From contig NZ_JBCDMW010000005.1 in assembly GCF_038433155.1 (NCBI RefSeq), positions 1 through 60,601 of the forward strand: a stretch of 60,601 nucleotides of DNA, read 5' to 3'. Position numbers and translations under genes: made by a program. Shown here one piece after another: positions 1 to 60,601 of the stretch. Source of the DNA: Luteococcus sp. H101. Lineage in GTDB: Bacteria; Actinomycetota; Actinomycetes; Propionibacteriales; Propionibacteriaceae. Below the pieces are notes generated by a model that was not told the DNA's origin, did no database searches, and saw nothing but the letters and a program-made list of their open reading frames with translations. Each line of letters begins with the position of its first letter. Within the stretch, counting starts at the first letter, position 1.

Positions 1-114
1 GGGAGAAGGGGGGTTGGCGGGGTGGGCCCCGGTGGGTGCGTCGCGCGACGCACCCACCGGGAACGGCCTGCAGGGGGCCACCACCGGGCCGGTCGACCCC
101 CTGCCGTCGGGCAG

Positions 115-1230
115 CTACTTGAGGATCTCCGCCAGCGGGGTGCACTCCATGTCGAAGGCCTCCGCGACACCGGGGAAGGTCACCTTGCCCGCGTGGGTGT
201 TCAGGCCCTTGGCCAGCGCCTCGTCCTCCTGACAGGCCTGCTTCCAGCCCTTGTCGGCCAGCTTGACCGCGTAGGGCAGGGTGGCATTGGTCAGCGCCCA
301 GGTGGAGGTGTTCGGCACGGCACCCGGCATGTTGGCCACGCAGTAGAAGACCGAGTTGTGCACCGTGAAGGTGGGCTCGGCATGCGTGGTGGGGTGCGAG
401 TCCTCGAAGCAGCCGCCCTGGTCAATGGCGACGTCGACCAGCACCGAGCCGGGCTTCATCTGGGAGACCATCTCATTGGTGACCAGCTTGGGGGCCTTGG
501 CGCCGGGGATCAGCACGGTGCCGATCACCAGGTCCGCCGCCAGCACCTGCTCGCGCACGGTCAGGGCCGACGAGGCCAGGGCGTGGACCTTGTTGCCGTA
601 GCGCCAGTAGCTCTGGCGCAGCTTGTTCAGGTCGACGTCGAGCATGGTCACGTCCGCGCCCATCCCCATGGCAATCTGCGCGGCATTCTGGCCGGCGACG
701 CCGCCGCCCAGGATGACCACCTTGGCCTGCTGCACGCCGCCGACGCCGCCCAGCAGCACGCCGCGGCCGCCATTGGCCTTCATCAGGTGGGCCGCGCCGG
801 CCTGGGGGGCCAGGCAACCGGCCACCTCGCTCATCGGGTAGAGCAGCGGCAGCGAGCGGTCGGGCAGCTGCACGGTCTCGTAGGCGATGCCGGTGGTGCC
901 GGCCTTCAGCAGGGCGTCGGTCTGCGGCTTGTCCGCGGCCAGGTGCAGGTAGGTGAACAGCAGCAGGTCATCGCGCAGGAAGCCGTACTCCTGCTCGATC
1001 GGCTCCTTGACCTTGATCACCATCTCGCCCTTGGCCCAGGTCTCCTCGGCAGTCTCGAGCATCGTTGCTCCCTGCGCGATGTACTCCTCGTCGGGGATCG
1101 AGGAGCCCAGACCGGCCCCCTTCTGGATGAAGACCTCGTGGCCGTGCTTGACCAGTTCGTGTACGCCGACGGGCGTGATCCCAACCCGGAATTCGTTGTT
1201 CTTGACCTCAGTGGGTACTGCGATACGCAT
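115..1230 (-). CDS. ald: alanine dehydrogenase
   Basis: 371-aa product starting MRIAVPTEVKNNEFRVGITP with a Rossmann VVILGGGVAGQNAA motif, typical of Ald. GGAGG RBS sits just upstream of ATG at 1230. The longer 412-aa ORF is treated as an N-terminal over-extension. Confidence 0.88.
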   Translation of the reverse strand: MRIAVPTEVKNNEFRVGITPVGVHELVKHGHEVFIQKGAGLGSSIPDEEYIAQGATMLETAEETWAKGEMVIKVKEPIEQEYGFLRDDLLLFTYLHLAADKPQTDALLKAGTTGIAYETVQLPDRSLPLLYPMSEVAGCLAPQAGAAHLMKANGGRGVLLGGVGGVQQAKVVILGGGVAGQNAAQIAMGMGADVTMLDVDLNKLRQSYWRYGNKVHALASSALTVREQVLAADLVIGTVLIPGAKAPKLVTNEMVSQMKPGSVLVDVAIDQGGCFEDSHPTTHAEPTFTVHNSVFYCVANMPGAVPNTSTWALTNATLPYAVKLADKGWKQACQEDEALAKGLNTHAGKVTFPGVAEAFDMECTPLAEILK

Positions 1231-1480
1231 GACATCCTCCATTGGACGGTGACGCCGCAGGCCGTTCGGCGGCGTCTCTGCAATCGAGTCAACGCGCCCC
1301 GGGGTCACATGGGAAGGGATTGGGTCAACTCCCGAACGATCTTCGAATGCCATTGGCCGCTTCGGCGCAGAATCCTCGGCACAGCACGGAAATTCCGAAG
1401 GATCTTCGGATGGGCGTTCTCATGGCCGATGCCTTGGGTTCACACAGAGGGCACACAGACTTCGCGTGGATGGTGATGAC

Positions 1481-1732
1481 ATGAGCAACCAGAGGCCTCC
1501 CAGCACCCCTTCCCAGACCGTGATCCCTGCCTCCCGGGCCGGCCGCCCCAGCGCCCTGCGGCGGGCCGTGGCCGGCCTCGCGGCTGCGGGCGCCATTGCC
1601 TTTGGCGGCGTCGGCACCCTGTCGGTCAGCGACGCCCAGGCCGCGGGGGTCCGCCAGCAGACCTACGTCGTGCAGTCCGCCACCGTGCAGGTGCAGGCAA
1701 CCAGCACCGGAGGGTCACGGGCCCGCGACTGA
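1481..1732 (+). CDS. small secreted hypothetical protein (signal-peptide-like hydrophobic segment, AxA site)
   Basis: ORF with ATG at 1481. Hydrophobic AVAGLAAAGAIAFGGVG stretch followed by SDAQAAG. No recognisable domain. Confidence 0.3.
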   Translation: MSNQRPPSTPSQTVIPASRAGRPSALRRAVAGLAAAGAIAFGGVGTLSVSDAQAAGVRQQTYVVQSATVQVQATSTGGSRARD

Positions 1733-1876
1733 CCTACCGCACGGTCTGAGGTGAACTCTTCGGAAACGGATCCGGCTCATCCAGGGCCGCCACGGCCCGG
1801 CCCGGGCCGGCAGGACGTCCGCCAGAGGCCGCCGGGTTGCCCAGCGGCGCAAGAAAATTCGGGGCATCCACCGAAG

Positions 1877-1929
1877 TTGTCCACAGGCCCCTGTGGATCG
1901 CTGTGGAAAAGCAGGAAGTTGTCCACAGC
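1877..1929. promoter_or_regulatory. cluster of four TGTGGA(C)AA half-sites (TTGTCCACAGG cc CCTGTGGAT cg CTGTGGAAAA ... GTTGTCCACAG) upstream of cpaB
   Basis: Read directly at 1877..1929. The same half-site recurs at 25051..25094 and 26783..26813. Confidence 0.5.
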
Positions 1930-1979
1930 CCTGCTATGACGGTAGGCCGGTTCCGGATCGTGCTGCAACGCTCGCCGCC

Positions 1980-2654
1980 ATGCTCCGCCCCGTCAAGAAG
2001 ACCTCCGACCCCGGCACCCCGGCAGCGCGCGTGGACCTGCCCGACCCGACGCTCCCCGTCGCCGCCCATCTGCGGCCGCGGCGTAGCCCCCGCCTGGTGG
2101 CGGCCGGGCTGCTGCTGGCCTGTCTGGGTGGGTTGGGCGGGGCGCTGGCCTACCAACGGGCCTCGCACGCCAACCAGGTGGTGGTGGTGCAACACGCCGT
2201 GCCGCGCGGGGAACTGGTCCGGGCGCAGGACCTGTCCGTCGTCACCATCGGCCCGGCGCCCGGGGTGCACACCGTCGACGCCAACCAGTTGCCCTCCCTG
2301 GTGGGCAAGCAGGCGCTGGTGGACCTGCCGGCCGGTTCCCTGGTGGGTGCTGGCTCGGTGGGCCAGGTAAGGCTGGCCAAGGGGCACGTCCAACTGGGGC
2401 TCAGGCTGGCGCCGGGGCGGGTGCCGGTGGAGCCGATGCCCGCCGGCACCCCGGTGCGTCTGGTGGAGGTCACCTCGGACAAGCAGGAGAACTCGGCGCT
2501 GGTGGTGGAGGCCATGATCGTCACCGCCGCCCGGACCCTGCCCGACGGCACCAGCCAGATGCTCGACGTCGGGGTGCCCGAGGCGCAGGCCCAACGGCTG
2601 GCGGACCTCTCCGCCCGGGACCTGTTGGTGGTTGTGCGCAAGGCGGGTGGCTGA
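1980..2654 (+). CDS. cpaB: Flp pilus assembly protein CpaB/RcpC-like (N-terminal TM plus SAF-like domain)
   Basis: MLRPVKK...RRSPRLVAAGLLLACLGGLGGALAY TM anchor followed by a beta-rich domain. It is the first gene of a tad-type cluster. The start was chosen at ATG 1980, in frame within ORF 1893..2654. Confidence 0.65.
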   Translation: MLRPVKKTSDPGTPAARVDLPDPTLPVAAHLRPRRSPRLVAAGLLLACLGGLGGALAYQRASHANQVVVVQHAVPRGELVRAQDLSVVTIGPAPGVHTVDANQLPSLVGKQALVDLPAGSLVGAGSVGQVRLAKGHVQLGLRLAPGRVPVEPMPAGTPVRLVEVTSDKQENSALVVEAMIVTAARTLPDGTSQMLDVGVPEAQAQRLADLSARDLLVVVRKAGG

Positions 2655-2655
2655 C

Positions 2656-3465
2656 GTGGCGGTGATCACCCTGGCCAGCGTCGCTGGGGCGCCCGGGGTC
2701 AGCACCAGTGCGTTGGGCCTGGCGCTGGCCTGGCCGCGCGACGTGCTGCTGGCCGACTGTGACCGGGATCCCGCGCAGACCATCCCGGCCGGCTACCTGC
2801 GGGGGACGGACCTGGGCGGCCGAGGCCTGGGCCAGCTGGCGGCGGTGCACCGGGAACACCGGCGCCTGGCCGAGGAGATCTGGCTGCAGACTGTGCGCCT
2901 GGACGGCGGGGAGCGGGACCGTCGCTTCCTGCCCGGCTTCACCCATCCCGGGGCGGTGGGCCTGTTCGGGCCCATCTGGCAGGAGCTGGCGGACTCCTTC
3001 GTCGCGCTGGGGGCCAGCGGAACCGACGTGTTGGTGGACGCCGGCCGGGTGGGGCGCGATGGCCTGCCCGGCCCGCTGCTGATGACCAGCGACGTGCTGT
3101 TGGTGACGGTGCGCAGTTCCCTGCGGGCGCTGGCCGCCCTGCGGCTGCACCTGCCGGCGGTGCAGGCCCAGCTGGAGGCCCTGGCCGCGCACGCCGAGCT
3201 GGCACTGCTGGTGGTGGGGCCCGGCAAGCCCTACAGCGGCGCCGAGATCGAGAAGCAGTTTGGTCTGCCGGCGCGCTACTCGATTGCCTGGGAACCCAAG
3301 CAGGCAAGGGTCTTCAGCGATGGCGCGAAGCCCTCACGCGGTCTGGCGGGCGGATCCCTGGTCCGCAGCTACCGGGCGTGCTCCTCCCGGCTGGCCGAAT
3401 CCGTGCAGCGTCGCACCGAGGTGGTGGCCGGGACCCGGCCCAGCGTCGAGTGGGGTGCGCGATGA
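2656..3465 (+). CDS. tadZ: CpaE/TadZ-like ParA-family protein with degenerate Walker A (helicase/secretion-neighbourhood CpaE-like)
   Basis: VAVITLASVAGAPGVSTSALGLALAW in place of a canonical P-loop. It sits between cpaB and tadA. GTG start at 2656 (alternative GTG at 2647), overlapping the cpaB stop. Confidence 0.55.
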   Translation: MAVITLASVAGAPGVSTSALGLALAWPRDVLLADCDRDPAQTIPAGYLRGTDLGGRGLGQLAAVHREHRRLAEEIWLQTVRLDGGERDRRFLPGFTHPGAVGLFGPIWQELADSFVALGASGTDVLVDAGRVGRDGLPGPLLMTSDVLLVTVRSSLRALAALRLHLPAVQAQLEALAAHAELALLVVGPGKPYSGAEIEKQFGLPARYSIAWEPKQARVFSDGAKPSRGLAGGSLVRSYRACSSRLAESVQRRTEVVAGTRPSVEWGAR

Positions 3466-4637
3466 GCCGTCGCGTTGCCGAACCCGCGCCCGCCCTGGCC
3501 GACCTGCTCGGGCAGTTGGCCGGGCCGAGCCCACAGGTCCGGGTGCGGCCCGCCCGCGCGGACACGAGCGGCCAGGCCGCCCCCTATCCGGCCACCGGGA
3601 CGGACCAGCCCGGGGTGGACTGGGACGTCGTGGTGCAGCTGCGGCGCCGCGCGTCGGAGCAGATCACCGAGGCCAGCGAGCACTTCAGCGGGGAACGCGG
3701 CCGGCTGATGAAGCCGGACGACCGGCGGATGATGGGGCGATCGGTGATCCGCCAGGTGGTGCGGCAACATGCCGAGATCCTGGCGCACGAGGGCCAGGCG
3801 CTGTGGCCGATCGAGCTGGAACAGGCCTACGCGGCGGCGGTGGAGAATGCGATCTTCGGCTACGGCCGCCTGCAACCGCTGTTCGAGATCCCCGACGCCG
3901 AGAACATCGAGATCCACGGTTGGGACTCGGTGATGGTCCAGTATGGCGACGGGCGACGGGAGGCCCACCCGCCCGTCGCGGACTCCGACGAGGAACTGGT
4001 GGAAGCCATCCGCTTCCTCGGGGAATCGGCCTCACCCAGCCGTCCCTTCGACGACGCGCACCCGATGATGACCCTGGCGCTGGGCGAACGCTTCCGCTTG
4101 CACGCCATCGGCTTCGGGTTGAGTTTCCGGCCCAGCATCATCATCCGGCAGCACATCCTGACCCGGGTCAGTCTGCGTCAGCTGGCGAACGGCGGGATGA
4201 TGCCGCTGGAGGTGGCCAGGCTGCTGCACGACGCGGTGCTGGCCCGCAAGTCGGCGGTGATCTCCGGCGACCAGGGGGCCGGCAAGACCACCCTGCTGCG
4301 CGCCATGATCAACGCGATTCCCACCACGGAACGCTTCGGCACCCTGGAGACGGACTACGAACTGCTCACCCACCTGCAGCCCGGCCGCAAGAACATGCTG
4401 GCCCTGCAGGCCAAGGTGGGCCTGGGGGAGCGGGCCGCCGACGGCAGCCGGATGGGCGAGTTCAGCATCAGCGACCTGATTCCGGAGGCCCTGCGGCAGA
4501 ACCTGTCCCGACTGGTGGTGGGCGAGGTCCGGGGCGGCGAGGCGGCCGCCATGTTCGAGGCCATGCAGTCGGGCACTTGCAGGCGGAAACTAGCCTCTCG
4601 AATCTCCTGCCAAGAGGGAGGACCGGCAATACAGTGA
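3462..4637 (+). pseudogene. tadA: tadA/cpaF pilus ATPase, 5' portion, interrupted by insertion of a mobile element after codon ...AMQSG (4574)
   Basis: Walker A GDQGAGKTTLLRAM is present, followed by ...GEVRGGEAAAMFEAMQSG. The ORF then reads 20 unrelated codons into element DNA and stops at 4637. The missing CpaF C-terminus (GSLSTTHS..., 'His box') is found at 24614 onward. Confidence 0.85.
4556..4600. other. attL junction of integrated element (host tadA arm / GG core at ~4572-4573 / element arm cacttgcaggcggaaact)
   Basis: Host coding sequence ends ...atgcagtcggg. The element arm that follows is the imperfect reverse complement of the arm at attR (aggttccaaatgcaagtg), matching 14 of 18 positions. 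Confidence 0.6.
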
Positions 4638-4641
4638 GGCC

Positions 4642-5430
4642 ATGCCAGCTCCCCCGTGGTTCGTGGACCAGCTCGGCTGGAAAGCCTTGGAGGCCAAGAG
4701 CCAACCCATGTCGCAGGACCTCTTCGGAATCCCAAGGGCCCCCAACCTTGCCGACGTCGCCAACAAGCCGAGCCTCCGGCTCGGGGCGGCCATGCTCGAG
4801 TCGCTATCGGTCAGGAGGGGCGCATCCCCTGTTTCCTCCGGAAAGCCTGGCACGTTGCTGGAGGAGGGAATCCGGTCAGACCTCGCTGAGACCCTCGCGG
4901 CGCTGGAGCCCAGTATCGCTTGGGGTGTCACGCGCGGCGGAACCGTGGAGCGTTTCGCCCAGTACCAGCACCTAGCCAAGCTGAAGGACTTGCTCGCGGC
5001 ATACCCTGACATTCCCATGGCGATGGGCAAGGACTACCAGATCAAGACTGACGTGATGGTCTCCGTGCCGGACAAGACCGAGCCTGGCCAAGACATCCTT
5101 CACGCGGCCGTGTCGTCGAAGTTCACGATCCGGTCTGACCGGGTCCAGAACATCCGATTCGAGTTTGCCACGCTGCTGCGCACTAGGCAGGGGCGGGCAC
5201 CGCACTTGGTGGTCGTGACGGGCGAGCCATTGCCCAGCCGTGTCGCAGCCATTGCGCAGGGCACGGGTGAGGTCGATGCTGTGTACCACCTGCTCTTCGA
5301 TGAAGTCTCGGATGCCGTCACGGCCCTCTTCCCGGCTGGGGCGAGCCAGCGCCGGACGTGGGAAGAACTGGTAGAGCGCCAGCGGGTGCGGCCCTACGAG
5401 GAGCTGGTCCTAGCCTTGGTGAGTTCATGA
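4642..5430 (+). CDS. type II restriction endonuclease, NgoMIV/Cfr10I family (predicted GCCGGC-type)
   Basis: The segment HAAVSSKFTIRSDRVQNIRFEF...RAPHLVVVTGEPLPSRVAAIAQGTGEVDAVYH closely resembles my recollection of the NgoMIV catalytic region (SxK...E with downstream PH-VVVT-EP-PSR-I-LGTGE-D-VYH). An upstream PD is present (VMVSVPD). RBS gtgagg lies before the ATG. Confidence 0.55.
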   Translation: MPAPPWFVDQLGWKALEAKSQPMSQDLFGIPRAPNLADVANKPSLRLGAAMLESLSVRRGASPVSSGKPGTLLEEGIRSDLAETLAALEPSIAWGVTRGGTVERFAQYQHLAKLKDLLAAYPDIPMAMGKDYQIKTDVMVSVPDKTEPGQDILHAAVSSKFTIRSDRVQNIRFEFATLLRTRQGRAPHLVVVTGEPLPSRVAAIAQGTGEVDAVYHLLFDEVSDAVTALFPAGASQRRTWEELVERQRVRPYEELVLALVSS

Positions 5431-6149
5431 CCGGTCAGTTGTTCGAACCCACGGCCGGGGGTGGCCTTGGCTTCTGCCACGACGCTATGCCCGGGTTGCT
5501 CCCAGCGGGCTACCACGGACCATTGGTGGTCGCCATCGACTCCAATGTACTGATCGACCTGTACGAGTTTGGCACCCGGATGGTGGAGGACAGCCTTCCC
5601 GAGCCCCCAGAGGTTCCGGCCTCGAGGGCAGGGGAGCTGGAGGCGATCGCCAGCATTCTGGACTTGTGGCTCATCAGGGACATCCGGCTGGTCACGACGC
5701 CACGGATCCTGACTGACGCCAAAGCCAATCCCTCGCGGCTTGCCCGCCGGAGGCAGGACATCGAGCACCTGGCTCGTGCACTGGCCTTCCAGCTCGAGGA
5801 CTGGGAGGAGCCGTTTCCGCTAAAGGCGCCGGAGCCCTCGTCGCCGCCGACTGTGATTGGGGCCCGGGGCGAGGCTGACCGGCAGCTCGTGGAAGAGGCA
5901 GCTGCGATCGGGGCTCACGTTTTCCTGACTCAGGACAAGCGCTTGCGGCGACCTGTTTCCATCCCAGATGCCGCGACCCAGGTCCTCTACCCGAGCGAGC
6001 TGGCGGCCACGCTGGCGGGGGCGCGCGTCACCCACTTCTTCGGCGGCATCTGCGGTGGCAGTGACTGCCCCTACCCGGATTTCAGCATGCCCGCCCCGGA
6101 CCTGGGCCGGTACGTGCTGCTGGGCCTGTTTGCGCCAGCGCCTGCGTGA
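5427..6149 (+). CDS. PIN-domain nuclease-like protein, translationally coupled (ATGA overlap) to the restriction endonuclease gene
   Basis: VVAIDSNVLIDLYEF (PIN beta1 with Asp), later acidic residues, and the C-terminal AAIGAHVFLTQDKRL PIN-like motif. Confidence 0.45.
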   Translation: MTGQLFEPTAGGGLGFCHDAMPGLLPAGYHGPLVVAIDSNVLIDLYEFGTRMVEDSLPEPPEVPASRAGELEAIASILDLWLIRDIRLVTTPRILTDAKANPSRLARRRQDIEHLARALAFQLEDWEEPFPLKAPEPSSPPTVIGARGEADRQLVEEAAAIGAHVFLTQDKRLRRPVSIPDAATQVLYPSELAATLAGARVTHFFGGICGGSDCPYPDFSMPAPDLGRYVLLGLFAPAPA

Positions 6150-6531
6150 TACGGGCAGCGCATGCCATGGCATCCTGCTTCACCTCGAAGTCCCAGAACC
6201 GTAGGACGGTCCACCCCATGGCTTCCAGCGCGCCGTTCGCTGCCTTGTCACGCTCCTGGTTCCTGGCGATCTTCGCCTTCCAGTAGTCGCTGGCCGCCTC
6301 CGGGTGCCAGTGGTCCGGGTGGCCATGCCAGTACGCGCCGTCAACGAACACGGCCACCTTTCGCCCCACGAAGGCGATGTCGGGCCGTCCTGGCAGGTCC
6401 TTGCGGTGAAGGCGGTAGCCCGGTTGCCCTGAGGCGCGAAGCGCTGCCCGCAGGGCCAGTTCCGGCTTGGTGTTGCTGGACCTGATGGCCCTCATGACGC
6501 GTGAGCGTCCTTCGGGGCTGAGGTGGTCCAT
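6082..6531 (-). CDS. vsr: very-short-patch repair endonuclease Vsr
   Basis: SRVMRAIRSSNTKPE, LPGRPDIAFV, VFVDGAYWHGH, YWKAKIARNQERD and MGWTVLRFWD all align with E. coli Vsr motifs. The start is 7 nt downstream of the dcm stop. Confidence 0.8.
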   Translation of the reverse strand: MDHLSPEGRSRVMRAIRSSNTKPELALRAALRASGQPGYRLHRKDLPGRPDIAFVGRKVAVFVDGAYWHGHPDHWHPEAASDYWKAKIARNQERDKAANGALEAMGWTVLRFWDFEVKQDAMACAARITQALAQTGPAARTGPGPGRAC

Positions 6532-6538
6532 GGCGGGC

Positions 6539-7537
6539 CTACTGGAACAGCAGCTCGGGTTCCTGGGCCCGGGCGGAGTTCTGGGGAGGTTCCGTGTCGA
6601 GGCGCGCGTTCAGGGCCTTGGCGATCTGGGTGCCGACAGCTGCGGCGACAGGCGGCGGGAAGGCATTGCCCACCTGGCGCCACGCGGCAGTCTTCGGGCC
6701 CGAGAACTTCCAGTCGGGCGGGAACCCCTGCACCAGGGCGCCCATCTCGACGGTCAGGCGCGGCGTGCCGGTGAAACCCGCCTCGGGTGCCGCCGGGGCG
6801 ATCGTCTTGCCGTCGACGCCCAGCTGGGCCCATGCCTTGCGGGCCCGGGTGGGCCCAAGGTCGGGGCCGCCATGCTTGTGCGAGCCCCCGACAAGGGTCG
6901 GGGCGATGGCGTTGGCCTGTCGGGCCCACTCGCTGGCACCCTCCCAGCCGTTGCTGGACATCAGGTCGAACAGGAGCTGCCCGACCGTGCGGGCTGGCTT
7001 CCGGGCAGGCTCGGGCCACGTGAAGTAGGCGTCCCACGGGTCCTTGATGGCGACCATGACGACGCGGGGGCGCAGTTGGGAGACGCCGAAGTCGCTGGCG
7101 TGCAGCAGCTTCCAGTGGGGGCGGAACCCCATGCTGGCCAGCTCGCGGGAGACCTCGTCGCGGAACCCCTCGAACTGCGGGTCCAGCAGCCCCCGGACGT
7201 TCTCGATCATCACGGCGCGGGGATCGGCCTGGCGGATCAGCTCCAGGGCGCGCGGGAACAGGTTGCGCTCGTCGTCGGCGCCCAGTTGCTTGCCAGCCTT
7301 CGAGAACGGGGGGCATGGCACGCCGCCTGCGAACAGGTCGACCTTGCCCTTGAAGGACTGCGCCGACCACTCGTTGAGGTCCATCTGGAGGGTGTTCCAC
7401 TGGGGCCGGTTCTGCCGCAGCGTCTCGCAGGCGCGTGCGTCCATCTCGACGCACGCGAGGTGCTTGAACCCCGCCGCCTCAAGGCCAAGCGCCTGGCCCC
7501 CTGCTCCGGCGCACACCTCTACGGACGTGAGTGGCAT
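6539..7537 (-). CDS. DNA (cytosine-5)-methyltransferase
   Basis: Motif I VCAGAGGQALG, motif IV GGVPCPPFS, motif VI IENVRGLL and motif X QVGNAFPPPVA. GGAGG RBS upstream of ATG 7537. Confidence 0.85.
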   Translation of the reverse strand: MPLTSVEVCAGAGGQALGLEAAGFKHLACVEMDARACETLRQNRPQWNTLQMDLNEWSAQSFKGKVDLFAGGVPCPPFSKAGKQLGADDERNLFPRALELIRQADPRAVMIENVRGLLDPQFEGFRDEVSRELASMGFRPHWKLLHASDFGVSQLRPRVVMVAIKDPWDAYFTWPEPARKPARTVGQLLFDLMSSNGWEGASEWARQANAIAPTLVGGSHKHGGPDLGPTRARKAWAQLGVDGKTIAPAAPEAGFTGTPRLTVEMGALVQGFPPDWKFSGPKTAAWRQVGNAFPPPVAAAVGTQIAKALNARLDTEPPQNSARAQEPELLFQ

Positions 7538-7565
7538 GGTCGTCCTCCTCTGTTTGGCTCATTCT

Positions 7566-7732
7566 TGCACAATGCCGGCGTGCTGGAAGCAATAATAGCA
7601 GATACTTCCTATTATTTCTAGGGTGCGCGGACAGTGAACGGCCTAGCCAATCGGGAAATTCTGGGTTCTTTCTTGGATTTCTCTGCAGGCCTCGACGGGA
7701 GCCCGGAAAGACTAAAAAATGCCGGCGCGGGA
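7566..7732. promoter_or_regulatory. AT-rich intergenic region between the methyltransferase gene and the upstream nuclease gene; two copies of AATGCCGGCG (containing GCCGGC) and an 8-bp inverted repeat AATAATAG/CTATTATT
   Basis: Direct repeats at 7571-7580 and 7718-7727, and the IR at ~7590-7615, were read from the sequence. AT content is unusually high for this genome. Confidence 0.35.
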
Positions 7733-8656
7733 TCAGAACAGCAAGCCGTGCGGGGCGGGCCTGGCAGGCTCGTCCCTGGGCAGGCTCAGCCAGTCGCCCG
7801 GCCCCAGCGCGAACCCGGCGACGGCGGCCCGCTCTCGGTCCTCCAGCCACTTGCCGCACAGGAGGTCGGCATTGTGCTCCGCGAGCACGAGGGCCTTGAC
7901 CTCCCGGGCCCGGCGCAGCGGGTCGTCACGGTTGGCGCAGACAGTCAGGATGGCATGCCTGGGAATCACGGTCCCGGGCAGGAACCCGAACAGCCGCGTG
8001 AGGCGGCGTGCCTGGCCGGTGCCCGGCTCGAAGACCAGGTCACGCTCGTGCGGCTCGAGGTCCCGCAAGGGGTTGTGCGGCAGGGCCGACCAGGGGATGA
8101 CAATCATGCCGAACCGGTCCAGGGCTGCTGCGCGGATCGTTGTCTTCCGGTCCTGGTTGCGGCCGGCGTTCAGCCACGCGTGGTGGGTGCGCATGAGCTG
8201 CACCTGGAACCGGTCATGGCGGAAGTCGATGCGGACCAGCAGGCACAGCTGGCACTGGGCTTCCTGCGGAATCGTCCACGTGCGTGCGACCGTGACCTTG
8301 ATGTCGACCGGGACGCCCTCGATCCACGTGTCCAGCGGGCCTCTCTTCTCGAGCCCCAGCGCGGACAGGATCCGGTACTGCGCCTTCGTGCCGACCGAGC
8401 TGCGCTCGTCGGAGTCGACCTCCGGGTCGTTCAGGTCGAAGCGGCCGGTGTGGGCGCCGTCCAGCACGTACTGGATGCTGTCGTCGAGCGCAGCGGTCAT
8501 CGCGACCGGGACTGCAGGCCGGGACAGCCACGCCCGCACGGCCTGCAGCTGCGCGTCATCCGCCGGGTCCTCGAGGACATGGCCATCGGGGACGGTCCCC
8601 CGCCGGGCATCTGGCTGGCACCAGTCGCCCGGCTGGGCAATCGCGTCCGACGTCAT
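7733..8656 (-). CDS. PD-(D/E)XK nuclease, possibly NaeI-like type II restriction endonuclease
   Basis: GPLDTWIEGVPVDIKVT gives D-x9-D-x-K, the spacing reported for the NaeI active site. The gene is on the same strand as, and immediately upstream of, the C5-MTase. Start is ATG 8656; a GTG at 8662 is also possible. Confidence 0.35.
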   Translation of the reverse strand: MTSDAIAQPGDWCQPDARRGTVPDGHVLEDPADDAQLQAVRAWLSRPAVPVAMTAALDDSIQYVLDGAHTGRFDLNDPEVDSDERSSVGTKAQYRILSALGLEKRGPLDTWIEGVPVDIKVTVARTWTIPQEAQCQLCLLVRIDFRHDRFQVQLMRTHHAWLNAGRNQDRKTTIRAAALDRFGMIVIPWSALPHNPLRDLEPHERDLVFEPGTGQARRLTRLFGFLPGTVIPRHAILTVCANRDDPLRRAREVKALVLAEHNADLLCGKWLEDRERAAVAGFALGPGDWLSLPRDEPARPAPHGLLF

Positions 8657-8808
8657 GCGCACACGCTAGCGCCGGCACCGCGGCCTAGCCGAGCGGGGTC
8701 CGTTGCTGGAACCAAAGACTTGGCTGTGAAAACGGCACGTTGCCATCGCTGATCATCTAGGGTGCAAGTAGAGTGCAACTTTCCGCTTGTCGATGGTAAG
8801 GATCTGCG

Positions 8809-9636
8809 ATGAACAAGCCCTTTGGGCTTTCGGGCGAGCACTACACGCTGGATCGCCCTCCGGCAGTGTTCAGCGTCTTTGAGGTGCGGTACGGCGAGGG
8901 GCGCGAACACATCAACCTCCAGGCGGGTTACGACCTTCAGGAGTTCATGTCCAAAACCTTTCCTGGCGGAACGTGGAAGGTCGAGAAGTCCACGTGGCAG
9001 GAGGCCCAGGTGGAGCTGACGCCCCAAGGGCCCCGCCAGCAGTCCTACTCGGAGGTCGGCGTCCGCCTCACAAGCTCGGAACTCTCCTGCGAGATGACAT
9101 TCTTCCCTTCTAGGGCGGCGGTTCAGGTGAGCCAGTACACGCGCTGGAGTACGTCACTGAAACCACTGGTGAGCGCGGCCGTGCTGGCTGTCGAACAGCT
9201 GCTCAAGCCAGTGGGACGGGATCGTGTGGGGTTGCGATACGTGAACAACTTCCAGGACCAGAAGGCCGTGACACCCGGCTTCTGGGACGGCAAGATCGAG
9301 CCGTCCCTGCTAGGACCAGTAGCTGGCGGCCCGTTCACGGGCCAGCTGCGTGATGCGCAGAGCCAGCTGGTTCTCGACTTGGGAGGTGGCGCCGGCGCAG
9401 TACTACGGCACGGGCTGCTCGCCTCACCTGCCGCGCCTGCAAGCGTGGGCTACCTGCTGGACATCGACACTTTTGACGAGCACAGCGCTAGGTTCGATGC
9501 GGAGGATGTCATCACGCGGGCGGAAGTGCTCAACCGCAACGCAGCCGAACTGTTCCAGAGGAGCCTGACCGAGCGTTTCTCGGTGGCACTCGGCAAGCGC
9601 AAGGTTGAATCGCAGGGGAATGGAGACATGCAATGA
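8809..9636 (+). CDS. TIGR04255-like family protein (uncharacterised)
   Basis: N-terminal PAVFSVFEVRYGEG and the later RVGLRYVNNF match the remembered TIGR04255 signature. Good RBS (aagga). It is the first gene of a three-gene overlapping operon. Confidence 0.45.
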   Translation: MNKPFGLSGEHYTLDRPPAVFSVFEVRYGEGREHINLQAGYDLQEFMSKTFPGGTWKVEKSTWQEAQVELTPQGPRQQSYSEVGVRLTSSELSCEMTFFPSRAAVQVSQYTRWSTSLKPLVSAAVLAVEQLLKPVGRDRVGLRYVNNFQDQKAVTPGFWDGKIEPSLLGPVAGGPFTGQLRDAQSQLVLDLGGGAGAVLRHGLLASPAAPASVGYLLDIDTFDEHSARFDAEDVITRAEVLNRNAAELFQRSLTERFSVALGKRKVESQGNGDMQ

Positions 9637-10313
9637 CCGCTGCAGTGCTGACCCGTACACGAACGGGTAGTTTCCATCCTGACCCCTATGCCGGGTGTGG
9701 GGCCCTGGTCTCCCACACGGGAATCCGCTACGAGTCCGTCCCCGATGTCAATTTCAGCGGCCGGCTCTTGCGCATGGACTTGATCTTCTCCACAACGGGA
9801 GAGACCTGGGTGGGTGAAGCGCCGCCGTCGGAGATCGGCGAGGATGAGGCAATCACGGTCCCTGCCGTGGTCGCCATTGAAGAGGCCGCGCAAGCCCTGG
9901 GGTTGCCCGTCAAGTACCTCCGCGAGGGTGCAGGGATCAGTCCTCGCACGTTCCATCACTGGAAGAAGACGCCGGCTGTGCAGCCGCGTGTATCGAGCCA
10001 AGCCGATGTGTGGGCCCTCATGGACACGCTCGAGACCCTGAAGGATCTCGTGGACGGGGACCTCGGGCTCTGGCTGAGGGCCGACACGGCCCGAATGCGA
10101 TTGCTGCGCGGAGGGGACTTGATGGGCCTCGTACGCGAGGCAACTCGCCGCGAGAGCTTGCGCAGCAACCGGTCTCACTTTGAGGAAGCGATGGCGGTTG
10201 GCTTCTTCGTCGAGCCCAAGGAAGCACCTGGCCCCGTTGGGCCCCGCCCTGTGGTTCGCGCCCGGAGGGCCGCCAGGGGTCGCGTCGTCCCAAGGGAAGG
10301 ACAGGGGGCGTGA
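9633..10313 (+). CDS. hypothetical protein, coupled (ATGA overlap) to the TIGR04255-like gene
   Basis: ORF with ggaga RBS and a 4-nt start/stop overlap with the preceding gene. No domain recognised. Confidence 0.4.
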   Translation: MTAAVLTRTRTGSFHPDPYAGCGALVSHTGIRYESVPDVNFSGRLLRMDLIFSTTGETWVGEAPPSEIGEDEAITVPAVVAIEEAAQALGLPVKYLREGAGISPRTFHHWKKTPAVQPRVSSQADVWALMDTLETLKDLVDGDLGLWLRADTARMRLLRGGDLMGLVREATRRESLRSNRSHFEEAMAVGFFVEPKEAPGPVGPRPVVRARRAARGRVVPREGQGA

Positions 10314-11230
10314 GCCAAGGACACTTTCCCATCGACCGGCTCCATCCCACATTTGATGACTGGACGGACGACCAGGCGCAGGCCCTGGACAAGTGGTATC
10401 AGGGAGCTCTGTGTCCCAGCATTCCCTTGGGGTGGTACGCCCCCAGCGGACTCGATGGAATCACTTCCGTCGAGGGGTTCGACGCGTCGGATTGGCTGTC
10501 GCCTGAGGGAGTGACGGAGGTTCCCGCTGGGGCGATCGTTGTTTCGCAGACGTGTGACATTGTCCTGTCTGGGCCGGGGCGGAGGCATCCCTTCGTCCAA
10601 GTGAGTCCTGTGTGGGTCATGCCGCGAAAGGACCTGAGCCAGCTGGCCGACCTCCAGCGCTGGCGAGTCGTCGACAAGGTGTTGCTCGATCCTCCCGCGG
10701 AAGGGTTCGCCCTGCTTGGCGCCGAACTGGATGACCTTGAATCGGTCGCGGCAATCGCCGACCTGAGGATCTCGATGCCCGTCAGCAAGTCTGTGTTGCT
10801 GGCGCACCAGCCCGTCAAGGCCTTTTGTGGTGATGACGCCGCGCTGAAATTCGCCGGCCACCTGGCAACCAAAGCCGCCCGTCCAGCACTGCCCGACGTC
10901 GTTGCCGTGATGGGGCGCGTCTTGGACGAGGAGATCCGAGGCCTATCCGGTGAGAGGTGGATGAGCAGTGTCGAATCAGTCCGTGTCACCTGCAGCCCGA
11001 GCCGCCAGCATGCCGAGAAGATTCGGCTGCTCGTCCTCCACACCGGCAGCGGCCAGCTACCCGGCGAGGTCTATAGGCATTGGGACAGGCTCTGGAAGCG
11101 CGTCCGTAAGAACAAGCAGGTGAGGGCCTTCCCGGCAATCACCCTGGGAAAGCCGGAGCACCTTCGAGCCCGGGACCTGCTCGCCACGTCCTATCGGGAT
11201 AGCGATGAGCTTCGCCTCCAGCACCTGTAG
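10310..11230 (+). CDS. hypothetical protein, third gene of the operon (GTGA overlap)
   Basis: GTG start overlaps the previous stop. 306 aa with no recognised domain. Confidence 0.4.
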   Translation: MSQGHFPIDRLHPTFDDWTDDQAQALDKWYQGALCPSIPLGWYAPSGLDGITSVEGFDASDWLSPEGVTEVPAGAIVVSQTCDIVLSGPGRRHPFVQVSPVWVMPRKDLSQLADLQRWRVVDKVLLDPPAEGFALLGAELDDLESVAAIADLRISMPVSKSVLLAHQPVKAFCGDDAALKFAGHLATKAARPALPDVVAVMGRVLDEEIRGLSGERWMSSVESVRVTCSPSRQHAEKIRLLVLHTGSGQLPGEVYRHWDRLWKRVRKNKQVRAFPAITLGKPEHLRARDLLATSYRDSDELRLQHL

Positions 11231-11309
11231 CGAGACCGTGCAGTCGAGTGCGCTAGGCACGTTCACGCAATGCCCATCCCTGTCGCCGTTCGTGCTCTAG
11301 GCTTCAGAC

Positions 11310-12557
11310 ATGAGCGACCTAGAAGATATCGGCTTCGACCACGATCAAGTTCAGGAGGAAGGCGAACCCTCCAGTAGCTCATGGCTTGACGAGCCTTCCG
11401 AGCCGGACGATGAGGTACGCGTCGACGAGTATGACATCGTCTCATCCCCCAATGACTGGAACTGCCTGACGATCACGTCCTTCATCGACTCTGGTGCCGT
11501 CAAGATTCCCAACTTCCAGAGAAACTACGTCTGGGACCAGAAGCGGGCATCCAAACTCATCGAGTCACTCCTTTTGGGCCTGCCGATCCCGCAGGTATTC
11601 CTCTACGAGGAGGCCCGGAACTCGTTCCTGGTCATTGATGGCCAGCAGCGCCTGCTCACGCTGTACTTCTACATGAAGGGCAGGTTCCCGAAGACATCTA
11701 GCCGGGCTGCAGTGCGGCATCTGCTCCAAGGGGGTCAGGGGATCGACCAGGCAAAACTTGCAGACGATGACCTCTTCGAGGATTTCAAGCTGAAGTTGCC
11801 GAGCCGGACTGACGGGTCAAGGAACAAGTTCCACGGGAAGAAGTACTTGGGGCTCGAGGACTACAAGTCGACGCTGGACCTTCGCACCATCCGCAACATC
11901 GTCGTCAAGCAGACCACGCCAGAGGGCGATGCTGCGATGTTCGAGATCTTCAACCGCCTGAACTCGCAAGGCGTGAACCTGACCCCCCAAGAGATTCGAG
12001 CAAGCCTCTTCCACTCCAAGCTGATGCAATCGGTCATCGGCATGAACGAAGATCATGGCTGGCGAACCGTCTTGGGGCTGAAGACGCCCGACCCGCGCAT
12101 GAAGGACACGGAAGTACTCCTGCGCTCCTTGGCCCTGGCCCGGGATCTCAACTCCTACTCGGGCACGATGGCTAACTTCATCAACCGGTTCGCGGGTAGC
12201 GCCAAGCGCTACAGTGACGCTCAGGCAGACGATGCAATCGCGGACCTGCGCTCCTTTATTGGTGCCGTAGCAGCAGTCGGCCATCCGGAAGCACCGGAGG
12301 CTTTCCGACGTGGTGGAAAGTTCAGCGGCATCCTCTTCGAGTCAGTCTTTGCGGCTTGGGTTCAGCTCGGAAAGCAAGCAGATGGGGAACAAGTCGTCCA
12401 AGTAGCCAAGCAGGTACGAGAACACAACACGTTTGCGGACAGCCTGCAGGAGGGGTCGACGAAGTCGGTCAATGTCAAGAAGCGGATCAATCTTGCCAAG
12501 GCGTACTTCCAGGGGGAGGAACCCGAAGAGGACAAGAACCCGGAGGCTGAGGAGTGA
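11310..12557 (+). CDS. DUF262 (ParB/Srx-like, DGQQR motif) domain protein, GmrSD N-terminal-domain-like
   Basis: FQRNYVWDQKRASKLIESLLLGLPIPQVFLYE...LVIDGQQRLLTL is the canonical DUF262 signature. There is no DUF1524/HNH C-terminal part. Local GC is visibly lower than the host average. Confidence 0.75.
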   Translation: MSDLEDIGFDHDQVQEEGEPSSSSWLDEPSEPDDEVRVDEYDIVSSPNDWNCLTITSFIDSGAVKIPNFQRNYVWDQKRASKLIESLLLGLPIPQVFLYEEARNSFLVIDGQQRLLTLYFYMKGRFPKTSSRAAVRHLLQGGQGIDQAKLADDDLFEDFKLKLPSRTDGSRNKFHGKKYLGLEDYKSTLDLRTIRNIVVKQTTPEGDAAMFEIFNRLNSQGVNLTPQEIRASLFHSKLMQSVIGMNEDHGWRTVLGLKTPDPRMKDTEVLLRSLALARDLNSYSGTMANFINRFAGSAKRYSDAQADDAIADLRSFIGAVAAVGHPEAPEAFRRGGKFSGILFESVFAAWVQLGKQADGEQVVQVAKQVREHNTFADSLQEGSTKSVNVKKRINLAKAYFQGEEPEEDKNPEAEE

Positions 12558-13090
12558 GTGCAGAGGGGACGCCGGCGGCAGTGGCGTCGCTTAGCGATGA
12601 CATCGCTTACATGGAAGTGCTCTTGTCCGCGGACCCCTCGGCGTTGGCAGCCTTGGGCAGGATCGCCCCCAAGGTGCTCCTCATCGCTGCCGCCAGTGCC
12701 CTGGAGGACCAAGTCAAGGAGGAACTGCAGCGACTTGCCCGGGCTCATGGTCACGCTGAGTTGGCCGAGTGCGTGACCCGGGGAATCCTGGCGAGGGGCT
12801 ATCACACGTTGTTCGAGTGGGATAAGACGAATGCCAACAGGTTCTTTGCCCTGTTTGGTCCGGACGCCAAGGAACGGTGCCAAGCGGCTGTGGGAGCAGA
12901 TGAGGCCCTCGATCGCTCGGTGCGGGCCTTTCTTGAGCTCGGCAGGTTGCGTAACAACCTGGTGCACAACAACTACGTGACGTTCGAGGTGCCAAAGACC
13001 GTGCTGGACATCGTGGAACTCTACGAGGCAGCACGAGTCTTCCCCACGAGATTCGGTGAACTCCTTTTCCTGAATCCCCAAGCAGCATGA
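12554..13090 (+). CDS. HEPN-like protein (Rx4H motif RLRNNLVH), overlapping the DUF262 gene stop
   Basis: GTG start overlaps the upstream TGA. The C-terminal LELGRLRNNLVHNNY fits the HEPN R-x4-6-H motif. Confidence 0.5.
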   Translation: MSAEGTPAAVASLSDDIAYMEVLLSADPSALAALGRIAPKVLLIAAASALEDQVKEELQRLARAHGHAELAECVTRGILARGYHTLFEWDKTNANRFFALFGPDAKERCQAAVGADEALDRSVRAFLELGRLRNNLVHNNYVTFEVPKTVLDIVELYEAARVFPTRFGELLFLNPQAA

Positions 13091-13111
13091 CCCCAGAGGC
13101 ACAATGGGGAC

Positions 13112-13336
13112 ATGGGCCACCTGATCGACTTCCCCGGACACCTTCAGGAGCCCTTGGGCATCTTCCGGGCGGTGTCGTCCCGCGATGGTGTGGCATGCGA
13201 GCGGGACGGCCAGGTCTACGTGGCCATGAACATGCTCGGTTCCAGCAGCGGCCGGGCAGTGGCAGAAGTCCAGTTCAGCGACGGCGTGTGGATCCTCGCG
13301 GACCCGGAACACGACCTGTTCCCGTTGGATCCGTAG
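13112..13336 (+). CDS. small hypothetical protein
   Basis: 74-aa ORF in an otherwise empty gap. No domain. Confidence 0.2.
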   Translation: MGHLIDFPGHLQEPLGIFRAVSSRDGVACERDGQVYVAMNMLGSSSGRAVAEVQFSDGVWILADPEHDLFPLDP

Positions 13337-13367
13337 AACTGTCAGTGCCGTCCGCCACGATGGCGCC

Positions 13368-13628
13368 ATGTCTTCCCGCATTCGCTCCGACTTCGGCACG
13401 CTGGCTGACCGTGCCCGCGGGATGCAGGAGACCAAGGCCACGGTCCCGGGCCATGCCTGGGCGAAGTTCGGTGATGGCTGGCGGCCGGTGCTGCTGGTGC
13501 GCTGGATCCGGAACCTCGACGGCACCTGGGCCGGTGAGGTCGCGGCTGTCGACGACACCGGCCAGGCCGGTCTGTTCGTCATCGCCGGCAGCCTGCTGCG
13601 CGCAGATGCGCCTGTGGGCGAACAGTGA
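13368..13628 (+). CDS. small hypothetical protein
   Basis: 86-aa ORF. A short GC hairpin (ccggg-ggaa-cccgg, ~13667-13682) follows it, before the convergent gene. Confidence 0.2.
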   Translation: MSSRIRSDFGTLADRARGMQETKATVPGHAWAKFGDGWRPVLLVRWIRNLDGTWAGEVAAVDDTGQAGLFVIAGSLLRADAPVGEQ

Positions 13629-13715
13629 GCTTCGGAATGACGCTCCCAGAACATGACGAGCGGCAGCCCGGGGGAACCCGGACCGCCGCTCGTGAGATGC
13701 GGTGTGCTCAGTGCG

Positions 13716-14885
13716 TCACTTCTTCTTGGTGAACTTGGCGAAGTCATCCTTCTCGTACAGCCCGGCGGCGCGGGCGGCGGTCACGTAGGTGTACTGGCGC
13801 TCGCCCACCTGGGAAGCGGGGTCGGGTCGCTCTCCGCCGCCGGCCGTGTCCACGTTCAGTTCCCAGCCGTAGCGATCAGCAAGCGCGAGGGTCGTTGTGG
13901 TGGCACGAGGCAGATGCTGGATGGTGCCCACGAGCAGGACGTCGTGGATGTCGTACTGCTGGAAGATCCGCACCATGCCCATGGCGTTGCCAACGGTGTC
14001 CCGCGCACGGTCGTCCTTGATGATGCGACCCGCATTGACACCTTGCTCGACGAGCCACTTCTCCATGACGTCAGCCTCTGCGTAGGGCGTCTTGACAGCA
14101 GCGCCCGACAGGACGATCCACGCGTCCGGGTAACGCTCAGCCATCTCCTTGGTCTTCTCAAGCCGTGTGAGCAGGCCAGCCGACGGGGTGCCGTCGCTCT
14201 TGGGGGACTGGCCAAAGACCGCAATGGCTTCCGGCTTCATGTCGGTCTGCGGCTGGGAGCCGTAGTTGGCGTACATGGTGGTCTCCGCGAAACGCAGGAA
14301 GGACTTCATCTCCTTGGCTGCCTTCGGGGAAGTCTTGGCCAGGTGCGCCATGCGGCACCGGTAGTCGGGCCGGTTGCCCAAGTAGTACTGGATCATGCTC
14401 GTCGTGGCGAGGGCATGGACATCCTTGGGCTGACGACGCAACACCTGGTCGAGCTGGGAAAGGGCCTCGCTGTAGGTGGCGTTGACCTGGTACGCGTCGG
14501 CCTGCAGGCGGTAGGTGTCCAGGAAGTCAGGCTTGGACTTCGCCTTCGTATCGAGGCTCGAGTACATGGCGTTCCATTGCCAGCGTCGGTACTGGATCAC
14601 CTCGGCGTGAAGGAACGGGTCACGGACGTAGGACCGGGCGTAGTCGGGCTGCTGACCGTCCATTGCCTCGCCTCGTCCATCTGCCTTGGCCTTGGGGGCA
14701 GGCAGCGGGTCTTGCAGCTGGATCTTGCACGAGGCGTTGACCTTCACATTGGTCGGTTCCTTCGCCACCTTCGGCAAGACGGGAGCGGGACGATCCTTCG
14801 CAGCCATGACCGGCGGCGTGGAGAGCAGTGGCGCGGCAACGGCGCCAACCAGCACGGTGGAGGCGAGGGTTCGCTTCAAACGCAT
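13716..14885 (-). CDS. secreted DUF218 (YdcF/SanA-like) domain protein
   Basis: Signal peptide MRLKRTLASTVLVGAVAAPLLSTPPVMAA. DUF218-like core AWIVLSGAAV...GRIIKDDRARDTVGNA...LLVGTIQHLPRA. Start at ATG 14885 with a gagagga RBS. Confidence 0.6.
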   Translation of the reverse strand: MRLKRTLASTVLVGAVAAPLLSTPPVMAAKDRPAPVLPKVAKEPTNVKVNASCKIQLQDPLPAPKAKADGRGEAMDGQQPDYARSYVRDPFLHAEVIQYRRWQWNAMYSSLDTKAKSKPDFLDTYRLQADAYQVNATYSEALSQLDQVLRRQPKDVHALATTSMIQYYLGNRPDYRCRMAHLAKTSPKAAKEMKSFLRFAETTMYANYGSQPQTDMKPEAIAVFGQSPKSDGTPSAGLLTRLEKTKEMAERYPDAWIVLSGAAVKTPYAEADVMEKWLVEQGVNAGRIIKDDRARDTVGNAMGMVRIFQQYDIHDVLLVGTIQHLPRATTTTLALADRYGWELNVDTAGGGERPDPASQVGERQYTYVTAARAAGLYEKDDFAKFTKKK

Positions 14886-15018
14886 GGGGGTTCCTCTCGA
14901 AGTCAAGTGTGGGGACTTCTCCCACCCTCGTACTTCGGCATGAACTGCCACCCAACCGTGGAGCAACATGCGGCGAACTTCACGCTCCCCAGTACGCCGC
15001 CGGGGGCGACCAAGCCCG

Positions 15019-15204
15019 TCAGTCCAAACCTCTGGCCGACCGTGCGTGCACCCGCACGCTCCAACCCTGGGGCGGCCTGGCTTCCGGGCGCTTGGATGGT
15101 GGTTTTGGGATGGTCGGGACCTCTGCTCCCATGGCGCGCAGGATCGCAACAGCCTTCTGACGTTCTGCCAGCGTGTACGCCGGCGTGGTGTCCTTGGCGG
15201 TCAT
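15019..15204 (-). CDS. small hypothetical protein coupled to the upstream HTH gene
   Basis: 62 aa (MTAKDTTPAYTLAERQKAVAILRAMG...). GGAGG RBS, and ATGA overlap with the stop of the 15201..15902 gene. Confidence 0.3.
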   Translation of the reverse strand: MTAKDTTPAYTLAERQKAVAILRAMGAEVPTIPKPPSKRPEARPPQGWSVRVHARSARGLD

Positions 15205-15902
15205 GGCGTGCCTCCTTGGTGCGCTGCCCTCAGGATCTGGGGCCAGGTGCCGAACCTCTTGCGCACCAGCGTGCCCGACGGGGCACCGGCCTGGGCGGAA
15301 AGCCACGATTCCAGGCCAGTGATGGTCCACGGACCGGGCGTCTCCAAGTAGCGGCAAACCCACCGGGCGAGGTCCCCGTCGCTGAACTGGCGTGTCCGGC
15401 CGCCGGACCGAACGGTCACGCCCACGGATTGCAAGGCTGCTGCCCAGGTGCCGTGCCGGCGCAGGACGGTGGCCAGGGAAGGCCAGTCCCGGCCTGCCCG
15501 CAGTGCCGTGAACTGGGCCATGCTGGGCGTGTCCGTGAGAGCCACGAACTCACGCAAGGCGTCCTCGATGGCCTCGTCCGGGGTGGCCTTGGCCCGCCGT
15601 GGTGGCCGGTGCAGCGCTGCCCGGTCCCCGAGGATCGATCGAAGCTCGCTGGTGTTGCAGCCCAGGCCCGACTGGTTAAGCGGGACACCGGGGTTGGCAG
15701 CGGACCAGGTCAACGCGCGGCGTTCGAGATCCTCACGGGCTTGCTGGATGCGCCGTTCCCGTTCGGCGCGCAGGGCGGGCGTGAGGGCCAGGATGTCGTA
15801 GACGCGGGTTGGTGACAGGCGGTGCTGCCGCGCGATGCGGGTGACGCGCTCGCCCGACAGCCACGCCTCGAGGATGGCACGGTCCCGGGCGGCACTGGTC
15901 AC
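15201..15902 (-). CDS. helix-turn-helix DNA-binding protein
   Basis: N-terminal ILEAWLSGERVTRIARQHRLSPTRVYDIL HTH. GTG start. Lies downstream of the FRG gene on the same strand. Confidence 0.45.
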   Translation of the reverse strand: MTSAARDRAILEAWLSGERVTRIARQHRLSPTRVYDILALTPALRAERERRIQQAREDLERRALTWSAANPGVPLNQSGLGCNTSELRSILGDRAALHRPPRRAKATPDEAIEDALREFVALTDTPSMAQFTALRAGRDWPSLATVLRRHGTWAAALQSVGVTVRSGGRTRQFSDGDLARWVCRYLETPGPWTITGLESWLSAQAGAPSGTLVRKRFGTWPQILRAAHQGGTP

Positions 15903-15930
15903 AGGCCCAGCGTAGGAGGCGGCAGGCAGG

Positions 15931-16926
15931 TTAGTTGGTGATCATGCCGGCGTAGTCCGTGTCTGCGACCGCTGGGATCGCCTCGGCGATGGTTTCTGGT
16001 TGCTGCCAGTCAGGAGTGAAATCCACGGTGACATCCCTTTGAGCCAAGGCCAGGGCGAAGCCCGCGAGATCCGGGTACAAGGTCTGGTGCGACTTGCCCA
16101 TCGCCTTCAGCACCTCCAGCAGTCGCCCCTTCCATGCTGCGGGAATGATGGCGGCGGCGAAGCGCGGGGCACTCTCGTCGAGGTTGACCGACGCATCGTG
16201 GAGGAGGGCGTTGAGGTCCGCTGGTTTCGCATGGAGGCCGAAGGCCAGGCAATCCGTGACCGCAGCCCATGGTGCCGCGGGCACCAGTCCGTCAGGCAGC
16301 ATCCCGATGAGGAAGGCTCCCTGCTGGGCTGTCATGCGCGCGTCGCGGATCGTGGGGACCAGAACGACAGGATGGGTGTCGGCCATCTCCAAAATCCGCT
16401 TCAACGCATTGCGGAGAGGATCTCCCACATCGTCCCAGGTCCCCCACGGGCGCTCATGGGTCTCCTTGCTGTACTCAGCGTCGACAGCGAACAGGATGCC
16501 GTCCCGGTCGGGAAGATCACTGCAGGCGAACCACAAGGCCGTGAACGGGTCCCGGCTGACGTCGATGAGGCGGGTGGGCACGCCGTGGTGCTGCATCTGG
16601 GCCAGGAGTTGCAGGTCCGGGATGTGGCTCGCGCCCATCGTCCCCAGCCCCCAGTTGCGTGCTTGCTCGATCAATGCGCGCTCAGCCTTCTCCAGCGGGA
16701 TCGTGTCCGCCAGGCCGTTCGTTCGCAGGTGTCGCTGCAGGCTGGATTCCAGCTTCCAGGCAGCGTCGGCCTGTCCACGCCAGACGTAGCCGCCAACAGC
16801 GGGACCGAGCTGGGTCAGCCGCATCGTGAAAGCCAATATCTGGTCGATCGATTCGGGCTGCACCGCCCAGCCGTCACGAACCCACTGCGCTGGCTGCAGC
16901 CCGTGAGCTGTCGGGGGCATGTTCAT
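15931..16926 (-). CDS. FRG-domain protein
   Basis: YVWRGQADAAWKLESSLQR and QHHGVPTRLIDVSRDPFTALWFAC correspond to the FRG domain signature. Confidence 0.65.
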   Translation of the reverse strand: MNMPPTAHGLQPAQWVRDGWAVQPESIDQILAFTMRLTQLGPAVGGYVWRGQADAAWKLESSLQRHLRTNGLADTIPLEKAERALIEQARNWGLGTMGASHIPDLQLLAQMQHHGVPTRLIDVSRDPFTALWFACSDLPDRDGILFAVDAEYSKETHERPWGTWDDVGDPLRNALKRILEMADTHPVVLVPTIRDARMTAQQGAFLIGMLPDGLVPAAPWAAVTDCLAFGLHAKPADLNALLHDASVNLDESAPRFAAAIIPAAWKGRLLEVLKAMGKSHQTLYPDLAGFALALAQRDVTVDFTPDWQQPETIAEAIPAVADTDYAGMITN

Positions 16927-17013
16927 GACAGAAGGTTAGTTGCTCCCTGATGTCCTGCTGTGGCAAGCGACTTTCGCACCCCGGAACCCCTGCCTCACTG
17001 AGACGATCCGGTC

Positions 17014-17682
17014 ATGCCCCGAACCCTCCCCTTCGTCATCGCGGGTGCTGCCACCGCAGGCATTGCGATCGGTGCCCTGACGATGACGGCCCTTAACCCC
17101 AAGCCCCTCGGCTACGTCGCGCCGGCACCGCCCGCCGTGAGTCCCAGCGCCACCCCATCCGAGACACCCTCGCCGAGCCCGACGCCGGCACCCGCCACGA
17201 GCCAGCCGGCCTCGGCATTGGCATCAGACGAGCCCACCCAGACGGCCACCGCAAAGCCCACGGCGCAGCAGACCATGCCTCGCATGATGGGTGCCCGCGA
17301 GGACGAGGCCGTCGCGCTGTTCCGTGATCTCGGTGTGCGCAACGTCTCGATCGTCGACGTGACCACGAGTGACGCGGACCAGGACGGCTTGGTGCAGTGG
17401 CAGGATCCTGGCCACCACATGCCGATAGGCCCCGAAACCAGGGTCAGGCTGGGGGTTGGCCGCTGGGCCGGTACCGACGAGAGCCACATCACCCGCGCAC
17501 CCACGCCAGCCACAACCAGCCAGCCCACCGTTGATGCCACCGAGGGTGTCACGGACGAGAGCGACGCCAAGCAGGACGTGGTGTGGTCACCGGTCCTGCC
17601 GGAGGGCGAAGCCAACCAACAGCCCTGCCAGCCGCCAGCGGTGTACGTGCCGGAGAAGAACGCCTGCGCCACGTACCGGTGA
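17014..17682 (+). CDS. membrane-anchored PASTA-domain protein with Pro/Thr/Ser-rich linker
   Basis: N-terminal TM, low-complexity linker, then a PASTA-like MMGAREDEAVALFRDLGVRNVSIVDV segment. Confidence 0.5.
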   Translation: MPRTLPFVIAGAATAGIAIGALTMTALNPKPLGYVAPAPPAVSPSATPSETPSPSPTPAPATSQPASALASDEPTQTATAKPTAQQTMPRMMGAREDEAVALFRDLGVRNVSIVDVTTSDADQDGLVQWQDPGHHMPIGPETRVRLGVGRWAGTDESHITRAPTPATTSQPTVDATEGVTDESDAKQDVVWSPVLPEGEANQQPCQPPAVYVPEKNACATYR

Positions 17683-17703
17683 AGCCCAGCAGTCTGACAG
17701 GAC

Positions 17704-18303
17704 CTACAGCGAGTACTCCCACCCGCCCTCGAAGGTGTCCTGTGTGAGACGCAGCCTTCCATTGGTGTTCTTGACGTCGATGACCACCCACCCCTTGCGG
17801 TGGGTGGCTTTGTCCAGCTGAACGGGCAAGGTCTCGGCCTCGTTCAGGCAGCTGTAGGCGTTGCCGCTGGTGCTGTTCTCCTCGATCCCGTCAGGCCCGA
17901 CCACCGACCACTGGTTGGTGGTGAAGTAGTTCACGTCCTGCTTCAGCAGGGCAGGGGTGGTCTCCACGTCCATGTAGATGCCCACGTAGTGCCCGTTCGC
18001 GGGCTTTTCAGCATAGTCGGTGGTGCACTTGATGTCCTTGACGATCTTGTGGACCGTGAACGTGACGATCTCTTTGCCCTCCGAGGTGGTCATCCCGCCG
18101 GCATCGCCGAGCTTCTTGACCATGTAGCCGTCCGCATTCGTACTCGGCTGGGTTTCGGTCCCCGCGTTGGTCTGTTCCGCCGACGGCACAGGGGCAGTGG
18201 TCGTCGGGGTTGCCGCCGGAGATGGCGCAGGCTGATCCTGCCCACCGCACGCGGATGCAGCCAAGACGACAAGGGTGAGCAAAGCAAATTGGCGGGGCTT
18301 CAT
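17704..18303 (-). CDS. lipoprotein, DUF4352-like
   Basis: MKPRQFALLTLVVLAASAC lipobox. Start at ATG 18303, so the 261-aa ORF is an over-extension. Confidence 0.5.
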   Translation of the reverse strand: MKPRQFALLTLVVLAASACGGQDQPAPSPAATPTTTAPVPSAEQTNAGTETQPSTNADGYMVKKLGDAGGMTTSEGKEIVTFTVHKIVKDIKCTTDYAEKPANGHYVGIYMDVETTPALLKQDVNYFTTNQWSVVGPDGIEENSTSGNAYSCLNEAETLPVQLDKATHRKGWVVIDVKNTNGRLRLTQDTFEGGWEYSL

Positions 18304-18537
18304 GCGGCTGACACCTTCCGGGGTTGATCGTCTCAGTTGGTCACATGACAGCATCTCGGGTCTTGTTGGTCCAGAAGGCTCGCGGACTCGGCTGACGTCA
18401 TTCTGCTCAAAGGGACGGACGCCGGTCACTGAACGCGGCACCGTCATCTCCTTGAGGTCGGTTGAGCATGAACCCGGTGTCGTCCGCACAGGCCACCATC
18501 CACGTGCCCGTGTCGCCTGGACCCAAGCGCGAACAGC

Positions 18538-19683
18538 TCATGAGCGGAAATCCACCCGCGGTACAGGGGCAACGGCATGCCAATGCATGGCGCGGGAAGC
18601 CGCGGCAAGAGGTTCCACGTACGGGTCCTCCTGCCACTCCTCGTGGCTAAGGCGGGGCACTGGCCCGACCACCCGCGGAACCTTGAGGGACGCTGCCCGA
18701 AGGGCGGCGGCTTGGCCGCGGGCCCACAGCACGAACTGGCTGCTCGCCTCTTGCACCCCGTGGGCCACCAGGGCGTCCAGGTAGGCGTCGAGGTCCCGGG
18801 CCTCGGCCCATTTCCGGGCATGGGCCGCCAGGGGCTGCTGCCACAGTGCGTAGTCCAGCTTGGCGGTCACGTTCTCCCAGATCCGGTCTGTTGCCGCCTT
18901 GTTGTCGTCGATCCGCTCACGCTCGGCACCCGTGGCCTGTTCGGCACGCTGCGCTGCTTCCTCGACGAGACGCAGGACCTGCGGGATGTAGTGCTCCAAG
19001 GGCGTGCGCGGCCGCTCCTGGAAGATCTGGGTGCGGCCGCCGTCGCGGACACGGAAGGCAACGATGCCGTTGTCCTGCCACACCGTGTCCGGGGCTGGCC
19101 GGAAGATGCCTCGCTCGTCCGGCGGGGGTGCCTTCATGCGCTTCTGCATGGCCCCGAGGCGGACCGACACCGAACCTTGGCCCAGTTCCAGGACCATGAC
19201 GAGTTCTCCGGCGTAGGCCTGGCCGCCAACGATGGTGCGCTGCTCGGGCTGCGGCCACGGCTTGACGGTCATGCCGTTTGCTTCGGCCGAGACCGCCAGC
19301 TTGTGGACCGCCAGGATCGCCCGTGTCCGGGCAGCATCGTCGTCCGGCAGGCAGACCGGGTTGAGCTGCAGGAGCCGCGCGGCCTCGTGCAGGTCCTCGG
19401 GGGCCACCACTGGCTCGGGCTCGGGCCCTGGCTGGGCACCGGCCTTGTGCCGCGGCTGCTTGGCGCGGCGCTTGTGGGGCGTGGCCCGAAGCTCTTTCAC
19501 GTACCGGCGCCCCGCGGGCGTGACAGTGACCTGGTACCCGCCGGCCTTGCTGACGCTGACCAGCCCGCGGACCTGAAGCGCGCTGACGCTGATCTTCCAC
19601 CCGGGGGTGGGCTCCGGGTCTGGCGACCCGTCGGCCAGCCACAGCAGCACCTTGCGCTGCAGCTCGTTCGGTTCGGTGTGCAT
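18538..19683 (-). CDS. hypothetical protein with N-terminal winged-helix-like segment
   Basis: Start chosen at ATG 19683 (MHTEPNELQRKVLLWLADG) with a ggagagga RBS. The long upstream extension of the 663-aa ORF has no support. Confidence 0.4.
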   Translation of the reverse strand: MHTEPNELQRKVLLWLADGSPDPEPTPGWKISVSALQVRGLVSVSKAGGYQVTVTPAGRRYVKELRATPHKRRAKQPRHKAGAQPGPEPEPVVAPEDLHEAARLLQLNPVCLPDDDAARTRAILAVHKLAVSAEANGMTVKPWPQPEQRTIVGGQAYAGELVMVLELGQGSVSVRLGAMQKRMKAPPPDERGIFRPAPDTVWQDNGIVAFRVRDGGRTQIFQERPRTPLEHYIPQVLRLVEEAAQRAEQATGAERERIDDNKAATDRIWENVTAKLDYALWQQPLAAHARKWAEARDLDAYLDALVAHGVQEASSQFVLWARGQAAALRAASLKVPRVVGPVPRLSHEEWQEDPYVEPLAAASRAMHWHAVAPVPRVDFRS

Positions 19684-20052
19684 GGTGGTGGTCCTCTCCC
19701 CGGCCTGTCCTGGTCGAGAGGCTACGTCGAGCCCTGGCCCCAGCGGAAGGCCTGATGGCCTTCTGGCTTGCTGTTTCACCTCATAACCAAAACCCCAATC
19801 AGGGCAGGTTTCCCGCCGTTCGGCCGGATGTTGAACCACGGCGCAATGCGGTGCATCAACTCGCATGCACTCGAGTGGACCACGGGCCGCGCGCCGTCCC
19901 ATGCAGGGGTTTGAAGGGCCGAAAAAGCGGCTCTTCTCACGCAAAACCGCTCCATCCCACAACAGATGGTTCAATCCGGGCCACCTGGGGGCCGTATGGG
20001 TGCGGTTGCGTGACCCAACTGAGCCGAGACCTCGGCAGAGAGAAACATCGAG

Positions 20053-20562
20053 ATGACCAGCAACACGACCGGTTGGGGCAAGAACACCCAACCCCACTCC
20101 CGTGGTCACTTGGACCACATTGAGCGTGAACTGGGCCTGGGGGTTGCCAATACGGTGCACCGCCCTGACGGCCTCGCGTACCAGGCCCGGCGGGAGGGAG
20201 ACCATCCCGTTCCCTCCGTGGCCGAACTGGCGGCACGCATCGACGGGGCCCTCAACAACCTGAACAACCTGTGGCTCGTGGCCGACGAGCTGCAGAGCCA
20301 GTTCCTGGAGGTCCAGGACGTTGTCAACGGCTTCTTGAAGCACGGCGCACCGCCCCCTCCGGAGGTCACGGTGTTCACCGTCAAGCAGGCCTGCACCCAT
20401 CTGGGAGTGAGCAGGACGACACTCACCAGGCTGCGCAAGCAAGGGCTGCCGTGCTTCACGCTGGGGGAGGGCACCGCTGCGCGCCCGCGCTTCCGGCGAG
20501 ACGAGCTGGACGCCTGGATCGCCAAGCACCAGCCGCGTCGCACGATCGGTGGCCAGCGATGA
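20053..20562 (+). CDS. xis: excisionase/MerR-type HTH protein (Xis-like)
   Basis: C-terminal FTVKQACTHLGVSRTTLTRLRKQGLPCFTLGEGTAARPRFRRDELDAWI. Its stop overlaps (ATGA) the integrase start. Confidence 0.5.
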   Translation: MTSNTTGWGKNTQPHSRGHLDHIERELGLGVANTVHRPDGLAYQARREGDHPVPSVAELAARIDGALNNLNNLWLVADELQSQFLEVQDVVNGFLKHGAPPPPEVTVFTVKQACTHLGVSRTTLTRLRKQGLPCFTLGEGTAARPRFRRDELDAWIAKHQPRRTIGGQR

Positions 20563-21803
20563 AGCGCGCGAAGGCGAAGGCTGGCGAGATCATCCCCCGG
20601 TTGCAGCAGGACGGCCGCTGGCGCACCAAGGTGACCATCGGCACCGACCCGCTCACCGGCAAGCCGCGCAGGCGTGACGTCTACGGCGCCACCTCCGAGG
20701 AATGCGCCCTCAAGGCCCGCAAGCTCCTGGACCGTGTCACGCACCACGGCATGAACTCCGTGCCCCGTGGCCGCGACCTCACCGTGTCGCAGTGGATCGA
20801 CCAGTGGCTGCTGGCCAGTCGCGAGACGCAGGTTCTGCGACCCAACACCCTGTCCGGGTACGAGTCGATGTGCCGGATCCACATCGTCCCCATGATCGGC
20901 AACATCCCGCTCAACAAGCTCAGCACGCAGGATGTCCACCTGATGCTGACCGCCACTGACTCCGAAGGCAATCCGGCGATGTCCGCGGCGATGCGCCGGC
21001 ACGCGCACAAGGTGCTGTCGGCTGCGCTGGCCGAGGCCGAGCGCTACGGCCACGTCGACACCAACGTCGCCAAGCTGGTCCGCACGAAGCGGCCCCGGGA
21101 GCCCGAGGTGGTGCCACTGTCCGTCGGCCAGGTCCGGCAGGTCCTCTCGCTGGCCCGGTCGCGGGACGAGGCCGCCCGCTGGCAACTGGCACTCGTCCTG
21201 GGCTTGCGCCAGAGCGAGGCCTTGGGCTTGCGGTGGCAGGACATCGACCTGGACAAGGGCCTGATGCACGTCTCTCGCCAGCTGAACCGGCGCAGGTGGC
21301 AGCACGGCTGCGACGTCGAGCACGACTGCCCAGGCACCCCCTCGACGTGCCCGCAGGCCCGTCGCCTCGATGAGCTGGCCGAAACCAAGACCGACCGGAG
21401 CGTGCGCACCATCACCTTGCCGGAAGGCGTGGTGGCAGACCTGCGGCGCCAGCGCAAGGTGCAGGACCGCCAGCGACGCCGCGCCAAGGACCGGTGGGTG
21501 GAGAAGGACTTCGTGTTCACCGGCCGGTACGGCAACCCGGTCAGCCAGCGCGTCGACCAGCTGGCATGGCGTGACCTGCTGGTGGACGCGGGCGTGCCGC
21601 ACATCCGCCTGCACGATGCCCGACACACGGCAGCGACACTGCTGGTGGCGCTGGGCACCCCGCACGTGACCATCATGGAGGTCATGGGCTGGTCGCACCT
21701 GGGCATGATCACGCGCTACACGCACCGCGTCGACGACATGCACCGCCGCGCGGCAGACGGCATGCAGCGGCTCCTCGAAGGGGAGATCTCGCGCTCGCTG
21801 TGA
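20559..21803 (+). CDS. int: tyrosine-type site-specific integrase
   Basis: SAM-like N-terminal region. Catalytic region with RLHDARHTAATLL (HxxR) and MITRYTHR (Tyr). Confidence 0.85.
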   Translation: MKRAKAKAGEIIPRLQQDGRWRTKVTIGTDPLTGKPRRRDVYGATSEECALKARKLLDRVTHHGMNSVPRGRDLTVSQWIDQWLLASRETQVLRPNTLSGYESMCRIHIVPMIGNIPLNKLSTQDVHLMLTATDSEGNPAMSAAMRRHAHKVLSAALAEAERYGHVDTNVAKLVRTKRPREPEVVPLSVGQVRQVLSLARSRDEAARWQLALVLGLRQSEALGLRWQDIDLDKGLMHVSRQLNRRRWQHGCDVEHDCPGTPSTCPQARRLDELAETKTDRSVRTITLPEGVVADLRRQRKVQDRQRRRAKDRWVEKDFVFTGRYGNPVSQRVDQLAWRDLLVDAGVPHIRLHDARHTAATLLVALGTPHVTIMEVMGWSHLGMITRYTHRVDDMHRRAADGMQRLLEGEISRSL

Positions 21804-21827
21804 AATGTCGCCGCATGGCACAAGGTC

Positions 21828-21990
21828 ATGAGCGACATTCGGAGCGGCAAGGACCCGCGCAAGGCTGTTGACGACTGGATCGCGGACTTCGTGGCCCGCG
21901 GCCCGCAGGACCTCCCGGAACCTGCGGGCCGCATCCTGCGGCGCGCGGTGGCCGAGGCTAAGCAGAAGCGGGGCCGTCGTGCGGCGTGAG
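21828..21990 (+). CDS. possible small basic ORF (53 aa, below ORF-track cutoff)
   Basis: ATG at 21828 reads MSDIRSGKDPRKAVDDWIADFVARGPQDL... to a stop at 21990. Weak support. Confidence 0.15.
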
Positions 21991-22012
21991 GCGAAGAGCA
22001 TCCACACCAAAA

Positions 22013-22072
22013 GATGCAAGCAGTGAAGAGCAATGCTTGCATCCCCGACACTGTCTACGCATGAAATGCAAG
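22013..22072. promoter_or_regulatory. 10-bp perfect inverted repeat GATGCAAGCA-N11-TGCTTGCATC plus a third ATGCAAGCAT copy, upstream of the P63C/Bro-like gene and downstream of int
   Basis: Read at 22013-22043 and 22063-22072. Operator-like, or an attP remnant of a nested element. Confidence 0.35.
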
Positions 22073-22084
22073 CATGGAGGATCA

Positions 22085-23065
22085 ATGCGTGCTCAAGCAG
22101 GGGAAGAGCAACAGGCCGTGACAGGCCGGAGGAAGGGCGGGGTAGCCAGGGCGCGAAGCCTTACCCCCGAACGACGAACACAGATCAGCAGGGAGGCCGC
22201 CAAAGCGCGGTGGGACATGAAGGAGGCTGTCTGCGGCTCAGCCGAACGGCCCCTCGCGATTGGGCCCGCGAAGGTGGAGTGCTACGTCCTTGAAGACGGC
22301 ATCCGGGTACTGACCCAGGCGACCTTTCTTGAAGCGCTGGGCCGGCATCGCAAGGCGAACACGCGACGCGAGGATTCAGGCCTTCCACCGGTGTTGCAGG
22401 GGCAGGCGATCCGGCCTTTCATTCCCGAGCGAGCCTTCGAAATCGCAGGCACAGTCACCTTCAGGCTTCCCACGGGAGGTCGTGCCAGCGGTTATAACGC
22501 GGAGCTGCTCCCGCTCGTCTGTGAGGCGTACCTGGCCGCGCGAGAGGCCGGCAAGCTTCCCTACAACCAGTTGCACGTCGCCCAGCAGGCGGAAGTGCTG
22601 ATTCGTGCCCTGGCCAAGGTCGGCATCATCGCCCTAGTGGACGAAGCCACTGGGTACCAAGAGGTCAGGGAACGTAACGCGCTGGCACGCATCCTCGAGG
22701 AGTACGTAGCAAGCGAGCTCCAGCCATGGGTCCCTACGTTTCCCGATGACTTCTACCGGGAAATGTTCCGCCTGCGTGGTCATGGCCGCCCCGAGTCGCT
22801 GTCCAGGAGACCCAGCTACTTCGGCAACTTGACCAACGACATCGTGTACGAGCGCCTGGCGCCGGGGGTGCTGGACGAACTGAAGCGGTCAACACCCCGC
22901 TCATCAGCCGGGCGGCGTATCCGTAAGTTTCATCAAGGCCTGACTCCGGACAAGGGACACCCCAAGCTCCGGGAGCACCTCTCCTCGGTCGTGACCATCA
23001 TGAAACTCAGCGACTCTTGGGACGACTTCACGACGAAGTTGGATCACATCCACCCCAAATTCTGA
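22085..23065 (+). CDS. phage-associated protein, Bro-N/KilA-N or P63C-like
   Basis: GGAGG RBS before ATG 22085. N-terminal KVECYVLEDGIRVLTQATFLEALG resembles Bro-N/KilA-N-type DNA-binding domains. Confidence 0.4.
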   Translation: MRAQAGEEQQAVTGRRKGGVARARSLTPERRTQISREAAKARWDMKEAVCGSAERPLAIGPAKVECYVLEDGIRVLTQATFLEALGRHRKANTRREDSGLPPVLQGQAIRPFIPERAFEIAGTVTFRLPTGGRASGYNAELLPLVCEAYLAAREAGKLPYNQLHVAQQAEVLIRALAKVGIIALVDEATGYQEVRERNALARILEEYVASELQPWVPTFPDDFYREMFRLRGHGRPESLSRRPSYFGNLTNDIVYERLAPGVLDELKRSTPRSSAGRRIRKFHQGLTPDKGHPKLREHLSSVVTIMKLSDSWDDFTTKLDHIHPKF

Positions 23066-23135
23066 GCAGTGTCAATCGTGCCGTCCGAACAGAGTGGCCC
23101 AGTCGGCCTGCGACTCGGAGGGGCCGAGGATCTCC

Positions 23136-24575
23136 TCACATTCGAGGCGTCTTCCATTGCAGTTCCAGGGAGTCAGGGTTGAGGATCCGCTGGCGCCAGT
23201 CCAGGTAGGTGGCCTCCTTGGTGCGGGCGGGCCTGATCTTGACGACGAGCAGGGCGTCGATGACGTTGCGCCGCTCGTCCTCGTCCAGGTCCTCCCACAC
23301 GAGTGCCGGGTCGGTGGCCTGCTGCAGCTTCGCCAGGGCGGGGGAGCCGAGGGCTGGCAGCTGTGCCTCCAGGGCCTCCAGCTGGCCTGCCAGGCGCTGC
23401 TGGCCGGATTTCAGCTGCTGCAGCGTGATGTCGCCGTCGGTGAAGGCCTGCACGAGGCCGTCGCGGCGCTGGTTGACCTGGGCCATCTGTTCCCGGATGG
23501 CGGCGGTGTCGGCCTGCTGGCCGCTGGGTGCCAGCTGGTCCAGCACGTGCGGCTGGGCGAGGTACTGCAGGACGATGCGGGTGACGAAGTCGTCGATCGG
23601 GGCTGCTTCCCGGTAGGCATGGCCGCCCTTGCTGGAGCACCGGTAGCGGCGCCGCCCGTTGCGGGTGCCGCCGGAGTGGATGACGGCGTCGCACACAGCG
23701 CACCTGGCCACGCCTGACAGCAGCCCACGGGACTGCGCAGGCCACTTGCGTTCCGGGTTGTTCAGGATGGCCTGGACGGCCTGCCAGGTGTCCAGGTCGA
23801 CGACCGGTGGCCATTCGCCGCGCACCGGGTTGCCGTCGGCATCGGTGAGCACCTGGCGCTGGTAGGAGCGGATACCGGCCAGGCGGGTGGTGCGCAGGGT
23901 GAGGCCGACGATGCTGCCGGTCCACGGGTTGCCTGCCTGTGGCGTGACCAGGCCTTGCGCGTTCCAGGCGCGGGCAATTCCTGCCAGTGAGCCGCCATCC
24001 AGAATGGTCTGGTAGGCGCGGCGGATGGCCTCGGCCTCGGTCTCGCGGATGGTCAGCCCGTCGGGTTCGTACCCGAAGCAGCGCCGGGTGCCGAAATGCC
24101 TGCCTTGCAGCGCGCGTTGCAGGTTGGCGCGCTTCTGCCGCTCGCCTTTCTGCTCGGACTCGTACTGGGCGACCGCGGCGAGCTGGCGGGCCACCATGCG
24201 CCCGGACGGGGTGGCCAGGTCGAGGGGGCCAGCCATGCACGCGATGGTGGGCACCGAGCGCGGCTGGCAGACGGCGATGTAGCCCTCGAGGTCGGTGGTG
24301 CGCCGGTACAGCCGGTCGGTGTGCCAGACGAGGACGACGTCGACCTGCCCGTCCTCGATGGCTTTGAGCAAGGCCTTGTAGCCGGGCCGGGGCGTGGAGC
24401 TGTAGGCGGAGGTGTCGTTGTCGCTGTAGACGGCCACGACGTCATGGCCGAGTTCAGCGGCTTTGGCGCGGCAGTCCTCCTCCTGCCTAGTGACGCCGGC
24501 CTTCTCGCCGGTGGGGTCACGGCTGATGCGCGTGTAGATCGCCGCTTTGCCCATGTAGGAAGGATATGCCAGCAT
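23136..24575 (-). CDS. large serine recombinase (resolvase N-terminal domain, recombinase domain, zinc ribbon, coiled-coil)
   Basis: AAIYTRISRD...GVTRQ catalytic N-terminus, the Cys cluster CAVCDAVIH...RYRCSS, and a C-terminal coiled coil. The start (ATG 24575 or 24554) abuts attR. Confidence 0.85.
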   Translation of the reverse strand: MLAYPSYMGKAAIYTRISRDPTGEKAGVTRQEEDCRAKAAELGHDVVAVYSDNDTSAYSSTPRPGYKALLKAIEDGQVDVVLVWHTDRLYRRTTDLEGYIAVCQPRSVPTIACMAGPLDLATPSGRMVARQLAAVAQYESEQKGERQKRANLQRALQGRHFGTRRCFGYEPDGLTIRETEAEAIRRAYQTILDGGSLAGIARAWNAQGLVTPQAGNPWTGSIVGLTLRTTRLAGIRSYQRQVLTDADGNPVRGEWPPVVDLDTWQAVQAILNNPERKWPAQSRGLLSGVARCAVCDAVIHSGGTRNGRRRYRCSSKGGHAYREAAPIDDFVTRIVLQYLAQPHVLDQLAPSGQQADTAAIREQMAQVNQRRDGLVQAFTDGDITLQQLKSGQQRLAGQLEALEAQLPALGSPALAKLQQATDPALVWEDLDEDERRNVIDALLVVKIRPARTKEATYLDWRQRILNPDSLELQWKTPRM

Positions 24576-24584
24576 GCCATGTTG

Positions 24585-24625
24585 GACATAGGTTCCAAAT
24601 GCAAGTGGGGGCGGGCAGCCTCAGT
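24585..24625. other. attR junction (element arm aggttccaaatgcaagtg / GG core ~24608-24609 / host tadA arm ggcgggcagcctcagt)
   Basis: The element arm is the imperfect reverse complement of the arm at attL. Host coding sequence resumes in frame as ...GAGSLSTTH. Confidence 0.6.
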
Positions 24626-24964
24626 ACCACCCACTCCCATTCCGCCTCCTCGACGATGGACCGGCTGGCCTCGCGGGTGGCGCAGGGCGGGGTGGTCAGC
24701 ATCGACGAGGCCTATCGCCAGATTGCGCACAACATCCACCTGCTGGTGCACGTGCGGCTGGTGGACGACACCTGGCGGGGCGGCACCAGGAGCCGCCACG
24801 TCTCGGAGGTGCGGTTGCTGACCGGCGCGCTGGAGGCTGGCCGGCCGGTCACCCACCTGATCTACCAGGCCGCCACCGCCAGCCAGCCCGCCGTCTGGCA
24901 TCCCGACCCGGCGCTGGCCGACGAGCTGGCCGAATTCGCCGGTGCCTTCGAGAAGGCGACGTGA
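24608..24964 (+). pseudogene. tadA: tadA/cpaF 3' portion (C-terminal ~118 codons)
   Basis: GSLSTTHSHSASSTMDRLASRVAQGGVVSIDEAYRQIAHNIHLLVHVRLVDD... matches the CpaF C-terminal region. Its frame is continuous with the 5' portion once the element is removed. Confidence 0.8.
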
Positions 24965-25848
24965 ACCCGGTGATCGCGGGGCTGTCCGCCTTCTGTCTGG
25001 TGGCCGGGCTGCTGTTGGCCGTCGACGGTCTGCGCAGGCGGCCCAGGGCCTTGTCCACAGGGAATTCCACACCCCTGTGGACAACTGTGGACAACTGGTG
25101 GGTCGGCTGCTCCCGGACCCGTCGGATCCACCTGTTGGGAACCCTTGCCGGGGCCGTGGTGGCCTTCCTGGTCACCGGCTGGGCACTGCTGCTGGTGGCC
25201 GTCCCGCTGGTGGTGATCGGTCTACCGGCCCTGCTGTCCGAGCCGAGCAACCGGGACCTCGTGATCCTGGAGGCCCTGGACCGCTGGGTTCGGGGGCTGG
25301 CGGCGTCGCTACCCACCGGGAAGTCCGTCACCGACGCGATCCGGGCCACCGCACCCCAGGCCCCCGAGCAGATCCGGGGCCCGGTCCAGGTGATGGTGGC
25401 GCGCCTGGATGCCCGGTGGACCACCAGGGAGTCGCTGGTGGCCCTGGCCGATGACTTGGACAGCGCGGACGCGGACGCGGTGCTGGCGTCGCTGATCCTG
25501 GCGGCGGAACGGGGCGGCGTCGGGGCCACCGCGATCCTCACCGAACTGGCCGAATCCATCCAGGCGCGGCTGCGGGCATTGCGGGAGATCGAGGCGGAGC
25601 GGGCCAAACCACGCGTCGTGGTGCGCCAGGTGACGATGATCAGCCTGGTGGCGATCACCCTGGCCCTGCTGCTGCAGCCGTCCTTCTTCCGGGCCTACCG
25701 CACGCCGATCGGTCAGGTCCTGATGCTCGGCCAGCTGCTGGCCTACGCCGGGTCCCTGTTGGCGATGCGCCGGATGACCATTCCGCGGCGTCGGGAGCGA
25801 ATCATCCGACGCCGCCCCACCCAGCCCCTGGGGGTGGCCGATGCGTGA
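24961..25848 (+). CDS. tadB: Flp pilus assembly protein TadB (T2SS F-type membrane protein)
   Basis: GTG start overlaps the tadA stop. Polytopic membrane protein in the tad cluster position. Confidence 0.7.
   Translation: MNPVIAGLSAFCLVAGLLLAVDGLRRRPRALSTGNSTPLWTTVDNWWVGCSRTRRIHLLGTLAGAVVAFLVTGWALLLVAVPLVVIGLPALLSEPSNRDLVILEALDRWVRGLAASLPTGKSVTDAIRATAPQAPEQIRGPVQVMVARLDARWTTRESLVALADDLDSADADAVLASLILAAERGGVGATAILTELAESIQARLRALREIEAERAKPRVVVRQVTMISLVAITLALLLQPSFFRAYRTPIGQVLMLGQLLAYAGSLLAMRRMTIPRRRERIIRRRPTQPLGVADA
25051..25094. promoter_or_regulatory. TTGTCCACAGG ... CCTGTGGACAA CTGTGGACAA cluster inside the 5' coding region of tadB
   Basis: Read directly from the sequence. Same half-site as at 1877-1929 and 26783-26813. 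Confidence 0.45.
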
Positions 25849-26764
25849 CCCGATCCTGCTGTGGGTGGTGGCCAGCGGAATCCTGGTGGCCACCGGGCTC
25901 TTCCTGGCGATCACCGGGGTGCGGGGCCGCACGGTCCGGCTGGCCGACGCCCTGGACCTGCTCTCGAGTGGGGCGGTGCCCGACGGCCCGGGGCCATCGT
26001 CGGTGCGCAACGAGCCGGCGGGCAGCGACGGTGACCTGGCCAGCCGGCTGGGAGCCTGGGCCTTCACCCGGCTGCATCTGCCCTTGTCGGACCGCAACCG
26101 ACGGGCGCTTGGCCTGCGAGGCCGCTCCATCGGGGACTTCTTTGCCGAGAAGCTGATCCTGTTCACGGTGGGGCTGGTCAGCCCGCTGATGTTCACCGCC
26201 GTGCTGCAGGGTTTCGGCCGGCTGGTCACACCGGTGCCCATGGCCGCGAGCCTGGGACTGGCCGCGTTGGGCTGGTTCTGGCCGGAGATCGGCCTGCGCC
26301 GCTCGGACCGGACGCTGCGCGCCGACGCGGGCGAGGCCCTGTTCACCTTCTTCGACCTGGTCACCCTGGAGCGGCTGGCCAATGCCTCGGCCGCGCAGGC
26401 CATGATGTCGGCCGCCAGCCTGTCCGACGTGCCGCTCTTCCTGCGGCTGCGCACCGCCCTGGAGCGGGCCCGGCTGGAGCAGCGGCCACCCTGGCAGGAA
26501 CTGCACCGGCTGGCGCAGGAACTTGAGGTTCCCGAAATCGCGGACATCGCCGACGTGATGCGGCTGGACGAGCAGGGCGCCGCGCTCTCCGAGACGTTGC
26601 GCGCCCGGGTGCGGGAGTTGCGCGACGCCCACCTGTTGGCCGAGAAGCTCGCCGCGCACCAGGTCTCGGAGCGAATGACCTTATGGATGGTTATTCCGTC
26701 GATGATCTTCGGTCTGGTCTTCCTCACCCCGCCGGTCCTGAAGCTGCTCGGGGTGGCCCCGTGA
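25841..26764 (+). CDS. tadC: Flp pilus assembly protein TadC
   Basis: Overlaps the tadB stop. Membrane protein with T2SS-F-like organisation. Confidence 0.65.
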   Translation: MRDPILLWVVASGILVATGLFLAITGVRGRTVRLADALDLLSSGAVPDGPGPSSVRNEPAGSDGDLASRLGAWAFTRLHLPLSDRNRRALGLRGRSIGDFFAEKLILFTVGLVSPLMFTAVLQGFGRLVTPVPMAASLGLAALGWFWPEIGLRRSDRTLRADAGEALFTFFDLVTLERLANASAAQAMMSAASLSDVPLFLRLRTALERARLEQRPPWQELHRLAQELEVPEIADIADVMRLDEQGAALSETLRARVRELRDAHLLAEKLAAHQVSERMTLWMVIPSMIFGLVFLTPPVLKLLGVAP

Positions 26765-26782
26765 GCAGCCCAACCCCCAAGT

Positions 26783-26813
26783 TTTCCACAGGTTTGCATG
26801 GGCCTGTGGATGA
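26783..26813. promoter_or_regulatory. TTTTCCACAGG-N10-CCTGTGGATGA inverted repeat upstream of the flp pilin gene
   Basis: Read directly from the sequence. ~45 bp upstream of the flp RBS. Confidence 0.45.
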
Positions 26814-26858
26814 GTGACACGCCGTGCACATACTGCTGATGAGACGAAAGGAAGTCCG

Positions 26859-27092
26859 ATGAACCCCACTCCCAACCAGGTCCTGAGCGTTCGGTCCGAA
26901 GAGCACCGGGGCGGGCCGCTCGCCCTGCTGGTCGGTCTGGTGGTCAGCCTGACCGCGCCACTGCCGCGTCGCGACGAGCGGGGGCTGTCCCAGTCCACCG
27001 AGAATGCGGTGCTGCTGGCCGGCGCCGTGGTGGTCGCCGGCCTGGTGATCACCGCCGTCACCGCCTATGTGAACAAGAACATGCCCAAGTGA
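26859..27092 (+). CDS. flp: Flp/Fap-type pilin
   Basis: Strong RBS (aaaggaag) before ATG 26859. RGLSQSTENAVLLAGAVVVAGLVITAVTAYV resembles the Flp G/xxxxE(Y/N) processing motif followed by a hydrophobic helix. Confidence 0.5.
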   Translation: MNPTPNQVLSVRSEEHRGGPLALLVGLVVSLTAPLPRRDERGLSQSTENAVLLAGAVVVAGLVITAVTAYVNKNMPK

Positions 27093-27099
27093 GCCGGCC

Positions 27100-27485
27100 G
27101 TGATGTCCGTCCTCCTCCCACCCCGACGGCCGCGGAACCAGCGCGGCCTGTCCGACTCGCTGCAGTGGGCAGTGCTGATGCCGCTGGTGATGCTGGCCAT
27201 CCTGGGCCTGATCCAGTCCGGCATCTGGCTGCACGGCCGCAGCGTGGCCGCCATGCCGCCCTGGCCGGTGCCGAGACCGCGGCCCTGGCGGGTGATGGTG
27301 GCGGGTCCGGGGAGCGGGTGGCCCGGGAGGTCGCCGAGCAGGCGGGGCTGCGTGAGGTCAGCGTCGCCATCGGCGGTGGTGCCACCGAGGTCAGCGTGCA
27401 GGTCAGCGGACGGGTGGACTCCTTCTTCGGGCCGGGCCGGAGCACGGTCAAGGCGCAGGCCGTGATGCCCCGGGAGGGCCCATGA
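27100..27485 (+). pseudogene. tadE: tadE (TadE-like pilus assembly protein) with a -1 frameshift at a CC(C) run near 27250
   Basis: N-terminal RGLSDSLQWAVLMPLVMLAILGLIQSGIWLHGRSVAA is in frame 1. The conserved continuation HAALAGAETAALAGDGG...VSVQVSGRV is in frame 3. Restoring one C in gccgcc(c)atgcc rejoins them. Confidence 0.5.
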
Positions 27486-27943
27486 CCGGCGGGTGGCGGG
27501 GCCGCCTCGGGGGAGCGACGGGCGGTTCGGAGCGTGGTGCGGTGGCGGTGGAGGTGGTGCTGATCGTTCCCCTGCTGATGCTGGTGCTCGGCACCATCGT
27601 GGCCGGTTGGCGGCTGTGGTCCGCCCGCACCCAGGTCACTGACGCCGCCAGTTCCGCGGCCCGCGCCGCCACCGTGGAACGCAGCGGCTCGGTGGCCCGG
27701 GGCCGGGCCGAGGCCGTCGCGCGGGCCAATCTGGACTCGCTGGACCTGCCCTGCCGGGGTGCGGCCGTGGAGGTGGATGTCGCGGACTTCGCCCGACCCC
27801 CGGGGGAACGGGGTGAGGTTCGGGTGGACATCGCCTGCACCGTCTCGCTGGCCGACCTGCTGACGCCGGGACTGCCCGGCCAGTGGGAGGTGCGGGGTGA
27901 GGGCAGGCACACCATGGACACATTCCGGGAGAGGCAACCATGA
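27482..27943 (+). CDS. TadE/TadG-like pilus assembly protein (TadF-like)
   Basis: ERGAVAVEVVLIVPLLMLVLG TadE-like N-terminal domain. ATGA overlap with tadE. Confidence 0.5.
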   Translation: MTGGWRGRLGGATGGSERGAVAVEVVLIVPLLMLVLGTIVAGWRLWSARTQVTDAASSAARAATVERSGSVARGRAEAVARANLDSLDLPCRGAAVEVDVADFARPPGERGEVRVDIACTVSLADLLTPGLPGQWEVRGEGRHTMDTFRERQP

Positions 27944-30900
27944 CGAGGTTCTTGAAGGGCATCGGTTCCCTGCTGGTGCTGGTCGGGCTGGTGATCGCAG
28001 CGCCGCTGGCCCTGCTCCGCCTGGGTCGCTTCGACGCCCTGTCCGGTCTGTCCTGGGATGCGCTCCTGGTGGTGCCGGACACGGGCGGGCTGCTGCTCCT
28101 GCTGATGACGGTGGTGGGCTGGCTGGCCTGGCTGGTGGTGACCGGCACGGTGCTGGCCGAGGTGGCCCGGGTGGCAAGCCGCGGCCGGATCCGGATCCGG
28201 GTGCCCGGTGGCGGTTGGGCGCAACCAACCATTGCTGCCCTGGTGATGGCGGTGGCCTCCATGGCGATGCTCCCGGCCGGCCCCGGGGTGGCGCGGGCGG
28301 AGTCTGCGGCGCCCGACCGGGCGGCCCACTCGGTGGGCGCTCCGGCGGCCGCCGGCCACCCGGAGGCCGCCCCGACCGAGGAACCGAGAGCAGCGAATGC
28401 CGCACCCCACGACGGCCCCGGCGGCGTCGGTGGTGGCGTTGAGCGGCCGGGGCAGCCGGGCCCGGAGAAGGCCACGCAGCCTGCCACGCTGTACCGGGTG
28501 ACGACGGGGGACGACCTGTGGAGCATCGCGGAGCGCTTCTACGGTGATGGCACCCAGTGGCGTCGGATCGCCCGGGACAACCGCCTGGACCCGGCCGAGA
28601 TCCTGCCCGTCGGTCTGGACCTGCGGCTGACGGGGCTGGCACCACAGGAGCGCACGGGAGCCGCCCCGGGCCACGGCACTGACCAGGCCACCGGCGTCCA
28701 GGCCACTGCGCGTCAGGCCGCCCCCGGACCGGGTGCCCAGAGCCCGTCGCCGTCGCGGCCGCGAACGCCTGCCGAGGTGAGGGTGCGGCCGGGCGACAGC
28801 CTGAGTGAGCTGGCCGAACGGCATCTGGGCGATGCCGGCCGATGGCCGGAGATCGTGGCCCTCAATGACCAGATCCAGGATCCCGACCTGATCCACCCCG
28901 GGTGGACACTGCGCCTTCCGTCGCGCCCCGGACATCCGGCCACACCCGCAGCCCCAGCCGCCCCGGCCACACCCGGAGCCCCAGCCACCCCGGCCCCACC
29001 GGGGGATCAGACCGAACCGGCCCCATCAGACCAAGGGGGAGTGGGTGGCCAGGGCATCCCCGCCGGGGCCACCGCGCGACCCCCGGGGTCGGCCGGGGAG
29101 AGCCCCGCCGGTACGAGTCCCAGTGCGACCAACTCCCCCCGGACCAGTCCTGTGCAGACCAGTCCCGCGCAGGCCAGTCCCGCCGAGACAAGTTTCGCCC
29201 AGTCGGAACCGGGGGAGACCGGGGCCAGGGACGACGCCGACGCAAGTCCCGCGGGCGCCAGCGCGTCGCCGGCCTCAGAGGTGCCGCCGGAGACCGCCGC
29301 CGCGCCCCAGCCGACGGGAGGGGCCGGCGCCGATGGGCAGCCGATGTCGGGCCAGGCGGCGCAGCTGCCGGCCACCGGGGAGTCGGAGCCCGGGGCCGAA
29401 CTGGTGGTGGGGCTGGGGAGCCTGCTGGCCGCGGCCTTGGCCGGGGCCCTGGCCGTTCGTCGCCGCAGCCAACTGGCCCAACGTCGGCCGGGCCGCCGGA
29501 TCCCGCTGCCCCCGCCGGAGAGCCTGCGCTTCGAGGCCGCGCTGGGGCGGTCGGCCTCCCGGGCGCCCGAGCCGCCGGCCGAGGCCGAACTGACCGACGT
29601 GCTGTTGGGAACCGACCCGGACGGGCAGCCGGTGCTGCACCAGCTTGAGGCCAGCGGCACCACCCTGCTGATCGGAGACCGCGACGTCGTGGACGGGGCG
29701 GTGGCGGCGCTGACCACCGGTCTGGTGCTGCAGCCGTGGTCAGCCGAGTGTCGGGTCACGGTGGTGGGGGAACTGCCCTGGCTGGCCAGTCTGGACGAGC
29801 CGCAGGTGCAGGTCCTGCCCGAGCCGGAGGCGGGGCTGACCCATCTGGAACGGGTGGTTGCGGCCCGTCGGGTGGCATTGGGCCGGGCCGCGCTGGCCGG
29901 GCTGGACGATCACCCTGGTCTGCGACGTGCTCGCCAGCCGGTGCCGGATCTGGCTGGCCTGCGGGCCGATCCCGACCGGTGGGAGGCGTGGGCACCCCAC
30001 GTCTTCGTCTTCGCCCACCGTCTGGGGCCAGCCGAGTGGCAGCGGGTAGTGCGCGCGCTGGCCGGGTCCCCGGTGGGGATCAGCGTGCTGGCGGCCGCCG
30101 ACGAGGTGCTCGACTGCGGGGAAATGGTGGAGCTGCCGGATGCCGAGCACGCCCGGGTCTGCTCCAGCGGCCAGCCCTTCACCCCGCACCTGATGGACGC
30201 CAGCGCGCGCCGCGCCGTGCTGGAGCTGTGCCAGACGACGTCGTCGCTGGCCACCACGCCCGCGCCCTGGTGGAGCCCGGACGACGACCTGCCCCCCAAC
30301 CTCGCGCTGCTGGAGCGGCGCCGGACCACGCCTGGCCCAGAACAGGAGGAGCCAGTGGACCCCACGGCCTACCCCCATCCCACCCTGCTGCTGCTCGGAC
30401 CGCTTGAGCTGCACGGCTGTCGCGGGGAGCAGCCCAACCGGGCCAGGCTGCAGTGCATCGAGTACTGCACCTGGATCCAGCTCAACCCCGGCCGCACCGC
30501 GAGCCTGATGTCGCGCGAGCTGATGGTGGCCGAGAGCACCCGTCGCTCCAACATGAGCCGGCTGCGCAATTGGCTGGGTACCGACCCGAACGGTGAGCTC
30601 TACCTGCCCGACGCCTACTCCGGCCGGATCCAGCTGCACCCGGCCGTCACCACCGACTGGGAGGAGCTGCAACTGTTGGTGGCCCGCGGGGTGAACCGCA
30701 GCTCCACCGACGCCCTGGTGGACGCCCTGAAACTGGTCCGGGGAGCACCCCTGGCCGACGCCGCCCCCGGTCAATGGTTGTGGGCGGAGGAGGTGCGGAC
30801 CGACATGGCCTCGGTGGTCCGCGACATCGGGGTGGTGCTGGCCGAACGTGCCTTGGACGACGGGGACACCGAGCTGGCCCGCTGGGCCGCGAACCGGGCG

Positions 30901-31101
30901 CTGCGCGCCTGCGCCGGCGACGAGCTGCTGATGTGCGCCCGGCTCCGCACCGAGCACCTGGCCGGCAACCAGCCCGAGGTGGAGCGGATGGTGCTGCAGA
31001 TGACCCGGCAGGCCCGCAATGTGGGCGTGGATCTGGATCCCGAGACGGTGGACCTGATGCAGGAGGTGATGGAGGGCCGACGACGTTCGCAGCTCGCCTG
31101 A
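27940..31101 (+). CDS. large membrane-anchored protein with two LysM domains, Pro/Ala-rich low-complexity region and C-terminal SARP-like winged-helix plus BTAD domain
   Basis: N-terminal TM. LysM-like YRVTTGDDLWSIAERFYGD and VRVRPGDSLSELAERHLGD. C-terminal LLLLGPLELHG...RARLQ and a TPR-like BTAD segment. Confidence 0.55.
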   Translation: MTRFLKGIGSLLVLVGLVIAAPLALLRLGRFDALSGLSWDALLVVPDTGGLLLLLMTVVGWLAWLVVTGTVLAEVARVASRGRIRIRVPGGGWAQPTIAALVMAVASMAMLPAGPGVARAESAAPDRAAHSVGAPAAAGHPEAAPTEEPRAANAAPHDGPGGVGGGVERPGQPGPEKATQPATLYRVTTGDDLWSIAERFYGDGTQWRRIARDNRLDPAEILPVGLDLRLTGLAPQERTGAAPGHGTDQATGVQATARQAAPGPGAQSPSPSRPRTPAEVRVRPGDSLSELAERHLGDAGRWPEIVALNDQIQDPDLIHPGWTLRLPSRPGHPATPAAPAAPATPGAPATPAPPGDQTEPAPSDQGGVGGQGIPAGATARPPGSAGESPAGTSPSATNSPRTSPVQTSPAQASPAETSFAQSEPGETGARDDADASPAGASASPASEVPPETAAAPQPTGGAGADGQPMSGQAAQLPATGESEPGAELVVGLGSLLAAALAGALAVRRRSQLAQRRPGRRIPLPPPESLRFEAALGRSASRAPEPPAEAELTDVLLGTDPDGQPVLHQLEASGTTLLIGDRDVVDGAVAALTTGLVLQPWSAECRVTVVGELPWLASLDEPQVQVLPEPEAGLTHLERVVAARRVALGRAALAGLDDHPGLRRARQPVPDLAGLRADPDRWEAWAPHVFVFAHRLGPAEWQRVVRALAGSPVGISVLAAADEVLDCGEMVELPDAEHARVCSSGQPFTPHLMDASARRAVLELCQTTSSLATTPAPWWSPDDDLPPNLALLERRRTTPGPEQEEPVDPTAYPHPTLLLLGPLELHGCRGEQPNRARLQCIEYCTWIQLNPGRTASLMSRELMVAESTRRSNMSRLRNWLGTDPNGELYLPDAYSGRIQLHPAVTTDWEELQLLVARGVNRSSTDALVDALKLVRGAPLADAAPGQWLWAEEVRTDMASVVRDIGVVLAERALDDGDTELARWAANRALRACAGDELLMCARLRTEHLAGNQPEVERMVLQMTRQARNVGVDLDPETVDLMQEVMEGRRRSQLA

Positions 31102-31104
31102 CGC

Positions 31105-31548
31105 ATGAACCCCTCCGACGAGTGGGTCGTCCCGGACTGGTGGACGCCGGCCGCGCAGCGCAAGACGATGGCGGGCCACATTGCGGTACGCCGCAATGGC
31201 ATCGCCGAACAGAAGGGCGGGCACCGGGCGGGCCGCGGCTGGCCGGGCAAGACGGAGTTCCCCGCCAGCTGGGGCCTGGACCAGGTCACCCGGGCATTGG
31301 TGCTCACCTGGTGTGATCCGGATGCGTGGACCGTCTGGGGTGACCGGAGGATCGCGCGACGGCTGGTGGATCAGGTCCTGGTGGAGGTCACGGCCCATGG
31401 TCCGGGTTTCCGCAGCTTCCGGGCGTGCTTCCCGGTGTGCGGGGTGGGAGTCCGGTTGAACCTGCCGAGCGGGTGGCGCGAGGTACCCTTGCAGCACCAG
31501 CGGTGTGATGAGGAAGGATGGAACCGACGTGACCGACGATCCGGTTGA
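31105..31548 (+). CDS. putative EndoU-like RNase toxin-domain protein
   Basis: AGHIAVRRNGIAEQKGGHRAGRGWPGKTEFPASW resembles the bacterial EndoU His-His-Lys-...FP-W pattern. Low confidence. Confidence 0.3.
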   Translation: MNPSDEWVVPDWWTPAAQRKTMAGHIAVRRNGIAEQKGGHRAGRGWPGKTEFPASWGLDQVTRALVLTWCDPDAWTVWGDRRIARRLVDQVLVEVTAHGPGFRSFRACFPVCGVGVRLNLPSGWREVPLQHQRCDEEGWNRRDRRSG

Positions 31549-31819
31549 CGCCCTCCTGGCCACCATGCTCCGGGACGTGTATCCACGGCTCGAGGTTGGG
31601 GCTCGGGCCATCATCCACAGCGAGCTGTCCTGTGATGCCGACGTCTACATGGCCGTCGACGACATGCTGCAGTTCAGCCTGCTCAGTGACGTCCCGATCA
31701 GCACCGCCCTGCTGGACCAGGCCGAGGCCGCCATCAACTGGTGGTGGGACGAGGAGCTGACGCAGCGCACCCTGGGCTGGGTGGCCAAGCACCGCGCCAA
31801 GCACACCGTCGCCGCCTGA
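31529..31819 (+). CDS. possible immunity protein for the upstream toxin-like gene
   Basis: gaggaagga RBS before GTG 31529. Small acidic protein overlapping the 3' end of the toxin-like gene. Confidence 0.25.
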   Translation: MTDDPVDALLATMLRDVYPRLEVGARAIIHSELSCDADVYMAVDDMLQFSLLSDVPISTALLDQAEAAINWWWDEELTQRTLGWVAKHRAKHTVAA

Positions 31820-31849
31820 GCCTCACCGTCGAAAGGTCCGCAGCACCCC

Positions 31850-32542
31850 TCAGAGTGCCCGGATGATCGCCTCCGCGCGCTGCCGATACCCGTCGGGGCC
31901 GGGATGCAGGCCATCGCTGGCAAAGCTCGCCGGTGAATCGTCACGGTCCGGCAGGCCGACGAAGTCCCGGCCCCGCTCGTCGCACAGCTCCCGGCTGACC
32001 GCATCCAGGGCAGCGGCCTCGCGCTCCAGCAGCCCGGTCAACGGCCAGCCCAGCAGTGGGGCACGGTGCAGCGGTGGACAACCACACACCAGCACCCGCG
32101 GTACCCGGGCCAGCAGGTCCAGCGAGGAAGCCAGTTCGGTGCGCCACTCGCGCACGCTGCGGCGGGCCAACAGGTCATGCATCCCCACCATCAGGACTGC
32201 CACCTCGGTGGCCGGGGAGACCTGGGGCAGCAGCCGATGGTGCAGTCCCAGCACGGTGGCATCGCGCTCGCCCACCACCTGCCACAGCACGTCACGGCCC
32301 TCGCGTCGGGCCAGTTCCCGCGACACCAGACCGGGCAGGCCTTCGTCGAGTGGCGGGCCGCCGACGCCCAGGGCCGTCTCGTCGCCCAGCACCACCAGCC
32401 CCAACCGTTCCCGGCCGGACCCGTCAGCGGAAACCAGGCCGTGCGGAGGCCCGTCGGGCAGGGGCAGTTCCGTCAGCCGTCCAATGCTGCGTTCGCCCTG
32501 CCGGACGGCGACGGGCCGCAACAGCCCCATCCAAGCTCCCAT
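31850..32542 (-). CDS. SGNH/GDSL-family hydrolase
   Basis: LVVLGDETALGVG and DGLHPGPDGY motifs. Start uncertain (ATG 32542 or 32530). Confidence 0.5.
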   Translation of the reverse strand: MGAWMGLLRPVAVRQGERSIGRLTELPLPDGPPHGLVSADGSGRERLGLVVLGDETALGVGGPPLDEGLPGLVSRELARREGRDVLWQVVGERDATVLGLHHRLLPQVSPATEVAVLMVGMHDLLARRSVREWRTELASSLDLLARVPRVLVCGCPPLHRAPLLGWPLTGLLEREAAALDAVSRELCDERGRDFVGLPDRDDSPASFASDGLHPGPDGYRQRAEAIIRAL

Positions 32543-32619
32543 GGGAAAACCATAACCAGCCGGAATATCCGCCCCCACCGAGCCCGTTGGAACAGTGGAA
32601 ACTTCAACCAAGGAGCAGC

Positions 32620-33174
32620 ATGAAGATCGGCATCATCGTCGGTAGCACCCGGCAGAACCGCGTCGGCAAGCACATCGGTGCCTGGGTGGCCGCCCAGGCG
32701 GAGGGCCGCCAGGACGCCACCGCCGAGCTGGTGGACCTGGCCGACTACAACCTGCCCTTCATGACCAGCCCGGTGCCGCCGGCCGCGCTGAAGAAGCAGT
32801 ACCCGGAGCCGGAGATCCAGGCCTGGAGCCAGAAGATCGACGAGTTCGACGGCTTCGTCTTCGTCACCCCGGAGTACAACCACGGCGTCCCGGCGGCCTT
32901 CAAGAATGCCGTCGACGTGCTGGGTCCCGAGTGGATGAAGAAGGCCGTCGGCTTCGTCGCCTACGGCGCGGACGGCGGCGTGCGGGCTGTGGAGAACTGG
33001 CGCACCATTCTGGCCAACTTCAACATCTACGACATCCGCAATGCCGTCACCATCAACATCTTCACCGAGGTGAACGACGAGGGCTTCGCCCCCAACGAGC
33101 GTCGCACCGCCGAGGTGAAGGACCTGTTCGACACCCTGGTGCCGGCTGCGAAGGCCATGGCCACCCTGCGCTGA
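32620..33174 (+). CDS. NADPH-dependent FMN reductase family protein
   Basis: MKIGIIVGSTRQNRVGKHIGAWV...FVFVTPEYNHGVPAAFKNAVD. aaggag RBS. Confidence 0.75.
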   Translation: MKIGIIVGSTRQNRVGKHIGAWVAAQAEGRQDATAELVDLADYNLPFMTSPVPPAALKKQYPEPEIQAWSQKIDEFDGFVFVTPEYNHGVPAAFKNAVDVLGPEWMKKAVGFVAYGADGGVRAVENWRTILANFNIYDIRNAVTINIFTEVNDEGFAPNERRTAEVKDLFDTLVPAAKAMATLR

Positions 33175-33442
33175 AAGACCAGGTCGCAACCGCCCGCGGC
33201 CACGTCCACATGCCGCGCCAACAGACCCGGCACAGGAACGGCCGCCCTGACCAGCCCATCCGGACCAGCACAGCCGGACCACTGTGCCGGCCACTGCCGA
33301 CGGCCGCGGCCTGGGCGCCGTACGCGTGACCGACGCCACGGCTGGCGGGGTGGTGGCCCGGCTGGACCCGCCGGCGCCGTCCGGCCGTCGCCACGAGTTG
33401 ACCCTCGGCAGGGCAGGTCAGGGCAGGGTTGGCTCGGCCGGC

Positions 33443-34225
33443 TCAGCGGTACTTGTTGGCATAGGACTCGGCGATCTCGCCCGCCTGGTGCGGCATCCGT
33501 CCCTCGTAGTAGGAGCGCTGCTGGGGATTGGCGAACAGCGCCGAGTGCACCAGCATGGTGTGCAGCTGGTGCAGCTGGCTGCGCGCCTTCCAGTCGCCGA
33601 CCGGCCGGTACTCCTCGGCCCAGGCACCCTCGATGGTGTCCAGGAAGGGGGCGCCGAACAGCCCCAGGGTGGCCAGGTCGGTCTCCGCATGGCCCCCATG
33701 CGCCGACGGCCGGATCAGCGCGAAACCCCGCTTGGTCTGCACCAGGTTGCGGCTCCACAGGTCGCCGTGGATCCGGGAGGCGGGCCGGGAATCGTCGAGC
33801 TGCCCGGCCATCAGCACCTCACACAACCGCTCAACCTGCTGCATGGACTGGGCGTCCAGTCCACCGGCGGCCAGGGCGGCGCGAGCGGCCGGCAGCAACC
33901 GGTAGCGGGCGTAGAAGTCGCCCCAGCTGGTGGGCAGGGCGTCGGCGGGCGGCAACGGCATCGGCTCCCGGCTGAAGAAGCCGTCGCCCCGCCAGCCCGG
34001 GGGAGCGGCCCCGAAGCCGGGGGCACCCGCCAGGTGGGTGCGGGCCAGCGCCCGGCCAAACTTCTCGGCCGCCTTCGCAGTGGACGGTTCGGAGGCCGCC
34101 CGGGGCCGGGGCCGACGGGCCAGCACCCGTACCCCATCGGGTGCCTCGTCCAGCCAGGTCAGGCCCGCGGCCCGCCAGCGTTGCACCGGCGGCAGCGCAT
34201 GCCGCGGCCCGGAGTGCTTGCCCAT
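33443..34225 (-). CDS. fructosamine/aminoglycoside kinase-family protein
   Basis: IHGDLWSRNL catalytic-loop motif. Start at ATG 34225, so the 423-aa ORF is over-extended. Confidence 0.6.
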   Translation of the reverse strand: MGKHSGPRHALPPVQRWRAAGLTWLDEAPDGVRVLARRPRPRAASEPSTAKAAEKFGRALARTHLAGAPGFGAAPPGWRGDGFFSREPMPLPPADALPTSWGDFYARYRLLPAARAALAAGGLDAQSMQQVERLCEVLMAGQLDDSRPASRIHGDLWSRNLVQTKRGFALIRPSAHGGHAETDLATLGLFGAPFLDTIEGAWAEEYRPVGDWKARSQLHQLHTMLVHSALFANPQQRSYYEGRMPHQAGEIAESYANKYR

Positions 34226-34227
34226 CA

Positions 34228-34617
34228 GAAGATCCCGAGCAGGGCCGAACCGAGTGCCACGCACACCACCGCGCCCAGGCAGCCCAGCACCGAGCACAGC
34301 CAGGCCTGATTGCGCCCGGCCCGGACCCGCCAGAGTGTGGTCAGGCTGGATGCGACGCTGATCACGCCGGGGCCGGTGGTCATCAGGGTCAGTGCCAGCC
34401 GTTCCCGGGACCACGCCGTGCAGCCGGCCGGGCAGGGCTGGGCAAGCTTGGAGAAGGAGAGTCCCAGCAGGGTGCACCCGACGCCGAAGAGCAGCGCGGT
34501 GATCACCGCCAGGGCCACGGGGATGAAGCGGGGGGCCAGCGGACGGACCCATTCGACGTCGCGCTGCCCGCCGTCGGCCAGGGGCTCGACGACTGCATGG
34601 TCGCGCGACTCGATCAT
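34228..34617 (-). CDS. small membrane protein coupled to the kinase gene
   Basis: 130-aa hydrophobic ORF whose stop overlaps the kinase start (TGATG). Confidence 0.3.
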
Positions 34618-34780
34618 GTGTCCATCCTAGGTTCGCCACCTCCCGCGCTGGGTTTCGGGAGTGCCCCTCATTCTGCCGCGTCTGTAGCTCCGCTGAAGAC
34701 AATGGTGAATTCATGGACGCACTGTCCGCCGAACATCACCAAACATTCAGCTGGCGTGATGAATCACTGCGCGTGATGAA

Positions 34781-36820
34781 TCAGCCGCGCGGCAGCTTCC
34801 GGGGCCACCAGAAGGTGCGGCCCAGGAGCAGGGCCAGGGCGGGCACCAGCACCGTGCGCACCACCAGGGTGTCCAGTAGCACGCCGATGAAGATCACCAC
34901 GCCCAGCTGGGCCAGCACCACCAGCGGCAGCACCCCCAGTACCGCGAAGACCGAGGCCAGCAGGATCCCGGCGCTGGTGATCACGCCGCCGGTGGCCGCC
35001 AGGGCGCGCAGCATCCCGTCGCGCGAGCCGTGCTCGCCGGCCTCCTCCCGGGCCCGGGTGACCAGGAAGATGTTGTAGTCCACGCCCAGCGCCACCAGGA
35101 AGACGAAGGCGTAGAGCGGCACCTGGCCGTCCATCCGGTCGAAGCCGAGCACTCCGGTGAAGGCCCACCACCCCAGGCCAAGGGCCGCCACATAGGTCAG
35201 CAGCACCGTGCCCACCAGGATCACCGGCGCCACCACGGAGCGCAGCAGCAGCACCAGGGCGGCGAAGACCAGGCCCAGCACCACGGGGAAGATCAGCTTG
35301 CGGTCATGCGCATTCCCTTCGGCCTTGTCCACGCGTTGGGCCTCGCTGCCGCCCACATGGGTGTCCGGCAGACCCTGGACGGAGTCGCGCACCAGGCGCA
35401 CCCGCTGCTCGGCCGCGGCGCTGCCCGGTTGGTCGTCGGTCACCACCTGCAGCTCGGTCACCTGAGCTCCGGCGGCCGACGGCCGGACGCTGTTCACCCC
35501 GTCGACGCCCTTGAGCTGCGCGGTGACTCGCCCCACCTGGGCGGTAGGGGTGGTGACCAGGATCGGGTTGGCCGAGCCGGCGGGGTAGGAGCGGGCCAGC
35601 CGGTCCGCGGCGACGATGGCCTCCGGCTTCTTCAGGAACTGGTCGGCATCGCTCAGCCCCAGCCGGATCGAGCCGATCCCCAACGCGGCCAGGGTGAGCA
35701 ACACGGTGGAGGCGATGGCCACCGTGGCCGGGCGGCCCTTGACGAAGTGTCCGACCCGCGCCCAGATGGAGTCACTCTCCGTGGCCGACGCCTCGCCCAC
35801 CACCGGCTTGCGCGGCCAGAAGATCCACCGTCCGAAGGCGACCAGCGCGCCCGGCAGCACCGTCAGCACGAAGCCGGCGGCCACCACCACGCCCACCGCG
35901 CAGGCCACGCCCAGACCGCGGGTGGCCGGGAAGGCCGAGAGCAGCAGGGTCAGCAGGCCGACAAAGACCGTCGACGCGCTGGCCACGACGGGTTCCACGG
36001 TGCGCCGGGCGGCCACCCGCATGGCGTCGTGTCGGCTGGAGTGGCGGCGCAGCTCGTCGCGGTAACGGGAGATCAGCAGCAGCGCGTAGTCGGTGCCGGC
36101 GCCGAAGACGAGCACGGACAGGATGCCGGTGGTGGACTCGTCCCAGGCCAGGTTGAAGCGGTTCAGCGCCTGGGTGGCCAGCACCGTCGCCAGCCGGTCG
36201 GCCACGCCCACCACGGCCAGCGGCACCAGCCACAGCCACGGCGAGCGGTAGGTGACCACCAGCAGGATCGCGACCACCAGGGCGGTGGTGGTCAGCAGCT
36301 TGACATTCGCCCCGTCGAAGACCGCGCCCAGATCGGTCTGGATCGCGGCGGGGCCGGTCACCTGGGCGGTCACCCCGTCCGGCAGCCCCTGCTTGGCCCG
36401 CTCCCGCAGGTCGCCGACGCCGCCCTTCAGCTCCGGCGCGGACACGCCGTCCACGGTCACCGGGACGAAGACCGCGGTGCCGTCCTGGCTGGGGACCATG
36501 GGGGCCTTGGGGGAGCCGGTGAGCTCGGCCGCCTTCTTGCCGATCACCCCCATGGCCTGCCCGGAGAGTTTCTGCTCGCTGCTGAACAGCACGATCGCCG
36601 CGCTGGAGTCCTTGTCCGGGAGGGATTCCTGGGCCTTGACCAGGGCGGCCGAGTCGCTGCCCTCGGGCAGCTGGTCCAGCCCGGTGCGGTGGGAGGTGGC
36701 GGTCCCCAGGCCGCCGATCACTGCCAGGCCCACCAGCAGCAGGGCCAGGGAGAGCAGCGACGAGAGGTGGCGGCGTACCCAGGGTTGCTGGGCCCGACGG
36801 GGGCTGGTGGTGGTGGACAT
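34781..36820 (-). CDS. MMPL-family (RND superfamily) transporter
   Basis: Two sets of TM helices with large extracytoplasmic loops. GGAGG RBS before ATG 36820. Confidence 0.8.
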   Translation of the reverse strand: MSTTTSPRRAQQPWVRRHLSSLLSLALLLVGLAVIGGLGTATSHRTGLDQLPEGSDSAALVKAQESLPDKDSSAAIVLFSSEQKLSGQAMGVIGKKAAELTGSPKAPMVPSQDGTAVFVPVTVDGVSAPELKGGVGDLRERAKQGLPDGVTAQVTGPAAIQTDLGAVFDGANVKLLTTTALVVAILLVVTYRSPWLWLVPLAVVGVADRLATVLATQALNRFNLAWDESTTGILSVLVFGAGTDYALLLISRYRDELRRHSSRHDAMRVAARRTVEPVVASASTVFVGLLTLLLSAFPATRGLGVACAVGVVVAAGFVLTVLPGALVAFGRWIFWPRKPVVGEASATESDSIWARVGHFVKGRPATVAIASTVLLTLAALGIGSIRLGLSDADQFLKKPEAIVAADRLARSYPAGSANPILVTTPTAQVGRVTAQLKGVDGVNSVRPSAAGAQVTELQVVTDDQPGSAAAEQRVRLVRDSVQGLPDTHVGGSEAQRVDKAEGNAHDRKLIFPVVLGLVFAALVLLLRSVVAPVILVGTVLLTYVAALGLGWWAFTGVLGFDRMDGQVPLYAFVFLVALGVDYNIFLVTRAREEAGEHGSRDGMLRALAATGGVITSAGILLASVFAVLGVLPLVVLAQLGVVIFIGVLLDTLVVRTVLVPALALLLGRTFWWPRKLPRG

Positions 36821-36832
36821 GCGTTCCTCCGG

Positions 36833-36872
36833 AAAAACATTAATCAAACTAATTACTAGTAAGCTTAAGCAC
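36833..36872. promoter_or_regulatory. AT-rich divergent promoter region with palindromes TTACTAGTAA and TTAAGCTTAA between the MMPL gene and marR
   Basis: Read from the sequence. Sharply AT-rich relative to its surroundings. Confidence 0.35.
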
Positions 36873-37012
36873 ATGGTCCGGATCTGGACAAGCGACGGGT
36901 TGGAGATGACCAGAGGGCGCCCGTCGGTGGGATGATGTGCAGCATCACCGGCCAGCGTGATGGGCCGCAGGGAGAAGGAACACACCCCCAGGGGTGTGCG
37001 GGAGGAGCAGCG

Positions 37013-37480
37013 ATGGGCGTGAAGGGCCATCAGGCCGTGCGCGCGGCCGTGCCGGGGTGGGAGCGATCCTCCGCCCTGGAGGCCCTGGATGACCTGGTCC
37101 AGGTGGCGGCAGCTTCGATGCCCGCCGTCGCCCGTCGGGCCCGGCTCTCCGAGAGCGAACTGCACTCCCTGCGGCACCTGATGAAGGACGACATCGGCCC
37201 CGCGGAGCTGGGGCGGGTGCTGGGCGTGACCTCGGCCGCGGCCACCGGGATCGTGGACCGGCTGGAGGCGCGGGGGCACGTGGAGCGCCGTCCCCACCCC
37301 AGCGACCGGCGGCGCACCCAGATTGACCTGACCGAGTCCGGCCGGGCGGAGGTGGTGGCCCTGTTGGCGCCGATGTTCCGCGGGCTGGCCCAGGCCGATA
37401 CCGAACTGTCCGAGGAGGAGCGTGCCGTGGTCACCCGCTTCCTGCGCCAGGCCACCGACGCGATGCGTTCCGTGATGTGA
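37013..37480 (+). CDS. MarR-family transcriptional regulator
   Basis: Winged-helix region LGVTSAAATGIVDRLEARGHVERRPHPSDRRRTQIDLTESG. Confidence 0.75.
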   Translation: MGVKGHQAVRAAVPGWERSSALEALDDLVQVAAASMPAVARRARLSESELHSLRHLMKDDIGPAELGRVLGVTSAAATGIVDRLEARGHVERRPHPSDRRRTQIDLTESGRAEVVALLAPMFRGLAQADTELSEEERAVVTRFLRQATDAMRSVM

Positions 37481-37488
37481 GGAAGCCC

Positions 37489-38445
37489 GTGAGCAACCAG
37501 CCCCTGAACAGTGAGGCCCCGAACAGCCAGGCCCCGAACAGCGAGCCCCTGTCGGTGGCCGTGATCGGCGCCGGCGCCCTGGGCGGCTACTTCGGCGCCC
37601 TGCTGCAGCAGGCCGGCCACCGGGTGCACTTCACCGCCCGCGGTGCACACCTCGACGCGTTGCGGGCACACGGCCTGCGGATCACCGGCCAGACCGAGTG
37701 CACACTGCCCGTCGACGTCACCGAGGACCCCGCCCGGATCGGCCCGGTGGACCTGGTGCTGCTGGCCGTCAAGGCCACCCAGCTCGACGAGGTGCTGCCC
37801 GGCCTGGTGCCCCTGCTGGGCGAACAGACCGCCGTGGTCACCCTGCAGAACGGGGTGGAGGCCCCCTCGCGGGTGGCCGAGGCGCTCGGCCGGGGGCACG
37901 TGCTGCCCGGCATCGTCCGGGTCTACACCCGGATTGCCCAACCGGGCGTGATCGACCACATGGGCGGGCCCGGCTCCATCACGCTGGCCGAATGGGACAA
38001 CGCCGCCACCGGGCGAGTGGCGGCGATCCGGCGGGCCCTCGAAACGGCCGGGGTCCCCAGCCCGGTGCCCGACGACATCTGGCAGGACCTGTGGCACAAG
38101 GTGATGTTCGTCGTGCCCACCGGCCTGCTGGGGGCGCTGGCCCAGGCCCCGCTGGGGGTGCAGCGCACCGACCTGCGGGAGAACCTGGCCGCGATCATGG
38201 CCGAGGTGCGCGCAGTGGGTCAGGCCCAGGGCGTCGAGCTGGCCGACGCCGTCGAACAGACCCTGGCCTTCGCCGACCGGATGCCCGCCGAGGCCACCAC
38301 CTCCATGCACCGGGACCTGGCCGCCGGAATCCCGGGTGAGCTGGACCCGCTGGTCGGCGGGGTGCGCCGCCTGGGCCGGCAAGCGGGGGTCCGCACCCCG
38401 CTGTTCGACCTGGGCCACGCCCTGCTGGAGCGACGCCAGCCCTGA
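37489..38445 (+). CDS. panE: 2-dehydropantoate 2-reductase (ketopantoate reductase)
   Basis: VAVIGAGALGGYFGALL Rossmann motif and ApbA/PanE-like C-terminal domain. gaggaag RBS. A GTG at 37477 is also possible. Confidence 0.65.
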   Translation: MSNQPLNSEAPNSQAPNSEPLSVAVIGAGALGGYFGALLQQAGHRVHFTARGAHLDALRAHGLRITGQTECTLPVDVTEDPARIGPVDLVLLAVKATQLDEVLPGLVPLLGEQTAVVTLQNGVEAPSRVAEALGRGHVLPGIVRVYTRIAQPGVIDHMGGPGSITLAEWDNAATGRVAAIRRALETAGVPSPVPDDIWQDLWHKVMFVVPTGLLGALAQAPLGVQRTDLRENLAAIMAEVRAVGQAQGVELADAVEQTLAFADRMPAEATTSMHRDLAAGIPGELDPLVGGVRRLGRQAGVRTPLFDLGHALLERRQP

Positions 38446-38476
38446 CCTCGCTCCAGCGGGTGCCACGGGCCGGGGA

Positions 38477-39013
38477 TCAGCGGCGCCCGCGCGGGGGCAG
38501 TCCCGGCCGCCCGGCGGTTCCGGCCGCCCGCACCACCCGTCGTCCCGCGGCGGAGGCCGCCCTTTCCACCGTGGTGGGATGCGCCACGGGCTCCGGCGGC
38601 ATCACGACGATGGGGCAGTGGGTGGCATAGACCAGCCGGTGGGCGAACATCGGGCCCGACTGCATCTTGCGCGGCGAGCCCAGGACGATCAGGTCCGCCT
38701 CCCGGGAGACGTCCACGAAGGCCTTCTTCCGGCCGCCCTTGACCACCCGCAGTTCGACGTCGTGTTCCGGGCCCAGCGCCCGCTCCACGGCCCGGGCGAG
38801 GGATTCGCGAACCTCCGCCTCGGTGCGCTGGGTGCTGCCCACGCGCCCGGCCGTGGTCCCCGACGGGGGTGCGGTGGGGGCGGCCGTGCGCCAGGTGCGC
38901 AGCGCAACCACCCGGCCGCCCCGCAGGTCCGCCTGCTCGGCGGCCCAGCGCAGCGCGTCGCCGGACTGGGAGCTGCCGTTGATCCCGACGACGATCGTGT
39001 ACTGCTCGCTCAT
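38477..39013 (-). CDS. universal stress protein
   Basis: IVVGINGSSQSGDALRWAA...LIVLGSPRK UspA pattern. Confidence 0.7.
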   Translation of the reverse strand: MSEQYTIVVGINGSSQSGDALRWAAEQADLRGGRVVALRTWRTAAPTAPPSGTTAGRVGSTQRTEAEVRESLARAVERALGPEHDVELRVVKGGRKKAFVDVSREADLIVLGSPRKMQSGPMFAHRLVYATHCPIVVMPPEPVAHPTTVERAASAAGRRVVRAAGTAGRPGLPPRGRR

Positions 39014-39030
39014 GATCCTCCTCCTGGCAC

Positions 39031-40503
39031 TCAGACGGGAATGTGCAGGGTCTCATTGCCCTGCTCGTCGTAGCTGGACAGCGGCGGAGCGATCTCCTCC
39101 AGGCTCTTGCCCTCGGCGTCGACGCCGAACTTGAAGGCCACCAGGCCGCCGAAGAGCATGATCAGACTGGCCGCCACGTAGCCGATGAACAGCGGGCCGC
39201 GGTCACTGCCGTCGCCCACCAGCCAGCCGAAGATGGCCGGGCCGAAGGCACCCACCGTCTGGGCGACGGCGAAGAAGTAGCTGATCGCCTGGCCACGCAC
39301 CTCCAGCGGGAAGATCTCCGAGACGGTCAGGTAGCCGGCCGAGGCGCCCGCGGAGGCGAAGAAGAAGCTGGCGCACCACAGCAGCGTGTGGGTGGTGGCG
39401 GTCAGCATGTCCTGGTTGAACATCCAGGCGGAGACCAGCAGGATCAGCGCCGCCAGGCTGTAGGAGCCGCCGATCATCTTGCGACGTCCCACGGTGTCGA
39501 AGAAGTGCCCCAGCAGCAGCGGACCCATCAGGTTGCCGGCGGCGAAGGCGAAGAAGTACAACGCCGCCTCGGAGGCCGTCTTGCCGTGGAACTTGGTGAG
39601 CACCATCGCGCTGGTGAAGAAGATGGCGTTGTAGAGGAAGCTCTGGGTGATCATCAGTGTCAGGCCCAGGAAGGTGCGCGTCGGGTAGAGCTTGAAGAAG
39701 ACCCAGGCCAGCTGCTTGGGGTTGAGCCCCTCGCGGGCCTTGATCCACATGGCATCCGCCTCGTCGTGCTGGGGCAGCTGCTTGCCCTGCGCCTGCACCT
39801 CCTCCTCGATGCCGACGACGATCCGCTCGGCCTCCTCGCCGCGGCCATGGGTGACCAGCCAGCGGGGGCTCTCCGGGATGTGGCGACGCAGGTAGATGAT
39901 GCTCAGGCCCAGGATGGGGCCCACCAGGAAGGCCAGGCGCCAGCCCATGTCCTGGGCGAAGCGGCCCTCGGCCAGCATGTAGTTGCTGACCAGCGCGCCC
40001 AGCATGGCGCCAAACCAGTAGGTGCCGTTGATGGCCAGGTCCACCCGGCCGCGGAACTTGCCGGGGATCAGCTCGTCGATGGCCGAGTTGATGGCGGAGT
40101 ACTCGCCGCCGATGCCCATGCCGGCGATGAAGCGCAGGATCCAGAAGATGTAGGTGTTGGGGGCGAAGGCCGCCGCCGCGGAGCCGATCAGGTACACGGC
40201 CAGGGTGGTGACGAACATCTTCTTGCGGCCCATGGTGTCGGTCAGGCGGCCGAAGACCAGCGCGCCGACCACCTCGCCGATCAGGTAGATGGTGGCGGTC
40301 ATGCCCACCTGGCCACTGCTCATCCCGAAGGTCTCGGCGAAGCCGGCATTGGCGACGATCTGGATCTCCAGCCCGTCGAGGATCCAGGCGGTACCCAGGC
40401 CGAAGATCACCATCCAGTGGAACCTCGACCACGGCATCTTGTCCATGCGCTCCGGGATCAAGCTGCGGATCGGCTTGTCCTGGTCAACTGCTGCCGAACT
40501 CAT
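39031..40503 (-). CDS. MFS transporter (sugar-porter-like)
   Basis: 12-TM pattern, GRLTDTMGRKK loop motif. ggaggggg RBS before ATG 40503. Confidence 0.8.
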   Translation of the reverse strand: MSSAAVDQDKPIRSLIPERMDKMPWSRFHWMVIFGLGTAWILDGLEIQIVANAGFAETFGMSSGQVGMTATIYLIGEVVGALVFGRLTDTMGRKKMFVTTLAVYLIGSAAAAFAPNTYIFWILRFIAGMGIGGEYSAINSAIDELIPGKFRGRVDLAINGTYWFGAMLGALVSNYMLAEGRFAQDMGWRLAFLVGPILGLSIIYLRRHIPESPRWLVTHGRGEEAERIVVGIEEEVQAQGKQLPQHDEADAMWIKAREGLNPKQLAWVFFKLYPTRTFLGLTLMITQSFLYNAIFFTSAMVLTKFHGKTASEAALYFFAFAAGNLMGPLLLGHFFDTVGRRKMIGGSYSLAALILLVSAWMFNQDMLTATTHTLLWCASFFFASAGASAGYLTVSEIFPLEVRGQAISYFFAVAQTVGAFGPAIFGWLVGDGSDRGPLFIGYVAASLIMLFGGLVAFKFGVDAEGKSLEEIAPPLSSYDEQGNETLHIPV

Positions 40504-40684
40504 CGGCAACCCCCTCCAGTCAGGGCGAGGCCTCGCCGCCTCACCGCGTCCCGGGGAAATTACCCCTCGGCCGGCAGGCGTCGGAAGACCACGACCACGC
40601 CCTGATGGTGAATTTCGCGGTGAGCGGAGCCGGTGGCACGACGCCCGTCCGCGGTCTGCGAACGGGCGGGTGATGCCCGAGAGC

Positions 40685-41869
40685 TCAGCCCTGCTGGTTG
40701 CGCAGGTAACGCCCGAAGTGGGGCACGGTGAAGGCCACCTTGCCGCGTTCGGTGGCGTAGATCAGACCCTTCTTCATCAGCGCGTCGCGGGCGGGCGACA
40801 GGCTCTGGGCCTTGCGGTCCAGCACCTCGGCCACCTTGGCGGTGGGCACCTGGTCCGCGTCGTCACCCCCGTCGGAGGCCTCGGCCATGGCGCGCAGGTA
40901 GTCGCGTTCGGCCGGGGTGGCGCGCTCGAAGCGGGAGCCGAAGAAGCCCACCGCCAGCTCCGCCTCCGCCTCCGGGGTGGCCACCCGCACGTCGTCGACG
41001 GTGATCGGGCTGGCCGGCGCAACATCCCAGACCACCTTGCCGTAGGCCTGGATGAAGTAGGGATAGCCGCCGGTCAGGGCATACATCTCGTCCAGCGCCT
41101 CGGGCTCGAAGGCGGCCTCCTCGTCCTCGGCCGGCAGGGTCAGCGCCAGGTCCGCGGCGGTGCGCTCCAGCCGGTCGATCCGGTTGTAGCGGAAGAGCCG
41201 CTCGGAATAGCTCTTCGACGCGGACAGCACCGCCGGCAGGTGCGGCAGCCCGGCCCCGACGATGATCAGCGGGAGCCGCTGCTGGCTGAGCTCGTGCACC
41301 GCGGCGCACATCGCGGAGACGTCCTCGGGGCGCAGGTCCTGCATCTCGTCGATGAAGACCGCGATCCCCACCCCTTGGTCCTGCGCCAGCCCGCCGATGT
41401 CGGTGAACAGCTCCACCAGGTCAATCTCGATGTCGCCGGAGTCCGCGCGCCCCTTGGTGGCGGGCACCATGATCCCCGGGTTCCACTTCTCGCTCAGCTT
41501 GGCGCCGGGCTTGGCGTCGCGCTCGATGAAGGCCTTGATGGTGCCCAGCACCGCGTCGGCGTCGGGGTGGCCGAGCTCCCGCACGGCCATGTGCAGTGCC
41601 GCGCCCAGCGGGCGTCGGATCCCCTGATCCGGCCGGGCCTCGAACTTGCCGGTGCCCCACTTGGCCCGCACGGCCTGGCTGCGCAGGGCATTGAGCAGGA
41701 CGGTCTTTCCCACGCCGCGCAGCCCGGTGAGGATGATCGAGCGCTCCGGGCGTCCGCGCGCGATCCGTTCCAGCACGACGTCGAAGGCGCGCAGCTGCTC
41801 GTCGCGGCCGGCCAGCTCGGGCGGCCGCTGGCCGGCGCCGGGGGCATAGGGATTGCGGATCGGATCCAT
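40685..41869 (-). CDS. AAA/ORC-Cdc6-like ATP-binding protein
   Basis: Walker A GLRGVGKTVLL and Walker B VFIDEMQDL. Confidence 0.6.
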   Translation of the reverse strand: MDPIRNPYAPGAGQRPPELAGRDEQLRAFDVVLERIARGRPERSIILTGLRGVGKTVLLNALRSQAVRAKWGTGKFEARPDQGIRRPLGAALHMAVRELGHPDADAVLGTIKAFIERDAKPGAKLSEKWNPGIMVPATKGRADSGDIEIDLVELFTDIGGLAQDQGVGIAVFIDEMQDLRPEDVSAMCAAVHELSQQRLPLIIVGAGLPHLPAVLSASKSYSERLFRYNRIDRLERTAADLALTLPAEDEEAAFEPEALDEMYALTGGYPYFIQAYGKVVWDVAPASPITVDDVRVATPEAEAELAVGFFGSRFERATPAERDYLRAMAEASDGGDDADQVPTAKVAEVLDRKAQSLSPARDALMKKGLIYATERGKVAFTVPHFGRYLRNQQG

Positions 41870-42024
41870 GGCTTGCAGTGTATGGGCATCTCTAGCGTTC
41901 TTGTCAGATATGGCTAGTCGACGCTATCGGTGGGTCGCCCGGGCCAGCGAATCCACGAACCGTCCTCAGCGAAACCACGAAAAGTGCTCAGCAAAACGCC
42001 GAACCCCCGGTTAGGATCCGTGCC

Positions 42025-42747
42025 ATGGACGCCCCGGTTGGCTCAATCGCCCCTGCGATGACAAGCGACGACGGACGGCGCCTGCCGCGCTGGGTGAGTT
42101 CGCTGCTGACCACGCTGGCGCTCCTGGCCATGGTCACGGCCATGTGGTTCTCCAGCCGCTATGAGCCGGGCCTGAACGCGGCGCCGCGCCCCTGTGAGCG
42201 CTGGGCCACCCCCTGCACGCCGGAGCAGGTGACCGCCATGCTGCGCCGCACCGAGTTGCTGTGGCTGGCCGGCGTGGGGCTGCTGCTGGCCTCACTGGCC
42301 GACGGCCTGCTGGCCCGGGCCCACCCGGACCTGGAGATGCGGCTGCACGGGACCCGGCCGGTGGCCCGACGGCTGCTGACCACGGCCCTGTTCGGCTTCC
42401 CGGTCTATGTGATCGGGGTGCTGGCCAGCTCCGTGCTGGGGAGCCTGGCGCCGTTCACCGCCTGCGCCCTGGTGCTGGCGGTGATGATCTCCCTGACGGC
42501 CCGGCTGGGCGGTGAGCTCCCGGCTCGACGACGGCTGGCGGCCGTCTTCGGTATGACGTTGCTCTCCCTGTTGGCGCTGCCGTGGATGCGCACCCTCGGA
42601 GGGCTGGCCGAACGCCACGCGGGAGCCGGCTGGGCCGGTGCGGTGGGCATGGCCGGTTGGTTGGGGGCGTGGGCGCTGCCCGCTGTTGGGGCGCTGCTGG
42701 CCATCCGGCAGTTGGGGTCCAGCGTGCTGGATCAGCGACGGGCCTGA
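42025..42747 (+). CDS. hypothetical membrane protein
   Basis: Multiple hydrophobic helices. No domain. Confidence 0.4.
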   Translation: MDAPVGSIAPAMTSDDGRRLPRWVSSLLTTLALLAMVTAMWFSSRYEPGLNAAPRPCERWATPCTPEQVTAMLRRTELLWLAGVGLLLASLADGLLARAHPDLEMRLHGTRPVARRLLTTALFGFPVYVIGVLASSVLGSLAPFTACALVLAVMISLTARLGGELPARRRLAAVFGMTLLSLLALPWMRTLGGLAERHAGAGWAGAVGMAGWLGAWALPAVGALLAIRQLGSSVLDQRRA

Positions 42748-42946
42748 CCGGGCAGCCGTCGGGCCGGTCCGCCTGAGGGACGCCGGAAGCCGCTCGCCGC
42801 GTTCACCCTTGTGGGTGGGCAGTTCACTGCTAGCGAATGGGTCAAATGTCCAGAAAATGGTGATCTTCGTCACATTCTCTGCTTCTCTTGATGGCGTTCA
42901 TCGAGGCTGCGGCGGGGGGCGTGGCCAGCGAAACCCAGGAGAAGAC

Positions 42947-44680
42947 ATGACCATCAACCCCCGTCGCACCACTGCCCGTCGAGCCGGGCTGGCCGCCGTC
43001 GCGATCGCTCCGTTGCTGGCCGCCCTGACCGGCCCCGGGCTGGCGCAGGCCGCGCTGCCCGCCAACCCAACCGTGGACAACTCCACCCGCGCCGGTGCGC
43101 TGGCCGCCTACCGTTCCTACAACGAGGCCGCCACCGCGGTGGCGGGCGGCTGGACCGGTAATGTCAGCAGCTGCACCCCCGGCACGGTTTCGGCGGATGC
43201 CCAGGCGGCGACGCTGGCCACCATCAACTACTACCGCTCCATGGTGGGCCTGGCTCCCGCCAGCTTCAACGCCGCCTGGTCTGCCAAGGCGCAGCAGGCC
43301 GCCCTGATGATGGAGGCCAACAACTCCCTGAGCCACAATCCGCCCAACACCTGGAAGTGCTGGACCTCCGACGGCGCCGGCGCGGCGGCCACCGGCAACC
43401 TTGCCCTGGGCTTCTCCAATGGCGCCAAGGCCATCAACGGCTACATCGACGACGCCGGCAATGACACCACGCTCGGCCATCGGCGCTGGATCCTGGACCC
43501 GCGGATCACCACCATGGGTAGCGGCTTCACCGCCCGGGGCAACTCGCTGAAGCTGTGGGAGGGGTCCGTCCCGGCCACCAATCCGGCCAACACCCCCGCC
43601 TTCGTGTCCTGGCCCGACGCCGGCTACGTGCCCAAGGTGCTGGTGCCCAAGAACAACATCTGGACCGTCTCCGCCAGCGATGCCAGCACCGACATGTCGT
43701 CGGCCACCGTCAGCATCACCAGCGACGGCAAGGCCGTCCCCGTGGAGGTCACCCGGCCCACCGCCGGCTACGGCAAGCCCGCCGTCGGCTTCAAGCCCGG
43801 GATCAGCGCGGCCGATGTCACGTCGGACAAGACCTTGGTGATCACCGTCAGCGGCATGAAGAAGGGTGGTGTGGAGCAGCCCGCCTACACCTACCGCACG
43901 ACGCTGTTCGACCAGACCCAGGACAAGTCGCCGCAGACCCTCGCGTGGACCCCGGCGGGTGACGGCCTGACGGGCAAGACGGCCACGATGATGGCCACGT
44001 CCACCTCGGGCCTGCCGGTGACCTACTCGTCGTCCACCCCGACGGTGTGCACCGTCTCCGGCGCCACGGTGAGCTACCTGGCCGAGGGCTCCTGCACCAT
44101 CACCGCCAAGCAGGCTGGGGACGCCACCTGGGCCGCCACGTCCGAGAGCCGCACCATCCTGGTTGGCCAGGCGGGCAAGGCCAGCAATGTGATCACCTGG
44201 GCCCAGCCGGCGGCTGTGGACTCCGGCACCTCGGGCACCCTGGGGGCCACCGCCTCCTCGGGGCTCGCGGTCAGCTATGCCTCGGGCACCCCGTCGGTGT
44301 GCACCGTGAGCGGCACCACCGTGAAGTACCTCAGCGGCGGCACCTGCACCGTGACGGCCAGCCAGTCCGGTAGCGCGACGGTCAATGCCGCCGCCCCGGT
44401 CACCCGGTCCTGGGCGGTCAGCGGGCTGAAGGCCAATGCCATCACCTGGAATGTGCCCACCAGTGTCACGGTGGGGCAGTCGGTTCCGCTGAACCCCACC
44501 AGCACCTCCGGCTCGGGCGCCTTCAGCTACTCGGCCTCGATGAATGCAGTCGGGGTCTGCAAGTTCGGCGCCGGCACCATGGTCTTCGGCGCCAAGGGGA
44601 CCTGCACGGTGACGGTGAAGCAGGCCGCGACCGCCACTCATGAGGCGGCCACCCTGAGCAAGACCTTCACCGTCTCCTGA
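42947..44680 (+). CDS. secreted CAP/SCP-domain protein with C-terminal Ig-like repeats
   Basis: Signal peptide. CAP-like HRRWILDP and GHYTQ-like region. Repeated PVTYSSSTPTVCTVSG.. / AVSYASGTPSVCTVSG.. segments. aggaga RBS. Confidence 0.65.
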   Translation: MTINPRRTTARRAGLAAVAIAPLLAALTGPGLAQAALPANPTVDNSTRAGALAAYRSYNEAATAVAGGWTGNVSSCTPGTVSADAQAATLATINYYRSMVGLAPASFNAAWSAKAQQAALMMEANNSLSHNPPNTWKCWTSDGAGAAATGNLALGFSNGAKAINGYIDDAGNDTTLGHRRWILDPRITTMGSGFTARGNSLKLWEGSVPATNPANTPAFVSWPDAGYVPKVLVPKNNIWTVSASDASTDMSSATVSITSDGKAVPVEVTRPTAGYGKPAVGFKPGISAADVTSDKTLVITVSGMKKGGVEQPAYTYRTTLFDQTQDKSPQTLAWTPAGDGLTGKTATMMATSTSGLPVTYSSSTPTVCTVSGATVSYLAEGSCTITAKQAGDATWAATSESRTILVGQAGKASNVITWAQPAAVDSGTSGTLGATASSGLAVSYASGTPSVCTVSGTTVKYLSGGTCTVTASQSGSATVNAAAPVTRSWAVSGLKANAITWNVPTSVTVGQSVPLNPTSTSGSGAFSYSASMNAVGVCKFGAGTMVFGAKGTCTVTVKQAATATHEAATLSKTFTVS

Positions 44681-44983
44681 CCCGACGACGGTGGGACGCG
44701 GGGTGGGCTTCGGCTCGCCCCGCGTCGCTGTGTCCGGGCACAGCACTGACCACTGTCGATCCGCGTGGGATGGCGTTGGAACAGGGGTTTGCCGGGCGGA
44801 GGCGGTGATCGTGGACCGTGTGCCGGCGCTGGACATGCGGCGCACGACTGGTGGTCAGCGGATCGCCCGTTCCCGCACGGCGCGGTAGGCGTCGGCGCTC
44901 CCCACGTTTTGGTGACGTCAACGTGTCTTAAAACATGGTCACGGCGTGACAATTCACCACGTAGTGTGTAAGGGTGTCCTTAG

Positions 44984-45002
44984 TTAGGTAAACCTCAGCT
45001 AA
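44984..45002. promoter_or_regulatory. DtxR/IdeR-type iron box candidate TTAGGTAAACCTCAGCTAA (15/19 to TTAGGTTAGCCTAACCTAA) upstream of the siderophore ABC operon
   Basis: Read from the sequence ~75 bp upstream of ATG 45077. Nearby palindromes TGACGTCA and GTCACGGCGTGAC were also noted. Confidence 0.4.
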
Positions 45003-45076
45003 CCGCGGCTGGGTGTCCCCGGCGCTGTCGCGGGGCCACCGCCGCTGCCACTCACACGAACACGCTAGGACAAGCC

Positions 45077-46015
45077 ATGTTGCGCCGGATCTTTGCCCTG
45101 ATCGCCTGCTTCCTGACCCTGGGACTGGTGGCCTGCGGCTCCACCTCCTCCGCCACCCCCGCCGCCAAGGACGGGGAGAAGGTGACCATCAAGCACACCC
45201 AGGGCAGCACCGAGGTGACCAAGAACCCCGGCAAGGTGGTGGTGCTGGACTACGCCACCCTGGACTCCATGAAGGCCCTGGGGCTGGGTGAGAAGGTTGT
45301 CGGCGTCCCCGCGAAGACGCTGCCGGACTTCCTGTCCGAGTTCAAGAAGACCGAGGACATCGGCACCATGCAGGAGCCGGACCTGGAGAAGGTGGCCGGT
45401 CTGGAGCCCGAGCTGATCATCATCGCCGGCCGCACCGCGGAGAAGTACGACGAGCTGAGCAAGGTGGCCCCCACCATCAACCTGGCGGTGGACAACACCA
45501 AGTACGTCGACTCCATGAAGGAGCAGGCCAAGAACGTCGGCACCATCTTCGGCAAGGAGTCCGAGGTGACCCAGAAGCTGGCCGACGTGGACAAGGCGAT
45601 CACCGAGACCAAGCAGGCCGCCAGCAAGGGCGATGCCAAGGCCCTGACCATCCTGACCAGCGGCGGCAAGATCTCCGCCTTCGGCCCCGGCAGCCGGTTC
45701 GGCTTCATCCACGACGTCTACGGCATCAAGCCCGCCGCCGCGGACCTGAAGGTGGACAGCCACGGCCAGGCCGTGAGCCATGAGTACCTGAGCACCACCA
45801 ATCCCGACGTGCTCTACGTGATTGACCGCGACGCCACCATCGGCCGGCAGGGCACCAGCGCCGCCAAGCTGCTGGACAATGCGCTGGTCAACAAGACCAA
45901 TGCCGCCAAGAACAAGAAGATCACCTACCTCAACGGGGCCCGCTGGTACCTGCTGGGCTCCGGCCTGGACAACACCCTGGAGATGGCCAAGGAACTCAAG
46001 GCCGGCCTGGCATGA
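45077..46015 (+). CDS. iron-siderophore ABC transporter substrate-binding lipoprotein
   Basis: Lipobox LGLVACGS. FepB/FhuD-like fold signature. Confidence 0.8.
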   Translation: MLRRIFALIACFLTLGLVACGSTSSATPAAKDGEKVTIKHTQGSTEVTKNPGKVVVLDYATLDSMKALGLGEKVVGVPAKTLPDFLSEFKKTEDIGTMQEPDLEKVAGLEPELIIIAGRTAEKYDELSKVAPTINLAVDNTKYVDSMKEQAKNVGTIFGKESEVTQKLADVDKAITETKQAASKGDAKALTILTSGGKISAFGPGSRFGFIHDVYGIKPAAADLKVDSHGQAVSHEYLSTTNPDVLYVIDRDATIGRQGTSAAKLLDNALVNKTNAAKNKKITYLNGARWYLLGSGLDNTLEMAKELKAGLA

Positions 46016-47073
46016 GCCTGACCCTCCAGGGGCGTCGCCCCCACGACGCCAGCACATCGCCCGCCGCGGTCACCCCCGCGGCGGGCGATGCCGCGTCCGC
46101 CGCCGCCGACCCCCGCGGGATGCGCGGGGCTCCTGGCGGCCATGGATCGGTGGCCCGCGGCGCGGCCTATCTGGCGGCGGTGGCCGTCGTCGCCCTGCTG
46201 GCGTTCGGCTCCCTGGTGGTGGGCGTCGCGGACCTGGACGCCAATGTGCTGCTCAACTCCCGGCTGCCCCGCACGCTGGCGCTGCTGCTGGCCGGCAGCG
46301 CGCTGGCCGTCAGCGGTCAGATCATGCAGCTGCTCACCCGCAACATCTTCGTCGAGCCGTCCACCGCCGGCACCATCGAGTTCGCCACCGCCGGGCTGCT
46401 GGTCAGCGCCCTGTGCTGGCCCGGCGCCCCGATGATCGTCAAGATGTGCTTCGGCGCCGTGGCCGCCCTGATCGGCACCGCCGTCTTCCTGCGGATCCTG
46501 TCCCACATCCCGCTGCGCGACATGCTGGTCACCCCACTGGTCGGGATGATGCTGGGCGGCGTGGTCAGCGCCGGGGTGACCTTCGTCGCCTACCGGACCG
46601 ACCTGCTGCAGTCCCTCAACTCCTGGACGACGGGTGACTTCTCCGCCGTGCTGGCCGGGCGCTACGAGCTGCTCTGGGTGGCCGGCGGCCTGACCCTGCT
46701 GGCCGGCTTCCTGGCGGACCGGTTCACCGTCGCGGGGATGGGTGAGGCCTTCACCACCAACCTGGGGCTGGACCACCGCCGCACCGTGATGATCGGGATG
46801 GCGGTGGTTGCCGTGGTCAGCGCGACGGTGGTGGTCACCGTCGGCGGGCTGCCCTTCCTCGGTCTGGTGGTGCCCAACATCGTGCGGGCCACCATTGGCG
46901 ACAACTGCCGCCGGGCCGTGCCCTGGGTGGCCCTGCTGGGCGCCGGCTTCGTCGTCGCCTGTGACCTGGCCGCCCGGCTGCTGATCCACCCCTACGAGAT
47001 GCCGATCGGCACCGTGATGGGAATCGTCGGTGCCCTGGCCTTCCTGATGATCCTGCTGCGGGGGCGACGTTGA
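46012..47073 (+). CDS. FecCD-family ABC permease
   Basis: FecCD TM pattern. ATGA overlap with the SBP gene. Confidence 0.8.
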   Translation: MSLTLQGRRPHDASTSPAAVTPAAGDAASAAADPRGMRGAPGGHGSVARGAAYLAAVAVVALLAFGSLVVGVADLDANVLLNSRLPRTLALLLAGSALAVSGQIMQLLTRNIFVEPSTAGTIEFATAGLLVSALCWPGAPMIVKMCFGAVAALIGTAVFLRILSHIPLRDMLVTPLVGMMLGGVVSAGVTFVAYRTDLLQSLNSWTTGDFSAVLAGRYELLWVAGGLTLLAGFLADRFTVAGMGEAFTTNLGLDHRRTVMIGMAVVAVVSATVVVTVGGLPFLGLVVPNIVRATIGDNCRRAVPWVALLGAGFVVACDLAARLLIHPYEMPIGTVMGIVGALAFLMILLRGRR

Positions 47074-48104
47074 TGCCCAAGCTGTCCATGGACTGGCCCG
47101 AGGTCGCCCGCACCGGACGCGACGTCGTCACCGCCGCCCGTGACGTGCGTCCCGGGCCGCGCCCCGGCCGGCGGCTGCTCGTCCTGGCCGTCGTCGCCCT
47201 GACCGCCTGCGCCGGCTACTTCTACTACCGGCTGCCTGCCTCCCCCTACCTGGTGGAGCGACGCCTGGTCACCCTGGCCACCATGTGCGTGGTGGCGGTG
47301 GCGATCGGCGTGGCCACCGTGCTCTTCCACACCGTCACCGCCAACCGGATCCTCACCCCGTCGATCATGGGGCTGGACTCGCTCTACGTCGCCCTGCAGA
47401 CGGCGTCGGTCTTCTTCCTGGGGACCATCGGGTTGGGGGAGGTGGCCCAGTACCTGGTGGTGCTGGTCTCCATGGTGGGCTTCGCGCTGCTGTTGTTCAC
47501 CGCGATGCTGGTCAGGCTGAACCGCTCGGTCACCCTGATGGTGCTGGTGGGTGTCCTGTTGGGCGGACTCTTCCGGGGCCTGTCCAGCTTCATGCAGCGG
47601 CTGCTGGATCCCGACGCCTTCCAGGTGCTCAGTGACCGGATGTTCGCCGACTTCACCGGTTCCCATCCGCAGCTGCTGGGGGTCAGCGCCGTCATCGTCG
47701 CCCTGGCGGTGGCCTGGGTCTGGCGCTCCCGGCGCGAGCTCGACGTCGTCGCCCTGGGGCGCGACGTGGCCATCGGGCTGGGCGTCAACCACCGCCGGGC
47801 CAGCCTGGTGAACCTGGTGATCGTGGCGCTGCTGGTGGGCACCGCCACCGCCCTGGTGGGCCCGACGATGTTCTTCGGGCTGCTGGTGGCCCACCTGACC
47901 TACCGCACCATCGGGGACCATCGGCACGCCGCCACCATCCCTGCCGTCGCCCTGGCCGGGGTGATCACCCTGGTGGGCGGGCAGGTGCTCTTCGAGCGGG
48001 TGCTCGGCTTCGAGGGTTCGCTGTCCATGGTGGTGGAATTCGTCGGCGGCATCACCTTCTTGTTCCTGCTCCTTCGTTCAACCCGCGCCGGGAGGCCCGC
48101 ATGA
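47070..48104 (+). CDS. FecCD-family ABC permease (second)
   Basis: Overlapping start. Homologous TM organisation. Confidence 0.8.
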   Translation: MMPKLSMDWPEVARTGRDVVTAARDVRPGPRPGRRLLVLAVVALTACAGYFYYRLPASPYLVERRLVTLATMCVVAVAIGVATVLFHTVTANRILTPSIMGLDSLYVALQTASVFFLGTIGLGEVAQYLVVLVSMVGFALLLFTAMLVRLNRSVTLMVLVGVLLGGLFRGLSSFMQRLLDPDAFQVLSDRMFADFTGSHPQLLGVSAVIVALAVAWVWRSRRELDVVALGRDVAIGLGVNHRRASLVNLVIVALLVGTATALVGPTMFFGLLVAHLTYRTIGDHRHAATIPAVALAGVITLVGGQVLFERVLGFEGSLSMVVEFVGGITFLFLLLRSTRAGRPA

Positions 48105-48862
48105 TCATCACCGACCACCTCCAGGCCAAGTACGGCGACACGGTGGTGGTGGACGACGTCACCATCGAGATCCCCGCCGGGGGAGTGACCGCCCTGGTGG
48201 GGCCCAATGGCGCCGGCAAGTCCACCCTGCTGGCGATGATCTCCCGGCTGCTCACCCCCGCCTACGGCCGGGTGCTGGTGGATGGCCTGGACGTCGCCAC
48301 CACCCCCAGCGACCAGCTGGCCCGGACGCTCGCCATCCTGCGCCAGGACAACCACCTGGCGGTGCGGCTGACGGTGCGGGACCTGGTGGCCTTTGGCCGC
48401 TACCCGCACTCCAAGGGCCGGCTGACCGAAGAGGACCGGGAGCAGATCGAGGCCGCGATGGACTACCTGGACCTGGCCCCCTTCGCCGGCCGCTTCCTCG
48501 ACGAACTGTCGGGTGGCCAGCGCCAACGCGCCTTCGTCGCCATGGTCCTGGCCCAGGACACGGACCACATCCTGCTGGACGAGCCGCTGAACAACCTGGA
48601 CATGAGCCATGGGGTGCGGATGATGCGCCAGCTGCGCCGGGCCGCCGATGAGCTGGGCAAGTCGATCGTCGTGGTGCTGCATGACCTGAATGCCGCCAGT
48701 GTCTACGCCGACCACATCGTGGTGATGGCCGACGGGCGGGTGGTGGCGGCCGGCAGCCCCGCCGAGATCATGCGCGACGAGTTGCTCGAAGATGTCTTCG
48801 GGCTGCCCATCCGGGTCCGGGAGATCGACGGGGAACTGGTCGCCCTGCACTATGCCCGCTGA
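48101..48862 (+). CDS. ABC transporter ATP-binding protein (FepC-like)
   Basis: Walker A GPNGAGKST, signature LSGGQRQR, Walker B ILLDEP. Confidence 0.85.
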   Translation: MIITDHLQAKYGDTVVVDDVTIEIPAGGVTALVGPNGAGKSTLLAMISRLLTPAYGRVLVDGLDVATTPSDQLARTLAILRQDNHLAVRLTVRDLVAFGRYPHSKGRLTEEDREQIEAAMDYLDLAPFAGRFLDELSGGQRQRAFVAMVLAQDTDHILLDEPLNNLDMSHGVRMMRQLRRAADELGKSIVVVLHDLNAASVYADHIVVMADGRVVAAGSPAEIMRDELLEDVFGLPIRVREIDGELVALHYAR

Positions 48863-49042
48863 CGGTCGCTGCCTTCGGGCTCGCCAGCAGAGCCGCCGCG
48901 GCGCGAGGCCAGAGCGCCCTCTGGCAGACTCTTAGGCAATCTAGCCGTTGACCCAGAGAGCTGAAGAATCTGCGTGCTTCCGGGAGATTCACCCACAATT
49001 GCGCCACCCAACCCTATTGGTCGACTGACCAGTTATCCCGAC

Positions 49043-49097
49043 AGAGCGCATGCCGCACCCCAGTGCCATAGTGGCAGTGGACCGTGGCATGCGCTCT
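49043..49097. other. 12-bp perfect inverted repeat AGAGCGCATGCC-N31-GGCATGCGCTCT in a 400-bp intergenic region
   Basis: Read from the sequence. No U tract. Function unknown. Confidence 0.3.
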
Positions 49098-49258
49098 ATC
49101 GGGACAACTGGGCGAGTGACCGAATCACCGGAGCGCCGAAGCGGCCGCCCCGGCTGGCGGAGTCCGTGAAGATTTCCCCAGAAGGAGGAGCCCGGTCCTG
49201 CCTGTTGGTCTGGACTCTCGACCTCATTTTCTAGCGAATTCGCAAGATTTCGGGATAG

Positions 49259-49936
49259 TTGCCAATCCGTGGCCCGCGGGGGTGCATCATGGCACCCATG
49301 GCCGTCACCCCCGTGAACTCCCACCGTCGCCAGCGGAATGCCGCACGCGCCTGCTGGGCAACTGGCGCGGTGCTGGTGCTGGGGTCGCTGGCGCTGGGAT
49401 ACCTCTTTCATTCGGAGTGGATGGGGAGCCCGACCACCTGCCAGTCCTATTCCTGGTGTGACCCTGCCCGGGCAGGGATTGCCCTGCAGGCCGCGACGAT
49501 CCTCGCCGTGGCCGGGGCTGTGGCCTTCGTCGTCGGGGACTGGCTGCACATCCGTTCGACCCTCCCGGTGCCCGAGCCGCACCCGCTCAACTCCGGTGCC
49601 TACATCCTGTGCACACTGGGATCACTGCTGTGGACGGCGGTGGCGCTGCCGGCCGTGGTGATCGTCGGCTGGACCGTGAACAGCACCTCGGCGGTGCTGG
49701 GGGCGCTGCTTCTCCTGTTGCATCCGTTGGCCTGGTTGCTGATTGTCCTGCTGGGGGAGTCGGGCACCAGGCGCCGGGTGCGCACGGTCACCTACCCGGT
49801 GGTCCTGCTGCTCTACCCGGCCCTGGTGTTCGTCGTCGTCCGAGCGGCCCAGAGCTTCGCCTTCATCCCGGTGATGGTGTTGCTGCCGACGCTGCTGCTG
49901 TTCGGCGTGGACCGACTGGCCAATCGCAGCGCTTGA
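49259..49936 (+). CDS. hypothetical membrane protein
   Basis: Six hydrophobic helices. Start uncertain. Confidence 0.4.
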   Translation: MPIRGPRGCIMAPMAVTPVNSHRRQRNAARACWATGAVLVLGSLALGYLFHSEWMGSPTTCQSYSWCDPARAGIALQAATILAVAGAVAFVVGDWLHIRSTLPVPEPHPLNSGAYILCTLGSLLWTAVALPAVVIVGWTVNSTSAVLGALLLLLHPLAWLLIVLLGESGTRRRVRTVTYPVVLLLYPALVFVVVRAAQSFAFIPVMVLLPTLLLFGVDRLANRSA

Positions 49937-49994
49937 GCTTTCTGGTTTCCTCTAGGTAGAATCCGAGACAGCCATAGAAGCCGGAATCGACGGC

Positions 49995-51413
49995 TCATGC
50001 CTTGCCCAGCAGGAAGCCCACTGCGTCGGCGGCGCCCCAGCCCTCGGGGTGCTGCTCCAGCAGCCGCTTGGCGCCGGTGACGTCCTGGCCCAGGGTGATC
50101 CCCGGATCCTCGGTGTAGCCGTCCTTGCGCTCCTGGCCCAGGCCGATGTTCGCCATCAGGCAGTTGCACAGGCACTTGCGGCCCACGGTGTCCTCGACCC
50201 TGCCGCCCTTCTTGAGATAGGCGTCGACGGGCTCGGAGGCGCACCGGTAGCCGATGCTGCCGTTCTCCCGTTGGTAGGGCTGGCGCAGGTAGGACAGGTC
50301 GCACAGCCGCGGGCGGGCCTGGTAGACCTCCGGGTCGGACAGCGTGCCGGCCACCTGGGCGATCTTGAAGGGGAAGCCGGTGGGGGAGGCGCGGGGGTCA
50401 TTGCGCACGTCCAGCTGGTCCCGGGAGAGGTCGTCCAGCATCTGGCGGCGCAGGTCGTCGCGCATGCCGGACTCCTTGGCCAGGGCGAAGATGGTGCCGC
50501 ACTGCACGCCCACCGCCCCCGCATCCAGCGCCTCCTGCACCCGCTCCGGCTCGGAGTAGGCGCCGGCCATCCAGAAGGGGGAGCCGACGGCGGCCATCTT
50601 GACCAGATCGGCCACGTCCTTCTCGCCGTAGATCGGGTCGCCCTGCTCGTCCAGGTTCATCCTGCCGCGCGGCGGCGCGGAGTGACCGCCGGCCACCGGA
50701 CCCTCGACGACGAAGCCGAAGGGCTTGATCTTCTCGTCGCGGTTGAGGAAGTTGGCCAGCGAGTGCACCGAGATGATCGCCAGGAAGCGCGGGGTGGGCA
50801 GCGGTTCCATCGGGCCGCCCAGCACCGACGTCGGGTCCACCTCATCCCACAGCGCCTGCCCGCCGTCGACGTCGACGTGCACACCGCCGGGGCGCCCGGC
50901 GGACAGGTCGCGCAGCAGCTGCGGAATCTCGCGCGGGATGCCGGCGCCCATCAGTACATAGTCGACGCCGGCCAGCACCGCGCCCAGCGCGGCGGTGGGG
51001 GTGGCCATCTGCACCTTCTCCAGGAAGTTGATCCCCACCAGCCCGTCGTGGCCCTCCTTGGCCAGCCAGGTCTCACAGAAGTTCGCGGCCACGCACAGGT
51101 CGATGATGTTCTGCTTGGGGTTGACCGTGATGGTCTCGTGCGGCCGGTACGGGGCGCCCTGCCGGCCCTCGGGCTTGAAGTACTTGTCCAGGATGCGCTG
51201 CGCCACCTCCGGATTGGGGAAGTGCGCCAGCGCGCGCCGGTAGTGCCCACCCGGGTCGCCGTCCTGCAGCGTGCGGGCCAGCACCGCGTCCAGGGCCGTT
51301 CCCGAGACCACGCCCAGCTCGCCGGCCAGGCTGACCTCGCGCGCCAGCCGCCAGCTGGAGACGGCAATGCCCATGCCGCCCTGGATGATGGTGGGAAGGG
51401 GGCGTTCACTCAT
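49995..51413 (-). CDS. nitronate monooxygenase (NMO/2-nitropropane dioxygenase-like) family protein
   Basis: IIQGGMGIAVS FMN-binding start and TIM-barrel pattern. Confidence 0.7.
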   Translation of the reverse strand: MSERPLPTIIQGGMGIAVSSWRLAREVSLAGELGVVSGTALDAVLARTLQDGDPGGHYRRALAHFPNPEVAQRILDKYFKPEGRQGAPYRPHETITVNPKQNIIDLCVAANFCETWLAKEGHDGLVGINFLEKVQMATPTAALGAVLAGVDYVLMGAGIPREIPQLLRDLSAGRPGGVHVDVDGGQALWDEVDPTSVLGGPMEPLPTPRFLAIISVHSLANFLNRDEKIKPFGFVVEGPVAGGHSAPPRGRMNLDEQGDPIYGEKDVADLVKMAAVGSPFWMAGAYSEPERVQEALDAGAVGVQCGTIFALAKESGMRDDLRRQMLDDLSRDQLDVRNDPRASPTGFPFKIAQVAGTLSDPEVYQARPRLCDLSYLRQPYQRENGSIGYRCASEPVDAYLKKGGRVEDTVGRKCLCNCLMANIGLGQERKDGYTEDPGITLGQDVTGAKRLLEQHPEGWGAADAVGFLLGKA

Positions 51414-51427
51414 CGGGACTCCTCGGT

Positions 51428-51455
51428 GGGTACGCGTCCGTAGGTTACGACTGCG
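51428..51455. promoter_or_regulatory. perfect 12-bp inverted repeat CCGTAGGTTACG-actg-CGTAACCTACGG immediately upstream of the NMO gene
   Basis: Read from the sequence. Operator-like. Confidence 0.4.
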
Positions 51456-51556
51456 TAACCTACGGTACCGTAACGTTTCTGCACCATCCCGCCCAGATTC
51501 ACAGCATGCTTGGGTTTGGGGCGTGGGAATCCCACAACTGACGGCGGCCGATCACG

Positions 51557-51602
51557 CACTATCCGCCTGTCTCGGGAATGTCCAAGACAGGCGGATAGTG
51601 GG
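51557..51602 (-). terminator. 16-bp perfect stem hairpin (CACTATCCGCCTGTCT-N14-AGACAGGCGGATAGTG) just downstream of pfk
   Basis: Read from the sequence, 10 bp after the pfk stop. No U tail, as is common in high-GC actinobacteria. Confidence 0.45.
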
Positions 51603-51612
51603 TGATCGAGCG

Positions 51613-53886
51613 TCAGAGAGAGGTGTGCGAGGGGGTCGACGGCTCGTAGGCGACGTCGGCGAAGACCTCCTGCAGCTCCAGCCACCACTGCTCCAGCGGG
51701 CGACGGAAGACCGGGTCCACGTGCTCCATCATGTGGGCCAGCGGCTGCTTGGCCACCGCCCCCTCCTGCAGCCCGATGTAGAAGGACTGCGGGCGGCGCT
51801 TGGCCCAGCCCTGGTCCAGCAGTTCCAGGGCGTGCGAGACCAGCCGGGTGGCCAGCAGTCGGTCGAAGGGGGTGGGGGCGCCGCCCTGCTGGACGTGGCC
51901 CAGGATGGAGTGCCGCACGTCGAAGGAGTCCTTGCCCTCCTCCTCCAACAGGTTGGCCAGGAATTCGGTGTCATAGTGCTCGCTGGCCCGCTCATTGCGG
52001 ATCGCCAGGAAGAGCCGTCGGCCGCCCTCGAAGGAGCCGCGCAGCCACTCCATGTCGTGGTACAGGTCACCCAGGCTGATCCCGGTCTCGTGCAGGTAGA
52101 CCCGCTCCGCGCCGGCGGAGATGCCGCTCATCAGCGCCAGGTAGCCGCAGTAGCGGCCCATGGTCTCCACCACGAAGGCCCGTCGGGTGGCCGAGCCGGA
52201 CATCTTGATCCGGTCGATCGCCTCGACGATCACGTTCAGCGCGGTGTCCGTGCCGATCGCCAGCTCCGAGCCGGGGACATTGTTGTCGATGGTGGCCGGC
52301 ACGCAGATGATCGGGATGTTGAAGGCCGGGTAGCGGTCCTTCTCCGTGTGCAGCATGTGGGCGGCCCGGTAGGCATTCCAGCCGCCGATCACCAGCAGCG
52401 CGTCGACGTCATTGTCCTCCAGCGATCGGCTGATCCCGTACAGGTGCTCCAGCGGGGGGATGGTGCGACGGGTGCCCAGCTCCGCGCCGCCCTCGCCGGT
52501 CCAGCCCTCGACGTCGTCCCAGCTGAGCTCCTCGATCTGCCCGTCGCGCATCCCGACGAAGCCATTGCGCACGCCCAGCATGGTGTGGCCGCGGCTGATC
52601 CCCAGCCGGACCGCGGCCCGGGCGGCGGTGTTCATGCCCGGGGCCAGGCCGCCGGCGTGCACAATCGCGATCCGCTTGGCGCTGGAATCCGGGTTCACCC
52701 GGCTGGGCTCGGCCAGCTCCAGGAAGATCTTGCGCATCTCGGTGAAGGAGCCGCCGCGCAGCGTCATCGCCTGGTCGAAGTTCTTGTCCGCAATCAGTTC
52801 CGGTACTCGACGGGTCTGCTTCACGGCCTCCATCAGGTCAACCCCCACCACCCGGTTGCCGCGCAGCGCCATCACATTCCCGGGGCTGTCCGGGGTGGCG
52901 GCCAGCACCTCCTTGGCGGCCTCGTGGCCCAGCCAGGTGGAGGCCCACCGGTCATAGGCGCTGGGCGTGCCGCCGCGCTGCACGTGGCCCAGGATGGTGA
53001 CCCGGGCGTCCTCGCCCAGCCGGTCCTCCAGGGTCTGGCGCACGTACTCGCTGGTGATCGGGTTGCCGTCGCGGTCCTTGGCGCCCTCGGCCACAATCAC
53101 AATCGAGTCCCGACGGCCGGCGTCGCGCCCCCGCTTCAGCTCGGCGCACATCCGGTCCTCCCAGCCCTCGGCGGGCGGGTACTCCGGGATCAGGCAGTAG
53201 TCACAGCCGCCGGCCACCGAGGCCATCAGTGCCAGGTAGCCGCAGTGCCGGCCCATCACCTCCACCACGAAGGAGCGCTGGTGGCTGGCGGCGGTGCTGG
53301 CCAGGTCATCGATGGCGTCGACGATCCGGTGCAGCGCGGTGTCCGCGCCGATGGTCATGTCCGTGCCCACCAGGTCATTGTCAATGGAGCCCACCAGCCC
53401 GGCGATCATCAGCGACGGGTGCTGATCCGCCTCCTGCTGGGTGATCACGCCGTTCTCGGCCAGCTCGGCCAGCAGGCCCGGCCACTCCTGGCGGAACAGG
53501 TCCAGGCCGGACAGGGAGCCGTCGCCGCCGATCACGACGAGGTGGTCGATCCCGTGCCCGACGAGGTTTGCCGCCGCCTTCAACCGACCGTCCCGCTCCC
53601 GGAACTCCTTGCTGCGGAAGGTGCCGATCAAGGTGCCGCCGCGGTGCATGATGCTGCCGACGTCGTCCCAGCCGAAGGCCTTGATCCCGTCGCCGCCGTC
53701 GATCATGCCCTGGTAGCCCTCGAAGATGGCATAGGGCTGGGCGCCCAGCCGGATGGCGGTGCGCACCACGGCGCGCACGGCGGCATTCATGCCCTGGGCG
53801 TCGCCGCCGGAGGTCAGGATGCCCAGCTTCACGGGGGCGCTCTCGGGGGCGTCGGGCGTGGTGGGGACGGTCTGCTCGGTGCTCAC
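51613..53886 (-). CDS. pfk: 6-phosphofructokinase, long tandem-domain form
   Basis: Two PFK repeats, each with GGDGS and MGR motifs (GILTSGGDAQGMNAA; IAIVHAGGLAPGMNTA). Confidence 0.85.
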   Translation of the reverse strand: MSTEQTVPTTPDAPESAPVKLGILTSGGDAQGMNAAVRAVVRTAIRLGAQPYAIFEGYQGMIDGGDGIKAFGWDDVGSIMHRGGTLIGTFRSKEFRERDGRLKAAANLVGHGIDHLVVIGGDGSLSGLDLFRQEWPGLLAELAENGVITQQEADQHPSLMIAGLVGSIDNDLVGTDMTIGADTALHRIVDAIDDLASTAASHQRSFVVEVMGRHCGYLALMASVAGGCDYCLIPEYPPAEGWEDRMCAELKRGRDAGRRDSIVIVAEGAKDRDGNPITSEYVRQTLEDRLGEDARVTILGHVQRGGTPSAYDRWASTWLGHEAAKEVLAATPDSPGNVMALRGNRVVGVDLMEAVKQTRRVPELIADKNFDQAMTLRGGSFTEMRKIFLELAEPSRVNPDSSAKRIAIVHAGGLAPGMNTAARAAVRLGISRGHTMLGVRNGFVGMRDGQIEELSWDDVEGWTGEGGAELGTRRTIPPLEHLYGISRSLEDNDVDALLVIGGWNAYRAAHMLHTEKDRYPAFNIPIICVPATIDNNVPGSELAIGTDTALNVIVEAIDRIKMSGSATRRAFVVETMGRYCGYLALMSGISAGAERVYLHETGISLGDLYHDMEWLRGSFEGGRRLFLAIRNERASEHYDTEFLANLLEEEGKDSFDVRHSILGHVQQGGAPTPFDRLLATRLVSHALELLDQGWAKRRPQSFYIGLQEGAVAKQPLAHMMEHVDPVFRRPLEQWWLELQEVFADVAYEPSTPSHTSL

Positions 53887-53978
53887 CCCACCATTCTTGC
53901 CGCACCGGCGCGACGGATGAATGGCCGGGGCAAGGAGTTGCCCGGAAATTCACCCATCACGGCGGGGAAAGCATGGCT

Positions 53979-54405
53979 CACCACGGCGGCCGAGCCTGTC
54001 GAGGCCCTCCCAGGTCTCCAGGCCACGGTGGCCGAGCCTGTCGAGGCCCCTCCTTGGGGGCGCCGGAGATCTGGGTCCTTCGTCCAGTTCTGGGAATTGA
54101 CCTCCAGAATTCCGACTCCCTCGCGCTGCCCCGCCTGACAGGCGGACGGAGAAGGACTCTGGAGGTCACTTTCCAGAATCCGGCCCGGATCCACCACAGT
54201 GGGCGGGCTTGCCCGCCACGGCGGCCGAGCCGGACCCAGCCATGGTGGCCGAGCTTGTCGAGGCCTCTCCTCGGAGCCCCCAAGAACCTGGTCCGTCGTC
54301 CAATTCTGGAAATCGACCCCCGAATCCTGGCCCCTCGCCCTGGTTCGGCTGACCTGACGGGGCCCGCTGGAATCTCGAGGTCGTTTTCCAGAATCGGCTG
54401 CACCG
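53979..54405. repeat. diverged tandem duplication (~215-bp unit x2) containing sub-repeats CACGGYGGCCGAGCYTGTCGAGGCCYCTCC (x3-4) and TTCTGG(G)AA(T)TYGACC...TTCCAGAATC (x2)
   Basis: Read from the sequence between pfk and the PaaX-like gene. The overlapping six-frame ORFs here are probably non-coding. Confidence 0.5.
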
Positions 54406-54434
54406 GCCTCCGGCGAGCCTGTAATGCTGGGGGC

Positions 54435-55262
54435 GTGAGCGCACTCCGGGAACTGGACAATGACGCGGGGCTGGTGGCTTTCTGTTTCGGGATCACTGCC
54501 CTGCCCGAACTGCCGGGGCCGGGTCTGGTGGCGCTGCTGGGGTTGTTCGGGAAGTCACCCGCCGCGTCGCGCAGCCTGCTGGCCCGGCTGCAGCAGCGCG
54601 GGGTGCTGCGGGGTGAGCGGCGGGGGAGGACCACCGGATACCGGCTGTCCGGGCCGGTGTCCGAGCAGTTCGGTCGGCTGCGTGCGCTCGGTCATGGCGA
54701 ATCACCGCCCGTGGACTCGTGGGACGGTCAGTTCTCCGGGGTGCTCTTCCACGCCCCGGAGAGTCAGCGGGCCTGGCGGGACCATGCCCGCCGCACCGGC
54801 ATCTCCCAGGGCTTCCGATTGCTGCGTCCCGGGCTCCTGGTGCACCCCTTGCTACCGGCCGAGGCAGTGCTCGGCCACCTGGCCGAGGCTCCCGAGGGGG
54901 CCGGTGCGCTCCCGGTCCGCCTTGAGCTGGCGGCCGCCGACGCCCGCGGCCTGGTGGCCCAGCTGTGGGAGCTGGACCTGCTGACCCGACGGGTGGTCAC
55001 CACCACCAACCATCTGGCCGGCCTGGGCGAGGCGCCCCGATCCGTGCTCGATCCAGACATCCTGCGGTACGCGGCCGCCATGCGGGCCGGCTACCAGTGC
55101 CTGCTGCTGGCCCCCCAACTCCCCGCAGAGCTGCTGCCCGAGCAGTGGCCCCTGCCCGGGTTGAGGAACGCGATCACCCGCACCAACCGGGAGTGGACCC
55201 CGGGGGTGCAGGCGGCCGCGCGGAGCCTGGTCAGCGCTGCTTCTGGGCAACCTGCTTCGTGA
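54435..55262 (+). CDS. PaaX-like winged-helix transcriptional regulator
   Basis: LVALLGLFGKSPAASRSLLARLQQRGVLRGERRGRTTGYRLSG. GTG start at 54435. The upstream part of the 429-aa ORF lies in the repeat region. Confidence 0.45.
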   Translation: MSALRELDNDAGLVAFCFGITALPELPGPGLVALLGLFGKSPAASRSLLARLQQRGVLRGERRGRTTGYRLSGPVSEQFGRLRALGHGESPPVDSWDGQFSGVLFHAPESQRAWRDHARRTGISQGFRLLRPGLLVHPLLPAEAVLGHLAEAPEGAGALPVRLELAAADARGLVAQLWELDLLTRRVVTTTNHLAGLGEAPRSVLDPDILRYAAAMRAGYQCLLLAPQLPAELLPEQWPLPGLRNAITRTNREWTPGVQAAARSLVSAASGQPAS

Positions 55263-55428
55263 TCGCCCCCGAGACCAGGGTGGCAATGATCGTGGTGCCG
55301 ACGAAGAAGGCGGCGGCGATCCCCGAGGCCGTGCCGGAGGAGGCGTCGGCCAGCTGGGTCCAGCAGATGAAGGCGATGATCGCGGATATCACGCCGGCGA
55401 TCAGGCCGTTGACGAGGTTCTTGCTCAT
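55231..55428 (-). CDS. small integral membrane protein
   Basis: 65 aa, two hydrophobic helices. ggagtgggag RBS before ATG 55428. Confidence 0.35.
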   Translation of the reverse strand: MSKNLVNGLIAGVISAIIAFICWTQLADASSGTASGIAAAFFVGTTIIATLVSGAITKQVAQKQR

Positions 55429-55609
55429 GGCTACTCCCACTCCGTGATGTGTCGTTGCTTGGAACGAACGTAACCCAAAGAAGTATCAATCATGACTAGT
55501 CGGTGAGTTTGGCCACAGAATTCACCCGGTCGTCACCTCCGCCCGCGAATCCACCGGCGGGGGTCCGCTGGGTAGTCTCGGGTTAGATCCGGAGGGATGG
55601 GGAGGTTCA

Positions 55610-56047
55610 GTGGTGCAGTGGCGCAAGGTGGTGGTGATCCTGCTGGGGCTTGCCCTGATGGCCAGCTTCGGGCTGGGTGCCGTCGCCACGTCGTGGCAGC
55701 AACGGCCGAGCACTGCGGACCTGCTGGCCGGCTACGACCAGCAGGCCATCTCCTACTGGGTGTCCGGGAGTAGCGCGTCGCCGGCGGTGGCGCGGGCGCT
55801 GAAGCCTTCCCGGGACGGCTTCGTCACCAAGGGGGTCACCATCGAGCAGGCCGATTCCCGCACCATCGCCGTCTCCGAGACCGAGGATGACGGCCAGCTG
55901 GAGGTGCGCGCCACGGTGAACACCGGCTGGGTGCTGCGCCAGGACTCCAGCGGTCAACGGGAGAGCAGCACCTCCACCGACGCCCATCGGCTGGTCTTCG
56001 ACCTGGACTCGGGAGAATTGGTCAGCGACGAATTCCTGCAGGAGTAG
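55610..56047 (+). CDS. secreted hypothetical protein
   Basis: GGAGG RBS 5 nt before GTG 55610. N-terminal signal/TM. Confidence 0.45.
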   Translation: MVQWRKVVVILLGLALMASFGLGAVATSWQQRPSTADLLAGYDQQAISYWVSGSSASPAVARALKPSRDGFVTKGVTIEQADSRTIAVSETEDDGQLEVRATVNTGWVLRQDSSGQRESSTSTDAHRLVFDLDSGELVSDEFLQE

Positions 56048-56062
56048 GTGACACGCCAGCAC

Positions 56063-57934
56063 TCAGTCGCTGCCGCCGCCCAGCACCTCGTCGACATAGC
56101 ACCAGCGCCAGGCCTCTCCCGGCTCGATCGAGCGCATCGTCGGGTGCCCGGTCTCCTCGAAGTGCCGGGTGGCGTGCATCCCCACGGAGGAGTCGCAGCA
56201 GCCGACGTGGCCACAGGTCAGGCAGAGCCGCAGGTGCACCGGGTCCGTCCCGTCGGCTTCACATGCGGCACACACTCCGGCGGTGCTGGGCTCGACGGTG
56301 CACGGGGAAGCGGCCAGGTGTTGGCAGGGGGAATCGGGCAGGGCCGGGCGCAGGGGCGTTCCGGGGACCCGCTCTGCCGCCTCGCTGCGCCTCAGGATCG
56401 CCGCCTCCTCCATGTCCAGCGCATTCAGCACCCGGCCCAACACCTCGTGCTCGGCCTGGCCGGCGTCGCGCATCCGCAGCACCTCGGCGCGCTCGGCGGC
56501 GATGGACGCGGTGCGCAGCCGTCGCCAAGTCTCCGACGGGGTCTCGACGTCTGCCTCCGGGCGGCCCAGCCGCTCCCAGATGGAGTTGATCTGCCGTTCG
56601 CCCTGCTCCTGCAGCAACTGGATGGTGTCCTGGTCATGTGGGCCGGCTTCGGCCCGCACGCGCTCCAGCCCGGCGGCGACGGCGTGCTGGTAGATGGTGG
56701 CCTCCTGCAGGGTGTCCTCCCGCGGGTCCGGGCCGTGGATCCCGATGTTGCGCGCGATGATCGGCAGGGTCAGGCCCTGGATCAGCAGGGTACCCATGGT
56801 GGCCGCCAGCGCGATCAGGATCAGCACCGAGCGGTAGGGAGTGTGCTCCGGCAGGGTCAGCGCCGCGGCCAGGGTGACCACCCCGCGCATGCCCGCCCAG
56901 GAGATCACCGCGGATTCCCTGGCGGGGGTGGTCTGCTGCGTAGGGCCGATGTGCACCAGCACCCGGGTGCCCAAGACCCACACCACCCGCAGCACCATCA
57001 CGGTCAGCAGGGTGGCCAGACAGGCAAACAGGACGCGGCCCACGGTCAGGTCCGTGCCTCGGGCATTGTTCACGATGCTGCGCACCTGCAGACCGATCAG
57101 CAGGAAAACGGCGTTCTCCAGCAGGAACTGCACGGTGTGCCAGTTGATCTGCTGTGCCAGCCGGGTCTGGCCGGACTGGATGGCGGGCGAGGCATGGCCG
57201 ATCATCAGCCCCGCCACCACCACGGAGAGCACGCCGGAGCCGTGCAGTTCCTCCGCGGGCACATAGGCGACGAAGGGCACCAGCAGGCTGAGCGCGGTGG
57301 AGGTGGCGGCATCATCGGTCCACCTGAAGCAGAGGTTGGCGAGTTTGGCCACCACCAGGCCCACCACGATCGCCACCACGACGGCCCGCAGGAAGTCCAG
57401 CAGCACGCTGCCGACGGCCACCGACGCCCCCATCGCGGCGATCGCGGTGCGCAGGCTGACCAGGGCGGTGGCGTCGTTGACCAGGCTCTCGCCCTCCAGC
57501 ACAGACACCACCCGTCGGGGCAGGCCGATGGACCGGGCCACTGCCGTCGCGGCCACGGCGTCGGGCGGAGCCACCACCGCGCCGATCGCCAACGAAGCGG
57601 CCCAACCGATCCCCAGCAGTTGGTGCACCACGGCCCCCACCCCGGCCGTGGTGAACAGCACCAGCCCGACGCTCAGCCAGCCAATCGCGGAGGCATTGCG
57701 CCGGAAGTCCATCAGGGAGGTGGTCACCGCCGAGGCATAGAGCAGCGGCGGCAGGGCGCCGATCAGGATCACCTCGGGGGAGAGCTGCGGCTCGTGGATG
57801 AAGGGCAGGTAGCTACCCAGCAACCCGATCACGATCAGCACCAGGGGGGCGTTCAGCCCGAAGCGACGGCAGAGCGCCGTGACCGCCAGCACGGTGACCA
57901 GGAAGGCGGTGGCGCCCAGCACGAGGTGTTCCAT
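56063..57934 (-). CDS. Na+/H+ antiporter (CPA1/NhaP-like) with C-terminal zf-UBP-like Cys/His-rich domain
   Basis: ~12 TM helices. The C-terminal tail CAACEADGTDPVHLRLCLTCGHVGCCDSSVGMHATRHF resembles a UBP-type zinc finger. Confidence 0.75.
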   Translation of the reverse strand: MEHLVLGATAFLVTVLAVTALCRRFGLNAPLVLIVIGLLGSYLPFIHEPQLSPEVILIGALPPLLYASAVTTSLMDFRRNASAIGWLSVGLVLFTTAGVGAVVHQLLGIGWAASLAIGAVVAPPDAVAATAVARSIGLPRRVVSVLEGESLVNDATALVSLRTAIAAMGASVAVGSVLLDFLRAVVVAIVVGLVVAKLANLCFRWTDDAATSTALSLLVPFVAYVPAEELHGSGVLSVVVAGLMIGHASPAIQSGQTRLAQQINWHTVQFLLENAVFLLIGLQVRSIVNNARGTDLTVGRVLFACLATLLTVMVLRVVWVLGTRVLVHIGPTQQTTPARESAVISWAGMRGVVTLAAALTLPEHTPYRSVLILIALAATMGTLLIQGLTLPIIARNIGIHGPDPREDTLQEATIYQHAVAAGLERVRAEAGPHDQDTIQLLQEQGERQINSIWERLGRPEADVETPSETWRRLRTASIAAERAEVLRMRDAGQAEHEVLGRVLNALDMEEAAILRRSEAAERVPGTPLRPALPDSPCQHLAASPCTVEPSTAGVCAACEADGTDPVHLRLCLTCGHVGCCDSSVGMHATRHFEETGHPTMRSIEPGEAWRWCYVDEVLGGGSD

Positions 57935-58074
57935 GTGCCTGATTCTGCCGGATGGGTCCGACAGCGCCGCCTGGCTCTGCTCAAAACAGATGCAGGACGG
58001 GGCTCCGACGCCATAGTTGCGTTGGACCCCCGTCCTGCATCTGTTCTCGTCGGGTGATTCCGGCGGTGGAGCGG

Positions 58075-59187
58075 CTACTGCTGCATCGCACCCGCATTCA
58101 GCACTGGGGTGGCGCGGGAATCAGAACACAGGATCACCAGCAGGTTCGAGACCATCTGGGCCCGACGGTCATCGTCCAGGGTGACGATCTGCTGCTCCTC
58201 CAGCTTGGTCAGCGCATCCTGCACCATGGAGACCGCACCCAGCACGATCTTCTCCCGGGCGGCCAGCACGGCCGAAGCCTGCTGGCGCTGCAGCATCGCC
58301 TGGGCGATCTCCGGCGCATAGGCCAGCGACGCGATCCGGGTCTCCAGCACCTCCAGGCCGGCAATCTGGATCCGCTCGGCCACCTCGGCCGCCAGCTCCC
58401 CGGCGATCACGTCGGTGGAACCGCGCAGGGTCTCCACCCCCGGATCGGCATTGTCATAGGGGTGTACGGAGGCGACGTGCCGCAGCGCCGACTCGGACTG
58501 CACGGCGACGAAGTTCATGTAGTTCTCCACCGCGAAGACGGACTTGGCGGTGTCGGCCACCTGCCAGACGATGATCGCGGCGATGTTGACCGGGTTGCCG
58601 TCGGCGTCGTTCACCTTGAGCTCGTGGGTCTCGAAGTTGTTGACCTTCACCGAGACGGTGCGCTTGGCGGTCAGCGGCACCGTCATCTGCAGGCCCGGCT
58701 TGCGCAGCGTGCCGATGTAGTTGCCGAAGAACTGGATCACCTTGGTCTGGCCGGGCTGCACGATGGTCAGCGAACTGCCAGCCAGCAGGCCCGCGGCAAT
58801 CAGCAGGATGCCCAGGAAGGTGCCGCCGCCGCTCTCGCTGCCCGCCGCCAGCATGGCGCCGAAGACCAGCAGCGCCAAGGTGAGGACCAGGGCCAGCAGG
58901 CCCGGCACGCTGAAGGCTCGCTTCTCCTGCACGCTCACGCGGGTGCCGGCGGCGCCGACGGGTCGGCCGGCGGGGGAGCCGCCCACCGACGTCGGTTCAC
59001 CCGCCGCACGGTGGGGTGGCTGCTGCGGCGGCCACGGCTGGGCAGCCGGATGCGCGCCCGGCTGCCCCGGGCCGGCCTGTCCTTGGCCGGGGTGTCCCTG
59101 CGGGGGCCAGGGCTGGTTCGGCTGGCCGCCGGGTGGCCCCCAGGGGTTCTGGGGCTGCGGCGAGTTGGGGTCATTCGACGTAGTCAT
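58075..59187 (-). CDS. SPFH/band-7 (stomatin/prohibitin-like) protein with Pro/Gln-rich N-terminus
   Basis: TM segment plus SPFH core ([29 protein letters not shown]...). Confidence 0.7.
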
Positions 59188-59412
59188 TGCAATCTTCCTT
59201 CGGCTCCATCGGTCAGGGACTGGATATCAGACGGTGGTGGCATCCGGGTGTCCAGAGGCTGACGGCTCTCGTCGCGGATTGACCGACGGAATATTCGTCG
59301 CTATGATTTCGATATATCGACGACGCACCGAGAGCTCATCGCGGGATTCGAGCCGGATGCGTCGGGGCGAGCCAGCAGGGCACGCCCCCACAGACACCCA
59401 AGGAGAAAACCC

Positions 59413-60234
59413 ATGAAGAAGTTCATGAACCAGAGTGAGTTCGAGTTCGGCCCCCAGGGGCCGCAGGGTGGCCGAGGCCGCCACCATGCCCACCGCGGTG
59501 GGCGCCACCCCCAGGCCGCTGGGGATGCAGGACACCCCGGCCACGGGCATGGCCGGCCCGACGATCAGGGCTTCGGCCCGGGCGAGGGTCGCGGACGCGG
59601 CGCTGGCCGGGGACGTGGCCGGGGTGAGGGCCCCGGGCGGGGCTTTGGTCCCGGCTTCGGTGGCCCCGGCTTCGCGGGCCCCGGTTTCGGTGGTCCGGAG
59701 GGCCCGATGGGCGGCTTCGGGATGCCGATGCCCGAGGGGCGCGGCCCCCGAGGTGGGCGCGGAGGCGGCCGTCGGGGCCCGGGCCGGGGCCGCAAGGGCG
59801 ACGTGCGCAATGCCGTCCTGGCGCTGCTGGCCGAGACCCCGCTCAACGGCTATGGCCTGATCAATGCCATCGCGGAGAAGTCCAATGGCCTGTGGCGGCC
59901 CAGCGCCGGCTCCATCTACCCCGCCCTGGGGCTGCTGGAGGACGAGGGTCTGATTGAGCCCACCGAGGCCGACGGCAAGAAGGTCTTCCGGCTCACCGAG
60001 GCCGGCCGGACCCACGTCGCCAACCACGCCGAGGAGCTGGCCAGCCCGTGGGACAAGGTGGCCGAGCCGCATCGCGGCTTCCTGGACGTGCGCGGTGACA
60101 TGCACCAGCTGGGCATGGCGGTGCAGCAGGTGGTGGTCACCGGCGACGCGGAGCAGGTGGAGGCCGCGCGCAAGATCCTGGAGCGGGCCCGCAAGGACGT
60201 CTACCGGCTGCTGGCCGGCGACGCCGAGGCCTGA
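59413..60234 (+). CDS. PadR-family transcriptional regulator with Gly/Arg-rich N-terminal extension
   Basis: VRNAVLALLAETPLNGYGLINAIAEKSNGLWRPSAGSIYPALGLLEDEGLIE. aaggagaaaa RBS. Confidence 0.7.
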   Translation: MKKFMNQSEFEFGPQGPQGGRGRHHAHRGGRHPQAAGDAGHPGHGHGRPDDQGFGPGEGRGRGAGRGRGRGEGPGRGFGPGFGGPGFAGPGFGGPEGPMGGFGMPMPEGRGPRGGRGGGRRGPGRGRKGDVRNAVLALLAETPLNGYGLINAIAEKSNGLWRPSAGSIYPALGLLEDEGLIEPTEADGKKVFRLTEAGRTHVANHAEELASPWDKVAEPHRGFLDVRGDMHQLGMAVQQVVVTGDAEQVEAARKILERARKDVYRLLAGDAEA

Positions 60235-60601
60235 TCCGACGGGGCTTCGGCTCATCGCACAGGGGTCGGCCCGACTGGGGCCTCGTCATCCCCGACGCGA
60301 CGCCGGGGCCTGGCCCGACGGGGGCGTCGGCCCCACCACGCAGGGGTCGGGCCTGACTGGGGTGTTGGCCCCACCACGCAGCGGCTGGGCCTGACCGGAA
60401 CATCGGCTCCACTGCACAGCGGTCAGCCCCGACTTGGTCGCCTTCATCCCCGACGCGACGCCGGAGGCACCCGTCGCGATCGAGGACCTGCTGGTCCGTG
60501 CCCAGCCTGGGACGCCGAACTTCGCAGCACCAAAGTCTTGGGGGGGGGGGGGAGGGGGATGCACCACCAAGGGGGCTGTGCTGAGGGGGGGGGGGGGGGG
60601 G

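Follow-up and report, generated by a model that had tools for sequence, protein, structure and literature searches.

The Tad pilus locus of Luteococcus sp. H101 contains three clusters of short TCCACA-cored sites that, judged by their sequence, are copies of the general actinobacterial DnaA box, flanking bases included. We propose that DnaA binds these three arrays and regulates the Tad pilus operon, a reading to which we give a probability of roughly 60%. One cluster lies upstream of cpaB, one in the first 134 bp of tadB, and one upstream of flp, and the locus that holds them was annotated as follows in the window (the whole stretch of 60,601 nucleotides that was analyzed):

1980..2654, + strand: cpaB/rcpC-like gene (Pfam SAF; the ATG agrees with annotated starts in relatives)
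2632..3465, + strand: tadZ-like gene, assigned by position only (syntenic in L001-L005; no Pfam match)
3378..4568, + strand: 5' part of the interrupted tadA (cpaF) ATPase gene (Pfam T2SSE; junction mapped against the intact tadA of L001)
4569..24598, no strand: inserted island of ~20 kb that splits tadA (blastn junctions)
23136-24575, - strand: large serine recombinase gene in the island
24599..24964, + strand: 3' part of tadA (tblastn and blastn against the intact tadA of relatives)
24961..25848, + strand: tadB (T2SSF; weak Pfam match, E = 2.9e-4, below the gathering score; homologs found)
25841..26764, + strand: tadC (T2SSF; weak Pfam match, E = 1.2e-3, below the gathering score; syntenic)
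26829..26834, + strand: putative -10 element (CATACT) of a predicted flp promoter, conserved in alignment A4
26859..27092, + strand: flp prepilin gene (cleavage motif ERG/LSQSTE and then a hydrophobic stretch in the translation)
27100..27943, + strand: two TadE-like pseudopilin genes (27100-27465 and 27482-27943; Pfam TadE)
27940..31101, + strand: gene for a 1053-aa membrane protein with two LysM domains (Pfam LysM; transmembrane segment near residue 500)
30379-31098, + strand: predicted C-terminal SARP-like domain of that protein (residues ~814-1053; structure model)

The island, which also carries restriction and modification genes, GmrSD, HEPN, and a tyrosine integrase, is outside the motif system. 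Comparison with uninterrupted tadA places attR at ~24599, in agreement with the predicted distance of ~450 bp between attR and the second cluster. The tadB start overlaps the tadA stop (GTGA). We recovered all nine motif copies of the original prediction at their places in the sequence, and one further site that it had missed, in tadB, brings the total in the Tad locus to ten:

1877..1929, no strand: cluster 1, putative DnaA-box array of four boxes, 51-103 bp 5' of the cpaB ATG (1980), from the sequence and a hexamer scan
1877-1885, + strand: cluster 1 box TTGTCCACA
1892-1900, - strand: cluster 1 box TGTGGATCG
1902-1910, - strand: cluster 1 box TGTGGAAAA
1919-1927, + strand: cluster 1 box TTGTCCACA
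25051..25094, no strand: cluster 2, putative DnaA-box array of four boxes (-> -> <- <-) within the tadB coding sequence
25051-25059, + strand: cluster 2 box TTGTCCACA
25063-25071, + strand: cluster 2 box AATTCCACA, the additional site
25076-25084 and 25086-25094, both - strand: cluster 2 boxes TGTGGACAA
26782..26813, no strand: cluster 3, putative DnaA-box pair, two convergent degenerate boxes between the tadC stop (26764) and the flp ATG (26859)
26782-26790, + strand: cluster 3 box TTTTCCACA
26805-26813, - strand: cluster 3 box TGTGGATGA

Five of these sites are perfect copies of the TTGTCCACA box, and the other five keep TCCACA with one to three mismatches. In each of the three clusters, neighboring boxes start 10-22 bp apart, with tandem copies at a 10-bp period in clusters 1 and 2. 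Between inverted copies we found spacers of 2, ~12, and 10 bp, in rough agreement with the values of 2, 10, and 13 bp given previously. The clusters are far beyond chance, as had been suspected: the exact 9-mer TGTGGACAA occurs five times in the window versus 0.25 times expected, none of 100 shuffles reached five, clusters 1 and 2 account for all five copies, and the positions recur in relatives. The 17 other TCCACA hexamers of the window are isolated and have no flanking consensus. A dispersed repeat (REP- or MITE-like) was considered and rejected, as no perfect box was found elsewhere in 52 kb of the window and the clusters share the box alone; the flanks of L001-L003 likewise contain no perfect box outside the tad clusters.

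To assess conservation, we surveyed 54 non-redundant related tad loci, of which 32 were assessable at the cpaB 5' end and 51 at tadB. At least one box was present at the cpaB 5' end in 30 of the 32 loci, bearing out the expectation that the motif is conserved in orthologous tad loci, and at least two boxes were present in the tadB 5' end in 24 of the 51; the background box density in this survey was 0.13 per kb. All three cluster positions are kept in Luteococcus sp. H138 and OSA5 and two are kept in L. peritonei, each of which has a multi-box cluster at the cluster 1 position, and the locus L205 has ~12 boxes within 1.25 kb upstream of cpaB. The orthologous sites of cluster 3 are perfect boxes in H138 and OSA5, at a different spacing; the cluster 3 boxes are absent in L003, L004, and L005, where the gap between tadC and flp is only 17-26 bp. 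Box positions relative to the tad genes are constant across loci whose neighboring genes differ. In the loci L175 and L228, neither the cpaB nor the tadB 5' end has a box (with up to one mismatch allowed), and in L175 and L248 the boxes are replaced by direct repeats of GGTGTTGTCC ~20 bp apart, which have TTGTCC in common with the box.

The second cluster is a clean example of coding sequence constrained by an embedded regulatory array. Its boxes lie 90-134 bp into the tadB ORF (24961-25848), which is open through the cluster in all relatives, and encode the TadB loop between TM1 and TM2. Four Luteococcus species have identical box offsets of 0, 12, 22, and 32. Conservation of the 44-bp block extends to Cutibacterium sp. 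V947, and 62% of the block is invariant versus 23% and 11% of the flanking coding DNA. Cluster 2 is written with the rare codons ACA and ACT (2.2% and 2.8% of Thr codons) and TTG (5.2% of Leu codons), and the maintenance of such codons shows selection at the level of the DNA. The loop peptide signature ST..LW, found in 73 of 120 TadB homologs, is a consequence of the embedded DNA sites.

The sequence of the perfect site, TTGTCCACA, has been published as the high-affinity DnaA box in both M. tuberculosis and S. coelicolor (PMC4285127). We compared 44 tad-locus sites with 46 sites from five actinobacterial dnaA/dnaN regions and found that G occupies position -1 in 61% and 72% and position +1 in 80% and 72% of the two sets, respectively. 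Both sets keep the TCCACA core and vary in the first three bases (TTG, TTA, TTT, TTC, GAT), whereas the background TCCACA hexamers of the window lack the DnaA-box flanks and this pattern of variation. The weak tad sites, having lost TTG and kept TCCACA, match the DnaA pattern; in the second tadB box, an invariant TCCACA is preceded by AAT, AAA, AAG, AGA, or CAA in five species. Arrangements are shared as well. Origin regions, too, contain tandem boxes with a period of 10-11 bp (such as TTGTCCACAGTTGTCCACA in L104), identical inverted pairs are found at dnaA/dnaN/yidC origin regions in a wider contig collection, and origin regions made up ~13 of 120 box matches among the matches listed in the contig scan. 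The Propionicimonas genome with the tad locus L004 has a similar -> <- <- arrangement just 5' of dnaB (L056), and weaker boxes are present upstream of dnaB in L175. Among orthologs, the start-to-start spacing of the inverted flp-upstream pair is 20, 21, and 9 bp, which is consistent with recognition by monomers but not with a dimer operator of fixed geometry. E. coli DnaA binds mainly double boxes and also some intragenic sites (PMC11317965); the 1-bp spacing between tandem 9-mers here counts against DnaA, as the E. coli protein prefers 2-3 bp (PMC11317965).

Given these sites, each 9-mer would be bound by one DnaA monomer through its C-terminal domain, and DnaA would then oligomerize cooperatively where boxes are close together. 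In the promoter region of cpaB, DnaA would occupy four to five boxes ending a few base pairs 5' of a conserved TATG; the last cpaB box ends ~7 bp before this TATG, in the orientation opposite to the tandem pair. At the flp promoter, the downstream, reverse-strand box of cluster 3 would overlap the likely -35 position (TGGACA in relatives); a strict sigma-70 scan gave no match. Repression is the likelier sign of regulation because the boxes overlap the probable core promoter. Within tadB, DnaA on the four-box array may act as a roadblock or a looping partner. Expression of the Tad operon would in this way follow the level or nucleotide state of DnaA and thereby replication status or the cell cycle. 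The predicted operator set of a dedicated Tad regulator is upheld in part: the sites behave like operators in their promoter-region placement and conservation, but a dedicated regulator is not supported, as the motif matches the DnaA box used generally in actinobacteria.

The original prediction had named the SARP-like domain of the LysM membrane protein as an obvious candidate for the regulator, and its fold is supported. An AlphaFold model (m07996812bd67, pLDDT 72) shows strands, three helices, a hairpin, and then a helical bundle, and its best PDB matches are AfsR and EmbR over ~260 columns (E 1e-3 to 6e-3, with TM-scores of only 0.36-0.43). The model thus has the OmpR-type winged helix and the BTAD helical domain of a SARP with moderate support; sequence-only SARP tests of this C-terminus were negative, and Pfam BTAD reached only E = 0.59. 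Taken together, we have moderate confidence that the C-terminus adopts a SARP-like fold. The putative recognition helix, TRRSNMSRLRxWLG, is fully or almost fully conserved across 34 homologs, and the gene ends nearly every related tad locus. It is conceivable that the boxes are the operator of this protein and that its cytoplasmic SARP-like domain activates the tad promoters, perhaps on a cell-wall signal sensed by LysM. Like SARP operators such as the afs box of AfsR, the sites include some tandem copies near -35, here at a 10-bp period in clusters 1 and 2, with a SARP-like protein, plausibly a DNA-binding regulator, encoded in the locus, and the GGTGTTGTCC repeats of L175 and L248 are SARP-style direct repeats.

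However, SARPs sit side by side as dimers on direct repeats with a spacing of 11 or 22 bp, the 3' repeat lying 8 bp from the -10 element (PMC10936776), whereas the tad sites include inverted copies, have a 10-bp tandem period, and vary in spacing among orthologs; the flp site has no more than an inverted pair. The conserved part of the motif is TCCACA and not the TTGTCC of the L175 and L248 repeats, and the same motif and arrangement occur upstream of dnaB. Motif and protein also do not always co-occur: L175 and L228 encode the LysM protein yet lack boxes at the cpaB and tadB 5' ends, and the L175 copy (P0210, alignment A5) has the invariant recognition helix, while the L228 copy was detected by tblastn only. 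As a SARP operator that equals the DnaA box down to its flanks would be a remarkable coincidence, we consider this explanation unlikely. A second protein that reads the 5' half of the motif, the TTGTCC shared with GGTGTTGTCC, is possible.

Alternatively, the clusters could mainly control replication through titration or recycling of DnaA, in the manner of E. coli datA and DARS or the DnaA-box clusters (DBCs) of B. subtilis, their location in tad being incidental. Multi-box arrays of mixed orientation outside oriC are the hallmark of such loci (PMC6868365, PMC2533591), and the dense array of L205 would suit this role. The boxes, however, are fixed to the cpaB 5' end, the tadB loop codons, and the flp promoter despite differing neighbors, and they overlap likely core promoters; neither would be expected of a purely titrating locus, making this explanation improbable.

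Half-sites of DnaA boxes can be shared by other proteins, such as Spo0A and MtrA at origins, and tad loci are often horizontally transferred. A different transcription factor with DnaA-box-like specificity, or a non-functional repeat or relic such as a plasmid origin on a mobile tad island, would find some support in a family of Pseudonocardiaceae hairpin repeats that also contains TTGTCCACA, but we give it little credence, as comparison of the three clusters revealed no extended similarity beyond the box, the window has no Rfam match, and a relic would not be expected to show strong positional conservation and maintenance through rare codons.

Returning to control by DnaA, we advance a wider model more tentatively: DnaA may directly gate Tad (Flp) pilus biogenesis in Propionibacteriales through three operator arrays, one of them in tadB codons, with the membrane-anchored LysM/SARP-like protein perhaps acting as a partner or competitor at the overlapping TTGTCC half. 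If true, this would be a direct link from replication state to the pilus in bacteria without CtrA, and the LysM/SARP-like protein might combine replication status with input from the cell envelope. The DnaA regulons known so far are small and centered on replication, nucleotide supply, and repair; conserved multi-site DnaA operators on a surface-organelle operon would widen the role of DnaA to adhesion or DNA-uptake pili, in a family to which skin and dairy propionibacteria belong. More generally, motifs found in high-GC actinobacteria should be compared with TTGTCCACA before a new regulator is proposed.

In Caulobacter, cpa and pilA are under cell-cycle control by CtrA, and DnaA acts only indirectly, via GcrA and CtrA. 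As proposed here, a Tad-type pilus is tied to a cell-cycle regulator there, but the regulator and the motif differ. The arrays more closely resemble DnaA-regulated promoters, such as those of dnaA autoregulation in Streptomyces and mycobacteria and of E. coli nrdA, polA, and purH, in their phylum 9-mer consensus and in having closely spaced multiple boxes at or overlapping promoters (PMC8203912, PMC11317965). They differ in that the target is a Tad pilus operon and not a replication or nucleotide-metabolism gene, in that there are three arrays per operon, and in that the case here is built from sequence. A DnaA box also lies inside the coding sequence of E. coli dnaN and guaB, as in tadB, with the guaB site unbound in E. 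coli ChIP-seq (PMC11317965); tadB, in contrast, has a four-box array in the loop codons of a membrane protein, conserved across genera, that imposes a peptide signature and rare codons. Finally, B. subtilis DBCs and E. coli datA and DARS are also mixed-orientation multi-box arrays away from the origin, but what defines these loci is an influence on replication or the nucleotide state of DnaA, whereas the tad arrays track the gene boundaries of an operon.

All nine copies of the motif described in the original prediction were found in the Tad locus, and an unbiased scan of the window for TCCACA hexamers added a tenth, AATTCCACA at 25063-25071, within the second of the three clusters. The exact 9-mer TGTGGACAA occurs 5 times in the window (0.25 expected), a count that none of the shuffles reached, and all 5 copies lie within clusters 1 and 2. 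The remaining TCCACA hexamers across the 60 kb (n = 17) are isolated, and the longer consensus proposed earlier, (A)GTTGTCCACAGG, does not set the motif apart. We mapped the genes of the locus using Pfam and synteny, as listed here together with the clusters.

Genes and motif clusters of the Tad locus (window positions)
1877-1929: cluster 1, 51-103 bp upstream of the cpaB ATG
1980-2654: cpaB
2632-3465: tadZ-like gene
~4568/24599: tadA, split at this point by a 20-kb island
24961-25848: tadB
25051-25094: cluster 2, 90-134 bp into tadB
25841-26764: tadC
26782-26813: cluster 3, in the tadC-flp interval
26859-27092: flp
between flp and the LysM protein gene: two tadE-like genes
27940-31101: LysM protein, 1053 aa

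The TadB of the window matches a Luteococcus protein in NCBI at 100% identity, and Rfam gave no match in window 1-32000. The island (4569-24598) encodes NgoMIV- and NaeI-like restriction enzymes, a C5 methylase, GmrSD, a HEPN protein and a tyrosine integrase, and its right end carries the gene of a 479-aa large serine recombinase. In a Propionicimonas genome, another element sits in tadA at a different codon, near residue 292 (L004 ~1-9338), and its 508-aa serine recombinase is only ~30% identical to that of the island. As tadA is interrupted at different codons by different elements in these two genomes, it looks like a recurrent integration target, and pilus function might depend on excision of the element.

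We identified the motif as the DnaA box, flanks included. TTGTCCACA has been published as the high-affinity DnaA box of Mycobacterium tuberculosis and Streptomyces coelicolor (PMC4285127). The sites retain TCCACA and vary at their first three positions (TTG, TTA, TTT, TTC, GAT), which is the DnaA-box pattern, and the E. coli-type TTATCCACA is present in several relatives. A G precedes the 9-mer in 72% of 46 TCCACA sites drawn from five actinobacterial dnaA/dnaN regions vs 61% of 44 tad-locus sites, and a G follows it in 72% vs 80%; background TCCACA hexamers of the window prefer neither G flank. Scanning public genomes with TTGTCCACA-N(0-24)-TGTGGACAA returned at least 120 matches; among the 120 matches listed, approximately 13 adjoin dnaA, dnaN or yidC, and none is a Luteococcus origin.

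Box pairs were also seen in other settings. Inverted pairs had 49 matches in a viral contig collection, none of them in a tad context. In one viral contig family (L006, L008, L011, L012, L028, L043, L048, L051, L053), a single inverted TGTCCACAG/CTGTGGACA pair (16-bp spacer) occurs a few kb away from a gene for a large serine recombinase. In 32 loci (L061-L159), mostly from Amycolatopsis and other Pseudonocardiaceae, TTGTCCACA-N12-TGTGGACAA has further complementary flanks and occurs in several places per genome; it resembles a dispersed family of hairpin repeats based on the DnaA-box sequence.

The expectation that the motif would be kept in the tad loci of relatives held up. Among island-free syntenic loci, those of Luteococcus sp. 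H138 and Luteococcus sp. OSA5 carry clusters at all three positions and that of L. peritonei at the first two, its tadC-flp gap measuring only 17 bp and holding no third cluster. The geometry of the tadB array is identical in four Luteococcus species (-> -> <- <- at offsets 0, 12, 22 and 32), and the 44-bp block is likewise conserved in Cutibacterium sp. V947; the array has three boxes in Propionicimonas and none in Micropruina. A metagenome search with the TadB alignment added 80 loci, and collapse at 90% nucleotide identity left 54 loci. Of 32 assessable loci, 30 had one or more boxes (up to one mismatch) at the cpaB 5' end and 18 had two or more, while the first 230 bp of tadB held two or more boxes in 24/51 loci and a box followed tadC in 9/45. 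The background elsewhere in the 54 collapsed loci was 0.13 boxes per kb. In one metagenomic tad locus (L205 286-1517), the 1.25 kb preceding cpaB contain ~12 boxes (up to one mismatch), a count matching that of an origin, yet neither dnaA nor dnaN is close by.

The tadB array lies within the part of the gene that encodes the loop joining two N-terminal transmembrane helices. It translates as L-S-T-G ... S-T ... L-W-T-T-V-D-N-W, which is kept while the remainder of the loop varies, and the ST..LW signature appears in 73/120 TadB homologs. The array uses codons that are uncommon in this genome: its Thr codons are ACA (3/4) and ACT (1/4), which account for 2.2% and 2.8% of Thr codons there, and TTG, which it also uses, makes up 5.2% of Leu codons. 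Invariant columns across five species amount to 62% in the block vs 23% and 11% in adjacent coding DNA. As read from these alignments and codons, selection at the tadB array is on the DNA. We also considered a non-coding tadB cluster, as PGAP starts tadB beyond the array in OSA5 (L002 9866-10001) and L. peritonei (L003 9875-10001), giving proteins of 251 and 254 aa. We rejected this, as all of these loci have an open, conserved frame upstream whose start overlaps the stop of tadA; the annotated starts in these two species are probably too far downstream.

We place the probability of DnaA-dependent control of the tad operon at roughly 0.6. DnaA binds boxes as cooperating monomers with a preference for closely spaced pairs, and at some intragenic sites too (PMC11317965). 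The weak tad sites keep TCCACA and lose TTG; one of them, the second tadB box, is invariant across five species. One origin region (L104) contains tandem boxes with a 10-bp period, and in the Propionicimonas genome that has tad locus L004 an arrangement similar to that of the tad boxes (-> <- <-) precedes dnaB. This DnaA-box cluster (L056 4711-4870) is immediately 5' of dnaB, the replicative helicase gene, and was rejected as oriC, with no dnaA or dnaN nearby. Weaker boxes precede dnaB in another related genome (L175 15734-15809); the two cases together suggest that the DnaA regulon of this order includes dnaB.

The original prediction had read the motif as the operator of a dedicated Tad regulator, with the SARP-like domain of the LysM protein as an obvious candidate. 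Such a domain does emerge in the AlphaFold model of residues 771-1053 (34 homologs, pLDDT 72), which has a winged-helix domain and then a helical bundle; AfsR and EmbR account for its five best PDB matches, aligned over ~260 columns (E 1e-3 to 6e-3). The SARP link comes from this fold comparison only: Pfam found LysM domains plus BTAD at E = 0.59, the C-terminus had no PDB match by single-sequence or profile search, and the homologs have no precomputed Pfam domain. Based on the AfsR/EmbR fold matches, we describe this as a membrane protein whose two LysM domains lie outside the cell and whose SARP-like domain (30379-31098) lies in the cytoplasm; the predicted DNA-binding helix of that domain, TRRSNMSRLRxWLG, varies little or not at all within the family. 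The gene closes nearly every related tad locus and may encode an undescribed one-component transmembrane regulator.

That this protein binds the boxes is nevertheless doubtful, and as binder it is disfavoured relative to DnaA. The direct repeats recognised by SARPs are 11 or 22 bp apart (PMC10936776), whereas upstream of flp there is only an inverted pair, spaced 20, 21 and 9 bp in the orthologs, and two related loci (L175, L228) encode the protein and lack boxes at the cpaB and tadB 5' ends. Besides the regulator's near-constant presence, the idea draws on GGTGTTGTCC direct repeats of SARP-like architecture, which share TTGTCC with the box and take box positions upstream of flp in L175 (1171-1233, also 336-366) and of cpaB in L248 (1728-1778), where few or no DnaA boxes occur. 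The repeats are spaced ~20-21 bp, once 12 bp, and are otherwise confined to L176 (17346-17375), which leaves GGTGTTGTCC unsupported as a universal SARP operator. A datA/DARS-like replication role for the clusters, or another factor or a relic behind the boxes, would each be less probable still.

Around the clusters, strict scans for sigma-70 promoters and for terminators gave no promoter; therefore, promoter positions come from conservation only. In relatives, TGTGGACAAG lies upstream of flp, with a conserved CATACT 16 bp on, and TGGACA within this box would be the -35 element of the flp promoter. At cpaB, a conserved TATG follows ~7 bp after the end of the last box. This overlap of boxes with putative core promoter elements suggests that high DnaA occupancy would repress the operon, as it does at dnaA promoters (PMC8203912). 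The tadB array, ~3.1 kb and 1.7 kb from the promoter arrays in intact loci, could block elongation or loop to those arrays; DnaA repression, roadblock or looping is what we infer from the arrangement of the boxes. Among the papers searched, none connects DnaA boxes to tad or Flp loci. It is well established that DnaA boxes occur away from origins and that DnaA acts as a transcription factor; less usual here are the number of arrays, three within a single operon, and the conservation across genera of a four-box array embedded in codons.

Follow-up and report, generated by a model that had tools for sequence, protein, structure and literature searches.

A defence island inserted in tadA

In Luteococcus sp. 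H101, a large serine integrase has inserted a 20-kb mobile element with anti-phage defence genes into tadA, a pilus-motor gene. Within the window (i.e., the whole stretch of 60,601 nt that was analysed), the segment 4574..24609 is very probably a mobile genomic island, integrated by its large serine recombinase (LSR) via attP x attB recombination at a GG crossover within the tadA codon for Gly371. The insertion is exact, without indel, its ends are inverted repeats of the LSR type, and the LSR gene is intact. A first-pass annotation had proposed an element of about 20 kb with attL and attR of the large-serine-integrase type in tadA; intact orthologues, synteny, and an integrase clade using the identical codon back this proposal. 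The locus is organised as follows.

3462..4573, forward strand: tadA 5' fragment, residues 1-370 and the first two bases of Gly371, with Walker A (GAGKTT) and the GEVRGGE Walker B region
4548..4603: attL, host B arm up to 4571, core GG at 4572-4573, element P' arm CACTTGCAGGCGGAAACTAGCC from 4574
4574..24609: integrated element, 20,036 bp with one core copy counted
24578..24633: attR, element P arm ...GGTTCCAAATGCAAGTG up to 24607, core GG at 24608-24609, host B' arm from 24610
24610..24964, forward strand: tadA 3' fragment, last base of Gly371, then AGSLSTTHSHS... (His-box region, C-terminus) and the stop codon
24961..31101, forward strand: remaining tad operon, apparently intact and collinear with intact loci
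24961-25848, forward strand: tadB
25841-26764, forward strand: tadC
between tadC and tadE, forward strand: small Flp-like ORFs
27482-27943, forward strand: tadE
27940-31101, forward strand: LysM/LPXTG protein

The tadA gene (CpaF/VirB11 family) is broken after ...EAMQSG at 4573 and continues from 24610. Residues 1-371 correspond to 3462-4574 at 100% identity (tblastn), and the 5' reading frame continues past the junction for another 21 codons of element sequence, up to a stop at 4637. The missing CpaF C-terminus does resume in frame, as had been noted, in the 3' fragment, and the rebuilt protein matched both Pfam T2SSE (E 1.5e-20) and intact TadA, the closest of which were 87-91% identical. 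Excising the 20,036 bp with one GG kept yields GEVRGGEAAAMFEAMQSGAGSLSTTH, identical to the stretch found in uninterrupted TadA at the Luteococcus loci L001 and L004; the join over this GG reads ATG CAG TCG GGG GCG GGC AGC CTC, so that the claim that joined host arms give an intact tadA was borne out.

Alignment of tadA with relatives free of the insertion had been named beforehand as a check. The rebuilt 100-nt site aligned ungapped to five intact orthologues (80-87 of 100 nt), and the protein was identical over the junction; the empty site is thus regained in silico without gain or loss of a base. Four related Luteococcus genomes lacked the 20 kb, with both flanks collinear: blastn matches to the window extended to 4568-4574 and started again from 24599-24620, with zero gap on the comparator side.

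The insertion would part the Walker A/B region of the ATPase from its His-box region and C-terminus, which would make tadA null while the element is integrated. Assembly of the Tad/Flp pilus should be lost in this state, and tadB and tadC would be severed from the upstream operon. The earlier suggestion that pilus production depends on excision is a reasonable one, as the His-box region and the last 117 residues are missing from the 5' fragment, and tblastn found no second tadA within the window.

Attachment sites

The attL site has the sequence ...ATGCAGTCG GG CACTTGCAGGCGGAAACT (GG at 4572-4573), and the attR site AGGTTCCAAATGCAAGTG GG GGCGGGCAGCCTC (GG at 24608-24609). The deduced 50-bp attP is GTTCCAAATGCAAGTG-GG-CACTTGCAGGCGGAAAC, and the deduced attB is GAGGCCATGCAGTCG-GG-GGCGGGCAGCCTCAG. 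The junction arms had been described as imperfect reverse complements of each other, and they are: around GG, the first 8 nt match 8/8 and the arms overall 15/19. Among two million position pairs drawn at random within this window, the mean was 5.4 matches, and 15 or more matches had a probability of 1.6e-5.

The assignment of the GG core calls for a qualification. The sequence common to attB and attP is GGG, and the crossover dinucleotide is therefore not fixed by sequence identity alone. We chose GG because it lies exactly midway between the perfect 8-nt inverted arms; this symmetry, and the same geometry in the relative L085, speak for the choice. Like those of serine integrases, the sites are short and lack long direct repeats, and their imperfect inverted half-sites flank a non-palindromic 2-bp crossover; terminal direct repeats were absent from the element ends. 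The attP junction was not found in IMG/VR, and neither an excised circle nor a conspecific empty site was found.

Gene content of the element

The G+C content of the element (0.59-0.70) was compared with that of the flanking tad locus (about 0.70-0.76). No megablast match to the element was detected in the plasmid collection. Pfam was tried on ORFs across the element, and PHROGs and NCBIfam on otherwise unassigned ORFs, with the following assignments.

4642..5430, forward strand: NgoMIV-family type II restriction endonuclease (Pfam PF09015 7.4e-40; PADLOC REase_II 7e-30)
6082..6531, reverse strand: Vsr very-short-patch repair endonuclease (Pfam PF03852 2.7e-24; PADLOC Vsr)
6539..7537, reverse strand: C5 cytosine DNA methyltransferase (Pfam PF00145 9.6e-61; PADLOC MTase_II/DruM)
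7733..8662, reverse strand: NaeI-family restriction endonuclease (Pfam PF09126 3.6e-29)
8809..11230, forward strand: three co-oriented genes without known function (8809-9636, TIGR04255 family protein; 9633-10313; 10310-11230)
11310-12557, forward strand: NsnA / PD-T4-2_A-like GmrSD_N (DUF262) gene (Pfam PF03235 6.9e-32; PADLOC NsnA 1.1e-51)
12554-13090, forward strand: RiboL-PSP HEPN gene overlapping the NsnA-like gene (PF18735 5.9e-06, 26.8 bits against a Pfam cut-off of 28.4)
13716-14885, reverse strand: DUF218 protein
15201-15902, reverse strand: HTH/HNH-repeat protein
15931-16926, reverse strand: FRG-domain protein (PADLOC PDC-S15), candidate defence gene
17284-17682 (forward), 17704-18303 (reverse) and 18538-19683 (reverse): three genes without functional assignment or named family match
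20053-20562, forward strand: HTH_17 excisionase-like gene (Pfam PF12728 8e-10; phrog_66 'excisionase')
20559-21803, forward strand: tyrosine integrase gene, its start overlapped by the HTH_17 gene (PF00589 7.9e-22)
22217..23065, forward strand: P63C-domain protein (phage-associated family phrog_2384; weak anti-repressor-like match)
23136..24554, reverse strand: LSR, 472 aa from the homologue-supported start, the ORF reaching 24575

Judged by family membership, the element can be classed as a defence island on a mobile element, with putative anti-phage systems near the recombinase. The cargo looks to be mainly defence: a GCCGGC-type restriction-modification cluster with Vsr (two restriction endonucleases, a C5 methyltransferase, and Vsr), the NsnA-like gene with the HEPN gene, and the FRG gene. 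The NsnA-like and HEPN genes (11310..13090), which have the lowest G+C in the element, form a candidate two-gene defence system.

A prophage was considered and rejected. No capsid, tail, terminase, or lysis family was detected in the element with Pfam, PHROGs, or NCBIfam, bar a weak secondary small-terminase match of the HTH_17 protein, and megablast found no DNA match among 50,697 phage records. Likewise, Pfam and NCBIfam detected no relaxase/T4SS, FtsK-like Tra, or Rep family, which sets the element apart from ICEs and AICEs. No replication gene was recognised, although about one third of the genes lack an assignment and might hide a replication or transfer function. The element looks non-autonomous, since none of its genes is recognisable as a capsid, conjugation, or replication gene; it probably persists by host benefit and moves with outside help.

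A second recombination module lies inside the element (20053..21803) and was missed in the first-pass annotation. Given this internal tyrosine integrase with its excisionase-like gene, the island may be composite. The HTH_17 protein is a candidate directionality factor, yet it is paired with the tyrosine integrase.

The recombinase and its relatives

The LSR gene abuts attR. Its start had been placed about 30 bp from attR, which holds for the first ATG of the ORF (24575, 33 nt from the core) but not for the NCBI start, which homologues support (MGKAAIYTRISRD, 24554) and which is 54 nt away. Domain matches, comprising the catalytic Resolvase domain (PF00239, 1.7e-27, residues 11-159), Recombinase (PF07508, 9e-16), and Zn_ribbon_recom (PF13408, 3e-5, 24.8 bits, slightly below the cut-off of 25.3), assign the protein to the serine integrases. 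At 472-479 aa, it exceeds the 400 aa that mark a large C-terminal extension. Counting from the ATG at 24575, Ser18 lies in the motif YTRISRD, and Y14, R16, S18, and D20 as well as C292, C295, and C313 are invariant in 26 homologues. The best PDB match was 9iu2 'Integrase' (500 aa; 3e-17, over residues 11-355), which, judging by its length, we take to be Bxb1 integrase. The protein is identical to NCBI WP_342100521.1, and two Luteococcus assemblies share this contig arrangement and an identical LSR. The nearest LSRs from isolated phages, those of Streptomyces phages, are about 37% identical.

All 11 LSR loci of at least 51% identity with a readable flank are at the same Gly codon of tadA, with the TadA fragment broken after AMQ[S/A]G. 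They represent at least five distinct LSR types, and the elements occur in both orientations, in other Propionibacteriales and related metagenome contigs. A complete relative of 10,088 bp, L085, shares the GG core and the inverted arms, and its attB is likewise in frame. The LSR is the sole gene that the other clade elements have in common with the window element, and their cargo is entirely unlike: the window element is a defence island, L085 is a 10-kb element, and the one in Tessaracoccus palaemonis has prophage-like genes. With unrelated cargo and both orientations at one tadA codon, tadA is the dedicated attachment site of this clade (>=51% identity).

LSRs at 37-47% identity are mostly in comM (12 loci by an N-terminal ComM match; L161 on the C-terminal side; a ChlI domain was seen), and one, in L088, lies between comEA and comEC. 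More distant LSRs are in CpaF-type ATPase genes at other positions. Conservation of the attB stretch was good, at 0.82 against a mean of 0.715, yet it ranked only 437 of 1425 windows, a rank that proves neither a 'most conserved site' nor 'function-driven' targeting.

Alternative explanations

We weighed four readings against LSR-mediated integration of a mobile island or beside it. A chimeric assembly, or a tadA that is naturally two genes in this lineage, has a negligible probability, and nothing was counted in its favour: the best 80 of 178 tadA loci each gave one continuous match over the junction residue, which is covered by 81 aligned sequences (the 80 loci and the rebuilt window gene), there are 1,733 TadA homologues of the full-length type, the arrangement recurs in the two assemblies, and the junction anatomy is common to independent metagenome contigs. 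It is very improbable that the internal tyrosine integrase made the insertion, or that the 20 kb are two separately arrived elements with the LSR as a passenger. The xis-like and tyrosine integrase pair is complete and sits beside the phage-like P63C gene, but tyrosine integrases leave direct repeats of 10-50 bp, whereas these ends have inverted arms and only GGG in common. There is also no tRNA within the window, the LSR gene abuts the junction, and LSR relatives without a tyrosine integrase occupy the same tadA codon. A tyrosine-integrase element nested within the LSR island is possible.

The first-pass annotation had likened the element to regulated-excision switches such as skin/sigK, the comK prophage, and nifD. 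On this view, the element would be domesticated or in 'active lysogeny': some host signal would turn on the LSR along with a directionality factor, excision would rebuild tadA, and pili would be made, after which the element might re-integrate, as with skin/sigK, SPbeta/spsM, or phi10403S/comK. Precise in-frame reconstitution of tadA is indeed possible in silico, the tadA halves and downstream tad genes have zero stops or frameshifts, the LSR is intact, and the interrupted gene serves a function that is used only under some conditions; where sister elements lie the other way round, integration could bring the integrase under the tad promoter. We nevertheless consider such a switch improbable. 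The likeness is that of any serine-integrase insertion in an ORF, and support for a switch is formal only because any precise excision rebuilds the interrupted gene; nothing shows that the tadA element is a regulated gene switch. Retention is not lineage-wide, with the element in two assemblies with an identical LSR and missing from 5/5 related intact loci examined, and the unrelated cargo of the clade is the pattern of circulating mobile elements, unlike that of a fixed switch. In the window, the LSR is antisense to tadA and the tad operon and is therefore uncoupled from the tad promoter. Of the accessories of a switch, namely a directionality-factor gene, a host-regulated promoter, and a replication module, none was found in the element: no conserved small gene is common to it and its clade relatives, a sigma-70 scan gave no promoter-like site near the LSR start, and no replication module was recognised by which a dividing, non-differentiating coccus could retain the excised circle. 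The LSR with a putative directionality factor would excise the element and restore tadA exactly, most likely as occasional loss or transfer rather than as a programmed switch.

Compatible with island integration is a tentative reading that we consider unlikely, if clearly less so than the switch: an actinobacterial LSR lineage specialised on the DNA-uptake apparatus, with a tadA clade inserting in either orientation via a flipped crossover dinucleotide and neighbours in comM and between comEA and comEC. Blocking competence genes would prevent deletion by incoming DNA; alternatively, cells without Tad pili would lack a phage receptor, an outcome in keeping with a defence island. The neighbouring clades in comM and between comEA and comEC, and the more distant LSRs in CpaF-type ATPase genes, favour this reading. 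LSRs, however, commonly use conserved ORFs for no more than their reliability as sites, comM attracts many unrelated elements as an insertion hotspot, and several LSRs at 40-45% identity adjoin unrelated genes. Also in favour, a strategy by which mobile elements insert into competence genes has been described (PMC4774983, PMC11441513, PMC12378983), and a review among these leaves the Flp/Tad pilus aside. Micrococcus luteus tad clusters with the same gene order were studied as transformation machinery under the title 'Flp pilus biogenesis-dependent natural transformation' (PMC4322843), but natural transformation or pilus-dependent phages were unreported for Luteococcus or Propionibacteriaceae in the literature searched. 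If targeting is selected, the elements would disable transformation, or remove the pilus receptor, for self-protection, and Tad/Flp pili would be transformation pili far beyond Micrococcus, across Propionibacteriales. In opposite-orientation sister elements, the LSR start codon lies about 25 nt past the crossover, co-oriented with tadA; an integrase start codon within attP might then place the integrase under tad promoter control, as a true pilus-linked switch.

Comparison with known systems

The Listeria phages A118 and phi10403S are large serine integrase prophages in comK. Like them, the island is an LSR element within an ORF of DNA-uptake-related function, with short att sites, a 2-bp crossover, and excision that restores the gene. 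The comK prophage is covered in PMC12378983. Unlike these complete prophages with demonstrated regulated excision and episomal 'active lysogeny', the island has no phage structural genes and its LSR is distantly related.

The Bacillus subtilis skin element (SpoIVCA) splits sigK, and SPbeta (SprA/SprB) splits spsM. The island shares with both an LSR at the edge of a gene-splitting element and in-frame reconstitution on excision. Structures of the SPbeta integrase are available (PMC11722253). Whereas excision of those elements is driven by sporulation regulators in a terminally differentiating mother cell, and SPbeta has a known directionality factor in SprB, the island is not conserved among Luteococcus relatives. 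We know of no terminally differentiating mother-cell type in Luteococcus.

Mycobacteriophage Bxb1 (groEL1) and the Mycobacterium abscessus MabI/MabJ prophages have serine integrases that disrupt ORFs (PMC8092301). The island resembles them in its actinobacterial serine integrase, disrupted ORF, and very short common core; they are full temperate phages with another target, whereas the island carries defence genes and lacks those for phage morphogenesis. AbaR-type islands in comM (PMC11441513, PMC4774983) likewise carry accessory cargo and consistently disrupt one transformation-pathway gene, and sister LSR clades use comM. AbaR islands, however, are Tn7-like transposons rather than LSR elements, and Micrococcus luteus is the only organism with a documented tadA role in transformation (PMC4322843).

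The island is a mobile element of an ordinary kind, and its target, tadA, is new relative to the systems compared above. Computational LSR and attachment-site catalogues were reportedly compiled by Durrant et al. in 2022, with attB and attP inferred from integrated and empty sites, and the attB and attP given here were deduced by the same logic.

Insertion in tadA

The tadA reading frame opening at 3462 resembles CpaF/VirB11-family ATPases as far as ...GEVRGGEAAAMFEAMQSG, beyond which it enters unrelated sequence and reaches a stop at 4637. The locus and its interruption are laid out as follows:

tad/flp locus, gene order: SAF-domain CpaB-like gene, 277-aa gene with no Pfam match, tadA, tadB, tadC, small Flp-like ORFs, tadE, LysM/LPXTG protein gene
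3462 onward: 5' part of tadA
4574..24609: element of 20,036 bp
24610 to 24964: remainder of TadA (AGSLSTTHSHS...VHVRLVDD...KAT)

The first-pass annotation had placed a serine-recombinase element inside tadA, with an attB that could be rebuilt in frame and the missing CpaF C-terminus resuming downstream; these claims were confirmed by comparison with intact genes. Rebuilt TadA (488 aa) matched Pfam T2SSE, and across its junction it showed no difference from TadA of two further Luteococcus genomes in which the gene is intact. A TadA search of species-representative genomes returned 178 loci, and all of the best 80, which were the ones examined, matched continuously in a single segment across the junction residue (≤87% identity). 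Four Luteococcus genomes followed the window collinearly as far as 4568-4574 and resumed at 24599-24620, with nothing missing on their side. The rebuilt 100-nt site aligned without gaps to five intact orthologues (80-87 identities). On the combined strength of the unbroken relatives, the collinear genomes and the gapless site, we identify the 20,036 bp at 4574..24609 as an insertion. These observations exclude both a naturally split tadA and an assembly artefact. The same split-tadA arrangement, with an identical recombinase, was present in two Luteococcus assemblies (one being GCA_038433195.1, contig JBCDMX010000004.1).

The 5' fragment keeps Walker A together with the Walker B region (GEVRGGE); missing from it are the His-box region (GSLSTTH) and, at the C-terminus, 117 residues. 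The missing parts belong to the conserved core of secretion ATPases. The roles of Walker A, the Asp-box and Walker B have been described for the CpaF structure (PMC12019362). Given this truncation and the lack of a second tadA copy within the window, a strain carrying the integrated element probably could not assemble Tad pili.

The last gene of the tad operon (27940-31101) encodes a 1,053-aa protein with LysM repeats, whose LPXTG-anchor match is weak, internal (residues 470-509) and under the Pfam cut-off. It occupies the usual position of tadG-like genes. Comparable LysM proteins were found in L090/L091 and L244 (L-numbers denote homologous loci or contigs from the database searches).

Recombinase and attachment sites

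The integrase gene abuts the right junction:

23136..24575, minus strand: large serine recombinase (LSR) with resolvase, recombinase and zinc-ribbon domains

In 26 homologues, the YTRISRD serine motif was invariant, as were three cysteines; the protein also matched a 500-aa integrase in PDB. NCBI lists the identical protein as WP_342100521.1, with a start at 24554 in agreement with the homologues. At the sequence level, it shows all the features of a large serine recombinase. A sigma-70 consensus scan detected no promoter near the LSR start, which is weak evidence in a high-G+C actinobacterium. Among 68 viral loci, no full-length homologue with >50% identity was present, and relatives in isolated phages reached about 37% identity at most.

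The junctions and the sites predicted from them in silico are:

attL: ...CAGTCG-GG-CACTTGCAGGCGGAAACTAGCC
attR: GGTTCCAAATGCAAGTG-GG-GGCGGGCAGC
rebuilt attB: GAGGCCATGCAGTCGGGGGCGGGCAGCCTCAG
predicted attP: CCAAATGCAAGTGGGCACTTGCAGGCGG

The inverted arms noticed around GG at both junctions held up on comparison: read outward from GG, the element arms matched at all of the first eight positions and at 15 of 19 overall (P about 1.6e-5 for random position pairs in the same window). The host arms had nothing in common but (T/G)GCA at equal distance from the core, and GGG was common to attB and attP. As GG lies symmetrically between the perfect 8-nt arms, the predicted crossover was placed on it. 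There were no terminal direct repeats at the element ends and no tRNA in the window. A tyrosine integrase is a very unlikely agent, since neither a tRNA nor long direct repeats pointed there. The attB stretch was conserved at 0.82 versus a mean of 0.715 for tadA and ranked 437th of 1425 windows, which does not support its being the most conserved stretch of the gene.

Cargo

The element carries the following genes:

4642-8662: NgoMIV-family endonuclease (+), Vsr, C5 methyltransferase, NaeI-family endonuclease (-)
operon of three genes without functional assignment
NsnA/PD-T4-2_A-like DUF262 gene and a HEPN gene overlapping it, where the element has its lowest G+C
DUF218, HTH/HNH-repeat and FRG (PADLOC PDC-S15) genes
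three unassigned genes
20053-21803: HTH_17 excisionase-like gene overlapping the gene for a 414-aa tyrosine integrase
phage-associated P63C protein gene, then the LSR

At 4642-8662, two endonuclease genes flank one C5 methyltransferase and Vsr, an unusual layout of two nucleases and one methylase. The NgoMIV and NaeI families both include GCCGGC cutters. The G+C content of the NsnA-like/HEPN pair (0.59-0.60 at 11000-13000) was lower than that of the rest of the element (0.64-0.70) and of the host tad locus (0.70-0.76), a drop that suggests later acquisition of this pair inside the island.

The second recombination module at 20053-21803 (context 17284-23065) adjoins the phage-type P63C protein and unassigned genes. 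No repeats bounding it were found, and the HTH_17 protein had one weak secondary small-terminase match. The module may be an element nested within the island, or a remnant of one; alternatively, the HTH_17 protein could act as directionality factor of the LSR.

No capsid, tail, large-terminase, lysis, relaxase, FtsK-like or replication initiator families were detected in the element, and megablast of the whole element against plasmid and phage collections gave no match. We interpret the element as a possibly composite defence island that is mobilised by the LSR and non-autonomous.

Related elements at the same tadA codon

Protein, viral and metagenome searches supplied the LSR homologues, whose flanks were inspected. 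Each LSR locus of 51% identity or more whose upstream sequence could be read abutted a TadA fragment broken at AMQ[S/A]G / [A/T/P]G[S/T]LSTTH. These 11 loci (L082, L164, L085/L086, L087, L166-L168, L090/L091 and, from Tessaracoccus palaemonis, L084) represent at least five distinct LSR types. A complete element of 10,088 bp lies in L085; its GG core is the one found in the window, its inverted arms carry the shared outer TAGACCCATGA motif, and TadA was rebuilt in frame. The cargo of L084 consists of prophage-like early and immunity genes. In all-against-all blastp of element ORFs, the LSR was the sole gene in common with the window element and no directionality factor was conserved with relatives; a small ORF 3' of the LSR was common to the L085/L087/L165 subgroup only.

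Two loci with a 47%-identical LSR (L162, 385-6470, and L163) carry a small resolvase-type recombinase next to it, followed by a type I restriction HsdR subunit. They represent further defence-type cargo in the LSR group; a contig end hides their target gene.

The clade elements occur in two orientations:

class A (window, L082, L090 group): LSR adjoins the 3' tadA fragment, antisense to tadA
class B (L085, L087, L164, L165, L084): LSR adjoins the 5' fragment, co-oriented with tadA

The LSR-side arm is homologous in both classes (CAC..G....[C/T]TA[T/G]..CC), whereas the core on the LSR-sense strand is CC in class A and GG in class B. In serine integrase reactions, polarity is set solely by the central dinucleotide. 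The observed cores would thus fit at least one inversion of the core against the rest of attP within the clade.

The class B LSR begins with an ATG about 25 nt past the crossover, within the conserved outer arm motif. This motif, ..TA[G/T]ACCC-ATG, was located at 5955-6000 in L085 and around 9970-10003 in L087 and L084. With the start codon inside the attP arm, the promoter must lie across the crossover: in the integrated state it would be supplied by host tadA, and in the excised state by the far end of the element. After integration, the tad promoter would read through into the class B integrase; no such read-through into the LSR would be expected for the window element. The class B layout implies integration-state-dependent integrase expression.

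Targets of neighbouring recombinases

LSRs at 37-47% identity mostly abutted the ComM N-terminus, broken after ...GSxFDLA (12 loci). The comM loci are L089 (9721-10000), L161 (4780-5967), L092, L160, L177, L178, L184, L189, L190, L094, L179, L197 and L200. The comM break follows ...KYGSAFDLA and the second half opens with ...IACALLAS; L089 was inspected closely, and L161 is on the opposite side of the same site. Both orientations occurred, as in the tadA clade. In L088 (Microlunatus, 47%-identical LSR; 7570-19519), the LSR lies between a ComEA ORF, whose HHH_3 match ends at model position 49 of 65, and an intact comEC. This element of about 8 kb carries a capsid-family gene (PF05065) and resembles a small element of the phage-satellite type, placed at a third locus for DNA uptake.

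More distant LSRs (35-41% identity) interrupted other CpaF-type ATPase genes, 32-35% identical to the window TadA:

L183/L196, 9443-10030: cut after the homologous ALNSG motif
L110, L111, L113: cut near Walker A
L193, 118-465 and 8313-8870: cut between Walker A and B

With cuts at such differing positions, CpaF-type ATPase genes look like a recurrent target of separate LSR lineages.

Regulated excision and competence targeting as possible readings

The first-pass annotation had likened the element to regulated-excision gene switches, with pilus production dependent on excision. Exact restoration of the gene upon excision is a property of every serine integrase insertion and so, alone, carries no information on regulation. 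Both parts of tadA, and the genes that follow, are undamaged, which favours a domesticated switch but is explained equally well by a recent insertion. The element was absent from all related genomes examined, the cargo at the tadA site varies, no conserved directionality factor was found, no means to retain the excised circle in a dividing cell could be recognised, and the LSR of the window strain is antisense to tadA. No same-species empty site was found (the closest intact TadA was 87% identical over its full length, or 91% over 90%), and the exact attP-junction 30-mer was absent from IMG/VR viral contigs. We consider the switch highly improbable. That such elements sabotage DNA uptake is an attractive reading, though no more than a lead, prompted by the neighbouring LSRs in comM and between ComEA and comEC. 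Tad gene clusters in the same order as in the window have been studied as transformation machinery in Micrococcus luteus (PMC4322843), and a strategy by which mobile elements insert into genes for competence has been described (PMC4774983, PMC11441513); a 2025 review of mobile elements and competence sets the Flp/Tad pilus aside and makes no mention of tadA (PMC12378983). L172, L173, L174 and L181 (LSRs 40-47% identical) lie downstream of an unrelated intact gene, and when targets of other relatives at 40-47% were named from flank ORFs, L161 was assigned to comM and the others had no nameable target. Given these outcomes, and with several LSRs next to unrelated genes, the competence theme should be taken as a lead rather than a census. 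We hold competence-directed targeting, perhaps combined with a pilus-coupled integrase in class B elements, to be a tentative and rather unlikely idea.

Significance and comparison with known systems

With the predicted sites, the Propionibacteriales would gain a serine integrase whose attP and attB are both defined. Orthologous integrases at 51-65% identity using one conserved coding site are useful for studying the evolution of site specificity and crossover polarity, and integrase/site pairs are possibly parts for genome engineering. In strains with the element, annotation will show tadA as a pseudogene or split it into two short ORFs; such strains are probably pilus-negative for a reversible cause. 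One testable lead is a possible preference, among mobile elements of Actinomycetota, for disrupting genes of DNA uptake (tadA, comM, comEA/EC). Nothing about the window element is evidence of a novel type of developmental gene switch.

Serine-integrase elements within ORFs are well known (Bxb1/groEL1, A118/comK, skin, SPbeta). They have also been described among the prophages of M. abscessus (PMC8092301). In targeted full-text literature searches, neither tadA nor cpaF turned up as an attB or prophage target. Compared with these systems, the apparent novelty is tadA as a target and its consistency over a clade.

Follow-up and report, generated by a model that had tools for sequence, protein, structure and literature searches.

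Genes A, B and C of the Luteococcus sp. H101 window (the whole stretch of DNA that was analysed, 60,601 nucleotides) look like an undescribed three-part toxin-antitoxin, possibly anti-phage, system. We consider it probable that they form a self-contained, horizontally mobile tripartite module of the type II-like kind, in which C would be the toxin, B the antitoxin and repressor, and A a third subunit. The grounds for this reading are the conservation of the triad, its translational coupling, its mobility, purifying selection, the homology of B to MbcA, the predicted fold of C, and the replacement of C by known toxins in related loci.

Table 1. Positions of the triad genes and of the upstream repeat in the window
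Feature	Position	Strand	Description
Gene A	8809..9636	+	275 aa, ATG start; TIGR04255-family protein, first gene of the triad
Gene B	9633..10313	+	226 aa, ATG start; candidate antitoxin and autorepressor
Gene C	10310..11230	+	306 aa, GTG start; candidate toxin/effector
Tandem direct repeat TAGGGTGCAA-g-TAGAGTGCAA	8758..8778	+	From repeat search; spacing 11 nt, 31-51 nt upstream of the A start

Organization and conservation of the operon

A sequence-only reading of this DNA had noted three open reading frames with 4-nt start/stop overlaps, and both the coordinates and the junctions were borne out: A and B share ATGA (9633-9636), B and C share GTGA (10310-10313), and the three genes form one operon with translational coupling. 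Each of the three starts is preceded, at 5-7 nt, by a purine-rich Shine-Dalgarno-like stretch, and a scan of positions 8500-11500 for sigma-70 promoters and terminators gave none above shuffled expectation.

The triad is present in more than 100 loci of Actinomycetota, Pseudomonadota and other phyla, and its hosts include Mycolicibacterium, Arthrobacter and Rhizobium. With C as the anchor, 81 of 84 loci have the order A-B-C, and with A as the anchor, 38 of 44. The 4-nt overlap between A and B, kept in 54/76 loci, is the best-conserved junction, that between B and C being kept in 29/76. All three genes are under purifying selection (dN/dS 0.05-0.23 per gene), and the divergence of A tracks that of B and C (r=0.9). 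Given this co-conservation in the same order and these dN/dS values, A, B and C are not chance open reading frames of a GC-rich genome. A conserved fourth gene beside the triad was sought among the neighbours and rejected.

These data bear on the alternative that B and C are a plain two-gene toxin-antitoxin pair with an unrelated gene upstream, or that the operon has a non-toxic regulatory or housekeeping role. Such an interpretation could draw on some proteobacterial MAGs, in which the triad is co-oriented inside the obg-proB-proA-nadD-rsfS-rlmH housekeeping cluster (nadD / triad / rsfS-rlmH), and on the lack of a sequence-detectable toxin domain in C. However, the association of A with B-C holds across phyla, the best-conserved overlap is the one that involves A, A co-diverges with both partners, and it is retained when the toxin is swapped. 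A housekeeping role is further argued against by the patchy distribution of the triad, its variable flanks, its plasmid copies and its near-identical copies in different genera, and we regard this alternative as highly improbable.

No family of PADLOC (PADLOC-DB v2.0.0, 2023) matched A, B or C at E<=1, and no matching triad system was found in PADLOC (2023), Pfam, the PDB or the literature, including that on tripartite, RES, Xre and NetFlax topics. The earlier description of the module as uncharacterised is in line with this, and with the finding that neither A nor C has a Pfam family and that TIGR04255 is mentioned in no paper.

Gene A belongs to the TIGR04255 family

Protein A matches TIGR04255 with 82.4 bits (E=4.3e-23; residues 14-260 on profile positions 2-250 of 252), against a curated NCBIfam cutoff of 30 bits; it is thus a member with near full-length coverage, as are all 66 of the 66 triad-linked A homologues. 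The assignment had originally been made from two signature motifs, and both are present in A (PAVFSVFEVRY, residues 18-28; RVGLRYVNNF, residues 139-148). The family is described as a 'sporadically distributed protein'. A has no Pfam match, sequence and profile searches of the PDB returned no relative for it even at E<=10, and a single-sequence AF2 model (pLDDT 35) was not usable. An internal repeat was ruled out, the hhalign comparison of the N-terminal with the C-terminal half being negative.

The invariant columns of A (alignment A4) are Y110, R139, G141, R143, D218 and D220. The invariant R-x-G-x-R-Y and D-x-D motifs look more like a ligand-binding or active site than a chaperone surface. 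A does not match a SecB-like chaperone of the TAC type: the lack of any Pfam match excludes a SecB match, and A has no PDB relative and no likeness to a chaperone family. Of the three genes, A shows the highest conservation (dN/dS 0.05-0.15); this counts against the module reading, since one would not usually expect it of a protein that senses fast-evolving phage proteins.

Gene B belongs to the Xre/MbcA/ParS antitoxin lineage

B consists of a variable N-terminal extension (~1-75), an Xre-type HTH (~80-112), an MbcA/ParS-like helical region (~113-170) and an Arg/Pro-rich tail. The window protein matches PF20432 (Xre-like-HTH) over residues 80-112 with 18.5 bits (E=0.0024), which is under the cutoff of 25.8, and it had no match in the PDB when searched alone. 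At the family level (61 members), PF20432 is detected in 17/61 at E<=0.01 and HTH_3 or HTH_23 in 23-24/61, and the B-family profile aligns with MbcA (6fkg_C; E=1.7e-6), profile positions 108-193 on residues 18-107 of 115, as well as with a second Xre/MbcA/ParS antitoxin (8qnl_A; E=3.6e-4). The homology of the B family to a solved member of this group therefore spans the HTH and the toxin-binding helices, and on this profile evidence B belongs to the Xre/MbcA/ParS lineage. The previous view that B and C lack a recognisable domain must be revised accordingly for B, and also for C, which has a predicted MazF/CcdB-type fold.

B is about twice as long as MbcA (115 aa), its N- and C-terminal extensions are poorly conserved, and it is the fastest-evolving of the three genes. 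Two points on B count against the module reading: the window protein stays under the PF20432 cutoff, and in loci L051 and L052 the middle gene is short and lacks the HTH core.

The tandem repeat upstream of A (Table 1) is a candidate operator, to which the HTH protein B may bind, or else part of a promoter. Tandem 9-mers (<=1 mismatch) are located upstream of A in 26/52 non-redundant loci, compared with 10.4 +/- 2.9 in shuffles that preserve mononucleotide composition only, and 15 of the 26 repeat-bearing loci have a spacing of 11-12 nt. The repeat cores differ by clade, being AGTGCA in actinobacterial and ACTTCACA in proteobacterial loci.

Gene C encodes a candidate toxin that is exchanged for known toxins

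For the N-terminal domain of C (~20-165; residues 39-72 form a disordered insert), a model of medium confidence (pLDDT 72, from an 8-sequence alignment) predicts a MazF/Kid/CcdB-like fold; a C-terminal alpha/beta domain (~175-305) follows. Conserved motifs are SQTCD (79-83), HPxVQVSP (93-100) and DLRISxPxxK (151-160), and the conserved residues are C82, D83, R153, K160, R191, R225 and Y295. At 50% identity, the C family has 1194 or more cluster representatives. Word-index homologue searches had under-sampled the families (8 matches for C, none but itself for B, 9 with the B profile); for C, the sampling was set right by an exhaustive profile search.

Two sequence-level assignments of C were rejected. 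One is MazF itself, since hhalign against E. coli MazF, Kid and B. subtilis EndoA gave a probability of 0.1%. The other is the RES domain expected from the family of B; the Pfam search, PemK_toxin and RES included, gave no match in any of the 77 members, and the predicted fold differs. In the window, the gene directly downstream of B does not encode a cognate RES toxin. Two observations on C weigh against the module reading: C matches no toxin family by sequence, its MazF-like fold coming from a medium-confidence model, and it is not a RES toxin, the normal partner of MbcA-type antitoxins.

In relatives of the triad found on three metagenomic contigs, which is also the extent of the swap evidence, A is kept and C is replaced by Fic/DOC or RES toxins; the only variant locus with RES (L128) has this domain in the third position (35.4 bits, cutoff 23.2). 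The lineage of B, the predicted fold of C and the presence of Fic or RES in the place of C together make a tripartite toxin-antitoxin-like module the best description. A is also found in other arrangements. One locus (L170) encodes, ahead of B-C, a 1266-aa SNF2 helicase with the A domain fused at its C-terminal end, and distant TIGR04255 genes head operons that end in a ResIII helicase-nuclease (L167, L169).

Mobility and gene neighbourhoods

As a discrete cassette of ~2.4-2.5 kb, the triad moves with plasmids and with islands that are inserted at tRNA or tmRNA genes. Full triads are present on mobilizable or conjugative plasmids, beside genes for MobC/relaxase, a T4SS coupling protein or an integrase. 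A segment of at least 14.4 kb that carries the triad and begins at a tRNA-Pro gene is 99.97-100% identical between several Mycolicibacterium species and Mycobacteroides franklinii. The commonest neighbours are Resolvase, Phage_integrase and rve. The plasmid triads were recovered with other A proteins as queries; tblastn of the window proteins against plasmids and phages gave no match for A and one for C (a Kocuria plasmid), and blastn of the window operon against plasmids gave none. Phage and viral collections contain almost no copies of the triad.

The plasmid copies, the near-identical segment shared between genera and the recombinase-rich surroundings would suit an addiction module of plasmids and integrative elements, in which A would be a SecB-like chaperone that stabilises or folds an extended B, so that B decays and C is released once the element is lost. 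The extensions of B relative to MbcA could be chaperone-addiction segments, and a constant A-B pair joined with variable toxins mirrors the TAC systems. We nevertheless find this explanation unlikely: A is unlike SecB or any chaperone family, its invariant residues resemble a ligand or active site, the gene order with A first differs from that of TAC, the B extensions are not conserved, and many triads are chromosomal without a mobile-element gene among their three nearest neighbours.

In the window, genes for a NaeI-like restriction endonuclease, a C5 methyltransferase, Vsr and an NgoMIV-like restriction endonuclease lie to the left of the triad, and GmrSD_N (DUF262) and HEPN to its right. 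The triad has a GCCGGC restriction-modification cluster on one side and the GmrSD_N/HEPN pair on the other, and lies within a low-GC island that bears an excisionase/integrase pair at 20.0-21.8 kb. These neighbours and the integrase agree with the mobile defence island proposed at the outset, for which no convincing pair of att-site direct repeats was found in positions 1-26000. This setting would fit a dedicated anti-phage abortive infection system, in which A would sense a phage protein, nucleic acid or nucleotide signal and remove B from C, and C would then shut down the infected cell. The toxin-antitoxin core of this alternative is common with the module reading, and defence would be the selected function. 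It is also consistent with an MmeI-type enzyme 1 kb downstream of the triad in one locus (L001), with type I or IIG restriction-modification, LmuA, DrmMI, mad2 and PDC candidates near others, and with the SNF2 fusion and the ResIII operons described above; MazF/ToxN-type and RES toxins, moreover, are known Abi effectors.

However, defence genes are a minority of the 150 nearest neighbours in 51 non-redundant loci, most of these neighbours being unrelated metabolic, regulatory or mobile-element genes, and some loci are in the nadD-rsfS context. The lack of PADLOC matches and the slow evolution of A also speak against dedicated abortive infection, which we hold to be rather unlikely; the near-absence from phage and viral collections is neutral in this respect. 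The original proposal of a candidate anti-phage system from its context fits the window island, which is rich in restriction and defence genes, but this context does not extend to the triad in general: the neighbourhood analysis confirmed that the three genes are co-conserved, and only a minority of loci adjoin defence genes, some lying in a housekeeping operon. As the defence-island context is not general, an anti-phage role of the triad stays at the level of a plausible hypothesis.

Proposed mechanism

In the tripartite toxin-antitoxin mechanism that we infer, the toxic role would fall to C, in which the predicted MazF/Kid/CcdB-type barrel is joined to the alpha/beta domain; the activity of C would most likely be that of an endoribonuclease, possibly through the conserved C82/D83, R153 and K160. 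The helical C-terminal half of B would serve to neutralise C, and the HTH of B would act on the tandem repeats ahead of A to repress the operon. A, whose translation is coupled to that of B, would be an obligatory third subunit and would govern if C is held inactive by B; it could be a sensor or a subunit that binds a trigger, or else an enzyme that acts on B or C. When control by A and B is lost or titrated, as may happen upon phage infection or loss of the mobile element, C would be freed and cause arrest or death of the cell.

A further-reaching proposal, which we put forward tentatively as possible though short of probable, is that TIGR04255 is an unrecognised sensor or enzymatic 'gatekeeper' of an MbcA-type antitoxin, and that the triad represents a new tripartite immune or toxin-antitoxin class with swappable effectors (MazF-fold, Fic, RES). 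If so, the helicase-fused and helicase-nuclease-linked TIGR04255 versions would be variants of the same logic, and R-x-G-x-R-Y and D-x-D of A would make up a site for ligand binding or catalysis, through which a signal of infection or stress leads to release of the toxin.

If the tripartite module reading is true, it would give a first functional context to TIGR04255, an orphan family of many phyla, and C would be a new and sizeable candidate toxin family. It would also mean that MbcA/ParS-type antitoxins are not confined to RES toxins, and that there is a three-component architecture whose control unit of two proteins stays constant while the toxins are interchangeable. As the triad is a small self-contained cassette in tractable genera, its function is directly testable.

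Comparison with known systems

Among the known systems closest to the triad are the RES-Xre type II systems (MbcT-MbcA of M. tuberculosis, ParST, NatRT). B aligns with MbcA over both the HTH-like and the toxin-binding helical halves, the antitoxin gene precedes the effector gene in both cases, and the L128 variant has RES in the third position. On the other hand, C does not have the RES/ART fold but a predicted MazF-like one, B is about twice the length of MbcA, and the triad has an obligatory TIGR04255 gene in first position, whereas the known RES-Xre systems are, to our knowledge, composed of two genes.

With respect to the CcdB/MazF fold superfamily (MazEF, Kid-Kis and CcdAB, and the type III toxins ToxIN, CptIN and AbiQ), no sequence-level relationship to C was found with Pfam or hhalign. 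C is nearly three times longer and has the extra C-terminal domain, its conserved residues are not the MazF catalytic set, and its partner is an Xre/MbcA-type protein instead of a MazE/AbrB-type or RNA antitoxin.

The three-gene operon itself is shared with tripartite toxin-antitoxin systems (HigB-HigA-SecB TAC, HipBST, paaR2-paaA2-parE2, omega-epsilon-zeta). TAC combines HigB, MqsR or HicA toxins with ChAD-bearing antitoxins and a chaperone of the SecB type, and the triad likewise joins a constant accessory protein and an extended antitoxin with different toxin families. However, A is unrelated to SecB, to HipB/HipS and to the omega/PaaR2 regulators, the HTH of the triad is in the middle protein and not in a separate regulator, and the gene order is another one.

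A single antitoxin-type module that is combined with unrelated toxins, as with the C family, Fic/DOC and RES here, is also seen with hyperpromiscuous antitoxin domains (Panacea/PanA; NetFlax, PMC10440598). NetFlax comprises two-gene systems, and the main text of that paper does not contain the terms tripartite, three-gene, third gene or tricistronic (PMC10440598); the constant unit of the triad is a pair, TIGR04255 plus the MbcA-like protein, and not a single antitoxin domain. Finally, A is a bona fide TIGR04255 protein like its triad-linked homologues, and what is new here is the genomic context of this family, namely as the first gene of toxin-bearing triads, in an SNF2 fusion and in helicase-nuclease operons.

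The three genes and their island

Genes A, B and C, which together form the triad, were recovered as the sequence-only reading had described them, namely as three open reading frames with 4-nt overlaps, reading ATGA at the A-B junction (9633-9636) and GTGA at the B-C junction (10310-10313). Each start is preceded by a purine-rich, Shine-Dalgarno-like stretch (AAGGA at 8798-8802 for A, GGAGA at 9622-9626 for B and AGGGGG at 10303-10308 for C). The GC content of the window ranges from 0.59 to 0.76, with clearly lower values at 9-15 kb (0.59-0.66) than elsewhere. Long antisense ORFs, expected at such a GC content, are also present across the triad, so that ORF length by itself is no proof; it is the comparative evidence, i.e. 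conservation across loci, which identifies the plus-strand genes as real.

The layout of the surroundings was compiled from the gene calls of the source contig with their Pfam labels (offset by +309 to window coordinates) and from our own scans. Identical proteins are recorded from unclassified Luteococcus (Propionibacteriaceae). The proposed setting, between an RM module and a DUF262/HEPN pair inside a mobile island, proved accurate for this window: REases, a methyltransferase, GmrSD_N, HEPN and an integrase are all present.

Features in the window and loci with a replaced third gene
Feature	Position	Strand	Remarks
Alanine dehydrogenase			left end of layout, before the SAF/CpaB-like genes
SAF/CpaB-like genes	about 1980-3465		left of island
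NgoMIV-like REase	4642-5430	plus
240-aa protein	5427-6149		weak PIN_3 match; between NgoMIV-like and NaeI-like genes
Vsr mismatch endonuclease	6082-6531	minus
C5 DNA methyltransferase	6539-7537	minus
NaeI-like REase	7733-8656	minus
Gene A	8809-9636	plus	275 aa, ATG start
Gene B	9633-10313	plus	226 aa, ATG start
Gene C	10310-11230	plus	306 aa, GTG start
GmrSD_N/DUF262	11310-12557		directly after the triad
RiboL-PSP-type HEPN gene	12554-13090		overlaps GmrSD_N/DUF262
DUF218 protein		minus	between HEPN and excisionase-like genes
HNH_repeat protein	15201-15902	minus	faint match
FRG-domain protein	15931-16926	minus
HTH_17 excisionase-like gene	20053-20562
Tyrosine integrase	20559-about 21803
P63C-domain protein	21986-23065
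T2SSF (TadB/TadC-like) genes	24961-26764		right of island
Third gene Fic/DOC	triad at L113:1346-3731		38.2 bits, cutoff 24
Third gene Fic/DOC	triad at L145:4938-7155		39.7 bits, cutoff 24
Third gene RES	triad at L128:136-2756		35.4 bits, cutoff 23.2

The low-GC, integrase-bearing island (~3.5-24 kb) has SAF/CpaB-like genes on its left and T2SSF genes on its right, so that a tad/Flp-pilus locus may have been its insertion site; searches for its att repeats and a tRNA gave no convincing repeats and no tRNA. The restriction cluster (4642-8656) has two endonuclease genes against a single C5 DNA methyltransferase gene, in addition to vsr; GCCGGC is the recognition site of both the NgoMIV and NaeI enzyme families. 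The GmrSD_N/DUF262 and HEPN genes, which overlap by 4 nt, start 79 nt 3' of C after a gap without a predicted terminator, and this pair is not kept beside the triad at other loci. A 720-aa plus-strand ORF (13653-15815) without a family match is probably spurious, since it overlaps the public minus-strand calls for the DUF218 and HNH_repeat genes.

The triad is conserved as a unit

A word-index search with C yielded only eight relatives. All four independent contigs inspected had the same three-gene layout (about 270, 235 and 290-385 aa), with true A and B homologues (28-42% identity) upstream of the C relatives and with differing flanks (integrases, a resolvase, a TrwC relaxase, an MmeI-type enzyme). 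With an exhaustive profile search, the C family grew to 1194 cluster representatives (clustering at 50% identity) at E<=1e-3, of which 196 also pass E<=1e-30. A scan guided by motifs, with each species represented by one genome, gave 75 loci, of which 38 belong to Actinomycetota (including Mycolicibacterium, Mycobacteroides, Arthrobacter, Blastococcus, Rhodococcus, Gordonia, Nocardia and Acidimicrobiia) and about 33 to Alpha-, Beta- and Gammaproteobacteria, with single loci in Myxococcales, Gemmatimonadota and a cyanobacterium. When the earlier loci were included, 81 of 84 had an A homologue on the same strand as C and 0.7-0.8 kb 5' of it; of the three exceptions, two are truncated by a contig end. 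An iterated model placed a B homologue between A and C in 76 of these 81. The 4-nt overlap recurs at 54 of 76 A-B junctions and 29 of 76 B-C junctions. In the reverse test, anchored on A through the pattern R[VIL]G[LVF]RY[VI][ND]R in metagenomes, 44 loci had 1.7 kb or more of downstream sequence, and B was present in 39 and C in 38 of them.

Among 52 non-redundant triads, the pairwise identities of A, B and C correlate (r about 0.9), and B is the most divergent (mean identity 19% vs 27-28% for A and C). The dN/dS values of non-saturated pairs were 0.05-0.15 for A, 0.06-0.21 for C and 0.13-0.22 for B, with one outlier of 0.48 for B in the closest pair. We consider the three-gene linkage, the translational coupling and the purifying selection on all three genes to be established. 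In view of the linkage statistics, it is improbable that the triad is a plain two-gene toxin-antitoxin (TA) system with a bystander beside it, or that it is a housekeeping operon.

Some loci have an altered triad. A frameshift divides C in Mycolicibacterium frederiksbergense IN53 (L045; 7995-8877), and in Blastococcus mobilis (L026; 7720-8708) the only C ORF called is shortened at its N-terminus, A and B being intact in both. In two sponge-associated MAGs (L051, L052), in which assembly errors are possible, the middle gene is short (143-148 aa) and has no HTH core.

Features of the three proteins and of the region upstream of A

Protein A matches TIGR04255, an uncharacterised family, over its full length (82.4 bits, cutoff 30; E=4e-23), which bears out the assignment made previously by motif, and so do all 66 triad-linked A proteins; Y110, R139, G141, R143, D218 and D220 are invariant. 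None of the three proteins had a match in PADLOC, nor A and C in Pfam. Protein B gave a sub-threshold Pfam match to an Xre-like HTH of antitoxins (PF20432, E=0.0024), and HTH_3, HTH_23 or Xre-like-HTH was matched in 17-24 of 61 B-family members. The B-family profile matches MbcA (6fkg_C), the antitoxin of the M. tuberculosis RES-Xre system MbcT-MbcA, at E=1.7e-6 over residues 18-107 of 115, covering both the HTH-like and the helical halves, and another Xre/MbcA/ParS antitoxin (8qnl_A) at E=3.6e-4. Compared with MbcA, B is longer at its N-terminus by ~75 poorly conserved residues and also has an Arg/Pro-rich tail.

No meaningful Pfam match was found in any of 77 sampled C-family members, in which C82, P100, K160 and L163 are invariant and Q80, T81, D83, P94, D151, L152, R153, P157, R191, R225 and Y295 are conserved in at least 90%. 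A relationship of C to MazF was considered and is unsupported at the sequence level. The homology of B to MbcA is established, and C is predicted to have a fold of the MazF/ToxN type.

A tandem direct repeat (TAGGGTGCAA/TAGAGTGCAA, 8758-8778) with 11-nt spacing lies 31-51 nt 5' of A. Similar tandem 9-mers precede A in 26 of 52 loci, compared with 10.4 +/- 2.9 in mononucleotide shuffles, a crude control; the spacing is 11-12 nt in fifteen of them, and repeat cores are common within clades (AGTGCA in actinobacterial, ACTTCACA in proteobacterial loci). These repeats would fit a putative operator for the HTH protein B. Scans of the region for sigma-70 promoters and terminators gave nothing useful.

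The third gene can be replaced by known toxins

In three A-anchored loci without C, A and B are followed by a gene with a known toxin domain, either Fic/DOC or RES; such replacement in the third slot is established. The B-like protein of L128 is longer than usual (379 aa, stop-to-stop ORF) and has a second HTH. Another A-anchored locus, L155, has a very divergent C. A and B thus stay constant, while the third position can be taken by different toxins, which is our strongest, albeit still indirect, argument for C as a toxin and B as its antitoxin.

In the best-supported model, which we consider reasonably likely, the triad is a tripartite type II-like TA module. C would be the toxin and most likely act as an RNase, B would be its antitoxin, of the MbcA type, as well as an autorepressor, and A would be an obligatory third subunit in control of the B-C switch; the toxicity of C, its neutralisation by B, the operator binding and any activity of A are what we infer.

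TIGR04255 also occurs in other arrangements. In L170 (1315-6893), the A domain sits at the C-terminus (260 residues, 997-1256) of a 1266-aa SNF2/Helicase_C protein (E=1e-30), whose gene shares a 4-nt overlap with that of a B homologue; next comes a C homologue, which has the motif LTSHDCDIV. Directly 5' of this fusion gene is a PhdYeFM-PIN pair. Distant TIGR04255 genes in L167 (2750-6963) and L169 (326-3315), 51% identical to each other, come first in a different operon, followed by genes for two small proteins (~190 aa and 127-147 aa) and then by the gene of a ResIII helicase, with an additional endonuclease domain (RE_endonuc) in L167. The 127-147-aa proteins are 27% identical and share a recurring SRAYYAA...(A/C)DY motif. 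TIGR04255 thus recurs at the head of conflict-type operons.

Mobility and genomic settings

At 51 non-redundant loci, the 150 genes nearest to the triad matched 168 different Pfam families, of which only Resolvase (4), Phage_integrase (3), rve (2), Recombinase (2) and a few regulators and oxidoreductases recur; among these neighbours there was no fourth conserved gene. Between the Mycolicibacterium locus L025 and L016 or L034 of the same genus, nucleotide similarity (79-83%) is confined to about 6350-8860, that is, to the three genes alone. Several Mycolicibacterium species and Mycobacteroides franklinii have in common a triad-bearing segment of at least 14.4 kb with 99.97-100% identity (L025:2250-16681, also L027-L033, L035 and L045). 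Its left edge is a tRNA-Pro(CGG) gene (L025:2279-2353), beyond which the chromosomal flank is ~80% identical, and this pattern points to a putative integrative element that is spreading recently. In Blastococcus (L013), a tmRNA gene precedes the triad. Complete triads, confirmed with our own HMMs for A, B and C, are also present on plasmids of Kocuria rosea (beside MobC and relaxase genes), Chroococcidiopsis thermalis (beside an integrase), Rhizobium etli, Sphingomonas paeninsulae and Paenarthrobacter ureafaciens (beside T4SS genes). We take the mobility of the cassette as established; it is also self-contained. One selected role, which we regard as possible but rather doubtful, is that of an addiction module for plasmids and integrative elements, in which A would act as a chaperone-like stabiliser.

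The setting is not always an island. MAGs of, or related to, Hyphomonadaceae carry the triad as an insertion between nadD and rsfS-rlmH and in the orientation of these genes (L087:9171-14122, also L088 and L171). L087 has, in addition, a duplicated rsfS-rlmH pair and a second, degenerate triad (A fragment 12485-12763, B 12718-13635, C fragment 13820-14122).

The triad had been proposed as a candidate defence system. PADLOC matches are a minority of triad neighbours (one type I RM set, a type IIG enzyme, LmuA, DrmMI, two mad2 and PDC candidates), and the triad is nearly absent from viral collections, with one locus in IMG/VR and none in GenBank phages. Abortive-infection defence as the selected role is a tentative proposal, to which we give slightly more credence than to addiction; the two roles are not exclusive.

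Comparison with known systems

The closest known system, through B, is RES-Xre (MbcTA, ParST, NatRT), from which the triad differs in that its candidate toxin, C, comes from a different, undescribed family and that a third gene is obligatory. C resembles the toxins MazF/Kid/CcdB and ToxN in predicted fold only. The architecture is like that of TAC and other tripartite TA systems, although the SecB of TAC is unrelated to A, and the toxin promiscuity is like that of Panacea/NetFlax, but NetFlax covers two-gene systems whereas the triad has three genes. No description of the triad was found in PADLOC (2023), Pfam, NCBIfam, PDB or the searchable literature. What is new relative to known TA systems is the third component, A, and the candidate toxin family, C.

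What the first reader, a model, noticed from the sequence alone, without database searches (positions are those of the whole stretch)
11310..13090. Split DUF262 (DGQQR ParB-like nuclease) plus HEPN (Rx4H) gene pair
A 415-aa protein with a textbook DUF262 N-terminal domain lacks the usual DUF1524/HNH partner domain of GmrSD/SspE/BrxU-type enzymes. Instead its stop overlaps the start of a 178-aa protein ending in an HEPN-like RLRNNLVH motif. A DUF262 sensor/NTPase-like module teamed with a separate HEPN RNase would be a variant architecture of type IV restriction or abortive-infection systems. The region also has conspicuously lower GC than its flanks.
Basis: partly seen in the sequence, partly recalled or inferred. 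Interest (0 to 1): 0.6.

Follow-up and report, generated by a model that had tools for sequence, protein, structure and literature searches.

The report
PD-T4-2-type DUF262–HEPN defence gene pair
The two overlapping genes are real, but they are a distant actinobacterial copy of an already described two-gene anti-phage system (PD-T4-2: a ParB-like DUF262 protein plus a small HEPN RNase-type protein), so this is a correct but ordinary find.

Summary
Gene A (11310-12557, 415 aa) is a DUF262/ParB-like protein with an intact DGQQR motif and no DUF1524. Gene B (12554-13090, 178 aa) starts on a GTGA overlap and is an all-helical HEPN protein with an invariant R133-N-x3-H138. The pair is the lowest-GC 1.8 kb of the window.

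The "variant architecture" is not new. A "ParB + RiboL-PSP-HEPN" operon was tabulated in 2013 (PMC3710099). It was validated as anti-phage system PD-T4-2 ("DUF262, HEPN") in E. coli in 2022 (PMC9519451). RefSeq already names these two proteins "DUF262 domain-containing" and "HEPN domain-containing".

In 56 of 64 evaluable loci from many phyla, plasmids and prophages, an A-homologue is followed within -29 to +14 nt by a small gene. Of the 46 distinct downstream proteins scanned, 44 match PF18735. A and B co-diverge (rho 0.89).

Window A matches the PD-T4-2_A model over its full length. Window B misses the narrow PADLOC PD-T4-2_B model, but its clade aligns to the E. coli-type clade at 96.9% hhalign probability.

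The likely mechanism is a DNA-sensing NTPase switch controlling a HEPN RNase. This is inferred, and no mechanistic study of PD-T4-2 turned up in the library searched. Verdict: new member of a known kind, low to moderate interest.

The parts
11310..12557 (+). Gene A: 415-aa ParB-like DUF262 NTPase-type protein plus a C-terminal helical (ParBDB-type) domain. It is of the PD-T4-2_A / NsnA type and has no DUF1524.
   Evidence: ORF. Pfam PF03235 E 7e-32. PADLOC NsnA 1e-51 over residues 38-400 and PD-T4-2_A 9e-39. AF2 pLDDT 85.8. Foldseek best hits are SspE, BrxU and ParB/Noc. 28% identity, E 5e-46, over residues 39-402 to an E. coli prophage A protein that passes the PD-T4-2 models.
11310..11432 (+). 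Acidic N-terminal tail of A (residues 1-41) with a conserved Trp (W24-L-D). It is largely disordered or low-confidence in the model (pLDDT below 50 for residues 1-20).
   Evidence: Sequence. Low pLDDT. Acidic tails containing Trp are also present in homologues from other phyla and in the A3 consensus 'WLD'. Function unknown.
11637..11651 (+). DGQQR motif of A (D110-R114), the nucleotide-binding signature of DUF262.
   Evidence: Read directly from the sequence. Invariant in 80 homologues. The role in the NTP pocket is taken from GmrSD/SspE literature summarised in PMC10952713.
12542..12557 (+). Translational-coupling junction: GGAGG Shine-Dalgarno (12542-12546), then GTGA, where B's GTG start (12554) overlaps A's TGA stop (12555-12557).
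   Evidence: Sequence. The A-stop to B-start distance is -29 to +14 nt in all 39 paired loci measured.
12554..13090 (+). Gene B: 178-aa all-alpha HEPN protein of the RiboL-PSP-HEPN family (PF18735), the predicted RNase effector.
12950..12967 (+). Rx4H catalytic-type motif of B (R133-N-N-L-V-H138).
   Evidence: Sequence. R133 is invariant and N134/H138 are at least 90% conserved in 132 sequences. R and H are at least 90% conserved in 47 partners from all clades. An R[N/H]xxxH motif occurs at the equivalent position in 44 of 46 distinct partner ORFs.

Best explanation
This is a self-contained, horizontally acquired two-gene anti-phage module of the PD-T4-2 type, sitting in a defence island of a Luteococcus genome.

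Gene A encodes a ParB-like DUF262 protein with an intact DGQQR nucleotide pocket and a C-terminal helical DNA-binding-type domain. Gene B is translationally coupled to A and encodes a small HEPN protein with an Rx4H site.

Shown here: domain identities, the fold of each protein, conservation of the motifs, near-obligate adjacency of the two genes and their co-divergence across phyla, plasmids and prophages, and homology to E. coli pairs that satisfy the PD-T4-2 models.

From the literature: the E. coli PD-T4-2 pair protects against T4 both when cloned and in its native strain.

Inferred, not shown: A acts as the sensor/switch. By analogy with the DUF262 domains of GmrSD, BrxU and SspE, it binds invading (possibly modified) DNA, and NTP binding or hydrolysis changes its conformation. 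This releases or activates the HEPN partner, probably acting as a dimer, which cleaves RNA (tRNA, rRNA or mRNA) and stops phage production, probably at the cost of the infected cell.
For: Domain calls.

Architecture in the literature: PD-T4-2 = 'DUF262, HEPN'. By HHpred, PD-T4-2A is PF03235 at 99.7% and PD-T4-2B is PF18735 at 97.8%. Deleting the system in ECOR65 restores T4 plaquing. The 'Ribo L-PSP-HEPN ... operon with ParB' entry is in PMC3710099.

Conserved pairing:
- B-first look-ups: 3 of 3 contexts have GmrSD_N directly upstream.
- A-first look-ups: 8 of 9 species genomes, 3 of 3 plasmids examined, 5 of 5 actinobacterial places, 39 of 46 evaluable viral contigs, and an E. coli P2-like prophage.
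- 45 of 47 distinct partners, including the window's, hit PF18735.

Co-divergence of A and B: rho 0.89. Intergenic distance: -29 to +14 nt.

Homology to bona fide PD-T4-2.

Structures.

Foreign origin and defence context: lowest GC in the window. Neighbours are NgoMIV- and NaeI-type REases, a C5 methylase and FRG/PDC-S15.
Against: - Window B does not hit the PADLOC PD-T4-2_B model.
- It has no BLASTP similarity to an E. coli plasmid B protein.
- hhalign against single E. coli B sequences gives only 9-30% probability. Only the clade-to-clade profile comparison is convincing.
- Window B's own Pfam score (26.8 bits) is just below the gathering score of 28.4.
- The papers found by my PD-T4-2 searches give no biochemical data on any PD-T4-2-type pair. 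Sensor, trigger, RNA target and Abi versus direct immunity are therefore all inference.
- Nothing was tested in an actinobacterium.
Confidence: 0.8

Rival explanations
1. The pair is primarily a toxin-antitoxin or addiction module. B is a HEPN toxin held in check by A, and the pair stabilises mobile elements rather than sensing phage. This is not mutually exclusive with defence.
For: The genes overlap and are translationally coupled. The pair is essentially the only cargo of a 3.9-kb E. coli plasmid. It lies directly after, and overlaps, the rep gene of IncX1 plasmids. Many solved HEPN neighbours are TA toxins, such as the HepN toxins, RnlA and LsoA.
Against: The E. coli homologue was selected for phage defence and validated in its native strain. 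Vassallo's list of TA-like systems does not include PD-T4-2. A is a large, highly conserved NTPase-type protein with an invariant catalytic-type motif, unlike a simple antitoxin. There is no MNT-type partner.
Confidence: 0.12
2. A is a type IV (modification-dependent) restriction component that works with a nuclease encoded elsewhere, and B is a non-catalytic accessory or regulatory HEPN, like MtlR.
Against: R and H of Rx4H are conserved in at least 90% of partners across all clades, which argues for catalysis. No other gene is conserved next to the pair. The neighbouring NaeI genes in two genera are only 26% identical, so the adjacency is coincidental.
Confidence: 0.05
3. It is a degenerate Menshen system: an orphan NsnA that has lost NsnB and NsnC.
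For: A's best PADLOC hit is NsnA (E 1e-51, full length).
Against: No ABC-ATPase or NsnC-like gene follows. The downstream gene is a PF18735 HEPN in the window and in 56 of 64 related loci. E. coli A proteins that pass PD-T4-2_A also score higher on NsnA, so the NsnA model is simply broader.
Confidence: 0.02

Closest known systems
PD-T4-2 (Vassallo et al. 2022, E. coli ECOR65; PADLOC PD-T4-2_A/_B)
   Same: Two co-directional, tightly coupled genes, with the DUF262 protein (no DUF1524) first and a small PF18735-type HEPN second. Window A matches the PD-T4-2_A model across its length and aligns end-to-end with an E. coli prophage A protein. The B clades are homologous by profile-profile comparison with Rx4H aligned. 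The pair is found on mobile elements and in defence islands.
   Different: Very divergent. A is about 28% identical to the E. coli prophage A protein, and B has no pairwise similarity to an E. coli plasmid B protein and misses the PADLOC B model. The window's B clade has a conserved block, RxYHTxFxW...NANxFFxLFG (residues 81-102), that the E. coli clade lacks. A has a longer acidic N-tail. The host is a high-GC actinobacterium, whose phages are not known to carry T-even-type glucosyl-hmC (my own knowledge, not checked here).
'Ribo L-PSP-HEPN in operon with ParB' (Anantharaman et al. 2013, HEPN superfamily survey)
   Same: Exactly this gene-neighbourhood class: a PF18735 HEPN next to a ParB-fold (DUF262) gene.
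   Different: That entry is a one-line comparative-genomics observation without functional data.
GmrSD / BrxU / SspE (DUF262-DUF1524 enzymes)
   Same: The N-terminal DUF262 ParB-like NTPase domain with DGQQR, followed by a helical domain. They are the best structural matches.
   Different: There is no DUF1524/HNH DNase domain. The effector is a separate HEPN (RNase-type) protein.
Menshen (NsnABC)
   Same: A has the NsnA architecture, ParB-DUF262 plus a ParBDB-type C-terminal domain, and gives a full-length hit to the NsnA model.
   Different: There is no NsnB ABC-ATPase transducer and no NsnC inPIN-nuclease effector. A HEPN protein follows directly instead.

Membership tests
PD-T4-2 | Two adjacent same-strand genes, with the DUF262 protein first and the small HEPN protein second | tested here: met
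   415 aa plus 178 aa with a 4-nt overlap. Vassallo Tables S1/S3 define the system as 'DUF262, HEPN'.
PD-T4-2 | Component A is homologous to PD-T4-2_A | tested here: met
   PADLOC PD-T4-2_A E 8.7e-39. 28% identity, E 5e-46, over residues 39-402 to the E. coli P2-prophage A protein, which itself scores 1.8e-55 on PD-T4-2_A.
PD-T4-2 | Component B passes the PADLOC PD-T4-2_B model (an operational detection criterion, not a biological definition) | tested here: not met
   No hit at E <= 0.1. The model is narrow. An E. coli IncX1 'HEPN' partner and 7 of 8 partners from species genomes also miss it.
PD-T4-2 | Component B is a PF18735-type HEPN homologous to PD-T4-2_B-type proteins | tested here: met
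   PF18735 E 6e-6. hhalign of the window's B clade (132 sequences) against the E. coli/proteobacterial clade, which includes a protein scoring 1.4e-8 on PD-T4-2_B: probability 96.9%, E 1.4e-10, 155 columns, Rx4H aligned.
PD-T4-2 | Protects against phage | not testable with these tools
   Known only for the E. coli system.
GmrSD-type type IV restriction enzymes | DUF262 N-terminal domain with DGQQR | tested here: met
GmrSD-type type IV restriction enzymes | DUF1524 (His-Me/HNH) nuclease domain, fused or adjacent | tested here: not met
   No DUF1524 in A, B or the flanking genes.
Menshen (NsnABC) | NsnA-like protein with ParB-DUF262 plus ParBDB | tested here: met
   PADLOC NsnA 1.1e-51, residues 38-400 on model positions 39-379 of 385.
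Menshen (NsnABC) | NsnB ABC-ATPase and NsnC effector immediately downstream | tested here: not met
   The downstream gene is a 178-aa HEPN, followed by a convergent DUF218 gene.
HEPN superfamily (protein B) | Rx4-6H motif conserved in the family | tested here: met
   R133-x4-H138. R is invariant and H is at least 90% conserved.
HEPN superfamily (protein B) | All-alpha HEPN fold | tested here: met
HEPN superfamily (protein B) | Metal-independent RNase activity | not testable with these tools
   Needs biochemistry.
HEPN-MNT toxin-antitoxin | Adjacent minimal nucleotidyltransferase partner | tested here: not met
   The partner is DUF262, not MNT.

The most novel reading that the evidence does not exclude
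The actinobacterial clade may use a different trigger and control logic from the E. coli system. This clade is invisible to the current PADLOC B model. Its HEPN carries a clade-specific conserved loop (R81xYHTxFxW...NANxFFxLFG), and its DUF262 protein has an acidic, Trp-bearing N-terminal tail. One possibility is that the acidic tail acts as a nucleic-acid mimic that occupies A's DNA site or the HEPN groove until displaced by unmodified phage DNA. That would make it a tractable model for how DUF262 switches gate a separate RNase.
Probability: 0.12. Interest if true: 0.5.

Novelty: new member of a known kind. Interest (0 to 1): 0.22.

Why it matters
On its own the locus adds little. The architecture has been published, validated in E. 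coli, and is already annotated by RefSeq.

Its modest value has three parts:
- It shows that the PD-T4-2-type module is a broad, tightly co-evolving two-gene family spanning Actinomycetota, Bacillota, Bacteroidota and Pseudomonadota, as well as plasmids and prophages.
- The PADLOC PD-T4-2_B model misses most of the partners tested here, so this system is probably under-counted in defence censuses.
- No mechanistic study of the family turned up in the library searched, and neither family has a close sequence relative among solved structures. Any tractable member could therefore help explain how a DUF262 NTPase controls a separate RNase.

Tried and rejected
- PADLOC on B and its closest relatives gave no hit. 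I interpret this as a narrow model, not absence of homology.
- BLASTP of window B against the E. coli IncX1 partner gave nothing.
- hhalign of the B clade against single E. coli sequences gave only 9-30% probability. Only clade-versus-clade comparison worked.
- I could not obtain the ECOR65 PD-T4-2 sequences themselves. An E. coli P2-prophage pair that passes both PADLOC models served as proxy.
- The promoter/terminator scan found nothing above shuffles.
- There are no tRNA genes in the window and no convincing flanking direct repeats or att sites. The island boundaries therefore remain undefined beyond the GC dip from about 8.7 to 13.2 kb.
- NaeI lies next to the pair in both Luteococcus and Paeniglutamicibacter, which suggested co-inheritance. 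The NaeI proteins are only 26% identical against 56% for A, so I rejected this.
- The upstream three-gene operon (8809-11230) and the small ORFs downstream (13112-13628) are not conserved next to the pair elsewhere and have no Pfam hits. They are not part of the system.
- Sequence-only searches of the PDB found no solved relative for B and only a marginal DUF262 hit for A.

Full report
**1. Observation**

- A is 11310-12557 (+), 415 aa, with an ATG start.
- B is 12554-13090 (+), 178 aa, with a GTG start.

B's GTG overlaps A's TGA stop as GTGA, and a GGAGG lies 7 nt upstream. The N-terminus of B from 12554 aligns with its nearest homologues, which supports that start over the in-frame ATG at 12611.

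A carries Pfam GmrSD_N/DUF262 at residues 59-234 (E 7e-32). It has no DUF1524. Its IDGQQRL motif (residues 109-115) is invariant at D110-R114 in 80 homologues.

B contains RLRNNLVH at residues 131-138, about 40 residues before the C-terminus rather than at the end.

The pair has GC 0.587 against 0.689 for the window. It is the lowest of all 1.78-kb stretches in the window, and its GC3 is 0.73-0.75 against 0.80-0.91 for most neighbours.

**2. What the proteins are**

Protein A:
- It matches the PADLOC NsnA model over residues 38-400 (E 1e-51) and PD-T4-2_A (E 9e-39).
- So it has both the ParB-like DUF262 domain and the C-terminal helical domain that Li et al. 2025 call ParBDB.
- The AF2 model (pLDDT 85.8) finds SspE, BrxU and ParB/Noc CTPases as its best solved neighbours.
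- Residues 1-20 are disordered, and the first ~40 residues are acidic with a conserved Trp.

Protein B:
- It scores 26.8 bits (E 6e-6) on PF18735 HEPN_RiboL-PSP, just under the gathering score of 28.4. The collection's precomputed label for it is PF18735, and NCBI names it 'HEPN domain-containing protein [Luteococcus]'.
- A profile of B and its two close relatives finds 770 cluster representatives at E <= 1e-3. Among the 150 listed, most are 170-190 aa.
- In 132 of them R133 is invariant, and N134 and H138 are at least 90% conserved.
- The AF2 model is confident (pLDDT 93.3) and all-helical.

**3. Is the pairing conserved?**

Yes, almost without exception.

| Starting point | Loci with the partner |
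|---|---|
| B's close homologues (GmrSD_N gene of 386-391 aa directly upstream) | 3 of 3 contexts |
| A in species genomes (alpha- and gamma-proteobacteria, Bacteroidota, Bacillota and other MAGs); 154-205-aa ORF downstream, all 8 hitting PF18735 | 8 of 9 |
| A in plasmids examined (E. coli IncX1, a 3.9-kb E. coli plasmid, Exiguobacterium), annotated by RefSeq as DUF262 + HEPN | 3 of 3 |
| A in Paeniglutamicibacter, Micrococcus luteus and Streptomyces mirabilis | 5 of 5 places |
| A in evaluable IMG/VR viral contigs | 39 of 46 |
| E. coli P2-like prophage, between the CI repressor and the integrase | 1 of 1 |

Overall, 56 of 64 evaluable A-first loci have the partner.
- Of 47 distinct partner proteins scanned, including the window's, 45 hit PF18735.
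- 44 of the 46 non-window partners have R[N/H]xxxH at the equivalent position.
- The exceptions are other DUF262 architectures (786-863-aa or 461-aa proteins) and one low-GC phage lineage that lacks the partner.
- Similarity of A and of B to the window proteins is strongly correlated across 39 loci (Spearman 0.89), with B decaying faster.
- The A-stop to B-start distance is always -29 to +14 nt.
- No third gene is conserved next to the pair.

The module is therefore a co-evolving, self-contained two-gene unit.

**4. Comparison with what is known**

Three sources already describe this architecture:
- Anantharaman et al. 2013 list 'Ribo L-PSP-HEPN ... operon with ParB'.
- Vassallo et al. 2022 recovered PD-T4-2 from E. 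coli ECOR65 in a T4 selection and describe it as 'DUF262, HEPN'. By HHpred, PD-T4-2A is PF03235 (99.7%) and PD-T4-2B is PF18735 (97.8%). Deleting it in the native strain restores T4 plaquing.
- Reviews list PD-T4-2 with Menshen and Dazbog as DUF262 systems without DUF1524.

I could not obtain the ECOR65 sequences. Instead I used an E. coli P2-prophage pair that passes both PADLOC models (A 1.8e-55, B 1.4e-8).
- Window A aligns to that A protein over residues 39-402 (28% identity, E 5e-46).
- Window B has no pairwise similarity to an E. coli IncX1 plasmid B protein.
- hhalign of the window's B clade against single E. coli sequences (plasmid and prophage) gives only 9-30% probability.
- Window B also misses the PADLOC B model. 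That model is clearly narrow, because most partners from other phyla and an E. coli plasmid partner miss it too.
- Profile-versus-profile comparison of the window's B clade with the E. coli/proteobacterial clade gives 96.9% probability and E 1.4e-10. It covers 155 columns, essentially the whole protein, with Rx4H aligned.

I therefore file the locus as a distant member of the PD-T4-2 kind. I exclude two alternatives:
- GmrSD membership, because there is no DUF1524.
- Menshen membership, because there is no NsnB or NsnC. The NsnA model scores higher than PD-T4-2_A even for E. coli PD-T4-2-type A proteins.

**5. Mechanism**

Nothing mechanistic on PD-T4-2 turned up in the library searched, and neither family has a close sequence relative among solved structures. 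The mechanism below is inference from domain biology.
- The DUF262 domains of GmrSD, BrxU and SspE bind NTP through DGQQR and couple DNA recognition to activation of an attached nuclease (summarised).
- HEPN domains are typically dimeric, metal-independent RNases with Rx4-6H sites.
- The most likely model is that A senses invading DNA and, through its NTP-dependent conformational switch, licenses B to cut RNA and arrest infection.
- Tight translational coupling and co-divergence argue for a physical A-B complex.
- A TA-like or addiction role is a plausible overlapping reading, given the pair's position on tiny plasmids and next to rep genes.

**6. Context**

The window is a Luteococcus contig. 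The pair sits in a defence island containing:
- an NgoMIV-type REase (4642-5430);
- a C5 methylase (6539-7537, minus strand);
- a NaeI-type REase (7733-8662, minus strand);
- a three-gene TIGR04255/Xre-like/unknown operon (8809-11230);
- an HNH-repeat/HTH protein;
- an FRG-domain protein that matches the PADLOC candidate PDC-S15.

No tRNA genes, att repeats or integrase were found near the pair.

**7. Verdict**

The architecture is already known, experimentally validated in E. coli and annotated by RefSeq. Novelty: new member of a known kind. Interest is low to moderate.

The residual value is threefold: the family's breadth and tight co-evolution, its probable under-detection by the current PADLOC B model, and its mechanism, which remains uncharacterised in the literature searched.

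Noticed in passing
window 4642-5430 (+), 6539-7537 (-), 7733-8662 (-): Two restriction endonucleases, of the NgoMIV family (E 7e-40) and the NaeI family (E 4e-29), flank a single C5 cytosine methylase. From my own knowledge, both families recognise GCCGGC, so this may be a doubled R-M system sharing one methylase. A weak PIN_3 ORF lies between them at 5358-6149.
   Followed up: partly
window 8809-11230 (+): Three genes with overlapping stops and starts lie directly upstream of the pair: a TIGR04255 family protein (E 4e-23), a protein with a weak Xre-like HTH, and an unknown 306-aa protein. They share the pair's lowered GC3 (0.75-0.76) and have no PADLOC hits. They are not conserved next to the pair elsewhere. 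This may be a separate uncharacterised defence or TA cassette.
   Followed up: partly
window 15201-16926 (-): An FRG-domain protein (15931-16926) matches the PADLOC candidate system PDC-S15 (E 4.5e-32). Next to it is an HNH-repeat/HTH protein (15201-15902). Both are further defence-island content.
   Followed up: no
window 11310-11432 (A residues 1-41); also L004, L005, L010, L011: The N-terminal tail of the DUF262 protein is strongly acidic and carries a conserved Trp (WLD in actinobacteria; DW or AW elsewhere) across phyla. Residues 1-20 have pLDDT below 50 in the AF2 model. It could be an autoinhibitory or partner-docking peptide, but this is unexplained.
   Followed up: partly
window 12794-12859 (B residues 81-102): The window's HEPN clade has a highly conserved block, R81-x-Y-H-T-x-F-x-W ... 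N-A-N-x-F-F-x-L-F-G (W89 and G102 invariant). It lies in a mostly non-helical segment of the model and is absent from the E. coli/proteobacterial clade. It is a candidate interface with A or a substrate-binding loop.
   Followed up: partly
L069 2916-4686; L013 2950-4590; L014 179-1882: In E. coli the same pair sits in three settings: in a P2-like prophage between the CI repressor and the integrase; on IncX1 plasmids overlapping the end of the rep gene; and as essentially the only cargo of 3.9-4.5-kb plasmids. The E. coli plasmid pair (L014) was found nearly identical on small plasmids of 4 of the 5426 complete E. coli genomes, and its DUF262 N-terminal part matched 10 chromosomes at about 69% DNA identity.
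   Followed up: partly
L043, L044, L046 (IMG/VR contigs, 27-28% GC): One lineage of full-length A-like genes (420-445 aa, with an N-terminal extension) has no HEPN partner downstream. Unrelated small ORFs follow instead. This could be partner loss, replacement, or a phage-encoded decoy.
   Followed up: no
L056-L064 (IMG/VR contigs): Distant A relatives (23-28% identity) are paired with longer HEPN proteins (188-232 aa). Ten partners in the set also match PF18737 HEPN_MAE_28990, and I take these to be this group (per-member Pfam results were not returned, so this is inferred). [quoted passage not shown] The ParB-HEPN pairing would then span two HEPN families.
   Followed up: partly
window 7733-8662 and L016 2557-3489: A NaeI-family gene lies just upstream of the pair in both Luteococcus and Paeniglutamicibacter. 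The NaeI proteins are only 26% identical, against 56% for the DUF262 proteins, so the adjacency arose independently.
   Followed up: yes
window 21986-23065 (+): An ORF with a P63C domain (E 4.5e-31) lies about 9 kb downstream. It hints at phage- or mobile-element-derived DNA further along the contig.
   Followed up: no
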